Source: Octopus sinensis
Taxonomy: Eukaryota
Direction: 5' to 3'
Length of the DNA: 64,000 nt
Assembly (NCBI RefSeq): GCF_006345805.1
Contig: NC_042997.1
Coordinates: forward strand, 173,228,001 to 173,292,000
A program made the translations under genes and the position numbers. Shown here one piece after another: positions 1-64,000 of this stretch (within the stretch, counting starts at the first letter, position 1; each line of letters opens with the position of its first letter). Below the pieces are notes generated by a model. It was not told the origin of the DNA and ran no database searches. It was given only the letters and a program-made list of their open reading frames with translations.

Positions 1-2422
1 GTCTATTATATACACCCCCACCTACCTTGGACCCTCAACATCAGGACACACAGCATTATATAGACCTTAAACCTGATAGAATCCATTCCTTCCTAGATTT
101 AATAAATCAGAGAGAGAGAGAGAGAGAGAGAAATCAAATACAATATCTTTTATCTTTTACTTGTTCCAAGCACCACCTTCAAGAAATTTTGTCGAACAAA
201 CTGAACCCAGTACATATTTATTTGAAGTCTAGATTTTATTCTATTGATCTCTTTTGCTGCAATAGTAGGCTACAGGGTCATAAACACACCAAAGCTAGTT
301 GTCAAGCAGTAGTGGTGGCTAAACACAGACACAAAGACACACAAACATGAAGAGCTTCTTTCAGTTTCCATCTACCAAATCCACTCACAAGGCTTTGGTT
401 GGTCAGAGGCTAAAAATGGAAGACACTTGCCCATAGTGCCAAGCAGTGGGACCGAATTTGGAACTGGCAAGAAACTTCTTACTACAAATCCATGTCTGTG
501 CTTATGGACTAGTAATTTATTTCTCTATACAGAAAGAATGAGAGACAATGTTGACCTCTGCATGATTCCAGCAGTGAGTTGGACCAGACCACTTGGATAA
601 CAATTCTACCAACTCCACATGTATGTGTGTGCAAGCTGGTAAGAAATGTGTTGAAAACACCCTTTTGTTTATATGTATACATGTAGCCCACTCCATAAGG
701 TGGTGTTAACTGTAAAAACCCTGCCAAAACAGACAATGAAGTCTGGTGCAGTCTTCTGCCTAGCTAGCCCTTGTCAAACCGTACAACCCATGCCGGCATG
801 GGAAATTGACGTTAAATGATGATGATGATACATGTGGGCATGTTTATATTCCCTTGTCCTATATATCAAGAGATGGCAGTATATGGCCTCATGGTCTATG
901 CACAAGCATGTTCATTTCTCGAACTTCTGTGAAAAACGAGCCTCAGGTAAAAATATTACCTTACTTAGAATAGGGGAGGGAATCTGGTTATAGGAAATCT
1001 GTCACAACAAATTTCATATGACCTATAAAAGCATGGAAAAGGGGACGCTAAATGATAATGCTAATATACATATAGTCACAATGAAGTTACTTAAACCTCT
1101 TATAGGGATATTTATCCAAGATACACTGGTTTAATATATCAAATCTTGAAGAGAAAATTCTTCAATGAATATATTATATAGAATATCATAAAATATCAAA
1201 CATTTTTAATTAGTTCGAAAACAGAGAGATCTGATGAATACAAATTGATTTATTAATTAATCTACATATTCACCAGCGATTGTTTCATTTCATAAACAAA
1301 ATTAAAATTACAAAACATATATAAATATATAATTTTGCATTTTCAATACCTTGTAGGGAAAATCATCAGGGTGTGCAGAGGACAATAAGGATTACATTAG
1401 GATACTTTTGGAATCCACAGAATATAGATATGTTTACAATGTGTGTATGTATACGTGCCTGTGTGTACGTATGCGTTAAAATTATTCCTTTCATTTCAAT
1501 ATTATGTGTACAGAGTGCTCAATACATGTAGAAGGTATAGTTTTTTGGGGGTTTTTTTCATTTAAAATTGAAAACTCGGAACTGTCTGTTTTATGCGACT
1601 GGACACTCGAACTTAAATGAAAGGAACAAAACTATATTCATACACACAACACACACAACAAAACACCTGTGCTCGTCTCTTTATCCATACTCTGGCTTCC
1701 CAACACCTGGCATTAAACCAACACCTCCTCTACTACACTCCGACGCAGTTGAAAAGGGACTTCTTTAGCTTTTGTCTTCTAAGTTAATTGGCAACTTTTG
1801 CTAGTGTCACGAAAAAAAAAAAAAAAAAATAGCACACCGGTACACTCGGCAAAATAGTTGGCATTAGGAAAGCCATCAATCAGTAAGACCATCCCAAAGC
1901 AGATTTTGGAGCACCGACACTAGCCTGTGAAACTTAACAAATCTATACCAGCGTGATGGTAATGCTTCTGTGTGTGTGTGTGGATATAATGGAATGAGAA
2001 AGTTAAACGATGATGATATTATATGTATATATATAAAAAGCACGCACTACACTCGCGGAGTGGTTGGCGTTAGGAAGGGCATCCAGCTGTAGAAACACAG
2101 CCAGATTCAGACTGGAGCCTGGTGCAGCCTTCTGGCTTCCCAGATCCCCGGTCGAACCGTCCAACCCGTGCTAGCGCGGAAAACGGACGTTAAATGATGA
2201 TGATATATATATATATATATATATATTACATGTACAAGTATATTATACACACATATACGATGTGTGGGTGGGTGTATAATGGAAAGAGGACGTTAAACGA
2301 TGAAGATTACATATATATATATACACCACATATACAAATATTATACACACTTATATGTGTGTATGTATGCATGCATGTATGTGTGTGTGTATGTATATCG
2401 TTTTGGGGTTTGGTTTACAAAG

Positions 2423-2459
<37 letters not shown>

Positions 2460-2668
2460 TACACACATGCATACATACTCGCACACAAATAAGTATATCA
2501 AATTCATTTTTCTCGAGAATGCACCGTTTCCGAGCCCTTTCAATCTCTGCTCGTATGTACGTTCACACGTATGTACCGTACCTATTAGGGTTTTTTTGTT
2601 TTTTTTTATCATAACCTATATAAAAATATAGGCTATTCTTTATTAATGTTAGTATTTGCGTGCGCATT

Positions 2669-2731
<63 letters not shown>

Positions 2732-4029
2732 AAAAAAGAGAGAGAGAGAGAGTGAAATATAATAAACATACACACGCGCGCAAGAATTACCACAAAAGAC
2801 AGACAAAATAACGCCAAATATGCCAGAAATATGAATTCAGGTGGAAGACAAAAAAAGGAAAACGAAGTTATCTCCACTTTGACTGGACAATTAGAAAAAG
2901 ACAGAGCGAGCGAGCGAACGAGAGAGAGAGTGAACGAAGAGAGAGAGAGAGAGAACAAGAGAGAGAGAGAACACGAGAGAGAGAGAGAGGAAGAGAAAGA
3001 GAGAGTATTACTCTGTGTCATAGCTGAAATAACGATTTCTGTTAACAAGACAAGGCGACAACTTTGTAGAGTTGTACAGATAGTTCGCTAGGTAGCTGGC
3101 TGGTTGGCTGAATCGACAACTTGTATTTCGTTGCATTACACACACACTACCTAGATGACCAGAATTGCTAAAGGGGACTCGTTAGCGAATTCCCCTCACA
3201 ATGAATTTTCAAACAAACCTCTCTCTACAAACAATATAGAAGGATGGATGGGGGGAAAAAATGATTTAAATAAAATATGAACTACTGCTTTTCTATTCGT
3301 CTCTTGTGCTTCCACAAGGCTTACGCACTCACATATACAATGCCAGGGCTTGTAAAACACACTTAAAAAATACATTTAATGCACACATACACACACACAC
3401 ACGTATGTATACTGACACATGCTATATATTTTATATATATATACACACTTCGCGTCACGAGTTAAACCCTAAATGTGTATATTACATCTTTCCCTCGTGT
3501 GTGCGTGTGTGTGTATGCATGTATAATATTACATAAATATTTATACAAATACACAAATTTATATGTACTTAGTTTATTTACAGATTATATATATATATAT
3601 ACACACATATATATATATATATACCCATACACACTCAAAACTATATAAAATTATATAAACATATACGCACGCATATGTATGCGTGTATTCACACAATACA
3701 TATATACAAAGATATTAAATAAAATTGCACACAAACAGCATACACATATATAGGGTATCTATGTTATAAGTGCAACTATATAGCACCTAAGACAATTTGA
3801 GGAAGTGTAGCAGAGGACTGGTGCGGATTTAAAACACATATATGTACAGAATTTACTTGTGAATAAGTCTCATTATTTTATATGGATTTTAACAGGAAAA
3901 ACTGGGGTCCGACTTAGACATACATGGTGGGTCAAAGTTAAAATTATGACAGGAAAAATTTTATACTAGGGATGCGATGGATACATGAATAAATACGGTG
4001 AAATATATATGTACTTATATACACCGTAT

Positions 4030-4170
4030 ATGTGTCTCCTTGTTTCTTTCTGTGGAAGAGCGTAGGCTCGAAACGTTAAAGACTTTTTTTCACTTCCCGA
4101 GCGTTATACTAACATATTTGTTTGTTGTCTACACCACCTGTCTTCGTCTTTTTTGTGAATTCTCCCTATA
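4030..4170 (+). mobile_element. Penelope-like pseudo-LTR-type repeat with a hammerhead-like motif (copy 1)
   Basis: TCTTT-CTGTGGAA-GAGC-GTAG-GCTC-GAAACGTT-AAAGA at 4045-4082. Homologous to 61390-61550. Confidence 0.65.
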
Positions 4171-4586
4171 TATAAATATATCTACACACATACACCTTAA
4201 CACGATACTCCAGCATTGCCGCAGTCAAATGACAAGCAAAAGAATGAAATGTGCACACTATATATATATATATCAGCACCCGAATCCATATGGCAGCGGT
4301 GGTAATTTATGGAACTGGTAGCATTGGTATTAATAATATATATATTTTAGTAGTACTATTTTTATTGCCAAGTTTTCCGTACACTACGAAGCACATAGTT
4401 CTATGTATGTATGTAACTAATTTGGCATGTATATTAAATATGCATGTTGGACTGTGCCTTTAAGCTTCTTGTGAAACAAATCGTCTCCAATACTTTCTAT
4501 CGGCGTGCTTTGCCGAACAGCTAAGTTATGGGGTCCTAAGCACAGGAACGCTGATTGTCAAGGAGTGCTAGGACAAACACACACAC

Positions 4587-4667
<81 letters not shown>

Positions 4668-4740
4668 GTTAATCCAAACAAGAAAACACAGCAACGCGAG
4701 GACGTGGAACAATTAAAGTATTATTTGACGCTCAGGAAAG

Positions 4741-4802
<62 letters not shown>

Positions 4803-4880
4803 ATCCAAACAAGAAAACACAGAAAAAAACACACAACGCGAGGACGTGGAACAATTAAAGTATTATTTGACGCTCAGGAA

Positions 4881-4922
<42 letters not shown>

Positions 4923-6742
4923 AGAGAGAGAGAGAAATAAACACACGCACTCATACGGCGGTCTTCCAGGATTTCTGTGCACCGTAATAATCATGCGTGT
5001 CCAATGTGCAGTGAAGCGAGGTGCCTAACAGCAACACCTTCGTGATGGTTAATATTTCGCGCACCTTATTTAATATACACAGGAGTTATATCAAAACTTT
5101 CATGCTCAAGTAATACAGTAATCGGACGGGCTTATATAGCGTCCGGGGAATCCTCCTATCTGACCCACGCAGACAGGGTTGGGTCAGACATGGGAATACT
5201 TTGAAGATAATTTTCTACGGCCTTAAAGCTCTTCCTGTTGTCAACCTTAACCGGTTTCCGAGCGGGGTAATACTTTTCCATGGCCAGACGCTTTTGTTTT
5301 TCTTTTTACGGAAGACTGAAAACGAACAATCTTCGTATACAACACTTGCCCAAGGTGTCACATAGTGGGACTGAACCCGAAACGACATTTATGTGACAGA
5401 AGCTATTTATTTGTATATGAAACGAATATATATCTTAAAGTGTCCTACTTAATTCGTTTATGATATTAGGGCTGCACGTATTCTTGAGGGGTTTCCAGCA
5501 TTCATATCGCCCCTCAGTACATATTAAGTTTGATACTTAATCTATCACTGTGACAAAGGAAGGCGCACACATGCATAGGCACTACACATATGCAAATAAA
5601 AATCAACATACACACACACAAATATGTACATACACTGGTCTTCGTTTTGGATGATTGATCAACTGAACTTCCCGCCTCAATGAATTATCGTGTATATTCT
5701 ACAAGGCATGTGTATTCGTGGTGTAATTCGCGGGTGGAATCAACGGCGATCCTTCGGAGATGGTATATCAAAACAACCTGTTTGTTCGGAAATTTCCGTA
5801 AATTAAAAAAAAAAATTCTTTGATATTTTTTCCGGCTGAATTGCTTTTGTTTATTTAGGTGTCTGTGTACGTTATATGTATATGTGTTTATGTGCATGTA
5901 TGTATATTTGTATATGCATATTTGTGTAAGTATATGTATGTGCTTGTATGTACGTATACATACGTATGCTTACATATACAAATACACGCACATAAATCCA
6001 CACGTTTTTTTTTTTGTTTTGATTTTTTTTTTTTTATACGTGAACATAACCGATTGAGCTGGAAAAAAAAATTTTTTAATAAAAGTTTTACGGAAATTGA
6101 CGAATAGTTTCAGTTTCGATATGCGATCGCCGAAAGAGTACCGAACCAGCACGAGACGATTTGTCAATGCTGGATCAAATGATTTTGATATTAGGCGCAG
6201 GAGTGGCTGTGTGGTAAGTAGCTTGCTAACCAACCACATGGTTCCGGGTTCAGTCCCACTGCGTGGTATCTTGGGCCGACCAAATCCTTGTGAGTGGATT
6301 TGGTAGGCGGAAACTGAAAGAAGCCTGTCGTATATATGTATATGTGTGTTTGTGTGTCTGTGTTTGTCCCCCTAGCATTGCTTGACAACCGATGCTGGTG
6401 TGTTTACGTCCCCGTCACTTAGCGGTTCGGCAAATGTGAGCGATAGAATAAGTACTGGGCTTACAAAGAATAAGTCCCGGGGTCAATTTGCCCGACTAAA
6501 TGACTGAAACAAGTAAAAGAGTAAAGAGTATACGTATTTGTGTGCGGGTATATATGCATGCATGTGTGTGTGTGTGTGTCTTTGCAAACCAAACCCAAAA
6601 CATTTATTGATACTATCCCCCCGGTGAGCTTCTAAGCAGTCTCCGTCGACTCAGTTTCATAAAGTATATAGGTTGACCCAAGACACCATTCAGTGAAATT
6701 TGAAACTTGTACATATATGTGTGTAAAAAAATACATGAAGTA

Positions 6743-6941
6743 CAACTCGGATATTCCAGAAACTATGGTTCCTAAGCAGTTCCGAATTAATAATTTTCCC
6801 AAACACCACCTGAATTATACAAATATTAAAAGAAAAAACCCAGCTACCTGTACATTAGGTAGCTGGGTTTTAGCGAAGCTCCGGGACCTTCAGTATCCGG
6901 AAAGAGGTTCCGGACCTTCAGTATCCGGAAACTCTGTGCTG
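6743..6941. mobile_element. pogo/Tigger-like MITE with an internal perfect hairpin
   Basis: TA-flanked. The ends, including the TA, match at 21 of 32 positions as inverted repeats. There is a 15-bp perfect stem at 6835-6871. Confidence 0.5.
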
Positions 6942-8471
6942 TACCTGCATTGCGTGTGTGTGTGTGTGTTATGAGAGATAGGGAGAGAGACACACACACA
7001 CACATATATATATGCGCATGCATACCTAAACAAGTATGTCCCCGACTTTATTTCTTCGTAATTTTCAGCAAAATACAATATATTTTAATGAAATTTTATA
7101 CAAATTTTTTTCCAGAATTACGATTATATTTAAATCTAGGGTGTAAAAAATAAAAATGGTGGGTACTGTATGTGTGCATGTATGCGCGCCATACTAATAT
7201 TTTTTCCAAATTAGATTCCGAATATAACCCTAATATATACATACCATTTGAAAAATATTTGTATAAAATTTCATAAAAAAAAAAAGATTTTTAAATCCCC
7301 CTCCCCATTTTGTCCCAAATTTATTTATTTTTCTAATTTTTTTTTTTTTTTTGCCAAAACTCCCCCATTTTCGGAGACGGAGGTTCCGGAAAATTGCCAA
7401 AAAAAAAAATCGGCATTGTGAAATTTCCCCCTTCCCCTTCTCCCCAACTTCTTCAATTTTGACTTTTTTACCCAACACTAACCCTAACCGTAATCCTAAC
7501 CATAAAACCCTAACTGTAAGAACAGAAATGTTTTGAAATTTTTGTCCGAATCGTGATGTCCGTTTTTTTCCGCATATTTAGAAAAGAAAAGAATTCTTGA
7601 AAAAAAAACATTTAACAAAGATTTTGGGAAATTTTTTTCAGAATCATAATCTCGGTATTTTCCCGCATATTATGAAAAAAAAAAAATAATAATAATAATT
7701 CTGAAAAAGGTTAAAAATGAAGGAAATGGGGTGGGGGGTAATTCAGAAATGTCGATTTTTGCCAATTATTTTGCAGATTCGTATTCCCAGTAGCCGGGAA
7801 TTGTATCGAAAAATAAATTTTTTTTAAGGGTGGTTTTTTGGGTAGGGGGACGGGTGGAAGTTTTGTCAATCACTGTTTTATGGAGAGTTTATGAGTAAAC
7901 CAAAAATCGGGGTGAAGCGGGGAGCAAACTTGAGTACGTGCGCTTTAGCAGTTGCGTAGTTTCATGTTTTTTTTGTTTCTTTTTTTTATTTTTTACTGAA
8001 TGCGGTATCTCTTCGGGTAGATTGCATTTAAAAAAGAAAAGAAAGTAAACAAATAGACAGACAGCATTTTGGGCGTTCTCTGTACCCTCAAAATTTATCG
8101 TCTCTGGACGATTTTAAATATATACTTTTATACATGTGCATGTATATATATATATTATATTATATATATATATATATATATAATATATATATTAACACAA
8201 ATCCTCGCATTTGATAGGCGGAAGCGACAGATGCAGTTATTATTAATACCAAAAGGTAATATTTATCCCCACTTCAAAGTGGATTTTAAGATGGGAATAA
8301 ATAACACATTTATACACGCTCACAAGTATATACTTGTCTTTGTTACCCACCCACTAGCTCTTGACAACCGGTGCTGGTTTATTTACCTCACTAGAAACTT
8401 AGCGATTCAGCATGAGACCGATAGAATAAGTACCAGACAAAATAATAATAATAATAATAATAATAATGATA

Positions 8472-8636
8472 GGCGATCCTTCGGTATAGGTACACACGTG
8501 ACTTTGTTTACAGTTCTGAAGATAAGAGAAACCCTTTTCTCCCACCCCTAACCCTAACACAAACCCTAACCCCTCCTCCATATATAAAAAAAACACTTTC
8601 TTGAAATGTATCCGGTACTTATACCGAAGTTACGCC
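8472..8636. mobile_element. Short TIR element carrying a CCCTAA-like motif, inserted in an (AAT)n tract
   Basis: TIRs GGCGATCCTTCGGTATAGGTAC and reverse-complement GGCGTAACTTCGGTATAAGTAC, with TA on both sides. Confidence 0.7.
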
Positions 8637-9073
8637 TAATAATAATAATAATAATAATAATAATGATGATGATGATGGTGATGATAATAATGATAATAAT
8701 GATGATGATGATGATGATAATAATGATAATAATGATGATGATGATAATAATAATGATAATAATGATGATGATGATAATAATAATGATAATAATGATGATG
8801 ATGATAATAATGATGATGATGATGATGATGATGATAATAATGACAATAATGATGATAATAATGATGATAATAATGATAATAATGATGATGGTGATGATAA
8901 TAATGATGATGATGATGATAATAATGATAATAATAATGATGATGATGATGATAATAATGATGATGATGATGATAATAATGATAATGATGATAATAATATA
9001 ATATAATAATAATAATAATAATAATTATGATGATGATGATGATAATGATAATAATAATGATGATGATGATGAT
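8637..9073. repeat. Compound (AAT)/(GAT) trinucleotide microsatellite
   Basis: About 440 bp of interleaved ATA and ATG triplets. It explains the Ile/Met and Ser/Leu pseudo-ORFs here. Confidence 0.98.
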
Positions 9074-9821
9074 AAAAGCAAAGTACAGTTCGACTAAATC
9101 CATTTAAGTGATGCCCCAGCGTGGCCGTAGTCCAATGATTGAAACAAACATAAAAATAAATTCACCACATTATGGGAGGGTCCAACTATTGGACTTAAAA
9201 TCTATCTAATTGGCTCGGCGCGAATTTATATGTATCTGCTTTTTTTAAATTCATAAATATATTTAGAGAAACTAAAACATATATATTATGTGGACGCATG
9301 TATACACACACACGCACGCAATAGGTGCATACATATGCATGTATGCATGCACACAAATGCATCTGGTAAGTTGCCAGGCATATATTATTTATATAGTCTC
9401 TCCTGACTTACAAAAAAGACGGAACAGGAAGTAGATATGGGACACGTGACAAAAACATCCTGTTCAAGGAACTGACTCTTCTTTCGTTTCTCTCTCTCTC
9501 GCTGACATAACAAAACTAGGTTAATTGTATCTATGTGTATATAGATAGGTACATACACACACATTTATGCGTCTACGTATAAGCACAATATGTACATGTA
9601 TGTATGCGCACACGAGTATATATATGTCTTAAGCTTTTTACTTGTTTCAGTCATTGGGCTGCGGTCATGCTAGGGCACAACTTTGTAGGGTTTAGTCAAA
9701 CAAATCGACCCCTAATAAATTTTTTTCCATCTCGAAACTTCGCACTTGCTTCCATCTGTTTTTGTTGCTGAACAGCAAAGTTACGGGGGACGTAAACAAA
9801 CCTGCCTTGGTTGTCGTATAC

Positions 9822-9856
<35 letters not shown>

Positions 9857-10164
9857 ATGCGTGTGTTTCCGTCTACGCATCCACACGCAAAATTTTTGAT
9901 GCCTCAAGGTGTTGCGTAGTGAAAGTGAACCCAAGACCACATGTTTGAAAAGCACGCTTCTAACCACATAGCCACTCCAGCGCATGTGTGTGTGTGTATA
10001 TATATGTGACTTTGCCTTTCATCCTTTCGGGGTCGATAAATAAAGTACCAGTTACACACTGGGGGTCGATGTAATCGACTTAATCCGTTTGTCTGTCCTT
10101 GTTTGTCCCCCCTATGTTTAACCCCCTGGGGCAATAAAGAAATATATATAGATTATATATATAT

Positions 10165-10196
<32 letters not shown>

Positions 10197-10200
<4 letters not shown>

Positions 10201-10244
10201 AAAAAGGATTTCATATATGTATATGAATATATATAGTAAAAAGG

Positions 10245-10281
<37 letters not shown>

Positions 10282-10679
10282 AAAAAGGATTATATATATA
10301 TATATATATAATCCTTTTTACTATCTATATTCAATACATATATGAAATCCTTTATATATATATATATATATAATCCTTTTTACTATCTATATTCAAATAC
10401 ATATATGAAATCCTTTATATATATATATATATATATATATAGATATATATATTATATATAGATATAGTAAAAAAGGATTTCATATATGTATATGAATATA
10501 TATAGTAAAAAAGGATTATATATATATAATATATATATATATATATAGTAAAAAAGGATTATATATATATATATATATAATCCTTTTTTACTATCTATAT
10601 TCAAATACATATATGAAATCCTTTATATATATATATATAATCCTTTTTTACTATCTATATTCAAATACATATATGAAAT

Positions 10680-10729
<50 letters not shown>

Positions 10730-11084
10730 TTTATTTTAAGCATATTACTCTACCACTGGTATTTGAGTACTCTTTTTTCCACCTTGTTCACATTTATGTG
10801 TTTACTCCGGTATATATATATATATTATTATATAATCCTTTTTTACTATCTATATTCAAATACATATATGAAATCCTTTATTTATATATATATATATATA
10901 TATAATCCTTTTTTACTATCTATATTCAAATACATATATGAAATCCTTTATTATATATATATATATATATAATCCTTTTTTACTATCTATATTCAAATAC
11001 ATATATGAAATCCTTTATTTATATATTATAATATATATATAATCCTTTTTACTATCTATATTCAAATACATATATGAAATCCTG

Positions 11085-11148
<64 letters not shown>

Positions 11149-11170
11149 TATAGTAGTAAAAAGGATTATA
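10197..11170. repeat. AT-rich minisatellite (~45-bp unit) in both orientations, separated by (TA)n
   Basis: The unit AATCCTTTTTACTATCTATATTCAAATACATATATGAAATCC repeats many times, alongside an inverted variant AGTAAAAAAGGATTTCATATATGTA. Confidence 0.9.
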
Positions 11171-11471
11171 TATATGGGTATATTTTATATGTTTGTCATT
11201 TGACTGCGGCGGCTATGCTGGAGCACCACCTTTAGTCCAGCAAATCAACCCCAGGACTTATTCTTTGTAAGAAGAGAGTAGTATTATCTATCGGTGTCTT
11301 TTGCCGAACCACTAAGTTACGGGGACGCAAACACACCAGCATCGGTGTCAAGCGAGTGTTGAGGGGGTGGGGAACACAGACACACAAAGTGTATATATAT
11401 ATACACACACACACGACGGGCTTCTTTCAGTTTCCGTCTAATATATCTATCTATATATATATATATAAAGG

Positions 11472-11510
<39 letters not shown>

Positions 11511-14500
11511 GATTTCATATATATATATATATATATATATTATAAAGGATTTCATATATTATTATATAATATTATATATATATATATTAATATATAATAT
11601 GTAAAAAAAAAGATTTCATACGAAGATTATATATATATATATATATACATTCACACACATACACATAATTACGCTTAAGTGTAAAATTCAGATGTATATT
11701 AAATTCTAAATTAAAAATAAACTAATGAAGTAATTTAGTATAGACGGGTGACAGAGAAACAATTATGCGTGTACATGTGTGTGTATGTGTGTGAATATTC
11801 TATACGTAAACTAAATTTTCTCAGCTACCATTTATAACTTCATTGCCACTGCCAGTCACACAAAGGAATTCATCCACAAATGTGACGATATTTGTAGCGA
11901 AATGGTACTGTTATATTATTGCATTTTTATCATTCACATCTTTTTGCAAATGATTATCCGAACTGCGATTGTCATCCATCTACACTCATATCTATACATC
12001 ACACCTTCGGTAGATATACTCTTTACTCTTTTACTTGTTTCAGTCATTTGACTGCGGCCATGCTGGAGGACGCGCCTTTAGTCGAGCAAATCGACCCGGG
12101 ACTTATTCTTTGTAAGCCCAGTACTTATTCTATCGGTCTCTTTTGCCGAACCGCTAAGTGACGGGGACGTAAACACACCAGCATCGGTTGTCAAGCAATG
12201 CTAGGAGGACAAACACAGACACACAAACACACACACACATATATACGACAGGCTTCTTTCAGTTTCCGTCTACCAAATCCACTCACAAGGCATTGGTCGG
12301 CCCGGGGCTATAGTAGAAGACACTTGCCCAAGATGCCACGCAGTGGGACTGAACCCGGAACCATGTGGTTGGTTAGCAAGCTACTTACCACACAGCCACT
12401 CCTGTGCCTATATAGAAACATTTTAAAATAATTTTGTTCTCAACCACCTCAGACCGCCCTAGGTCTTTTGATGCAAAGCTATTCTATTGTTTAAAGTGTT
12501 CTAAATTATAATCTTTCATCAAAATTCTATACTAATTTAGACATCAGCTTAATAATGAGAAATTTAATCTTTAATAATTAGGTAGTCATTTTTTTTTTTT
12601 TTACTAAATCCTTCAGGATTTTAAAAATTGAATGAACAACCAAACACAGTATGTAATGTGTCAAAAGAAATATGGTAAATGGGTATAAACGAGTCCGGGC
12701 GCATAACCTCTGGTAACACGAAGCTTCGAGAGAAAACTGATGAATACGTAAATGTAAATAAATCTGTGTTGTTTATTTAAAAGCATTTGCTGACGGTGTG
12801 AGACCGAACTAACGTAGAATCAAACCAGGAGACAAGAAAATAGGCGAAGCTTTTAAAAGCCCAGCCACTTTATCGTCACTTTATATGTATATACTCTTTT
12901 ACTCTTTTACATGTTTCAGTCATTTGACTGCGGCCATGCTGGAGCACCGCCTTTAGTCGAGCAACTCGACCCCGGGACTTATTCTTTGTAAGCCCAGTAC
13001 TTATTCTATCGGTCTCTTTTTGCCGAACCGCTAAGTGACGGGGACGTAAACACACCAGCATCGGTTGTCAAGCAATGCTAGGGGTACAAACACAGACACA
13101 CAAACACATACATACATATACATATATACGACAGGCTTCTTTCAGTTTCCGTCTACCAAATCCACTCACAAGGCATTGGTCGGCCCGGGCCTATAGCAGA
13201 AGACACTTGCCCAAGATGCCACGCAGTGGGACTGAACCCGGAACCATGTGGTTGGTTAGCAAGCTACTTACCACACAGCCACTCCTGCGCCTATGTTCTA
13301 CTTGTTTCAGTTACTGGATTGCGGCCAATGCTGGGGCACCGCCTTGAGGGGTTTAGTCGTACAAATCAACCTCAGTAGTTTTTTTTCTTCAAAGTCTTGT
13401 ACTTATTCTATAGGCCTCCTTTACCGAGCCAGCGCTGGTTTGTCCAGGCCTATGTGTGTGCGTAGGGGGGATATTAAATCCGTCTACACACACACACACA
13501 CATATATATATACATATATGCATACATGTAACCATGCACAGACATTATATACATACATGTAATCGTTGAATCACCGAGTATAAATTATTCATGTATTTAG
13601 ATGAATAAATTTATACACGTTCGTGTATTTGTGTAAATATATACACACACGTGTATAAATATAAATGTACAAACATACATGACGATGGATGGACGGATGG
13701 ATGGATGGATGGACAGACAGACAGACAGATAGATATGACATCTATACATTTTTTTTTTTTACTTGTTTCAGTCATTTGACTGCGGCCATGCTGGAGCACC
13801 GCCTTTAGTCGAGCAAATCGATCCCGGGACTTATTCTATCGGTCTCTTTTTGCCGAACCGCATCGGTTGTCAAGCAATGCTAGGGGGACAAACACAGACA
13901 CACAAACACATACATATATATACGACAGGCTTCTTTCAGTTTCCGTCTACCAAATCCACTCACAAGGCATTGGTCGGCCCGGGGTTATAGCAGAAGACAC
14001 TTGCCCAAAATGCCACGCAGTGGGACTGAACCCGGAACTGTGTGGTTGGTTAGCAAGCTGCTTACCACACAGCCACTCCTACGCCATACATGTGTATGCT
14101 TTTTCAAATCTATGTTGATAAACAGTTCTATGTTGTGTTTCTATAACACAATTATAATGACCCACTCTATAGACACGCATACAATGAAACAGTTTCGCAA
14201 GACATGGCTGGGAAGAGGGGAGTTTACCTAAAATGTATTGAAACAGAACTAAGGGCTAATTGGAATAAGCAAAAATGGAGCAGTAAAAGAGTTTCTGCAC
14301 AATCGCTCGACCGGTGAGAAACGGCAATCAAAATCTCCCATGAATATTATACCCAACCATATAAAAAAAAAAAAAATAGGGGTGGGGAGAGACAAATTCA
14401 ATAACATAGTACTATTAACATAGGCGCGGTCGTGGCTGTGTGGTAAGAAGCTTGCTTCCCAACTCCATGATTCCCTTGGTCAAGGGTCTCTACTATAGCC

Positions 14501-14587
14501 TCGGAAAAATCACACGTATAGGTGTCATCTATCTATCTACCTACCTACCTACCAACCAATCTATCTACCTACCTATCTTTCTATCTA

Positions 14588-14621
<34 letters not shown>

Positions 14622-14752
14622 TTTGTGTCTGTTTGTTCTTCGGTCACTGCTTGACAACCGGTGTTTGTGTGTACGTCACGGTAACTTAGCGGTCGGCAAA
14701 AGAGACCGATACTAAACTTTAAAAAAATGTCCTGGGGTTGGTTTGTTCGACT

Positions 14753-15084
14753 AAAATCCTTCAAGGCGGCGCTGCTACAGTATGGCCGCAGTCAAATGAT
14801 TGAAAAAGGTAAAAGATACATAGAGCAGCCTTCACCCCCGGGCCGCGAATGTTTTTTTCCTACGATAGTTCCGGACCTCAGTTATGAACTCATTTGCATA
14901 CAGCCTATCAGGAGCTCAAAATCCTTCAAGGCGGCGCTACAGTATGGCCGCAGTCAAATGACTGAAAAAGGTAAAAGATACATAAAGCAGCCCACCCCCC
15001 ACCCCCCGGGTCGCGAATGCTTTTTCCCACGAGAGTTCCGGACCCCAGTTATGAACTCATTTGCATACAGCCTATCAGGAGCTC
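14753..15084. repeat. Tandem duplication (165/167 bp) of a SINE A tail plus flanking TIR motif
   Basis: Units 14753-14917 and 14918-15084 both start AAAATCCTTCAAGG and end GGAGCTC. Confidence 0.9.
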
Positions 15085-15982
15085 AACTATCAAACTAATT
15101 CATGCGCATACAAGTGATGGGAGATGATATAGTCACTTGGATAATAAAATGACCATGCTTCTTCTCTCTTTTAATAATGCTTGTTGTTCCTGTTCTTGTT
15201 ATTTGTGCTGTTGTTTACTTTGTATAATGACATGCATAAGATCTGGTCATCAAATCTAAGTAGAGACTTCAAACTTGAAATATTCAAAGCCACAGTCGAA
15301 CCAATTCTACTATATGGCTCAGAAACCTGGACGTTATCAAAGAAGCTTGAGAGGCGGTTGGATGGAACCTACACTCGCCTCCTTATGAGAGCTCAAAATC
15401 TCTCGTGGAAGCGCCATCCAACCAAAATGCAAATATATGGGAAACTACCACCTGTGTCATCTCTTGTGAAAGGTAAGGGAGTCCAGTTTGCTGGACATTG
15501 TTGTAGAGCTGAAAAAGAAGTAATTTCTACTCTTCTCCTCTGGAAGCCATCTACTCGCAATACCAGAGGGCGCACACTCTCCTACCCTGATGTAATCTCC
15601 GGGGATACAGACATCCAGCAACAGGACCTCCGTAATGCCATGATGGACCGTGAAGTCTGGCGTAGCATGGTAAATTCCATTGTCTCGACTACGGTCGAAC
15701 AATGATGATGATAACAGTAAGGGGAGAGGGTTGCAAGTACATCACTATCTACCCACATTTTCCCCATCCACATCTTTACCATATGCGGCCCCTAACAAAA
15801 TCTGATGATAGATATAGATGCAAATCTATCTAATTACTTGTCTCCTACAAAAAATCAGGCACAACTTTGCGATCGGTCGACATCGTTCTTCGTCTTGAGT
15901 GTGTTTATTAACTTGACATGGTCAAAGTGAGCTCTGATTGACTGTATGCAAATGAGTTCATTACTGGGGTCCGGAACTATCG
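15030..15982. mobile_element. Putative TIR element with ~56-bp inverted ends, hosting the RTE insertion
   Basis: The motif CGAKAGTTCCGGACCCCAGT(T/A)ATGAACTCATTTGCATACAG...GAGCTCA is on + at 15030-15085 and on - at 15928-15982. No TSD was identified. Confidence 0.55.
15226..15712 (+). mobile_element. 5'-truncated RTE-clade LINE (C-terminal ORF2 and (TGA)n tail)
   Basis: ORF 15181..15705 contains FKATVEPILLYGSETWTLSK...RLDGTYTRLL...DREVWRSMV, the RTE post-RT signature. It ends in a tgatgatgat tail. Confidence 0.9.
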
Positions 15983-18164
15983 TGGAGAACCGCGATGTTC
16001 ACAGCAAAGAATTCATTGGTTTATTCGCCTGTTGGCTCAAGTGTTAAAGCTAATCCTAAACGACAAAATTTGAATAATGTGACAGTTGTCAAACTCTATA
16101 TTGAATACCATAGCAACAATACATAACTTTTCAAAACGGTGTGTAACCTCACTAATTTTTCGTTTCAAGCATGTTTCTTCAGACCTATCATCTATTCCTT
16201 TATCTGTCTACATATGTGTGCAATGCCAAAAAAAAAAAAAAAAAAAAAAATCGCGTCTCGTGTGTCGAAGAAAACCTTGTACGAAATACTGATAATTTTT
16301 CTACACAACGGTATTAAATCCGTCGGGACACAGAGGACATTGCTCTGTTACTATTGTTTTCAAACATTTAAGAAACGTTATGTTTACATCGATCGGCCCC
16401 AACAATTACGGAGGAGGTAACAAGTCGATTACAACGACCCCAATGATCAACTGATGCTTATTTTCTCGACCCCGAACGGATGAAAGGCGATATTTGAACC
16501 AAGAAGGTAAGGACAGACGAAATACCTATTTCTATTTCTTTACTACCCACAAGGGGCTAAATACAGAGAGGACAAACAAGGACAGACAAACGGATTAAGT
16601 CGATTACATCGACCTCAGTGCATAACTGGTACTTAATTTATCGACCCCGAAAGAACGAAAGGCAAAGTCGACCTCGGCGGAATTTGAACTCAGAACGTGA
16701 CAGCAGACGAAATACTGCTAAGCATTTTACCCGGCGTGCTAACGTTTCTGTCAGCTCGCCGTCTTGATAATATACACAGATGTTTATTTAATGAGTTGTG
16801 CATATCAAAATATGAACAGAATTAAAAGTGAATCCTACATAAACGTACATTTGAGTAGGTAAGAATAAATGGGAAATAACACGTGGATTAATGCCAGAAG
16901 ACGGCATGCCCATACACACAGACGCAAACACAAATGCTGCACAAAAACCTGTGCTCCTTACACCAGAACCAAGATAAAACAAAAATAGTTAACAAATACA
17001 ATTAATATTAAATCATTGAGTGCAAACAGAAAGACACACGCATACACACAGTTGCGATTCACTATATGAGACATTATGTGGTATAAATTTAAGATGGACT
17101 TTGAATTTACAGCTAATATTTAGGAAACCCACGCCTATGTGTATTCATTCAGCTGCTTCTAAAGCTATGTTGTTAGCGGTTTGTTATTGTTCTGTCGGTG
17201 GAAATCGAACGTAAAGTGATGCAGCTAAACACTTATCTACCACTACATCTGCTACGTCCTTTCATTAATAATCCTTACTATTAAACGCATACGGCTGGGA
17301 ATTTTGGGGTATGACACTAATCGATCATATCGACCCCAGTGGTGGTGATGAAGATGACTTCAAATTTTGACAGAAGGCCAGCAATTTCGGGAGAGGGGAT
17401 AAATCGATTATATCCACCCCAGTGATCAACTGGTATCATCAATTGGTACTTATTTTATCGACTCCGAAAGGATTAAAGGCGAAGTAGACTTCGGCGGAAT
17501 TTGAACTAAGAACGTAAAGACGGATGAAATGTCGCTAAGCATTTTGTCCAGCGTGCTAACGTTTCTGCCAGCTCGCCGCCATACTAACAATAATACTTTC
17601 TACAATAGGTACAAAGCCTGATGGGGAACGGACTAGTCGATTCACTGGTACTTAATTTATCGACCTCGAAAGGATGAAAAGTAAAGTCAACCTCGGCGGA
17701 ATTTGAACTCAGAACGTAGCGACGGGCGGTATTTCGCCCGTCGCTACGTTCTGGGTTCAAATTCCGCCGTCGGGTCGCTAAGCACTTCGCCCGGCCGCAA
17801 AAGATTCTTATTCTTTATTGCCCACAGGGGGCTAAACATAGAGGGGACAAACAAGGAAAAAAGGATTAAGACGATTACAGCGACCCCAGTGCGTAACTGG
17901 TACTTAATTTATCGACCCCGAAAGGATGAAAGGCAAAGTCGACCTCGGCGGAATTTGAACTCAGAACGTAGAGACAGACGAAATACTGCTAAGCATTTCG
18001 CCCGGCGTGCTAACGTTTCTGCCAGCTCGCAGCCTTAATAATAATTTCTTTTATTAGCCACAGAGATAAAGGGAGCATCACAAGGAGAGAGAACCTTTTG
18101 TGTGCGGATTTACATAAAGGATGTAGAAAAGACGGTGAAAAGCGATTAGAGTGTATATAATATA

Positions 18165-18550
18165 CAAAGTATGTAATAATATGAATAACGCGGTCCTCTT
18201 GAAATAGGAGAAACCCCAGCTAGGGCCAATCAAGGAACCTCACAGAATTACCCTGACCACCGAAGGTACGAGCCCTTTCTCCTGCTCTCCAATCTACAGG
18301 CGCATACTCAGAGGAGGACCATTCACTGTAACTGTTTTTATCTCAGTCATCCATCTTTTTCACAAATTCAATTGGAGGTAGCACTTCCCTCTCTATCCTC
18401 ATTTTCCTTTTCAAGTGGAACTTCAAAAAGTCAATGAGAGCCTGACCGAAGAAGGAGGTGTCTTTCTCCAATCCTTTAAGGCCTCATCCATGAACCACAC
18501 AACCGCTTTCGCCATCCCTGTGCCAATAGTAACAACTATAGGTACATGGC
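18165..18550 (-). mobile_element. 3' fragment of a Tx1/L1-clade LINE
   Basis: The minus strand gives AKAVVW, then QALIDFLKFHLKRKMRIEREVLPPIEFVK(fs)RW..., which is typical of Tx1-like ORF2 C-termini (recalled). A 3' UTR follows. Confidence 0.55.
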
Positions 18551-19315
18551 TTGGAATTTCGAGGGGAGAGGGGGAAGCTAGTCGATTGCATCGACCCCTA
18601 GAGTTCAACTGGTTGAGCTTGAAAGATATGAAAAACGAAAGTCAACCTCGTCGGAAATTGATCTCAGAATGTAAGGGAAACGGAAGAAATGCCGCTTAGT
18701 GGTAACGGTAATAATCGCTTCTAATATAGGCGTAAGACTAGAAATTTACAGTTCCAACGGTACAATCAATTAAATCAATCTCAATACTCGACAAATATTT
18801 TTTTTTATCATGGGCGTAGGAGTGGCTGTGTGGTAAGTGGCTTGATTACCAATCATATGGTTCCGGGTACAGTACCACTGCGTGGCACCTTGGGCAAGTG
18901 TCTTCTACCATAGCCTCGGGTCGACCAAAGACTTATGAGTGGATTTGGTAGACGGAAACTTAAAGAAGCCCGTCGTGTGTGTGTGTGTGTGTGTGTCTGT
19001 CCTCTCCCAACGTCGCTTCACAACCGATGCTGGTGTGCTTACGTCCTCATTACTTAGCGGTTCGGCAAAAGCGACCGATAGAATAAAGTAGTAGGCTTAC
19101 AAAGAATAAGTCCCGGGGGTCGATTTGCTCGACTAAAAGGCGGTGCTCCAGCATGGCCACAGTCAAATGATTGAAACAAGTAAGAGAGTAAAAGTGTAAT
19201 TCTGGTAGAATGAAAGGCAAAGCTGACCGCAGTGAGATTTGAACTTGAACCATAAAAGAGAGAACAAATACAAGGAATGTTGTCTGACGATAACGTCTTT
19301 GGTCCAGACACGAGG

Positions 19316-19356
<41 letters not shown>

Positions 19357-20559
19357 GTGATGGTGGGAGTCGGTCGATAAAATGGGTTCCATATAAAAGG
19401 CGTGCAATAAAAGAGCTACAATAGACAGACATATGTTCTATACATAGAACACCAGAATCAAATCAATCAAATCGATTGACCGACCGAGCGATCAATCAAT
19501 CGAATGACTTGAACAAAAGAACACGATGACAATTACAAATATTCGATTCTTGTTAGTTTTGCGTATAAGAACTATTGACTGAGCTCACAGCTGTTTGGCC
19601 GAATCCAGGTAGGCGCCCACGAAGAGGATAAGAGTAAAAGTGCTGATGGTGGTGGTGGTGGGGGGGGGAATATTTACAAACCAGTGGGATACGATAGTAG
19701 TTTATCAATAAAATAACTTGTCTTGCTACCAGCGAATGATAACCACACTAAAACAGGATGGAAAGAAGCTTGATTTAAATACCCAATTTGAAAGAAATTT
19801 TGCTCTTTTTAGTATCTATTTCTTTACTACCCACAAGGGGCTAAACACAGAGGGGACAAACAAGGACAGACAAACGGATCAAGTCAATTACACTGACCCC
19901 AGTGCGTAACTGGTACGTAATTTATCGACCCCGAAAGGATGAAAGGCAAAGTCGACCTCGGCGGAATTTGAACTCAGAACGTAACGGCAGACGAAATACG
20001 GCTACGCATTTCGCCCGGCGTGCTAACAGTTCTGCCAGCTTGCAAGAGTGATAGGTAACACAGTCACCTGGTATGAAAAGGTGTAATGGTTCGAGTTCCG
20101 GGCACTACAGTAGGTTTTTTTTTTTTTTTTTTTTCACCTTTATCTCATATTTGTGCTTCTGACATCTAATATCATTTTACATTCTGCATCACAGCAGTTT
20201 AAATTCATTCACAAATGACCGACTTTGTCAGCATACAATAAGTAACACAAGAAATCCCGCCCACCACCTTTTCCATTCTTTTGTTTCAACAAATACAGGA
20301 ACAAAATGATTTAGCTATGGTAGACGAAAAGCATTTTTTTTTTTTTTACCCAACTAAATTTTTCTTACGACCGCTAAACATCTGGGATGATAACTGACTT
20401 CTTTCTAAATCGTTAATAACTTAAAATAAGAAAAACACAGAATAATCCTTACCCAGAGCTACATAACAAATCTGGGATAAGATGCTTCATTTTGCATAGC
20501 TTAGTATACAGTTAGATATTACAGTAAAACCGAATTGAGCAAAATTAATTGACCGGATC

Positions 20560-20978
20560 TTTTCGGTTTGAACGGCAGTTTTTTACATAATTTCTAGGTA
20601 ACTAAAACACTTTTAAACTTTGTATACAGGTAGAATGTGTTTATAAAACATCTTTTTCTCTTGGCTTTATTGAGAAAATTCTATAGTTTGTAAGATATTT
20701 ATTGTTTTTTTTTTTTCTTCAATTTCTGCAATTTCAACCAATCACTGACGTCCATTGAGGTAAACGACATTCTGTACCGTATGAATATGTCCCTCGTTTA
20801 AGAAACAGATTGGGTTTATTTACATTTGTGAAGAAAAAAAAGATACCCTTCCCCCCACCCCTAACTAACCCTAACCCTAAAACTGATTGAAATGCAATAG
20901 ATCGATACTAGGGTCATAATTATGGGTGACAATTTCATATGACACCGCTAGAAAAAAAACTGCCGTTCAAACCGAAAA
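20560..20978. mobile_element. TIR element (MITE-like) with an internal CCCTAA motif
   Basis: Perfect 25-bp inverted repeats TTTTCGGTTTGAACGGCAGTTTTTT at 20560-20584 and 20954-20978. CCCTAACTAACCCTAACCCTAA lies at ~20859-20880. Confidence 0.75.
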
Positions 20979-21562
20979 TGAAAAGAAAGAAAAATGGCCC
21001 GCAACGAGGTATTAACTAAAGAAAGACTACAAAGAAACCACACGGATGATTTTTTTTTTTTTTACCTCAAGCGAGTCTTAAATATAAAATGAAATTTAAT
21101 AGCAATAACAATGACGATTTTGGTGTTGGGACCCTGTGACATATTTGGGGTTTCAGCACTAATCGATCTTATATGAATTAACTGCAGTGTTTAATTGGTA
21201 CATATTTTAACAAGGTGTCATCACGAGAGGAACAGAACTATGAAGTAAGTACATCTATTAAAAAAAAGAGGATTTGGCAGGCGAAAGCTAAGTTGAGGGG
21301 CGAGTATAATAATGATGATTTTCTCGGGATAATTTTATCGAGGTAGAAAAAAAAGGAAGATAAAGATGAAAAATAAAAGAAAATATATTGAGCTTAAGGC
21401 GAGGAATTTGCCGGAAATGGAGCACCAAATCGTAGCCAGTGTAAAATTGGTAATATTATTGTCGATACAATGCAAAGAAAAGAATACTATAACACACACA
21501 TTTCTCTGAAAAAATTATTCAGCCACTGAAGCCGTTCTATCAATACATGATACATCATACAC

Positions 21563-21593
<31 letters not shown>

Positions 21594-22355
21594 TAAGGGT
21601 ACGAAGAAATTTTTATAACATACATATTATACACAAATAAGATTACATTATTTCACATTCGAAAAAAAAAGAAATTTCTTCTTTCGTAGCATAAAAATGT
21701 AAACTTTCAAAATAACCTTACCTGTTTTTTCCTTGATTTCGCATAAAACACTGAATAAAGCAGGTTTCATACGATGACAGTTTAGCGTGTGTTTCCTGGA
21801 AGGAAGAAAAAACAGAGAGAAACTAGAGTTATTAAAAAGAAGAAGGGAAAAAAAAAAAAAGATATTGTATAACAGATTAACAGTAACACAATTCACGCTA
21901 TATACAAAATAAAGGGGGAAAAAAAACCAATCTCAATAAAGTTAAAACAACTGGATACATACAATGTTAAAATTTATCGCATGCAGCAAAAATATTTATT
22001 TATTTCTGCTGGCGTATACTGTGTAATAATTAAGTTTATGTTGTTTGTACACTAACATGCATTGTTCGTGTGCGTGACAGAGATGCACGTGTATGCAACT
22101 AACTGCCTGTGTGTGCGTGCGCGCGTATATATATATATATATATATTTACTCTTTTACTAGTTAGTCATTTGACTGCGGCCATGCTGGAGCACCGCCGCC
22201 TTCAGTCGAGCAAATCGACCCCCCGGGACTTATTCTTTGTAAACCTAGTACTTATTCTATCGGTCTCCTTTGCCGAACCGCTAGGTGACGGGGACGTAAA
22301 CACACCAGCATCGGTTGTCAGGCAATGCTAGGGGGACAAACAGACACACAAACAT

Positions 22356-22387
<32 letters not shown>

Positions 22388-22749
22388 TATATAAAAGGGC
22401 TTAGTAAAATAAATTACTTTGCCGCATACTGAACTCATTAGAAATAGCAGCTAAAAAACTTTTTTAAGGCTATTTCTAATACTTAAAGAAAATGAATTCG
22501 CCTTGAATGGTCCCTTTGCATACTGAACACTTGGTGAAATTGATTAATAATTAATTAATTTTGCCCTCAATTGTTGAAATTATATATATATATATATATA
22601 CGACAGGCTTCTTTCAGTTTCCGTCTACCAAATCCACTCACAAGGCATTGGTCGGCCCAGGGCTATAGTAGAAGACACTTGCCCATGATGCCACGCAGTG
22701 GGACTGAACCCGGAACGATGTGGTTGGTAAACAAGCTACTTACCACACA

Positions 22750-22803
<54 letters not shown>

Positions 22804-23119
22804 GCATGCTGCATCACCATCGGTTTAGTGAGATACTTAAATCACCTAGGTTTCCAGGCGCACATTGACGGGGGTCCTACAAAGAAATGTTATTAAGCAG
22901 CATTTGAGTTCAGGGCAGGATAGCCGAGGAAGGAAGGATCCGTGAATATCTGAGGGTCCCCCCTAAACCCGTCGAACGGTTCCAAATGCAAGACTCTCAG
23001 AGGCCCTTTATACATAAGCACGCATATATAATACCGGCACACACACACACAATGGCACAATAAATTTCTGATTATAATTGATATCGAGACTTTTATATCA
23101 GTAAAAGTTTATTTAACAC

Positions 23120-23155
<36 letters not shown>

Positions 23156-23315
23156 AACACACACCTGAGCAGGGCAGTCTCGGCCGAGGAATTTTTCAGT
23201 TATCCAAACTCTGAACATAAGACATCTAACTAGCAGAAATCAAAAGGTCCAAAGATTATATTTGCAAAGAAGTGCTTACGCCGAACCTGAGGGTGGGGAT
23301 ATATACGCTGCATTG

Positions 23316-23353
<38 letters not shown>

Positions 23354-23577
23354 TATGACTGAAGAAGGGTTTTTTTTTCTTTGTGTTAATTGTCCTGTAC
23401 TCTATATTTTTTTGTTGTTTAAAAAAATGTCCAGTCCTTGGGTTCGTGTCTATGTTTTCGTTTCTCATTGTGTTCGACGTCTTTTTGGTGTCCGTACTCA
23501 TATATGCGTGTATATATACATGTAGAGGTAGGTACGTACATATATGTTTATATATATGCATTATGTTTTATTTATTA

Positions 23578-23612
<35 letters not shown>

Positions 23613-24157
23613 ATATATATGAGAGAGAGGAGAGAGAGGAGAGAGAGGAGAGAGAGGAGAGAGACAGAGAGAGACACGCGAGATGTACATATGTAAAACA
23701 CCCACACAAACTAACCTATTCCGACACGCACAAAGGGGGGAAAATATTTATACAGACCGACACGGTAGGTTTGAGTGGGTGTATAAGTGTATAGAAGAAA
23801 TCAATCAGTTACAGGGATTCGTTAGAATCTTAGTATTTGAACATTCAGGACGGCGGGAAGGGGTCGAGTCCCACACATACATACGTACACGTATCGTACA
23901 TATACATACTACCTTATACATATAAGATTAAGAATGGATTCGTAAGGGAAACTATCTACAGGGTGATTCATAGCTTCGTACGGATAAACAAGCTATAAAT
24001 GTAATTAATGATTATGCCCCGAGTGCAGCCGGTGTGATTATGTTATGTATTGCTGACTTCGCGAGATTTTTCAATGCCAAACAATAATATACTATTTGAG
24101 AGACTCGTTTAGTCAGATCCACAACAAACGTGTGTGTATACGTATATGCACATAAGC

Positions 24158-24215
<58 letters not shown>

Positions 24216-24960
24216 GCACTCAGGTACGTGATGCACGCACACACACATATTTCTATAAGCAAATATATACATGCATACATATACATCTGTATATGCGAAC
24301 ATATATACATGTGTATGTAAATAGGTATATATTATATATATATATATATACACCTAAATGCATGCATATATATATATATATATACCTATATGCATGCATA
24401 TATATATATACATATATGCATAAATATACATATATGCATATATATACATATATACATATATGCATATATATACATACATATGTATATGTAATATATATAG
24501 ATGTATATATATATGTATATGGTTACACACACACACATATATATATATGCATATATATGCACCCACATACACACGCATATGTGGGTACAGGATGTCACAA
24601 ACAATAAATATGCATATATATATGCATATTAATGTGCATACACGCACACAAGTACGTAGATATCAACACACGCACGTGATTGTCTTAGCAAATATTCATG
24701 CATTTAACATATATATACATATATACGATTAGGCGGGTATGTATACATGCCTGTATAATTTGCATGTGTACGTAAAGGAAGGCAGAATACATACAGATGA
24801 AAATGGACACGGAGAGAATATATATATACAAGCAAATATATACACGGATTTTCATCTAAGTCTTGTGTAAAATAAACCATTCATAATGAATAATAAAAAA
24901 GCGCGGTTGGAGACACGCCCCCCCCCCATATATATATGTATATATATATATATATATATA

Positions 24961-25177
24961 AAAAAGGGTAAAGACCCCCTTCGGTCATGAATGACCATGG
25001 GATTGCACCTAGAAAGTTACCCTCCTAGACACAAGTCCGGGCAAGGTTGTTTATGGAAGACCAGCAGTCGCCCATGCATACCGGCCTCCCCTCTCCACGC
25101 CACCAGTGTTATCCAAGGGAAAGACAAAGGTCGATACAGCTTGGAACCAGTGACGTCGCAACTCATTTCTACAGCTA
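24961..25177 (-). mobile_element. Additional short interspersed repeat family
   Basis: A discrete GC-richer block between (TA)n tracts. A decayed relative is at ~48160-48360. Confidence 0.65.
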
Positions 25178-25461
25178 TATATATATATATAAACAAGGAA
25201 TTTCCGAGCCGATGATAGAAATGTTGTTTGACTAATCTTGAAACGTACGTTCTCGAATACCTTAGCATTTGATTTTTCGATGTCATTACCCCAAACTTTT
25301 GTGAGTTAAATTATGCAAACACTATATATGAGAGAGATTTTCTAAGTATTAGAAATAGCCTTAAAAAAGTTTTTTAGCTGCTATTTCTAATGAGTCAGTA
25401 TGCGGCAAAGTAATTTATTTACTAAGCCCTTTTATATATAATATATATATATATATATATA

Positions 25462-25823
25462 GGCAATCTTTCGTCTCTAGTAGACCTTTCCGTCGATTTC
25501 CGTAAAAAAAATTTTTTTTTTACATATGGGCTTGCGGGAACTTTTGCGGGAACTTTTGAAGTAATAAGAGCGAAAGAGACTAAGAGAAAGCGATTGTATG
25601 ACGAGGGAAGTTCTTTTGAAGTTACCGTGCATGGAAAGCATTGATGTACATGTGTGTGTGTGTGTGTGTGTGTGTTTGATGGGGTGTGGGGGACAGACAA
25701 TCGCTTTCTCTTAGTCTCTTTCGCTCTCATTACTTCAAAAATTCCCGCAAGCCCATATGTAAAAAAAAAATAAATTTTTTTACTGAAATCGACGGAAAGG
25801 TCTACTAGAGACGAAAGATCGCC
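25462..25823. mobile_element. Fold-back element with ~130-bp TIRs, embedded in (TA)n
   Basis: Left arm 25462-25597 and right arm 25697-25823 are near-identical inverted copies. The left arm has an extra 12-bp duplication. The spacer is ~99 bp. Confidence 0.85.
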
Positions 25824-25859
<36 letters not shown>

Positions 25860-26183
25860 TAACTTCCCAGACATGATGGTCCGAAACCTCGTAATCTGCC
25901 CTAATTTATGAGCAGGAACTTCAAATTCCCATGGCCGCCAGACTAGGTTATTAGGCGGCCCTGTTCCACTGTACGTTGTACGGTACAGCAGTACTAAAAA
26001 ACTTTTATCATTTATACTTAATGTACAGATACCTGTACGTTAGAAATAAATCCAATTTGTTTCATTCAGAGGGGACCAACACACTGCTTCGGAAAAATCA
26101 GTGAAGGCTTTGGAGCCAAAAGGCTCCGAAAAATCGATGTGGTACTCGTATATACATACATATATGTGGGACAGCTGAGTATA

Positions 26184-26710
26184 CAGGGTGGGCCAAAACT
26201 AGGTTTACAGTTATTCAACTACCTCTTTCGCATTCATATATTAACAGTTTAGAATTGTTCTTTTAGCAAGACGGAGCACCTCCACATTATGCGTTGATGG
26301 TAAGAGAATACCTTAACCAAGCCTTTCCACAACGTTTGTTTGGAAGACGGGGCAGCATCGAACGGCCACTACGTTCACCTGACCTAACACCAATGGATTT
26401 CATTTTTCGGGGTTTTGTAAAGAACAAGGTTTATGAGAAGAATCCCAAAACAGTAAGTGAATTGAAAGATTACATTTCTGACGCATTTACTGAAATTGAT
26501 GGAGATCGGAATTTGAGCCGCACCTCGTGTCAAAGTGTTCCGAAGAGGTTTGGAGAATGTTGCAATGTTGAAGGAGGGCATTTTGAGCATCTGTTTCAGA
26601 TGTACATAAACAATATGATTGTAAGACAGAAATTTAAATGTAATAAAATGTTTTAAAAGAAATTTAAAGTGCCTACGTGATAACCGTAAACCTACTTATG
26701 GGCCACCCTG
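26184..26710 (+). mobile_element. Internally deleted Tc1/mariner element with TIRs, TA TSD and transposase C-terminus
   Basis: 29-bp imperfect TIRs: CAGGGTGGGCCAAAACTAGGTTTACAGTT, and on the other end the reverse complement CAGGGTGGCCCATAAGTAGGTTTACGGTT. TA lies on both sides. ORF 26294..26656 has RSPDLTPMDF..GFVKNKVY, the mariner motif carrying the third catalytic Asp. Confidence 0.92.
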
Positions 26711-27823
26711 TATAATTTATATATTCTTACGTTTACTTCAGTTATTGGACTGCGATCATGCTGGCACCGCCTTGATAGACTGTAGCCATGCTGGGGTCTA
26801 GCTGAACAAATCGATCCCAGCACTTATTCTATCGGTGTGTTTTTGACGAACTGGTAAGTTACGGTGTGGGGGGGGGGCATAAACAAACCGTATATACAAA
26901 TATGTATACAAGTCAACCAAATCCACTCACAAAGCTTTGATCAGCCCAAGGCTATAGCAGAAAATACCTGTCCAAGGTGCTACGCAGTGGGACTTGAACC
27001 CGGAAACATGTGGTCAAGCGAATTTACCACACAGCCACGACTGCGCCTACACACACACACACACACACACACTTTCGTACGAACGCACGCACACGCTAGT
27101 ATACTTGCGATATCCAGTAATGGAAATGCTGGCAGAAACGTTAGCACGCCGGGCGAAATGCTGAGCAGTATTTCGCCTGTCTCTACGTTCTGAGTTCAAA
27201 TTCCGCCGAGGTCGACTTTGCCTTTCATCCTTTCGGGGTCGATAAATTAAGTACCAGTTACGCACCAGATATAATCGACTTAATCCATTTGTCTGTCCTT
27301 GTTTGTCCTCTCTGTGTTTAGCTCCTTGTGGGTAGTAAAGAAACAGGTACGCTAAGGTTCGCGAGGATGAGGGTGTTATAGAGGAACTAGACAGTTTAAA
27401 CCACCCACTTCTGTAAAGTGAAAAGTAACGCTCCACCTGCGTATTCCACACGTAGTGACGTCGTGTACTGTCTACTTATTCGATAAAACAATTATTACAA
27501 TTATCAAAATAAATAATGCGCCTTACATGAAAGGATAATGACTTTTTAAAAAATTATTGACAGGAAAAGAAATAGAAAAAAAAAATAAAGCAAATTAGAG
27601 TAAATAATATTGAACTATATGGAGTGAAGCGTGTGATTCTGTGTATGTTGTACTCATGCATGATGTTTGTGGGAGTACTATTCGGTTGGTTTGAATGTAC
27701 ATGTGTGTGTGTGTGCGTACCGTTGAACTGATACAAGTCAATTTACAGAGACAAATACACGCAACACCGCCACCAAAACATAAACAGATACACGTATTAC
27801 TCACACTCTACACAACACACACA

Positions 27824-27865
<42 letters not shown>

Positions 27866-28249
27866 TAAATTAGAGATAAAACCACTATTAGGCAAATCAA
27901 ACAGTGAAAATCATAAGCCAATACATATAATAATATATATACAAATAATGTATATATATATACACACACACACACATACACACACCCAAAAGATATATAC
28001 TCTCGGAGTGGTTGGCGTTAGGAAGGGCATCCAGCTGTAGAAACTCAGCCAGATCAGATTGGAGTCTGGTGCAGCCATCTGGTTCGCTAGTCCTCAGTCA
28101 AATCGTCCAGCCCATGCTAGCATGGAAAGCGGACGTTAAACGATGATGACGATGATTTACATAGCGTGCCACCAAGAAGATGTTAACATCTGATAACTCA
28201 ATTTTCACTTTATAGATTTACTAATTAGAAAGACTGAAATAAACCTGAC

Positions 28250-28682
28250 TAAGCTTTGAACAAAATGTTACTGGAAGTTTGAAAATGCAGTCAAAGCACA
28301 AAGACAGTTTAGGAGGGAAGTTTCAAACAGATCCACCTTCAGGATTTGAATTAAGAGATAAATATGAAGCAAGATGGAAATGTCCCAGAAGACGACATGC
28401 AAAAATACTAAAAAAAAAGTATAGCCAGTGTTCACAGAAATCTGTGCAGTCAAGTATGTTGTGAGATAAGAATCTCAAAATCAAGGGTTCATTGCATTTT
28501 GAAACATTGTCATTATGTTTCATTCCAAATAGTGCTTGCACTCAATGATGATGATCCAGACCAAAGGGTAGAGTTTTGGAAGTGGTACTTGGCAAGACAT
28601 GTAGAAGACGCATACTTTCCAACAAGGATTGCTTAGAGTGATGAGGCTACATTTGAATTAAATAACACAGTTAACTGCCACA
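28250..28682 (+). mobile_element. Decayed N-terminal half of a mariner-type transposase
   Basis: Peptides YWKFENAVKAQRQFRRE(fs)FQTDPP and [45 protein letters not shown], i.e. an HTH region plus the first catalytic (W)SDEA motif. Confidence 0.8.
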
Positions 28683-28724
28683 AAAAAAGTCATGGAGAAA
28701 AAAAAAAAAGAAACTAATCATATA

Positions 28725-29138
28725 GGCGCAGGAGTGGCTGTGTGGTAAGTAGCTTGCTTACCAACCACATGGTTCCGGGTTCAGTCCCACTGCATGGCAC
28801 ATTGGGCAAGTGTCTTCTACTATAGCCTCGGGCCAACCAAAGCCTTGTGAGTGGATTTGGTAGACGGAAACTGAAAGAAGCCCATCGTATATATGTATAT
28901 GTATATACATATATGAGTGTGTGAGTGTATGTTTGTGTGTCTGTGTTTGTCCCCCCAACATCGCTTGACAACCGATGCTGGTGTGTTTACGTCCCCCGTA
29001 ACTTAGTGGTACGGCAAAAGAGACCGATAGAATAAGTACTAGGCTTACAAAGAACAAGTCCTGGGGTCGATTTGCTCGACTAAAGGCGGTGCTCCAGCAT
29101 GGCCACAGTCAAATGACTGAAACAAATAAAAGAAAAGA
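28725..29138 (+). mobile_element. SINE family A, older subfamily, representative copy
   Basis: Same architecture with different diagnostic bases (CCAACATCGCTTGAC, AAAGCCTTGTG, GTAACTTAG). Related copies at ~155-500(-), 9630-9975(-), 14424-14830(+), 18812-19194(+), 26715-27050(-), 41000-41358(-), 47695-48113(+), 50135-50487(-), 60612-60965(-), 61653-62125(+). Confidence 0.88.
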
Positions 29139-29159
29139 ATATTCCATGAAGAAAATGAC

Positions 29160-30320
29160 TTGCTAATGACCAGCATGGTCATCAACTAGGAAGAAGCAGC
29201 TTTACACAGCTCCTACAACACAATGATTGGATGTTAAAACAGTTGCTCGCCCTTTAAAATAGCAATATATCAATATATCTCAATTTTGTGAAAGCCTTTA
29301 ATAAAGTCAGTCACAGAATGATATCATAACCTGCATGATCTTGGCACAGTTGGAAAACTATATTAATGGCTACATGGCTTTTTAAAACAGATTCCTGACA
29401 GTTGTAACCAATGGGGCTATCTTCCATGAAACAATAATAATGATAGGAGCCCCGCAGAGTATGATCTTCAGGCCACTGCTAGTCAGTGACACTCATACAT
29501 GCCCTTAGTTATGCAGAGAGCAAAACTCACTAGATATGCACCACGAGGTACAAAAGTATCACAGATGATAGAGAACCTGGTAGATGCTATGCACCTGCAA
29601 CATGACTTACATCATACATATAAATAGGCTGAAGAAATTAAAATTCAATTTAATGCTGAAAAATTCTAAATCCTCAACTATCAGTAGACGAAATTCAATG
29701 CAATGCTGAGAAAATACTTTGGATCAGAAGAAATTGCAGCCCAAGAATCACAATCAGTATGTGACCCAGGTATTAATATAAGTAATGATGCTTCTTTTCA
29801 TGTGCAGATTAAGATGTCAATGAAATGTAGGTAGCTAGTCAGATAGATGCTAGGAACTTTTAGAACTCAAGGGCAGGAAACCATGATGGTCCTCTGGAGA
29901 ATATTTGTCCACAGCTATCTAGATTATTGTCCCCATTTGTGGTTCCCGTACAGTGTAAAATTACTGGGACTTAAAGCAATCCAAAACTACAAAAAAAAAA
30001 AAAATTGCCTTGGTGAAACAGATCAGCTACTGAGAAACCAAAGATGGAAAAAATATGCAGTAATGTATGGCTGGAAAATCCTAGAAGGATTTGCATCAAA
30101 CTTTGGTATTGAAAGCTATATTAACCCTCAAACAGAGCACCAGTGCAGAGTACCAAAGAGCCAATCCTTGCAATTGAGATCAAAAACCAGATATTGCATA
30201 AGCTTAGGAAAGACTGAACTGGTGTGTAGTTCAGGGAAGACTGCACTGGTATGGTCATGCGATGTGTATGGATGTGGACAGCTGCATAAAGAAGTGCTGA
30301 TCACTCAATACAGATGAAGC
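29160..30320 (+). mobile_element. Decayed CR1/L2-group LINE reverse-transcriptase fossil
   Basis: Peptides IYLNFVKAFNKVSH (cf. YLDFAKAFDKV.H), GAPQSMIFRPLL (cf. GVPQG.VLGPLL) and LDYCPHLWFP (cf. LDYCSQLWSP), with many stops. Confidence 0.8.
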
Positions 30321-31376
30321 TTATGGAAGAGGGTGACCCAAGTTAACATGGGATGCAGTTATGAAGGCTGATTACAGGTAACCTTGAACCTCACACAGAG
30401 ATAACAAGGTAGTGGGATGATTGGCAGTTCTCAAAAAGACCTGCCCAACTTGGAGGTGACTAACTTCTGAAAGTTCTGTGTGTGTGCATGTGTGTGTGTT
30501 TGTGTATACAGCTGCCCCTTCACCAAAATTTCCTCCTGAAGGTACCATTATCACCTTCCATTTCTCCAGCTGCAGCTTTTCTTTGGATACCATTAATCTT
30601 CCAAACTGCCCCAAACCGTTTCATGATATTCATCCCTCATTCTTAATACTGTCCTCACCATCCATATTTTACATTCCACCCCCCCAGCTATCAAATCATC
30701 TCACCCCAATCATCATTACTATTCTACTTTTACTATTCTTCATTACATTTGGTTACCCCTACGCCTTACCTACCGCAGCCTTATCCAATCTTCACCTACT
30801 CTTCCCTACTTCCCCTATTTAGATCTGCTCAATACTTGTTCTTAATTCATTATAGTTATTTACTGCCTCACTATTACCCATCTCTCACTTGTCCATTCTT
30901 GCAACCTCCATCCACCTATATTCTCTGTTATGTTACCATTCACTTCTACTCACAGATGCCTCATCACTACTATTTTCCACCTTCCTCCAGTCACTCCCTA
31001 CATTATATTCTAAAATGTGAGAAGCCATGTGGCTCCTCTACAACAAGAAACCTGTTCTGATCTGGTCCCTTCTCTCATACTTTAACTCTTTGTCTCCTAG
31101 CAGAAAATAAGGTCACTATCTCAGGGTTCATTGTTTTACAAGCTGTGTGGCAACCTTACAAATTCTGATAGCATGAGAAAAGCAGCCAGTACATACTGTA
31201 AATTGGTTGGTGTAGGAAAGGTACACAGCCATACAGACCATGCCAAAGTAAACAGTGGAGCATGATGCAGTTCTTGGACCCATGAGATCCTGCCAAATGA
31301 TCCATCCCATGCCAGCATGGGATAAAGGTATTAAATGATGATCATGATGATATATACATATGCATACATATACACG

Positions 31377-31412
<36 letters not shown>

Positions 31413-31833
31413 AACACACACACATGTACACATACACCTGTACATATATATATGCATATTATATACAGAATGATGATCCCTACATCTTTACAGGTATTAT
31501 CAATCTCAATCATATTTCACCTTGATCATCTCTATTACATCTCAGTGTGCTCTGAGATTACTCTTAAGACTTAACAGTTGACCTGATGTGCTTCAAGTAT
31601 GTATAATAGATTAGATTCAAAACATTTACAGGGTTTACACATAGCTTACGAAATTACATACAGTACAGTAATTTCGCGCAGGCTTACACAGCCAGTTCTT
31701 AATAGGAAATGTTGGTCACAAAGATTACATTTCCAACTCTATCTTATCAGGTGCATCCACAATACCTCCCTTTTTCAAAGTATGTTTCAACAGTGCATGC
31801 TACTCTTTGGCTAGCTCAAAGTGCACAATACCT

Positions 31834-32060
31834 ATTTCTTTAGCCACAAGGGGCTAAACACAGAGGGGACAAATAAGGACAGACAAACAGATTAAGTCGG
31901 TTATATCGGCCCCAGTGCGTAACTGGTACTTAATTTATCGACCCCGAAAAGATGAAAGGCAAAGTCAACCTCGGCGGAATTTGAAGTCAGAACGTAATGG
32001 CAGACAAAATACAGCTACGCATTTCGCCCGGCATGCTAACATTTCTGCCAGCTCGCCGCC
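31834..32060 (-). mobile_element. SINE family B (tRNA-type head, Meta/Sauria-like core) with a 16-bp TSD
   Basis: TSD AAAGTGCACAATACCT at 31818-31833 and 32061-32076. The family B-box is GAGTTCAAATTCC. Other copies at ~10010-10141, 16395-16763, 17310-18035, 19817-20040, 27133-27345, 35970-36115, 36420-36633, 37760-37925, 54720-54893, 57640-58335, 59490-59810. Confidence 0.9.
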
Positions 32061-32321
32061 AAAGTGCACAATACCTTCCTACAACAGAGAACTCCATCTA
32101 TTTCTATCACTACTTATTCCTCCCAGAACTGAAAATCTATTTTCATTTTCACTGAGTGGCTGCATTTGAATTTCAGCACACTTTTAGGTATCCTTTGTTG
32201 GGGGTAAACAGTAAAAGAAGGCACTCTAAAAACATGCATATATGGTCTACATCCAGTTGCTGTAGTTTCCACAGCCTGTCACTGCTTACTCAGATAAGAC
32301 AGACTGAATGTGTATATTACA

Positions 32322-32376
<55 letters not shown>

Positions 32377-34291
32377 CAGTGGTCTGTTAACCTGGTAGAA
32401 ATACCAGCCAAATCTTAAAGACACACTAAATAACATAATCATCCATACAATATATGTGAGAAGAAAGATGGAATGGTTACGTCAGGAATGTCTCTTGTGG
32501 AAGTACTATTGAATCAGAGGTTATCTGGAGTTAACCAACAACAGAAACTGAAACAAGCAAATGTATTCATAAATCAAGAACAAAACAGACAATGATATGT
32601 TGTTCTTTCCATACTGTCTCGGCAACCCATTTCAAAATCCATTCAGGAGAACCTAAGAGAAAGTTCTGAGATTTCAAATAGTCATGAACAACAGAGATTC
32701 ATATGGTTCTTTTAAATAGAAGGCTTTTTCAATGTAAATAATAGCTTCTTGTTTTTTGCTAACAAAATTTAACATTAATACTGAAGGTACAAGTTCTGCT
32801 GGGCCAGACAAGTTGCAAAGTTTACAGACAACAGGAGAATCCAATGCAGCTGCTGAGAGGTATCCAAGGGATTGAAAAAGGCCAGGTGGAAGCCCTGGAA
32901 GCCCTCAATGACAATTGGAAGATGATTTAGTAAAAACCATTTGGACCAGCATGTAAAGAAAGAATTGGAAGCTCATTGTGACCAGCAGTGTATAACATCC
33001 GATAGTGTGATAGAGATGATAGGTGAATATAGCAATATCATACATCATTGTTTAATGTCTGTTTTCCATGCTAGCATGAGTTGGACGGTCCAACCAGGAT
33101 CTGGGAAGCCAGGAGGCTGCACCATATAAAAATACAACTTCTGAGAATAACAAGAAATATTTCAGGAGTGAATGACTTAAATAGAGCTTGATGAAACAAT
33201 AAAAGCAAAAAAAATATTCAGTTCAAAGTTAAATTTTTGTCATCTGCATTTATGCTTTTTCATTTGTAACGAACTGAAGATTTTAGAGATTGTGTAATGC
33301 ATGTCTGTGTGTATGCATGCATGTGGATATACATAACCAGTGTAAGGGAAGGATTATTTATATATATATATATATATACTGTTCAAAGTGAATCAATGTT
33401 TAATTCAGGACTGCTGGTATTTAGCAATATTATCAATTGTGGAGAGAGTGGAGTGCAAAAAAAAAACACGACGAATTATGTTTTGAACTTAAGCAAGAAC
33501 TGAATAAAAAAACTTGAAACTATTCTTTACAATATTTGACCATTTCTGCAACATCAATGAACCAAGTAACTTCTTATAATGCTAAAAATAGTTCAATTTA
33601 CCATTTATCAAATGTTACTGATGTATTATTAGCTTACACAATGTTAAAAAAAGTGTCTTCCTCGTTCGTGCTTAATGAAAATGTACTCTACATTTATTAA
33701 CATATATATGGGATGAATACAATGTATGATAATAACAAGGATGTTCATTTAAACAAATAAAATTTTAATGAATGCCATTTTTAAATAAATGGCACACACA
33801 AGTGTGACTGGGGGGAGACTGTGTAGTTAAGAAGTTTACTTCCCTATCACATGGTTTTGAGTCCACTGCATGGCATTTTGTGCAAGTATTTTCTACTAAA
33901 ACCTCAAACTAACTGAAGCCTTTTGAGTATATTTGGTAAAACGAAACTGTAATAATTATGTACATACATGTGTGTTTCTTGACATCGTGTGATTGTTATA
34001 AATGAATATCATTCATATACAATATTGTGTGAAAACATGTCAGGCCATGAGGAAATATTATATTGATTGAACAGATGTAAGAGTTGGCAACAGGAAGGGC
34101 ATCCAGCCATAGTAACATTTTCAGAACTATACAACTGCAAGGTTTATTGTTTGAATCTCTAGCAATGCTTCCAAACTACAAACACTTTACATAAAAATTA
34201 ATAACCATCAAATAAAGCAATAATCAATAATGGCAATGATCATGATTGTACTGGAAGAAAAAGGTACTGTACGATAAGAAATAATTTAATA

Positions 34292-34673
34292 AACCAAAGT
34301 TCCAATCTAAGAAGGGTCCAAACTATACCACTTCTATTCTATTTAGCTGCACTCCCACAGGAACTGGCCATTAATGAATAATAACAACACAGGCACAGCA
34401 CCCGCGGTTTTCCGGGGAAGGGAGCTGTCGATTAAGACAATATTTTATTATCGATCTGAGGGACAACAAGCAAGATTTGAACCAAAGTTCCAATCTAAGA
34501 AGGATCCAAACTATACCTCTTCTATTCTATTTAGCTGCACTCCCACAGGAACTAGCCAATAATGAATAATAATAACAACAACACAGACACAGCACCTGCA
34601 GTTTTTAGGGGAAGGGATCTGTCGATTAAGACAATATTTTATTATCGATCTGAGGGATAACAGGCAAGATTTG
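34292..34673. repeat. Tandem duplication of a ~190-bp unit
   Basis: Unit 1 is 34292-34479 and unit 2 is 34480-34673. They differ by scattered substitutions and small indels. Confidence 0.9.
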
Positions 34674-37600
34674 AAAGATGAATGAGGAGCCAACCCTAAC
34701 ACAATACCCCAGGACATTTTTTGCAGAGGAACTAATGATTCTGCCAATAATAATGATAATTTCAATATTATCATCCTATATTATCATATCATTATTTAAT
34801 GTCTGTCTTGTGTGAGTATGTTTGTGTCTCCTTGTCTTGCCATATTGTTGCTTTAAATGACTGTTATTCATTTCCAATATTCTGGGAAAGCATATCTGCC
34901 CATGGGGAATTATTACTTTGCTTGGAAATGAGGTAGATGATTCAACAGGAAACTTTACAATATACTGATACTTTTCCGAAAACTAAGAGACAATATAAAT
35001 TTGCAACATGAAACTGAAACAAACCAGAACTGGGTCTAAATAGTTTTGACTCTTTCTTGTTTTCTGACAACAATTTTGCAGTTTAATAAACATAATTAAC
35101 AAAGTAATGCATACAAGAGAAATTTTTTGCAAGGGAAACAGATTTTTAAGTAGATGTGTGCATGTATATATAATTGAGAGAGAGTTAGCAAGTGAGTGAG
35201 TAGAGTGAGTAAGAATGTGTTTGTGTGGTATCTTATTTCACATAAAAAAAAATAATTTCAACAGTTAAGATTTAAACCAGGGTTGACAATGAATCGATAC
35301 CTTGATTTTCTTTGCTAATAAATGCTTTCATTTTCATACAAATCTCTGTCTGTTGTATGTGCATATTGGTTACACACATGGAAATAAGTTCCGAAAAACA
35401 AAGTATTCAAAGTGTGTATATTTGCACACACATTGATCCAAGTGGAAAGAAGGGGCAGAAGAGGAAAGAGATCAAGGGATAATATATGGAAGAAATAGGG
35501 GAAACTGGACCTCAAGAAGCTGAAACTTATGAAGCAGATGACATAAGCATCAATAATAGATGAGACTTTGTGTTAAAGACCAATTCAACACATATTACCA
35601 GAATAGAAAAACAGACTCATAAGTGTGTGCTGAACTGCACACAGCCAACTGGCTGCTATAGCAAAACAACGCTTCATACATACTCTGCAGAACAGAGAAA
35701 TCAGCTAACAACACCATTTGAAAATTTCCAGAAGGGACCTTAAAACCGAAATATTGACATTCAAGGTAAAAGTACAAACTATAGACCTGTATTATTTCTT
35801 ATAACTTGCACTGTTTTGGTTTTATAAATAAATATATTTGAAAACATATCTAATATATAAATGAGTGAAAGATGTGTATCAGATATATACAGCATATTGC
35901 ATTCAACATACACATATCTAAATTCATACACACACTTTGTGTGTAATTCTCTTTAAATCTTGAGTGCCCAAGTGGTACTTAATTTTATCGACCCTGAGAG
36001 AATGAAAGGCAAAGTCAACCTCTGTGGTATTTGAACTCGGAACGTAAAGGAATCGAAAGAAATGTCACTGAGCAGTTTGTCTAATATGCTAAAGATTTTG
36101 CCAGCTCACCATCCAGTCAATTCTTTGCAATTACATAGTAACCACCAATGAATAAAATTCTTATGCTACTAGCCCAGTAGATGATCAATTTTGACACTGT
36201 CAATAGTAGGATACACATGTATGGATTATATGAGAATAAAATTAAAGCGATTTTACTTGCAGTATAGTCATATGGTCATGTGTGTATATATATATACACA
36301 TATACACACACCTGTTTCACCTAGTCAATGCTATTTTTTTTTCATTCATTGATATGTATATGATGACAATCCTTTGACTTGTGTCATAGGTTTTTCAGTT
36401 CTCTCTCATATACTTCAATACCTATTTCTTTACTACCCACAAGGGGCTAAACACAGAGAGGACAAACAGATTAAGTCGATTATATCGACCCCAGTGCGTA
36501 ACTGGTACTCAATTAATCGACCCCCGAAAGAATGAAAGGCAAAGTCGACCTCGGCGGAATTTGAACTCAGAACGTAGCGGCAGACGAAATACGGCTACGC
36601 ATTTCGCCCGGCGTGCTAACGTTTCTGCCAGCTTGAGCTTAACCAGATTCATACATCTCAACAATGACTTTCACACACTTTTTAATTAATTACCCAATCA
36701 CAACAATGTGGATTAAGAAAAATTTAATTAGGTCAACCGCAGACTGGTGTAGTCAATAAAGAAAACAAAAAATAACACCTTGTGATTGTTTGATTCTCTA
36801 CAATCTATTGACGAATTTTTATCTATTACGAAAATTGCTTTATTGAAACATTTGTATTGCATAACAAAAATTAAATTAGATCGACAGTTTTAATTCTTTC
36901 AAATGGTGGCATAAGTTGTTTTGTAAACAAGAAGCTGACTACTGCTATTTTAAACAGTATAGAAATTGAACCATCCAGAATCACTTATTCATATCCAAAT
37001 CAAATGTTTACACTTTATCAACTCTTTCACTTTAAATGGAGAAAAAAAAACAAAAAAAAAAAAAAAAAAACATGCAATATATCAAATTTAAAATTATTTG
37101 CATATGCAATTAATTGGAACCATTCCTTCCGAGCACAAAACACATTGTAGACTTTCTTATCAGACAACAGATGGCGGGGGGGGGGGGGGATACAACTTCT
37201 TGTAGAACAACCTGTGCAGAGCATTTTTTTTTGTTTATAGTGATCAAATGTTTGTGTTGTACATTAAGCTCATGCCCTCCATCAAATTGACATTGCCTGT
37301 ACAAGCGCATGGTGTACCACACGTCAGATGTCAACGTGATTGTAAAGCAGAAGTATTTTATATATATATACATACATATATGTAGCCTTAAAGATATATG
37401 AGCATACACACACACATGCACATACACACACACACACACACACACATGCATTGTGTATATGAACAAAACAGACACAATTTGTAACTATTTCAGAATTATA
37501 AACAATATCTTTTATATCTTAAGAACTGTTTATCAGTCTTTGGCTTGCATCATATAATCATAGAGCAATGTCCTATATAATCAATATAGTCACTTACTTT

Positions 37601-39729
37601 GAGAGAAGAAACAGTCAATTTTACTAGTGTTTTACAGCTACTATATCAACCTTGGAAGGAAAACTATCATCTCTGCTTCATAAAGCATTATTATTATTAT
37701 TATTGTTGTTGTATAACCATACCAGCATGTAAATGGTTATAAAATGATGACAATGTTTGTTACTGAGCTGGCAGAACTGTTAGCTTGTTAGGCAAAATAC
37801 TTAACAGTATTTCTTCTGACTCTTTATATTCTGAGTTCAAATGCTGCCAAAGTCAACTTTGCTTTTCATTCTTTCAGGGTCGATAAAATAGCAGTTAAAT
37901 ACTGAAGTTGGTGTAATTGGCTACCCACTCCCACTAAAATTGCTGGTTGCTTGCCAAAAATTTACAACAAAAATTTATAACAATTATTATTATCTAAGAT
38001 AGGCACAAAGCCAACAGTTTGGTTAAAGAGGATTACTAGATCAAACAGACCTTAGTACTTGACTGGTACTTTTTTTATTGACCCTGGGAATATAAAAAGA
38101 CAAAAGTTGAACTCAGCAGGATTTGAACACAGGGTAGGAAAAAAGCCAAAACAAATTCCACAATAATAATAATTTATTTCCCACTTGAACGATAGATAAG
38201 GGGATAATGCAAGGACAAGCCCAATCATATAAATAAAAACAAAGAAAAGACAGAAAGAAGAGAGGAGGTTACCAAAGGCAACTCTTTCTAACACAACCGG
38301 GTTTGCACTAATTACAAGTCGTGTCCTTCAACCTACAAGTGTAGGATGAATGTAGTCTTTTTTCACCCAGATCATACTCTCACATATTTGAGTAAATGTA
38401 AGAGAAACCAACAATGATTTCCAACATTAGCATGAGGGCACATATTTGATGGACAGGGGAATACAGTAGAATGTGTAATGGTAATATTATCTATCTCTGG
38501 GGATAGCAAGATAGAAAGACCAATAGAGAAACAAGCACAAATTCTGAACAGAGGTTGTTCCATATTTTAATGACTCAGAGTGTGTAATAAAGCATGTTTT
38601 AATTTTTTTAATAATAGATATTTCTTTTCATAGCCAAGGGGCCCCAACACATTGGGAAAAATGCAAAAGTTGAATGCATGGGAGAACAATAAACAAGAGA
38701 AATTAGGATTTATAAGTAAAATAAAAAAAAATTTAATTTCAAAATACAAATACAAAGGATGGGGGGATAAGTTGATAAAAACTATAGAATTGAAATAGGG
38801 AAATAAAACCGCAGTATATTTCTGGTACCTATTTCCATACAGACCACGAGAACAGAGCATGCAGTTTCATAATCAGAATGGTTCATGACCACTAGTTAGT
38901 AAGCAATGTGGTAAAATGCCGCATAACTGAACATTGGTGATAAAAATCAAGATTTGTAACTACTTACTTTAATTCTACTACATGTATAAGGCCTCAGCTT
39001 AGAGCAATTTAATAAACTCTAATACCTCTATTGAGTAGCGCTCTAATACAATTGCAATCAGAGTGGTTGGCATTAGGAAGGGCATCCAGCTGTAGAAACT
39101 CTGCCAGATCAAGATTGAAGCATGGTGCAGCCATCTGGTTCACCAGACCTCAATCAAATCGCCCAACCCATGCTAGCATGGAAAGCAGACGTTAAACGAT
39201 GATGAAGATGATGATGTATGCACAAGCATATGAGAGAGAAAGATTATTGTATAAAGGTACATGTGAAATTAAAATCACCGAGAGTCATGCATGATGTGGG
39301 AAACAAGGGTGTGACTATGCAGCTTTATATGTCAACATTGATGTTGAAAAATCACCACGTGGAGCTTTTGACATCAACAACATACAATCACCTGTGTATA
39401 TTCATATAAAAAACATATGTGCAGTGCATGTATAGGTAACTTCCCCATTATTGACAGCCGATTTATATTTACTAAAAGCATAGTAAATAATCACATATTT
39501 ATATAAACATGTGTTGTGCATGTGCAAGTGTGGGTGAACCACAAATAAAATTTTGAAGGCTTCAGTTATGAAACCTTCATCAGAGAGTCAGAAGGCCACA
39601 TAACTGAAACTTCCAACTGTCAGCCATTATTTGTATAAATGAAATAAATATGTTATTCCACTGCTAAGTATTGAGCAATCCTTCAGTTCTAATGTTTATT
39701 TTTGTACACAAACATAAAAGTAAACATTA

Positions 39730-39789
<60 letters not shown>

Positions 39790-39790
<1 letters not shown>

Positions 39791-40970
39791 TGTGGTATGT
39801 CTCAATTTCGTGAAGGCTTTCCATAACCTTCATCACAGAACACATGCAAACAAGACATATATCACATAACTGGAAAACTGGGGGAATGTCTGCAGGACTT
39901 CTTAAAAGGTAGAGGGTGGAGAATCTCTCATAGTCTAAGGAATTACTCAAAGAAACTGTCTTATAGCTCATAGTGCCCCCAGCTGTAGAGAGAGCCCCCT
40001 TTACACTGGCTACGCTGATGATATAAAAGCATCACATGCAATGAAGAACTCTGATGATGATGATGCATACTTCCAACAAGACCTGAATACAATATATAAG
40101 TGAGCAGAGGACAGCAATATGCAATTTAATGCTGGAAAATTTCAAATGCACCAATTGTCAACTCACAAACACTAACACACTGCAACAAAGCTACACAGGA
40201 CTAGCAATGAGGTACTGCAGTGTCAGCGTTATAAGTACATAAGCTTGGAATCAATATGAATGATGATGCAACACTTCAAAGTGTATACAACTAAGATGGC
40301 TATGATGTGTAAGTAACTGGATGAGTGAATTTGGAGATCTTTCGGAGTAAGACACGAGGATCTCAAGATGGGGATGGGTGAGGTGGGGACAGTGTTGCTT
40401 TGTTATTTGGACTGTTGCTCCCAAATAATGCTCACCCACTGCATAGTGGCTAAATTAAAAGCAAAAATTCAAGCAACCATGTGCTGCTACACCAAATAGG
40501 TTGCCTCAATGCAACAAATGACCCACAAGGAAAGGCCAAAGAAACTAAAACTGCACTTCCTGGAGCAAAGGCAAGAAAGATATAGTGATGTGTATGTGTA
40601 AGATCCTTGAAGAGCTGGTAGCGAATTTCAGCATTAAGAGCTACACTGGTCCCCAAACTGGTTGCCACAGAATAGTGTCAAAAGTCCCGCATTTCCTACA
40701 TAGATCAAGATCCAAATACTACAATAAATAGCTAAGCATTTAAAGGCCCCACAGCTTTTCAATAACCTGCTGAAACATTATGGGACCATATGTAGGGTGG
40801 ATATTGATGTCTCTAAATGCACTTGGACACTCTACTAAGACCTTAGATGAACCTGCTTCACAACAAGAGACACAAATGAGAGCAGTGGTATCAAACTCTT
40901 TTATCCATCAAAAACCAATGTAACAATATTAATGGCAGCCCAGCATGGTCACAGACCACAAGATAGAACA
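39790..40970 (+). mobile_element. Second decayed CR1/L2-group LINE fossil
   Basis: Peptides VVYLNFVKAFHNLHH and FQQDLNTIYK*AEDSNMQFNAGKFQ. The 3' part resembles the 29.2-30.3 kb relic. Confidence 0.75.
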
Positions 40971-42059
40971 AATAAAAGTGTATATGCATATACATATATT
41001 CTTTTGTTTCAGTCATTTGACTGTGGCTATGCTGTAGCACAGCCTTTAGTTGAAGAAATCAACACCAGGACTTATTCTTTGTAAGCCTAGTACATATTCT
41101 ATCAGTCTCTTTTAACAAACTGCTAAGTTATGGGGATGCAAGTACACCAACATCAGTTGTCAAGTGATGGTGGGGGTACAAACACACACACACACACACA
41201 TATGTATATATGATGGGCTTCTTTCAGTTTCTGTCTACCAAAACCACTCACAAGGCTTTGGTTGGCCTGAGGCAATAGTAGAAAACTGTTGCCCAAGGTG
41301 CCACGTAGTGGGAATGAACCTCGAACCATGTGGTTAGTAAGCAAGCTACTTACCACACTATATATACAAATTATTTATAGAAACACATATGCTCCCGACC
41401 CCACAAACAAACACTTATTACAGAAAGTGGCAAGATCTTGGAAATGGAATAATCAGAGACCCAGGATGTGTAGCAGATAAGGAATAAGTGTATGATGATA
41501 CGTGAGTGAAAACAGGGTTTAGACAGGTGATACAAAAGGGGAGAGTAAAGGGTTCAATGTAACCTTCTGCATCAGATATGGGAAGGAGAGGTCAAGTGAA
41601 GATAGAGATTGGGGGTGGGGTATGGAAAGTACTTGGACCCCATACTAGTGAACAGTACAAATAGATGTTGATGAGAGGACCAAATAAGTACAGTCATACA
41701 CTGCGAGCAATGTATGGTGGGCAGAGGAGATCTGCCAACAGTGAAATTAGGAAGAGGAGAGAGTGACTAATTTGTGTGAGAGGAGTTATAGAGGCATGGG
41801 CACAGAAAGAATAAGGTAAAGATATGGGCAAAAAAAGAGACAAATGTGACAGTGAATGAGTGGTAAAGATGGGTGACAAGATGAAGAAGGGTAAGCGATA
41901 GAGTGATAGCAGAGAAGGGTAAGTAATGGGGAGTGACAGAGGAGAGGGTCATAGAGGTGTTAGGTGAGAGAAAGGCTGACAAAGAGGCCAATAATGTGAA
42001 TTTGACAGCATGCAGAGAAAGATAGAGAGACAAATGAGGGCATGGAGAAAGAAGATATG

Positions 42060-43990
42060 GAAACTATAAAAGATCCTGTAATGGGAAAAGATTTAGTGAA
42101 ATTTTAACTGATGCATATGACTGCGGGGAGTTAGATTTAGACACCTGTAATGTAGATGAAGGCTGAGAATTTTTAGAGTTCTGTCCAGGTCCACTGGATA
42201 GATATGTCGCTGGAGCAACAAAGCCAAAAGGAACATGGTGGAGGAACAATACAGTTAACAGGGCAGTGAAGACAAGGAAACAGGCATAGATAACCTAAGA
42301 GGAAGGTGGCTAGAAGAGCAGCTACGAAACAGGTATGAAGCAAAGAGGAAGGGATATGCATATGTCTTACATCATGAAGATCAGAGGTATTAAGTGTTCA
42401 GGATCTTAAGGTAGTGTATGAAAGAGAACAGAGAGGTCACAGGTGAGAAGTGTATTCAAAATGATGAAGGTATACTTGCCACTGATATGGATGATAAGAA
42501 AGTAGCATAGGAGTGCTATTATGAGAGGTTGTTTCATGTAAAGAATGCATGGGATGAAGAGAGGGTATCTTGTGATGACCCTACAGAGGGACCAGAAATT
42601 CAAGTTGACAGTAGTAAAGTAGATAAGGTGATCAAGGAGATAAAGATGAGAAAGCTGCAAGTTCCCTCTGGAATAGTTGTGGAGATGCTCAAAATATATG
42701 GTGAGTTAGGGTACATGATTACCACCCAGGTAGTAAATCAAGTTCTTCAAGAGTGATACCAAGTGACTGGCATAACAGTATCATTGTAAGCTGCTACAAA
42801 GACGAAGGAGATGCCTTAGACAGAAGCAGTTATATAGAATTAAATTACTGGATCAGGTCATGAAGGTCACAGAGAGGGTCATTGCACAATTGATTCATGA
42901 GAAGATGAGATGCAGAGGATCTAGATGAGTTGCGGTTTAATTTTGTGCCTGGAAGAGGTACTACAGATGCAACTACAAGAGAAATACTTGGCTAAGAATA
43001 AACCATTATTCCCGGCCGAAGAAAGCATTCAACAGGGTATCACATACAGTAATCTTGTGGTCACTTTGGTACTCTCAGAGAAATGACTGATATGCAGAAA
43101 AGGAGTATGTCTAACCCTTTAGCATTTAAACCGGTCATATCCGGCAAAAAGTATTCTGCCTGTTTTATGTTGAAATTGGCCAGATCTGGTCTCTCACACC
43201 AACCCTACAATATCGTTTTAAAAATTAACAGCTACCTCATCAAAATCTCATAGCTACAAGATAATGCATGATTAGTTCAAAACAATGTGAATAAAAAAGC
43301 ATTAACTTTGGCAGAATAATGTGAACACTAGAGGGCTAAACTCCATACACTGCATTTGCTATAAGCTATGGGCACACAATAGATGTAGTGAAATCACTGG
43401 TAGATGATTAGAGAACATAGGCCTCATATGTGATAGATGCACTGGAACAGTAAATTCCATGAACACACCAGAAATAGAACCCTTTGAATGCTTGGCTAGC
43501 TCTCTTGAAGTAGTTGATAGCTTTTGTTATCTAGGATCTGTCGTCATCAACAAGGAAGGTGGTTACTGTGAAAATATGGTTGGAAGAAGTTGAGGGAGCT
43601 ACAATTCAGTTGACAATAAAGGTCTTTTCCCAAAGAGTAAAGGCAGATTGTATGATATTTGTACTAGAATTGCCATGCTGTATGCTAGTGAAATATGGGC
43701 CTTCAATGCAGAGGACATGAGATGACTGGAAAGAAATGAAGCAAGCATGCTCTATTGAATGTACAGCAGTATAAATGTGCTGAGAGAAAGACTGGACGTA
43801 AGACTGGACGTAAGACTAATTACATGTACTATGAAACAAAAGAGACTGTTCTAGTGCAGACAACATATAATGTGTATAGATGAAAAGAGCTAATCACTAA
43901 ATGTGACTGGAAACCCAGGAAGATATATGATGAAGTGGTGAAGATTGACTTCAGGACCTTAAGCTTCACAGAGGAAACAACAAAGAACAA
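42060..43990 (+). mobile_element. Decayed RTE-clade LINE ORF2 fossil, interrupted by a piggyBac-like MITE
   Basis: Broken peptides include TWWRNNTVNRAV, EGPEIQVDSSKVDKVIKEIKMRK..PSGIVVEMLK, IPSDW..SIIVSCYK..GDALDRS, KLLDQVMKVTERVIAQLI, FVPGRGTTDA, VVDSFCYLGS and AMLYASEIW. There are many stops and frameshifts. Confidence 0.85.
43115..43335. mobile_element. Second copy of the piggyBac-like MITE, CTAA TSD
   Basis: Same length as and highly similar to 48375-48595. Flanked by CTAA on both sides. Confidence 0.85.
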
Positions 43991-44329
43991 GGATATCTAG
44001 CAATACAAGGGTCTCATGAAAAATTGCCTATTGTAGTGAAACAGAGAATATAAGGGTAATATTTGTTGACATATTCTGTCAACAATTTGTCTGCTAGCTC
44101 TGCACTTCTGAGGACAAGTGGAAGGAAAATAACCTTAGAAGGAAATAGGGAAGAGTTAGAAAGGAAGGACATCGGCTGTAAAAAATTGTCTAAATATATA
44201 TACTCAGCTAACCCATACTAGCATGTAAAAAAATACATAAAACAGACAGACACATATTGAATTTTATAAAGACTGACAAACTTCATAAAATATTACCCAA
44301 TCTTTAGACAGGAGTGAAGCAGTTGAATA

Positions 44330-45650
44330 ATACAAAGGTACTTTTTTACTAAGGTACTTTTGAAGACTGCAAGTAATTTCAATAGTGAAAACAGCATATG
44401 TTGCTGCCCACAGTTTCACATTCTAAGTTGTTAGCTGCATTGTGTGGCAGTGTACTGATGACTGAGCTTCACAAAAGTGACTACAGCAGCAGAACGGATA
44501 GTGCAAGTACCAGCGTCGCCTTAAAGAGCACCATCCGAGCGTGATCATTGCCAGAGCGGCCATCTGGCCTCCGTGCCAGTGGCACGTAAAAGACACCATT
44601 CGAGCATGATTGTTACCAGCATCGCCTTATTGGCACCTGAGCCGGTGGCATGTGTAAAAGATTTGAGCGAGGTCGTTGCTGGTACCACTTGACTGGCCCC
44701 GTGCCGGTGGCATGTAAAAGCACTCACTACACTCTCAGAGTGGTTGGTGTTAGGAAGGGCATCCAGTTGTAGAAACTCTGCCAGATCAAGATTGAAGCCT
44801 GGTGCAGCCATCTGGTTCGCCAGCCCTCAGTCATTCGTCCAACCCATGCTAGCATGGAAAGCGGATGTTAAACGATGATGATGATCTTCATGTCTAGAAA
44901 GTGTACTGCCAAAGTGTACTGAATAAATATGATGGGCTTCCACATAGTTCCCATCTACCAAATTCACTCACAAGGCAAGGCATATATTTTGTGGGTAGTC
45001 ACTGACTTCCACAGCATCGAAGATTTCATCTGATGACACCCTTATTTTGGAATTTCAGGTAACTTCCTTTAATATACCTTACACATTTCAAATAGCAACA
45101 TAGTATGGCCTTGGGTATTCTAATGTCCATCACATGAACTGTGCGTCTCACACAGCACAGCAGCTACTCTACTGTAATATTTGCATATTGCAGGAGAAAC
45201 TGATTGGTAATGTGGTCTTGCTTAGAATATTCATTAGAGATCAAAAGTTGTACAACTGACAGTTCACCAGCTTTGTGCTTCAATGTTTTTACTAATCAAT
45301 CACTGAACATAATAAAAAATGCCACTGCTGTATCTAGGTTGTTGACATTCCTATTAAGATGGTCAGCAACTTATAGTATGCGACTCCAGGTAAAAGTTGA
45401 TACAAAACTTCAGTTACTTTTTACATTGATTGAGAGAGATCGAGTACTGTTGGCACACAGCAAAATTTTCTGGCTCTTTTGCAGAGAGTAACCTACCTAA
45501 GCTGACTCAGTCAGTTCATGGATATACATATCACAACACTTTCTAGGGAATCTTAGCTTCAATAGTTTTAATAGCCCACCACCACTTATTGAGCAGTCCA
45601 TACACTCCAGCTAAAAGCTCATTTGCTGTGTTTTGTAGCCAAGATTAATG
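44330..45650 (-). mobile_element. Possible highly decayed hAT (Buster/Charlie-like) transposase relic, interrupted by SINEs
   Basis: Scattered minus-strand peptides in the expected order: YINLGY, VGYSLQKSQK, CVRYI, DEIFDAVE, SVHCHT (CxxH-like). The similarity is weak and judged by eye. Confidence 0.35.
44480..44886 (+). mobile_element. Repeat family C with an RTE-like 3' end and (GAT)n tail, representative copy
   Basis: GGAGTGGTTGGCGTTAGGAAGGGCATCCAGCTGTAGAAAC...CCCATGCTAGCATGGAAAGCGGACGTTAAACGATGATG. Longer copies carry internal GCCGGTGGCACGTAAAAG subrepeats. Also at ~2041-2203, 27999-28157, 39060-39215, 46997-47540. Confidence 0.85.
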
Positions 45651-45940
45651 TAATGTTCTAATCAAGTACACAGTACTGCTTTACCTGAGCAACATGAAGA
45701 GGGTGAGCTGTCAATCCTAAGAGAAACTATGGCAGTCATATCAAAGGGTTGCTGCTTTGAGCAGGGTTCACAAACCTGCTCTTCACAAACTGCTGAGTAT
45801 CTGCATAGAGTCAATGAGCACGACAAACAAAGGAATTTGAAGTTCAATAGTCTTTATATGAATAGGAGTGATGTCATAGGTGCTCCAAAAACAGAATCCA
45901 CACTAATTTACATGTAGAATTTCAGATTATTCTTATTACA

Positions 45941-46161
45941 AGGTGGTTACTGTGAAAATATGGTTGGAAGAAGTTAAGGGAGCTACAATTCAGTTGACAA
46001 TAAAGGTCTTTTCCCAAAGAGTAAAGGCAGATTGTATGATATTTGTACTAGAATTGCCATGCTGTATGCTAGTGAAATATGGGCCTTCAATGCAGAGGAC
46101 ATGAGATGACTGGAAAGAAATGAAGCAAGCATGCTCTATTGAATGTACAGCAGTATAAATG
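45941..46161 (+). repeat. Dispersed 221-bp copy of 43557-43777
   Basis: Hand alignment finds a single substitution (AAGTTGAGGG vs AAGTTAAGGG). Confidence 0.92.
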
Positions 46162-47556
46162 CAACCAGTAGCTGAGATACAAGAAAATCCTACACTATCA
46201 TTGACTGAAGGGACACTAATTTCAAGTAGTATTCCTTCAGCCAGACACTCAACCAATTCCTTCCTATTTTACAAGTTATTTTACATGCTCAGAGAGCAGA
46301 CTTACAGTACATATTGTTTCAACAGGGATATAAACATGACAATACACACATATACAACAATAACAGAATATATATATATATATACACACACACACATGTG
46401 TTTGTGTGAATATTATTTATATATATATAACCATTTTTGTCTTTTAATGTCTTCAGAAAATGACACATGCCCAAGATGCCATAAAGCAGAATCAAAACCA
46501 GGAATTACAGAGCAAGTTTCTTAAACATTTGGCTATCCAACTACTACACAGTATAAATAAATGGACTCTGAATGGGAGCCTGTCAGCTGTTGTATTATGC
46601 CCGAGACTGAAAGGGCCATGCTTCTCACAAACTGCTAAATTGATTCCGCGGGAAATTTACTTTAAGGGTACAGTGTCTAGCTAAATCAATGGGCCTGTCA
46701 GATCAGTTGGCACAAACTGACCACACATGGCAAGAAATTGGGAACATGATCCATTTCATACAGGCATATATATTTTCTATGGTTGCATGCCCTTCCTGTG
46801 CAAAGCCCACATTTGTTTCCGAGCAAGGTAATATTTTTCAATGACCAGACAAATTTTCCCAGAAGATGGAAAATAGATGGCACTGCTTATATGATTTACA
46901 ATTATTACAATGTCAAAACTAAGAAGCACAACAAAGACATATACACAACTATATGTATCTATATATATCGTAAGCTTCACAGCCACACACACACACATTA
47001 GGAAGGGCATCCAGCTGTAGAAACACTGCCAGATCTGACTGGCCTGGTGCAGCCTTCGGGCTTGCCAGACCCCAGTTGAACCGTCCAACCCATGCTAGCA
47101 TGGAAAGCGGACGTTAAATGATGATGATGATGATGATGATGATACACCATATGAGTACCATACGAGTGAGATCGTTGCCTGAGCAACAAACTGGCCTTCG
47201 TGCCGGTGGCATGTTAAGCACACCATTCGAGCATGATCATTACCGCGTCGCCTTACTAGCACTTGTGCTGGTGGCACATGAAACATTCAAGCGAGGACGT
47301 CGCCAGTGCCGCTGGACTGGCTTCTGTGCAGGTGGCACGTAAAAAGCACCATTTGGACGTGGCTGTTGCCAGTACCACCAAACTAGCCCTCGTGCCGGTG
47401 GCACGTAAAAGCACCCACTACATTGTCGGAGTGGTTGGCGTTAGGAAGGGCATCCAGCTGTAGAAACTCTGCCAGATCAGATTGGAGTCTGGTTCGCCAG
47501 TCCTCAGTCAAACCGTCAAACCCATGAGAGCATGGAAAGCGGGCGTTAAACAATGA

Positions 47557-47619
<63 letters not shown>

Positions 47620-48116
47620 TAGATAGATAAATTATTGAGGTGGCTATTCATGATTTACAACCTAAAGGCAACAAATATAGTTGTCACTAGAGTGATGTAG
47701 GTGTGGTTGTGTGGTAAGAAGCTTTCTTCCCAACCACATGATCTGGGGTTCAGTCCCACTGTGTGAAACCTTGGGGCAAGTGTCTTCTATTATAAGCCTT
47801 GTAAGTGGATGTGGTAGACAGAAGCTGCAAAGCCTGTCGTGTATCATCATCATCATCATCGTTTAACGTCCGCTTTCCATGCTATATATATTTATTTATG
47901 TGTATGTCTTCTTGTTTATCCTCCATCACTGCTTAACAACCAGTACTGACGTGTTTACATCCCCATAACTTAGTGGTTCAGCAAAAGAGACCAATAAAAT
48001 AAATACCAGGCTTTAAAACAAAAATGTACTGGGGGTCAATACATTCGATTAAAAATTGTTCAAGATAGTGCTCCAGCATGGCTGCAGTCTATAATGACTG
48101 AGACAAGCAAAAGATT

Positions 48117-48156
<40 letters not shown>

Positions 48157-48374
48157 GAGTGACCAAGGGATAGCACCTTGAAAGTTCCCTCAAAGGCACA
48201 ACACTGGGAAAGGTTCTTTGGGATGTCCAACAGTCACCTATGCCTATTCAGACACACCTATTCATGTTGTCCAAGGAAAAGGCTAAGACCGTTACAGCTT
48301 GGCACCAGTGATTTCTCAACTCATTTTTGCAGGTGAGTGAACATGATCAATGTCAAATAAAGTGTCATGCTTAA

Positions 48375-48595
48375 CCCTTTAGCATTTAAACCGGCCATAT
48401 CCGGCCAGAAGTATTCTGTCTGTTTTATGTTCAAACTGGCTAGATCTGGTCTCTCACACCAATCCTACAATATCGTTTTAAAAATTAACAGCTACCTCAT
48501 CAAAATCTCATAGCTACAAGATAATGCCTGATTAGTTCAAGGCAATGTGGATGAAAAAGCATTAATTTTGGTAGAATAATGCGAACAGTAAAGGG
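48375..48595. mobile_element. piggyBac-like MITE, 221 bp, TTAA TSD
   Basis: Termini are CCCTTTA...TAAAGGG. TTAA lies at 48371-48374 and 48596-48599. Confidence 0.85.
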
Positions 48596-51500
48596 TTAAG
48601 AACACAACATACCATCTGGTCCAGGAATCAATCTCATAACCTCATCATCATAAGCCTGATGTTCTTACTGAGCCATGTGCCTTCACTCTCACACACTATA
48701 TATATATATATATATAAGTAAAATGATCAAAGGACTCTCCCAGCCAAGGCTCCCGATGCTGGGTACATGGACTCCAAGTAATATATATGACCACCCCCTG
48801 GATGACGCACCAGTCCAAAGCAAAAGTATTTTTGTCAGATGAGTGGACTACAGGAACATGAAATGAAGTGTTTTGCTCAAGAAGACAACACATTCCCAGG
48901 TACACAAACTGAAACCACAATCTTAGGATTACGAGTACGACAACTTAACGACTAGATAATTAGTCTCCATTATACTATATTTACTAAACGTGAATATGCA
49001 TACACAAAACACAGTGTATATTTATCAGCATAAATATATAAACATACATTTTATGGAGTAATGTTTGTTTTTATACTGAAGTATAATTAAAAACAGTTTA
49101 ACATAAAACTGGAGAAATACTCAATACTTCTCATAGTGAACACATGTATTATACATTTACAGGAAGAGATGTGACAGTGACTTCCAAGTTTCATCCTGCT
49201 TGCTTTTCTCAGACAGTCTCACGAAGGTGAGCAGGATGAAACAATTATACTTGTAAGATATATATATATGTACATATATGTATACATACATATCCATGTA
49301 TCCATTACATATATAAATATATAGACCCATCCATCCATATATTCGTACACACACACACACACACACATATATGCTTATATATATATATGCATATAAATAT
49401 TTATATATGTATATATACATACAAAAAAAAATATATATATATATACACATACATATGTGTGTATATATATATATATATAGATAGATTTAGATAATCATAT
49501 CAGGAGGTGTTATTAAGTTAGACATGGCCTGGACCAATCTTTTGTCGAAACATATCTAAGTTTATATATATATATATACACACACATATATAGATATATA
49601 AACACTTTAAAAAAATGTTTCAGCCCAAAAGCTGCGGCCATGCTGGGGCACCCCCGTTGAATGTGCTACACTAGTACGTGAAACCACCTCTGATACGTGG
49701 CACTTGGTCAACAAGGGAGTTCGACGCCACTACCCGCATCTGTGTTTCCTGCCGAAAGGTAGGTTCAACTGGAACCCCTGACAAGAAGAGATCCAGTTAA
49801 GTTTTAAACCATTATCTGTGTGGATGTGTAAATCTACACATTTGCTTATAATATACTAACCCAAAAATAGCATAACTTTATAGTTAAATTTTGTAAAGAA
49901 ATCACTCCCCAGCTCACATTCTCGAAGACAAGTAGAACAAATTTGTTTTTTGCAAAATAAATGAGGGTTAATAAGAGAAAGTGCAACCATTGTACACCAA
50001 TGACTGAATCATCCAAATCTTAAAACAGAAAAATAAATGTAAAAATGATCAAACCAAAACACACACACTCACACACATCGAGGTTCAAACTATTAATACA
50101 CACACACACACATTTTTCTTTTCTTAAACAATTTTATTTGTTTCAGTCATGTGACCATAGCCATGCTTGACCACCGCCTTTAGTTGAACAAATCAACTTA
50201 TTCTATATAAGCCTAGTACTTATCCTATCGATGCCTTTTCTGAAACTGCTAAGTTACGGGGATGTAAACACACCAACATCGGTTATCAAGCGATGGAGAG
50301 GGGGACAAAGTCACCCACAAATATATATGATGGGCTTCTTTCAGTTTCCGTCTACCAGATCCACTCAAGGCTTCGGTCAGCCCGAGGCTATAGTAGAAGA
50401 CACCTGCCCAATGTGATACGCAGTGGGACTGAACCCAGAACCATGTGGTTGGGAAGTAAGTTTCTTCTCACACAGCCACCCTTGCAGCTATGTATATGTA
50501 TGATATTTATGACTGTTTACATATACAGACCAGATTGTGTGCATGTGCATGTGTGTGTGTATGCACTCGCGTTCCAACTATGTGTTTGTGTAAATATATA
50601 TATATTCATATGCATTTAGACATATACCTATCTAATGATTAGGTTGTATTTACTATCTTCCTATACATATACGTTTATATCATTTACATAGTGAACATGT
50701 TATAATATTTACCTTATAAAATGTGTACATACACATGATATATTCACAATGCATGTGCTCATATGATGTATTGGCAGCATATATTGTGTTCTGTGAGATA
50801 TATCGCAGTATATATTGAGTTCTGTACATATATTTGAAGAGTACCATGTACATTTAACATATACAAGTAGTCTACAATATACTGTGTCAATATGTATTAT
50901 ATTTGCAGTACACTTAATTGCACATACATTTATATGCACGTACATATATAAAACCACACACATATATACATAATGGTGTGTTGATGCTTATGTGTAGGCA
51001 TGCTTTTATACCAGTAAGTATATTGGCCTGTATAAATGCATGTGTGCACATGTGCATGTACTGCTGTTCCGATCATATACGTCTCATATAAACTGCTTTC
51101 CCACTAACCGAACAAAGGTGCTATCTCTTTACCGCAGCCAAAGTGGCTTTTTTTTTCCTTCCTTTTATCCAGCTTCCAGACTATTCCTTTCAAAATATTC
51201 CCCGTTTCACTCTCTGATTTACAATATATAGACCTCATTTTTCTATTACCAGGAATAGATTTTCAGCCCCATGACATGCCTGATTTAGCAAAGCTATGGT
51301 AACAAAAGGCATTGCAGCCATGACCATTCCGAATATATTTTTACTCTATATGATCTGATAGAGTGCTTCATTCTCCAAGACAGTGGACTATGTTTTGACA
51401 ATAGTTGGTTGTAGTTTCTAGGACATGTATAACACTGACTTTAAAGAACCTTTGGTTCCAATGCCTTTCTGGTTAACTGACTCTTCCTAATCAACCAAGT

Positions 51501-52110
51501 ATTAAATTTACTCCAATAATTAAATGAAATACAAGTATGCATTAGTATAATGTTGGGAAGGAGATCCAGCTCATCCAAATGTAGAAACCTTTACAAAGCA
51601 AACGCTGAAGCACAATGCAATCCTTGGGTCCATCAGCTCCTGTCCAACCATCCAACCCATGTCAGCAGGGAACATGGACGTCAAAATAACGATGATGATA
51701 CAAGTTTTTAATACTGTACTGTGTAAGGTACTGCAAAACAGGGTCACCCAGTAAACTAGCCTGGTGGTTGTGGGATTTTCAAAGTTCCTTCTTGTAAATT
51801 ATACAAGATGGTTTACAGCGGCTCCAGACCAACAATGTCCAGAAAGTTGGTGCTGCACCTGCATATTGAGTGAGCTTATACAGAAAACGTACATCAAGTG
51901 CATGAGTTTCACTGAACCTTCTTTTAATTGGACAGTGGATAGACAAAACAGCAAGACATGTCATTTTTGATAAACAAAATAAAAGTTGTTAAGCTGTGTG
52001 CTATCACTATTAAGATTTGTGTGTTTGAATGTATTTATATATTAATAATATATTTGTGCATAAGCTTGTGTGTGTGTGTACATGAATATATACCCACAAT
52101 ACATTTTAAC

Positions 52111-52150
<40 letters not shown>

Positions 52151-52919
52151 AAGACAACGTAAATATATGGATATTTCTCTATATATATACACAAATATAT
52201 ATACTTAGAATGTGTATATACTCACATAATTTTGTGTGTGTGTGTGTGTATATGTGTAAATATGTAGATAATTCACCCACATAATTACATTCACACATAT
52301 CCATGCATATGTATACACATCAATACACACACACACACATATATATATATATTGTACACAATTTCTCATTCTATCAATCTATCTTTTTATGTGTGTGTAT
52401 ACATACGTGTAAGTACAAATAAATACACATATACGAAGGTCTCTCAACAATATGGTCTCGATATCATTTCGTGGTACATGTGATGTATACATTGGTACCT
52501 AAAACAATTAGCAAAACCAGCACATTCTCGCTAAGTGTTTCAGGTGCCTATTCAGAAATATGCACGTTCTTGGCACTCCTATCCACGACCTAATAATGCA
52601 ACATGTGACTGTTAGGTGTAGAGAGGGTTTACAGCAAGTTGGCTGGTATTTTCAGTAGCCGATAAAAGTGCCATGCTCAAGTAGAAGAACACGTACCACC
52701 TGTAAAAGGAAGTGAACACATGGCCATATGATCGGGAGCCCAATATGTGTGTATAAGTTTATACACAGACAGGGTGAGAGAGGTCGATATTTTGATACAT
52801 ACGTATATGTAACAATATACATATAGTTTTGACTTTAAGAGTCCCTCATTGCGTGTGGCATTTATGTATAGTAATGCCCTCTATATAATATAATATAATA
52901 TAATATAATATATATATAC

Positions 52920-52950
<31 letters not shown>

Positions 52951-53210
52951 AGTATATATATAGATATGTGGGGGTGTATTTATGTGTATTTAAACGGACG
53001 TTAAATGAAGCTATTGTATGAAAACAAATATTTTTCATATGTTGAATGTGTACACAGTGAGTGTGTGTGTGTGTGTGTGTGTGTATAGATGGACCGACGG
53101 ACGGACGGATAGACAGATATAAGCATAGATAAATATACATATATTTACATACATATGTAATTACATCAATAATATATACACAGAAAGATGCGCCTATACC
53201 CAAAGACTTA

Positions 53211-53398
53211 CAGGGTGCAGCGAAAAACACATCCCAGATTTCACAACCATTCCAACAGCAAATATACGGTGAACTCCCGACCAAACCATGACGGTAACTG
53301 AGTAAAAAAAAAAAAAAAACAATGAACGCACCGCGAGCACCTGCCTAACCTTAAATATACATTGCAACAAGAGTGGGGGGTTTTTCGGCCGCAACCTG
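53211..53398. mobile_element. Tc1/mariner-type MITE
   Basis: TA|CAGGGTGCAGCGAAAAAC ... GTTTTTCGGCCGCAACCTG|TA: imperfect TIRs with a TA TSD. Confidence 0.7.
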
Positions 53399-54301
53399 TA
53401 TTATATATATATATATATTGGCTGTGTGGTAAGTAGCTTGCTAACCAACCACATGGTTCCGGGTTCAGTCCCACTGCGTGGCATCTTGGGCAAGTGTCTT
53501 CTGCTATAGCCCCGGGCCGACCAATGCCTTGTGAGTGGATTTGGTAGACGGAAACTGAAAGAAGCCTGTCGTATATATGTATGTATATATATATATATAA
53601 TATATATATATATGTTGTGTGTGTGTGTGTGGTGTGTGTCTTGTTTTGTCCCCCTAGCATTGCTTGACAACCGATGGTGGTGTGTTTACGTCCCCCGTCA
53701 CTTCGCGGTCGGCAAAAGAGACCGATAGAATAAGTACTGGGCTTACAAAAGAATAAGTCCGGGGTCGAGTTGCCCGACTAAAGGCAGTGCTCCAGCATGG
53801 CCGCAGTCAAATGACTGAAACAAGCAAAAGAGTAAAAGAGTATATATATATATTATATATATATATATATATTATATATATATATGAAGCAAGTATATGG
53901 TAATTGCTTATGTTTTTGTATATATACATCTTATATATTTATAAATATATAAATAAACACACATATACAAACTCAAATATAGAAATACATATATGAAGTG
54001 TGCGGCACAAAATTTTACCTTATCCTATACGTCTGAATATAATGAAGTTAGGCAGGTGCTAATGGTGTCTTCATGTAGGTAATGTTTTACCGTTATTTTA
54101 TTGTCCTTTTTTTTTTTTTTTCGTTCATCTTTCCAAGTTACCATCACGGTTCGGTCCATGCCGTGTGTTTGTTATCGGAATATTTACCAAGAATGGCTAA
54201 TCAGATATTTTTACCGATCCCTCCCTGTCCATACTCTTATATGCAAACACACCAACAGATAAATATAACATATATATATATACACACACACACACACATA
54301 T

Positions 54302-54343
<42 letters not shown>

Positions 54344-54489
54344 AAGAAACATACATTTAATATGTATGAATAAAATATACAAACACATAGGTAAATAAAT
54401 ATATATAACAGACAGACAGACAGACAAATAGATAGACTTACACATTACAGAACATATAATACTTGTATAAATATAACTAACACACAAAT

Positions 54490-54531
<42 letters not shown>

Positions 54532-55085
54532 ATATACTTACACATACACATTACCTGTACATAAGATATAAATGTGCATATTCACAAGAGCCAATATGAA
54601 AACATATGCACCTGTATATGTGGGTTTGAATCTATATGTATATACATCTGTAAGTGTTACATCTACCTATCTACATACATACATACATACATGTGTGTGT
54701 GGTGTGTGTGTGTGTAGATTGGTATTATATATTCTTTTCTACTCTAGGCACATGGCCCGAAAATTTTGTGGAAGGGGTCCAGTCGATACGACCGACCTCA
54801 GTACGCAACTGGTAGTTAATTTATCGACCCCGAAAGGATGATAGGCAAAGTCGACCTCGGTGGAATCTGAACCCAGAACGTAAAGGACAGACGATTTGGT
54901 ATAATATATTAATACTATATAGTCACCGAATTCTAACTGTATATGTACCAAATTATACATATAAAAATTTACATATTAACGTGGTGTGCACACGCGTGGA
55001 TATATGTGAACTAAAGCAGTATAGAAACATGCGAAATTAACTTTTTGAATACACGATTATGTCCGTGTATTTTGCCAAGACTCAC

Positions 55086-55208
55086 AGAAAAGTTCGTGTA
55101 AACACACTGGACAGAATGGAACTATCCAGTATGACCAATATTTCTCGAGTTGGTGCCTAAAATTAAGGTATACTGAACAACGGGCTTCCATGAAAACAAA
55201 ATTTATAT

Positions 55209-55244
<36 letters not shown>

Positions 55245-55399
55245 TATATGTACTTGTGCGCACACACAAAAGAAATAATGAACTAGATAAAATGAAATCT
55301 TGATATTGGGACACCTACCCCACATAGCATCATGCTACACAGTAAATAGATAAATAAATAAATATATATGTATTTATGTATGTATGCATATATATATAT

Positions 55400-55435
<36 letters not shown>

Positions 55436-55501
55436 CCATATATACACATACTGATCACTTACCCAGCGTACCTGGTCGTTTAGATCACCTGTGAACTGAA
55501 C
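55086..55501 (-). CDS. Candidate pair of spliced exons (55501-55463 and 55156-55086) of an unidentified gene
   Basis: Splice signals: atgcag|GTTCAG...CTGG|gtaagt and ccttaattttag|GCACC...TTCT|gtgagt. The exons join in frame as (MQ)VQFTGDLNDQVRW+APTREILVILDSSILSSVFTRTF. No homology was recognised. Confidence 0.3.
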
Positions 55502-56040
55502 CTGCATATTTTGTATACTGATACACACGAGTATATTACAAATAGGTGCACTATGATTACTTTTTTTTTTTAGGTATAGACTGCATGTATGCATACATAT
55601 ACACACACATATATACATATTCATATACATATATACACATGAGCATATACATTCATGCGAATATACATACATGTATATATAACATATACACACACACACA
55701 CACATAAATATATATATACTACGCACACATGTATACATGTGCATATACTAAATCTTCAAACGTGTGTGTATATACGGATTTGTGTAAATAAAAACACCTT
55801 ACACCTGTATAAATATCTCCACAAATATACATTTTTTGTTTTTTGAAGTGTACGGATTAATTAAACCACAGTGATTTCATATTTTGAGTGGTATTTAAAG
55901 TGTCTTTTTTCAGTTTTTTAAGACTGAACTGCATGAACTAAGAAAAGTTTGGCTGCCATTTCTAGCAGGTTGTTTTATTTTTACTCGATATCGTGGCCAT
56001 GTGTGTGTGTGGGTGTTGTGCGTGTCTGTGTGTTTTCCTG

Positions 56041-56114
56041 TCAGTTCCGCTTTTTAACAGCTCTCATTATGAATGAATGCCCTTAATCTCTGATTTTATT
56101 AATTGCAGGTAAGT
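56041..56114 (+). promoter_or_regulatory. Candidate Inr/first non-coding exon with a consensus 5' splice site
   Basis: TCAGTT (Inr-like) at 56041 and GCAG|GTAAGT at 56108/56109. The exon-like segment has stops in all frames. Confidence 0.3.
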
Positions 56115-56534
56115 TATGCCTTTAGAAAAAAAAAGCATATATATGTCGTCCAAAATCACGAATACAGGAGATGGAAACGTCGATCTTTTTGTTATTCATT
56201 GTAATCAAACAATGACATTAAGTCTTCTTTTTCTTTTTTCATTTCATTCAATAATCAAGAGCAGAGGCGGTAGAGCGTAGAGAATTTTAAGTGCGTCCAT
56301 CAACTCTTTTCAAGTTCAATTCCCGCTATTTTAGACTCGTTTTTTTTTTTTTTTCTTTCATGGCTTCCCGGTTCTTACATAGAACCAACAAACAAACACA
56401 TCGCCATGAATACGAAATCACACATAAGCATACACAAAGAGGGACCTTCAAATTAAACTACTCTTTTTCAGAAAAGGGACACATTAAACATAGTCTTGGG
56501 CTTCATGTGAATAGGTAAAGGATAGAATAAAGAC

Positions 56535-57311
56535 GGCGAGCTGGCAGAAACGTTAGCGCGCCGGACGAAATGCCTAGCGGTATTTCGTCTGTCGTTACGT
56601 TCTGAGTTCAAATTCCGCCGAGGTCGACTTTGCCTTTCATCCATTCGGGGTCCATAAATAAAGTACCAGTTTCGCACTGGGGTCGATGTAATCGACTTAA
56701 TCCGTTTGTCTTCCTTTGTCCCCTCTATGTTTAGCCCCTTGTGGGCAATAAAGAAATTGGTATTTCGTCTGCCGTTACGTTCTGAGCTCAAATTCCGCTG
56801 AGGTCGACTTTGCCGTTCATCCTTTCGGGGGTCGATAAATTAAGTACCAGTTACGCACTGGAGTCGATCTAATCGACTTAATACCTATGTCTGTCCTTGT
56901 TTGTCCCCTCTGTGTTTAGCCCCTTGTGGGTAATAAAGAAATAGGTATTTCGTCTGCCGTTACGTTCTGAGCTCAAATTCCGCCGAGGTCGACTTTGCCG
57001 TTCATCCTTTCGGGGTTGATAAATTAAGTACCAGTTACGCACTGTGGTCGATCTAATCGACTTAATACCTATGTCTGTCCTTGTTTGTACCCTCTGTGTT
57101 TAGCCCCTTGTGGGTAGTAAAGAAATTGGTATTTCGTCTGCCATTACGTTCTGAGCTCAAATTCCGCTGAGGTCGACTTTGCTTTTCATCCTTTCGAAGT
57201 CGATAAATTAAGTACCAGTTACGCACTGTGGTCGATCTAATCGACTTAATACCTATGTCTGTCCTTGTTTGTCCCCTCTGTGTTTAGCCCCTTGTGGGTA
57301 ATAAAGAAATA
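56535..57311 (+). repeat. Head-to-tail tetramer of SINE B (one head plus four 180-185 bp cores)
   Basis: Units start at 56579, 56759, 56944 and 57128. The array is flanked by AATAGGTAAAGGA(T/C)AGAAT at 56510-56528 and 57308-57326. Confidence 0.92.
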
Positions 57312-57881
57312 GGTAAAGGACAGAATGGTCACAGAATTCAGTGAATCATGGGTTTGCTCGGTTTTAGCTGACGTGGGGGAAAAAGCAACAAGGGAGTAGC
57401 CGGTAAGTGATCATTCAGCTTGTTAGAGATATATAGATAGATAGATATCCCTCAAATTACACCAGTCATGTATAAAACCACAGGACACATTGGGTAAATG
57501 AAGTCCTCCTACATACCTCTAAATGGTCGAGACGGCCGTGGGTGAAATACCTTTCGTCAGTACTGATATGGGCTGAAGCAAGAATCATGTACAAACATAT
57601 TGAACAAGAGCGAAAGCAGGAGAACCAGCTAACGTGAATCACAGCCTGTCATTTTGTGGGGAGTAGTAGAATATATTGATCCCAGAGCTCAGCTGGTACT
57701 TATTTTATCGACTTTGAAAGGATAAATAGCAAAGTCGACGTCTGTGAAATTTGAACTCAGTAAGAAGTAGTGCTAAGCATTTTTTGGCCAATAGTCTTTT
57801 CTGCTATAGAGAAAACAAAGCCTGCTAATAATAATCCCCTCTACTATAGGCACAACAGTAACTATTTAATAACTTAAATAC

Positions 57882-58131
57882 CTTGTGAAAGGTAGAAGAG
57901 TCCAGTTTGCTGGACATTGTTGTAGAGCTGAAAACGAGGCAATTTCTACTCTTCTCCTTTGGAAGCCATCAACTCGCAATACCAGAGGGCACACACTCTC
58001 CTACCCTGATGTAATCTCCAGGGATACAGGCATCCAGCAACAGGACCTCCGTAATGCCATGATGGACCGTGAAGTCTGGCGTAGCATGGTAAATTCCATT
58101 GTCTCGACCACGGTCGAACAATGATGATGAT
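57882..58131 (+). mobile_element. Shorter 5'-truncated copy of the same RTE family, flanked by a 10-bp TSD
   Basis: Closely matches 15469-15712 and has a (TGA)n tail. ATAGGCACAA occurs at 57846-57855 and again at 58130-58139. Confidence 0.9.
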
Positions 58132-61100
58132 AGGCACAAGGCCTGGAATTTGGGGGCGGGAGTTAGTCGATTACATCGACACCCCAATGCTCGACGGGTA
58201 CTTAATTTATTGACCCCGAAGGGATTAAAAGCCAAGTCGATCTCGGTAGAATGTGAATTTAGAACGTAAAGACGGACAAAATGCTGCTAAGCATTTTCTC
58301 CCGCGTGTTAACGATTCTGCCAGGTCGCCGCCATTCTGCTAATAATAATAATAATAATAGTAGCAGTAGTAGTAGATAAATGTAATCCTATACAGGAACA
58401 TACATTTGAAAGAATACGACCATATGGTCAAGTCTGGAATGCCTTTGATCATATTAAGTCTGTTCGATCATGGCCGATGTGGTGACCAAACTACATAACA
58501 GTAGTGTCGAGACCCAATAATGGCGTCAATTCAAAAGATCAACTGCACACACACACACACACTAAGTGTGCAATCTTGCTCATCTTCAAATTTGAGCGTA
58601 TGTATGAGCGTGTATGTGTAGAGGGTGTTCATGTATAAAATGATAGTTCTTCAATCTATCATTTCGTATTGTCGTACTCCGTGGAATCTTCATTATTTTC
58701 AGACATCTTGTTTCCACCCCACCACCAAAGACTGACTGAGCAGTAGTGACTGAGTAAGGTGTAAGTTTTTGGAGTTTTGTTAATTTTTTTCGTTTATTTC
58801 TTCAGTGAACAAGAAACATGACATTTAACACATTATCACTGCTACTACTTTTAGACTTCATGGATATATACAAATGTTCAGTCATCAAACGGCGAACGGA
58901 ACAGGAGAAAGAGTTGGCTGCACATAATAGAGACAACATCAATGGATCTCAACTGGGTTCCATAAAGGTTTTTGCTGTTAAATTTATGTGCAATAAATTT
59001 ATTATACTTCAACAATACACACGATATATTATAATATTGTTACAAAATTTCTCATAATATATAATCAAAAATTTTAATAGGGTTTTCTAAACATCGAATA
59101 GCTGTGATAGTTCATCCGGGTAAGTAAGGAATCGAAAGAGTCCATAGGCAAAATATGGTTAAGAAACCACAAGGCTAAATAGTTACTGTTGTTATTTGTT
59201 ACCTAGTCACCCTGATTAAAAGTTAGATTAAGGAAGGACCTTTTAGTTGTGTACTTTGTGACAAATCCTATTGATCAATATTGGCCTTCCGGTCAATAGC
59301 TGGCCATCGCAAGAAGACCTTCCTTACCCTTCACTCAACATGGAGATTCACAGAGTAGCTTTCTCACATCTACTTCTAGGCCCATGCTGAATCTGCTAAA
59401 AAGAGCAGATAAAAAAATTCACATCGACCTACCCTCTTAAACCGAGATAGGCACACGACAAAACTAAATGGTGTTCAAGAAATAATAATGGTTTCAAATT
59501 TTGGCAGAAGGCCAGTAATTTCGATTACATCAACCTCAGTGCTCAACTGGTACTTATTTTATTTACTCAGAAAGGATGAAAGGCTAAGTCGACCTCGGCA
59601 GAATTTGAAGTCAGAATGTAAAAGACAGACGAAATGCCGCTAAGCATTTTGCCCGGCGCGCTAAAGATTCTGCCAGCTCGAAGTCGATTACATCGACCCC
59701 CCAATGCTTGACTGGTATTTACCGTATCGACTCCGAAAGGATGAAAGGAAAAGTCGGCCTCGGCGGAATTTGAACTTGGAACGTAAAGACAGATGAAACG
59801 CCGCTAATGATAAACGTTCATAGTCGACCTAACGATCTAAAACATCAACAGCATCCAGTATAGTCATTTCATTTCGGAAATTCCCATGACTCATACATAA
59901 ATTTCATCATACACTCTCAATCACCAACCGAATCAACATTTCAAGCTTTGAGTTTAAGAACTAAAGACATTCATCAATATTATTTTGGTTCTAAACAAAA
60001 CACTTCTTCAGTATGTCAATGAATGAATTTCTCTTGCTTTAAGCTAGGTGTTTGTTCACATATTAACAATGAATAAACGAAGCAGTGGGTTTTTTTTTTC
60101 TTGTTCCAAATGCTAGCAGTATATATATGGTTGCTCAACTCGTACTAACCAACTAAAAAAGGATCCATTCGTGAATGCACGACCTGCTAGAAATAACAAC
60201 CAAATCTCGCTCAAGAACTAAAAATTACTGGACTCGTACTAACCAAATAAGGAGCTCCTTTCGTGATCGCTCGATCCGCTAGAAACAACAACCAAATCTC
60301 TTAACTTTATGCCTCGTTATCTCAACGCAACACAATACCACACACACACACACACACATTTTAGTCATAGAAAAAAAAAACTGGTCATGGCTGGGGTATC
60401 TTTAATCATATGGTATCAATCACAACAAGTAATATAAGTTAATATTATCACCTGCGTCAAATTCTGTAATTACTATCAAACAGTAATTACGAAGCAACAA
60501 TTAGAAGAGAGTTGAGAAAGAGAGAGGCAGGCATAGTAAACAACTAACTGACCAGGAAATTTCAGCCACTAAAGCAATGTATGAACTACTATATTTATTT
60601 TTTACCCATTATTTCTTTCAGTCATTGAACTGTGGCCGTGTTGGGGCACCGCTTGAGGGTTTTAGTCTAACGAATCCACCCCAGTGTTGGTTTTTCTTAA
60701 AGCCTGGCACTTGTTCTATCGGTCTCTGCTGAACAGCTAACTTACGGGGACGTAAACAAACCGACAACACAAAGACGCACGGACACACACACACACATAT
60801 ATATATACCACAGGCTTCCTTCGGTTTCCATCTACGAAATCCACCTATAAAGCTTTGGTCGGCCAAGGGCTATAGTAGAAGACACTTGCCCAAGGTGCCA
60901 CGCACACAGAGGAAGTGAATCCGAAACCATGTGGTACAGAAACAAACTTCTTACACACAGTCACGTCTTATAATTTGACCACAAGGGTTCCAAGAGGTTA
61001 GGGGATAGTACCAGAACGAGCGAAATACTCCGAAAGAGAAAAGAGAATATGTGAGGGTTTTTACAACCAGATAAGGGCAACGTCAATGCCAATAGATATG

Positions 61101-61389
61101 AATAAACCAAAATAGGAATAACAAGAGTCATCAAAATGAGAGAGAAACCACGATGGGCTATCTCGGAGGAAGTCATATAAAACCCTTGATTATCTTAACA
61201 TACAACAGTCAAAAGGTAGGAGCCTCCTCTCAGGTGTTACCGCACAAGGGGAGGCCAGTTTGGGCCAAATTTCATCTATCTCTCATGAACTTTACTGCAG
61301 AGTAGGCTCAATCTCCTGACCCACACTTTTCGCCAAACTAATATTGGGGACATGGAATCATGATAGGTCGCTAGCCACTAAACCTTTTC

Positions 61390-61552
61390 TATTGTCTCTC
61401 CCTGTTTATTTCTGTGTTCCTTTCTGTCGAAGAGCGTAGGCTCGAAACGTAAAAGACTTTCTCACTTCCCGAGCGTTAAACTAATACATCTGTTTGTTGT
61501 TTACACACCCGTCTTCGTCTTTTGTTTTTTCTGTAAATTCTCACTATATAAT
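61390..61552 (+). mobile_element. Penelope-like pseudo-LTR-type repeat with a hammerhead-like motif (copy 2)
   Basis: CTTT-CTGTCGAA-GAGC-GTAG-GCTC-GAAACGTA-AAAG at 61420-61455. Downstream sequence matches copy 1 and ends in (TA)n. Confidence 0.65.
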
Positions 61553-62675
61553 AGCTCAATTCTATACGACAAGAAACAGACCAAGATCTTGGTTTTTCTA
61601 AATACAAAGTGATTATTAAAATTGGAAAAAAGAAAAATTAATAATAAACAAAGGCGTAGGCGTTCCTGTGTGGTAAGAAGCTTGCTTCCCAACCACATAG
61701 TTACGGGTTTAGGCCCACTGTGTGACACCTAGGGAAATTGTCTTCTATACAAGCATGGGCCGACTTGGGAGGGTTTGGCAGACGGAAACTGTAAACAAAA
61801 TACGTCATGCGTATATGTGTGGGGATGGTGTATATATTATATATACATACATATTTGTGTGTGTATATATGATTAATGTTATATATATATATATAAACAC
61901 ACATACACACACATTGTTGTTACTGTGAATATGTTTGTCAACCACAGCCGCTTGACAACCGGCTTTTGTTGATCAATATCCCAGTAACTTAGCGGTTCGG
62001 CAAAAAAAAAAGGCCGACAGAATAAGTACGAAGCTTAAAAAGAAGTACTGGGGTCGATTCGTTCAATTAAAAAAACCTCCTCAAGGCGGTGCCCCAGCAT
62101 GGCCACAGTCTAGTGATAAAAACAAACAAACGAGTGGCTGTGTGGTAAGTAGCTTGCTAACCAACCACATGGTTCCGGGTTCAGTCCCACTGCGTGGCAT
62201 CTTGGGCAAGTGTCTTCTACTATAGCCCCGGGCCGACCAATGCCTTGTGAGTGGATTTGGTAGACAGAAACTGAAAGAAGCCTGTCGTATATAGTATATA
62301 TATCTATAGATGGGTAGTATATATGTTTGTGTGTCTGTGTTTGTCCCCCTAGCATTGCTTGACAACCGTTGCTGGTGTGGTTACGTCCCCGTCACTTAGC
62401 GGTTCGGCAAAAAGAGACCGATAGAATAAGTACTGGGCTTACAAAGCATAAGTCCCGGGGTCGATTTGCTCGACTAAAGGCGGTGGTCCAGCATGGCCGC
62501 AGTCAAATGACTGAAACAAGTAAAAGAGTAAATAAGAGATGAAAGAGATAAGTACTTTACAGCAAAGAAAACTAAAAACAACAAATGCACATGGCAAAGG
62601 ACTGAGACCTTAGCTCCGAGACGCACGCACCTACACCCCACCCTTTTATACTTTCAAAAACCTAAAAATGATCTG

Positions 62676-62775
62676 NNNNNNNNNNNNNNNNNNNNNNNNN
62701 NNNNNNNNNNNNNNNNNNNNNNNNNNNNNNNNNNNNNNNNNNNNNNNNNNNNNNNNNNNNNNNNNNNNNNNNNNN
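62676..62775. other. Assembly gap
   Basis: Exactly 100 N, a typical placeholder for a gap of unknown size. Confidence 0.99.
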
Positions 62776-62976
62776 GACAAAATTTCGTACATTATGCATA
62801 GTTTTCACATATGACTTCTGCATGTAATTTTGTTCATTGATTTATAAATTTATATGTATATTTATTTCGTTGTGTGTTTTAAATTATTCTTTGGAATTTG
62901 TATTGATTGTCTGGATGTGTTCCTTCTATAATTTCCCTCATATATATTTTGATTATATATATATATATAACTGCCT

Positions 62977-63403
62977 GGAGTGGCTGTGTGGTAAGTAGCT
63001 TGCTAACCAACCACATGGTTCCGGGTTCAGTCCCACTGCGTGGCATCTTGGGCAAGTGTATTCTGCTATAGCCCCGGGCCGACCAATGCCTTGTGAGTGG
63101 ATTTGGTAGACGGAAACTGAAAGAAGCCTGTCGTATATATGTATATATATATATATGATATATATGTATGTGGTGTATGTGTTTGTGTGTCTGTGTTTGT
63201 CCCCCTAACATTGCTTGACAAACCGATGCTGGTTGGTATATTTACGTCCCCGTCACTTAGCGGTTCGGCAAAAGAGACCGATAGAATAAGTACTGGGCTT
63301 ACAAAGAATAAGTCCCGGGGTCGATTTGCTCGACTAAAGGCGGTGCTCCAGCATGGCCGCAGTCAAATGACTGAAACAAGTAAAAGAGTAAAGAGTAAAA
63401 GAG
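62977..63403 (+). mobile_element. SINE family A (tRNA head, CORE-like segment, internal microsatellite), young subfamily, representative copy
   Basis: A-box-like TGGCTGTGTGG and B-box-like GGTTCAGTCCC; MIR-CORE-like CTTGGGCAAGT; (GAGTAAAA)n tail. Other young copies: 6194-6528(+), 12018-12408(-), 12893-13291(-), 13760-14085(-), 22147-22752(-), 53419-53841(+), 62132-62530(+). Confidence 0.9.
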
Positions 63404-63451
63404 TATATATATATATATATAGATATATACATACACACACACACAAACACA

Positions 63452-64000
63452 CGCATAGTGGAAAGAAACACGGTGAGAGCGTAACAGCAGGTGGTCCTCA
63501 GAGGAGAAATTCCCTTTAAGCAAGTGTTTCGGCCCTTAACTCCTGACACTCCAGGGATGGGGGGGGGCATCCGAATTATGACTTCTGGATGTCCACCTGC
63601 TGTCCGTTTTAGTGCACCTTACGTTTCTCTGGTTTCTTGCACTGCTGTGACGTGTGCTGCGACCCCGAGACGGGCTAAATACTCGTTTCCAGCTGGGTAC
63701 TTTGGCGGGCGCTCGGACAACCCAGGTGTGAGGGTTCTTTTTTCTCACGAACCAGGATCGCCGGCTCCAGAAGCGCAGGCCTACACGACTACACAATCTG
63801 GCACTCGCTTGAATTGGGGCAAATTTAGCCTTATGAAGTTGGACTTTGTTCCTCCTAAACTTGAGGCCTTCTTGGCCGCTTCTCCCATGGCCCTCAAGGT
63901 TCTACTCCTGCTTCTTCCAGAGATGGACAGCTGTTTCATGAGGCTGTAGGCAGATGAGCCCATAAATCCCCTGACGCCAACCTCGACGCGGAGACTTTGG
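63452..64000 (-). mobile_element. 3' end of an R2-group (RLE, Hero-like) non-LTR retrotransposon, cut by the window edge
   Basis: The minus frame from 63999 reads QSLRVEVGVRGFMGSSAYSLMKQLSISGRSRSRTLRAMGEAAKKASS. This matches the C-terminal (P)VEVG.RGF.G.S...L...GI.G...R....L.E.AE..S motif that follows the restriction-like endonuclease in Hero-type elements (recalled family motif). It is followed by a GC-rich 3' UTR ending next to (CA)/(TA) repeats. Confidence 0.75.

What the first reader, a model, noticed from the sequence alone, without database searches (positions are those of the whole stretch)
28200..52300. ~24-kb CpG-decayed domain: likely footprint of a germline-methylated gene body
Seen: a hand count gives 2 CpG in 32401-33000 versus 23 CpG in 5041-5640. 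Repeats inside the domain show systematic CpG>TpG/CpA change. The TSD-intact SINE B at 31834-32060 has GTCAAC, CGGCATGC, AACATTT, AGACAAAAT, ATACAGCTA and AAACAGATT, mostly where the copy at 19817-20040 (outside) keeps CG. SINE A at 41000-41358 has lost nearly all its CpGs. Established: molluscan 5mC is concentrated in transcribed gene bodies, and methyl-C deaminates to T. Inference: a long, stably expressed gene, or one large intron, spans this block even though no ORF is visible, and the SINEs act as internal methylation clocks.
Basis: partly seen in the sequence, partly recalled or inferred. Interest (0 to 1): 0.7.

Follow-up and report, generated by a model that had tools for sequence, protein, structure and literature searches.

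The report
CpG-depleted block, footprint of germline methylation
A sharply bounded 24-kb stretch has lost about four fifths of its CpG sites, the usual mark of long-term germline DNA methylation in a patchily methylated invertebrate genome, but no gene could be found inside it.

Summary
An unsupervised two-changepoint fit puts the block at 28201-52400. CpG observed/expected (o/e) is 0.31 inside and 0.89 outside. In non-repeat DNA it is 0.20 inside and 0.87 outside. G+C content and GpC are unchanged. TpG and CpA are raised.

SINE copies inside and outside have similar non-CpG divergence (medians 0.087 and 0.072, p=0.6). Copies inside lose ancestral CpGs 3.3 times faster per unit of divergence (0 of 2000 permutations reach this). 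So decay happened in place and is specific to CpG. Germline 5mC is by far the best explanation.

Two parts of the finding are weaker.
- The highlighted SINE B (31.8 kb) has lost 7 of 19 CpGs, and the outside copy it was compared with has lost 6 of 18. It therefore discriminates nothing.
- The "gene body" claim has no sequence support. Homology searches with the filtered ORFs of both strands, two Pfam scans, Rfam and a splice-site scan found no exon or RNA gene, only LINE, SINE and mariner debris.

The gene-body reading rests only on the general rule for molluscs, and the taxon itself was not verified here. The kind of feature is ordinary and already known. The missing gene is a mild curiosity.

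The parts
28201..52400 (.). CpG-depleted domain. CpG o/e is 0.31 overall and 0.20 in non-repeat DNA.
   Evidence: Changepoint fit, HMM, masked o/e, dinucleotide table.
48001..52400 (.). Right-hand shore of the domain, less deeply decayed. Non-repeat o/e is 0.34-0.38, against 0.12-0.28 further left.
   Evidence: 2-kb masked bins. SINE A 50132-50491 is only 56% decayed at divergence 0.143.
28003..28156 (+). Young SINE-like family C copy at the left boundary, just outside the domain. All 5 consensus CpGs are kept.
28697..29142 (+). Young SINE A copy inside the domain. Non-CpG divergence is 0.029 and 5 of 19 CpGs are already lost, against 5-12% lost in outside copies of the same age.
31832..32059 (-). 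SINE B with an intact 15-bp target-site duplication (31817-31831 and 32060-32074). It has lost 7 of 19 CpGs, which is no more than outside copies. Sense strand inferred from a B-box-like motif on the reverse complement.
36416..36633 (-). Young SINE B copy that keeps 14 of 16 CpGs. It causes the o/e bump at 36-37 kb.
37765..37890 (+). Old SINE B fragment with 1 of 13 CpGs left at non-CpG divergence 0.103.
41003..41358 (-). SINE A copy with 1 of 18 CpGs left at non-CpG divergence 0.100. The outside copy 18810-19187 has the same divergence and keeps 17 of 19.
47699..48114 (+). SINE A copy with 2 of 16 CpGs left at divergence 0.166.
50132..50491 (-). SINE A copy with 8 of 18 CpGs left at divergence 0.143, in the shallower right-hand part of the domain.
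44526..44893 (+). Family C SINE-like insertion that still carries CpGs. It causes a local o/e bump.
46996..47561 (+). Composite family C insertion (two or more units, G+C 0.50-0.56, 27 CpGs). It forms the 'high' island at 47101-47600.
29847..30314 (+). Decayed LINE reverse-transcriptase C-terminal fragment, recognised by eye. Pfam did not recognise it.
39939..40728 (+). Decayed LINE RT fragments (a YADD-motif piece and a C-terminal piece), recognised by eye.
41927..43590 (+). Frameshifted LINE RT remnant spread over several frames, recognised by eye.
28412..28633 (+). Fragment of a mariner/Tc1-like transposase, recognised by eye.
1..1200 (.). Second low-CpG state, cut off by the window start. 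It includes SINE A 187-464 with 1 of 16 CpGs left.

Best explanation
Bases 28.2-52.4 kb are a domain that has been heavily CpG-methylated in the germ line for a long time. It sits in an otherwise unmethylated, transposon-rich stretch of a mosaic-methylated invertebrate genome.

Mechanism:
- 5-methylcytosine deaminates to thymine, so CpG turns into TpG or CpA on either strand several times faster than other sites change.
- Unique DNA in the block has reached a near-equilibrium CpG o/e of about 0.2.
- Each transposon that lands in the block starts CpG-rich and then decays at the raised rate. The remaining CpGs therefore sit mostly in the youngest SINEs.

Shown here: the depletion, its specificity to CpG, its sharp limits, and the raised CpG decay rate at matched age.

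Inferred: that methylation is the cause. I put this at about 0.85-0.9.

Inferred only from the general rule for such genomes: that the domain marks a transcription unit. I put this at about 0.5-0.6. If it does, the unit is most likely non-coding, lineage-specific or built of very small exons, because no recognisable coding exon is present.
For: - Block limits and strength.
- CG stands out among the 16 dinucleotides (ratio 0.23) while TG and CA rise (CT and AG rise too). G+C and GpC are equal inside and outside.
- Rate test on 13 inside and 31 outside SINE copies. CpG loss per unit of non-CpG divergence is 9.9 inside and 3.0 outside. Family A gives 10.5 against 2.5 and family B gives 10.8 against 3.8. 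LRT p=3e-14, and 0 of 2000 permutations reach the observed ratio. Non-CpG divergence is not different (p=0.60).
- A SINE with an intact target-site duplication lies in the block, so the repeats are ordinary in-place insertions and their CpG loss came after insertion.
- 128 of the 250 remaining CpGs lie in the 21% of the block made of recognisable repeats.
- The same SINE families occur inside and outside, so it is one genome and not a chimera.
- Background: in Octopus bimaculoides fewer than 10% of CpGs are methylated. [quoted passage not shown]
Against: - No methylation or expression data could be consulted.
- No exon was found. The filtered non-repeat ORFs of at least 28 aa on both strands had no homologue. 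There were no Pfam hits and no Rfam hits. Splice-site and ORF candidates are not enriched.
- Methylated genes in such genomes are typically conserved housekeeping genes, whose exons should have been found.
- TG and CA excesses are symmetrical (1.40 and 1.43), so there is no transcription-strand signal.
- Two young SINEs inside (36416-36633 and 31832-2059 region, i.e. 31832-32059) are no more decayed than outside copies.
- The organism was not identified with the tools.
Confidence: 0.6

Rival explanations
1. The domain is germline-methylated but is not a gene body. Methylation would be aimed at, or spread from, something else, for example an old LINE-rich patch, a small-RNA-guided silenced region or a heterochromatic island.
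For: - No exon or RNA gene was found.
- At least three, and probably five, LINE fragments lie in the block, all on the + strand. I recognised only two RT pieces in the 40 kb of flanks.
- The octopus paper notes that intergenic repeats are somewhat more methylated than repeat-free intergenic DNA.
Against: - Unique DNA is more depleted (0.20) than the repeats (0.54).
- Depletion is continuous over 24 kb, not centred on the LINE pieces.
- In octopus, 5mC does not decorate transposons (PMC9476566).
Confidence: 0.25
2. Age effect: the block is simply older DNA with older repeats, while the flanks are full of young CpG-rich insertions.
For: - Repeat cover is lower inside (21%) than outside (31%).
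- Several inside copies are old.
Against: - Non-CpG divergence of inside and outside copies does not differ (medians 0.087 and 0.072, p=0.60).
- At matched divergence, inside copies keep far fewer CpGs. At about 0.10 divergence the figures are 1 of 18 inside and 17 of 19 outside.
- Non-repeat flank DNA has o/e 0.87.
Confidence: 0.03
3. A regional mutation or composition regime unrelated to methylation, such as an isochore, biased gene conversion or a replication-timing effect.
For: None specific. AG and CT are also about 1.2-1.3-fold higher inside.
Against: - G+C is equal inside and outside (0.358 and 0.344).
- GpC o/e is 1.00 and 0.96.
- Only CG falls strongly, and its deamination products rise.
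Confidence: 0.03
4. The block decayed elsewhere and was moved here as a segment (segmental translocation or a giant transposon), or it is an assembly join.
For: The left edge is very sharp and lies next to a microsatellite and a young SINE.
Against: - The right edge is graded over about 4 kb and more.
- No terminal repeats were found at the two edges.
- SINE copies inside, the oldest nearly CpG-free, show that decay ran on long after they inserted in the block.
- The same SINE families occur on both sides.
- The only assembly gap is at 62676-62775.
Confidence: 0.04

Closest known systems
Low-CpG (historically germline-methylated) gene-body domains of mosaic-methylated invertebrates: Ciona, oyster, sea anemone, honeybee and octopus (PMC9476566; the others from my own knowledge of Suzuki 2007, Zemach 2010, Gavery & Roberts 2010)
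   Same: - Strong CpG-specific depletion with TpG/CpA excess.
- Kilobase-scale domain with sharp limits.
- Flanks near o/e 1.
- Transposons inside share the state of the domain instead of being targeted themselves.
   Different: - No exon, conserved coding sequence or RNA gene could be found in the domain.
- Typical members are conserved housekeeping genes.
- Methylation and transcription were not measured.
CpG decay of Alu and other SINE copies used as a methylation-dependent clock in mammals (own knowledge, e.g. Xing et al. 2004)
   Same: - Ancestral CpGs of dated SINE copies are lost several-fold faster than other sites.
- The ratio of CpG to non-CpG divergence reads out methylation history.
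   Different: - Here the clock runs at two speeds within one 64-kb window (about 10 against about 3), because methylation is mosaic and not global.
- The consensus was built from only 6-23 copies per family.
Vertebrate bulk genome (global methylation, CpG o/e about 0.2)
   Same: The equilibrium CpG o/e of unique DNA in the block (0.17-0.20) is at the vertebrate level.
   Different: - It is confined to 24 kb.
- The neighbouring 27 kb and 11 kb are near o/e 0.9, which does not occur over such spans in vertebrates outside CpG islands.

Membership tests
Germline-methylated domain (CpG-decay footprint) | CpG o/e strongly depressed relative to the flanks, with defined limits | tested here: met
   0.31 against 0.89, and 0.20 against 0.87 in non-repeat DNA. 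Limits at 28201 and 52400.
Germline-methylated domain (CpG-decay footprint) | Reciprocal excess of TpG and CpA, with GpC and G+C unaffected | tested here: met
   TG 1.40 and CA 1.43 inside, against 1.18 and 1.19 outside. GC 1.00 against 0.96. G+C 0.358 against 0.344.
Germline-methylated domain (CpG-decay footprint) | CpG-specific rate rise at matched neutral divergence, measured on dated interspersed repeats | tested here: met
   CpG loss per unit of non-CpG divergence is 9.9 inside and 3.0 outside. 0 of 2000 permutations reach this. Non-CpG divergence is equal.
Germline-methylated domain (CpG-decay footprint) | 5-methylcytosine actually present in germ cells | not testable with these tools
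Methylated gene body of a mosaic-methylated invertebrate | Domain covers the same span as a transcription unit (exons, splice junctions, transcript) | tested here: inconclusive
   - No homologue for the filtered non-repeat ORFs of at least 28 aa on either strand.
- Pfam 0. Rfam 0.
- No excess of splice-flanked ORFs.
- Non-coding, lineage-specific or very short exons cannot be excluded, and no RNA data are available.
Methylated gene body of a mosaic-methylated invertebrate | Host genome is of the mosaic, gene-body-methylating type (for example a mollusc) | tested here: inconclusive
   - The bimodal CpG landscape within the window fits.
- The taxon was not identified. RT homologues are unnamed ENA, NCBI or JGI contigs, and a 50-kb relative lacks these SINEs.
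Methylated gene body of a mosaic-methylated invertebrate | Strand asymmetry or TE orientation bias expected of a transcribed unit | tested here: not met
   - CpG-to-TG and CpG-to-CA changes on the + strand number about 35 and 34 in inside SINEs (my tally).
- TG and CA o/e are 1.40 and 1.43.
- The A>T skew is only slightly higher inside (0.108 against 0.06-0.07).
Isochore / compositional domain | A shift in G+C content and in many dinucleotides | tested here: not met
   G+C is equal, and CG is the only dinucleotide that changes strongly.

The most novel reading that the evidence does not exclude
The block is an 'orphan' methylated domain. It would be a 24-kb island of vertebrate-level, long-standing germline CpG methylation with no protein-coding gene, in a genome where methylation is thought to be confined to the bodies of expressed genes. 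It would mark either an unannotated long non-coding transcription unit or a methylation target class not yet described in molluscs.
Probability: 0.2. Interest if true: 0.5.

Novelty: already known. Interest (0 to 1): 0.25.

Why it matters
The kind of feature is textbook. Mosaic invertebrate genomes carry low-CpG domains where the germ line is methylated, and CpG o/e has been used as a proxy for this for nearly twenty years.

The case is useful in three ways.
- It is a clean, quantified example. One window shows two CpG clocks running at about 10 and about 3 times the background rate.
- It shows that a raw-sequence reader can locate such a domain to within 100-200 bases.
- If methylome and transcript data later show a methylated domain with no coding gene, the locus would be a handle on what recruits methylation in molluscs apart from coding-gene transcription.

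Tried and rejected
2. Pfam on four concatenated sets of ORFs of at least 38 aa from 26-42 kb gave 0 families. Ten single ORFs gave only noise at E of about 0.1. Even the by-eye mariner and LINE pieces were not recognised, so Pfam is insensitive here.
3. Exact look-up of ORF 29847-30317 found nothing on record.
It was split by strand, and both halves gave no hit at E<=1e-3.
5. Rfam at gathering thresholds over the whole window gave 0 hits. ARAGORN gave 0 tRNAs.
6. The third homology search, with the intact RT ORF 15178-15702, was meant to identify the organism. It gave 244 hits, all unnamed. Contig look-ups gave GCA_024449705.1 and an ENA contig without organism names. Literature searches for the accession and for SINE strings found nothing.
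7. The 50-kb ENA relative lacks SINE families A, B and C, so it is another species and useless as a same-genome control.
8. A PWM splice-site, ORF and composition scan found very few candidates. They are not enriched in the block, and the top ones are TE-derived.
9. ORFs in the flanks (24.5-28 kb and 52.5-56.5 kb) were inspected for a first or last exon. Nothing looked protein-like.
10. The representative-library search refuses concatenated ORFs and was not used.
11. I looked for terminal inverted or direct repeats at the two edges, as a giant transposon would have. None were found beyond ordinary SINE pairs.
12. I considered and rejected RIP-like repeat-targeted mutation. Unique DNA is hit harder than repeats, and TpA is not raised.


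Full report
OBSERVATION

The window is 37% G+C with an overall CpG observed/expected (o/e) of 0.67.

- Per-kilobase o/e is about 0.7-1.27 from 1.2 to 28 kb. It drops to 0.10-0.57 from 28 to 52 kb, with one exception of 0.83 at 36-37 kb. It returns to 0.64-1.2 from 52 kb onward.
The o/e is 0.31 inside and 0.89 outside, with a log-likelihood gain of 146.
- One-kb bins inside and outside differ with Mann-Whitney p=5e-10.
- A two-state HMM gives the same block. It is broken only by three 200-500-bp 'high' islands, each of which is a young SINE insertion. The HMM also calls bases 1-1200 'low', so a second such domain is cut by the window start.

SPECIFICITY

- After masking everything that matches elsewhere in the window, unique DNA has o/e 0.20 inside and 0.87 outside, at the same G+C (0.358 and 0.344).
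- Among the 16 dinucleotides CG stands out by far (inside/outside ratio 0.23). TG and CA rise 1.2-fold and GC is flat. CT and AG also rise 1.2-1.3-fold, possibly because there is less TA/AT microsatellite inside (my guess).
- Half of the 250 CpGs left in the block lie in the 21% of it made of recognisable repeats.
- The left edge is abrupt. Masked 2-kb bins go from 0.96 to 0.17, right after a CpG-intact family C SINE at 28003-28156.
- The right edge is graded: 0.17, then 0.34-0.38 over 48-52 kb, then 0.8-0.65 beyond.

THE CLOCK TEST

- I grouped self-matches into three SINE-like families: A (382 bp, 19 ancestral CpGs), B (233 bp, 19 CpGs) and C (136 bp, 5 CpGs).
- I aligned the copies, built CpG-aware consensuses, and scored CpG retention and non-CpG mismatch for each copy.
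- Thirteen copies inside keep 65 of 151 ancestral CpGs at a pooled non-CpG divergence of 0.099. Thirty-one copies outside keep 323 of 422 at 0.086.
- I modelled retention as exp(-k*d). The rate of CpG loss per unit of non-CpG divergence is 9.9 inside and 3.0 outside (LRT p=3e-14).
- The ratio of 3.3 was reached by 0 of 2000 shuffles of copy labels. It is the same in family A (10.5 against 2.5) and family B (10.8 against 3.8). Non-CpG divergences do not differ (p=0.60).
- Matched pairs make the point directly. SINE A 41003-41358 (divergence 0.100) keeps 1 of 18 CpGs. The outside copy 18810-19187 (divergence 0.108) keeps 17 of 19.
- The copy in the left-edge low domain (187-464) keeps 1 of 16.

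The age explanation is therefore refuted, and decay happened after insertion, in place.

- The target-site duplication is real: AAAGTGCACAATACC on both sides.
- All six quoted strings are present. Five of them lie where copy 19813-20043 has CG.
- The outside copy has lost other CpGs that the inside copy keeps. The totals are 7 of 19 lost inside and 6 of 18 lost outside.
- One 'decayed' site (AAACAGATT) is shared with the other inside copy, 36416-36633, and may be a subfamily variant.
- Copy 36416-36633 keeps 14 of 16 CpGs.

Young SINE B copies have therefore had too little time to show the effect. The older B fragments do show it: 37765-37890 keeps 1 of 13 and 35963-36050 keeps 2 of 7.

IS THERE A GENE?

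This is the inferential half of the finding, and I could not support it.

- By eye, the ORFs of the block are LINE reverse-transcriptase debris, all on the + strand (29847-30314, 39939-40728, 41.9-43.6 kb). There is also a mariner-like fragment (28412-28633), plus microsatellite or polypyrimidine read-through.
- Pfam found nothing in concatenated ORFs of at least 38 aa from 26-42 kb, nor in ten single candidates. It also missed the obvious TE pieces, so this negative is weak.
- The stronger test used the filtered ORFs of 28.0-52.6 kb: non-repeat, not low-complexity, at least 28 aa, with a composition score above -0.12 per residue, and omitting the + strand LINE intervals. They were joined with X spacers and searched against 5.8 billion proteins. 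The minus strand (3742 aa) and the plus strand (4780 aa) both gave no hit at E<=1e-3. A 40-residue exon of a conserved protein, or any annotated protein of this locus held in that database, should have scored.
- Rfam at gathering thresholds found nothing in the whole window, and ARAGORN found no tRNA.
- A simple scan for acceptor and donor sites with an open frame between them and protein-like composition found 2.5 candidates per 10 kb in the block and 3.0 in the left flank. The best ones are TE-derived.
- The flanks hold no protein-like ORF that could be a first or last exon.
- Strand signals are absent. CpG-to-TG and CpG-to-CA changes on the + strand number about 35 and 34 in inside SINEs (my tally). 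TG and CA o/e are 1.40 and 1.43. A>T skew is only slightly raised (0.108 against 0.06-0.07).

WHAT IT MOST LIKELY IS

- CpG-specific, domain-limited, in-place acceleration of CpG-to-TpG/CpA change is the signature of germline 5-methylcytosine. I know of no other process that produces it. I put this at 0.85-0.9.
- The o/e of about 0.17-0.20 in unique DNA is near the vertebrate equilibrium. That implies heavy methylation maintained over a long time.
- The 26% loss in a SINE A copy of divergence 0.029, against 5-12% outside, suggests methylation continued until recently.
- Whether the domain is a gene body rests on background knowledge. In Octopus bimaculoides fewer than 10% of CpGs are methylated. 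They cluster on the bodies of a set of highly and broadly expressed genes, and transposons are not targeted (PMC9476566). Other mosaic invertebrates behave alike (my own knowledge).
- Against that prior stands the lack of any recognisable exon, although methylated genes are usually conserved. I put 'transcription unit' at about 0.5-0.6. If it is one, I expect a non-coding, lineage-specific or tiny-exon gene.
- The main rival, at about 0.25, is a methylated domain not tied to a coding gene.
- Age, composition regime, translocation and chimera together get less than 0.1, for the reasons given under the rivals.

CAVEATS

- The organism was not verified. The RT ORF at 15178-15702 has 244 homologues, but all are unnamed contigs (best identity 91%). 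Literature look-ups failed. The sequence looks octopus-like to me, with abundant tRNA-type SINEs, TA and AC microsatellites and 37% G+C, but that is recall and not a test.
- The SINE consensuses come from 6-23 copies within one window. Subfamily structure can inflate 'divergence' for young copies.
- The homology searches skip ORFs under 28 aa, ORFs of unusual composition, and the + strand LINE intervals.

COMPARISON AND NOVELTY

- The feature is a standard low-CpG domain of a mosaic-methylated invertebrate genome.
- Using SINEs as CpG clocks has precedent in Alu studies (my own knowledge).
- Nothing here departs from the known kind, except that the expected gene is not visible.
- I score interest at 0.25. 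The most novel reading not excluded, an orphan gene-less methylated domain, gets probability 0.2 and interest 0.5 if true.

Noticed in passing
window 1-1200: A second low-CpG state, cut off by the window start (o/e 0.18). SINE A copy 187-464 there keeps only 1 of 16 ancestral CpGs. It is probably the edge of another methylated domain.
   Followed up: partly
window 56579-57315: Four head-to-tail 184-bp units derived from SINE B, about 93% alike. A SINE has been turned into a short tandem array, and it is CpG-rich.
   Followed up: no
window 10142-11152: Very AT-rich satellite-like array (G+C about 0.18) with nested periods of 70, 137 and 269 bp.
   Followed up: no
window 8654-9073: A 420-bp (ATG/ATA)n trinucleotide array that reads as long poly-Asn/Asp, poly-Met/Ile and poly-His/Tyr pseudo-ORFs.
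   Followed up: no
window 43556-43777 and 45940-46161; 43107-43339 and 48367-48599: Inside the decayed block there is a 222-bp direct repeat that is 99.5% identical, 2.4 kb apart. It is nested within a 233-bp pair that is 91% identical, 5.3 kb apart. Both overlap LINE RT debris. The cause could be recent local duplication or several copies of one LINE, and this was not resolved.
   Followed up: partly
SINE A/B/C copies outside 28.2-52.4 kb: At ancestral CpG sites, outside copies show TG:CA of 49:19 in consensus orientation, while inside copies show 29:40. The outside asymmetry may reflect subfamily variants or changes made before insertion. It is unexplained.
   Followed up: no
window 26267-26653 (+): A 129-aa open frame that reads like the C-terminal part of a mariner/Tc1-type transposase (QDGAPPH...RSPDLTP motif, recognised by eye). 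Pfam gave no hit.
   Followed up: partly
window 15178-15702 (+), also 57873-58121: An intact 175-aa LINE RT C-terminal ORF with 244 homologues (best 91% identity), all on unnamed metagenome or draft-genome contigs. A second fragment of the same family lies at 57.9 kb.
   Followed up: partly
window 63485-63999 and 62676-62775: A G+C-rich (0.49) segment at the window end is open in several frames on both strands, with no Rfam match. A 100-N assembly gap lies just upstream.
   Followed up: no
window 14753-15086: A 167-bp tandem duplication (89% alike) of the 3' part of a SINE A copy.
   Followed up: no
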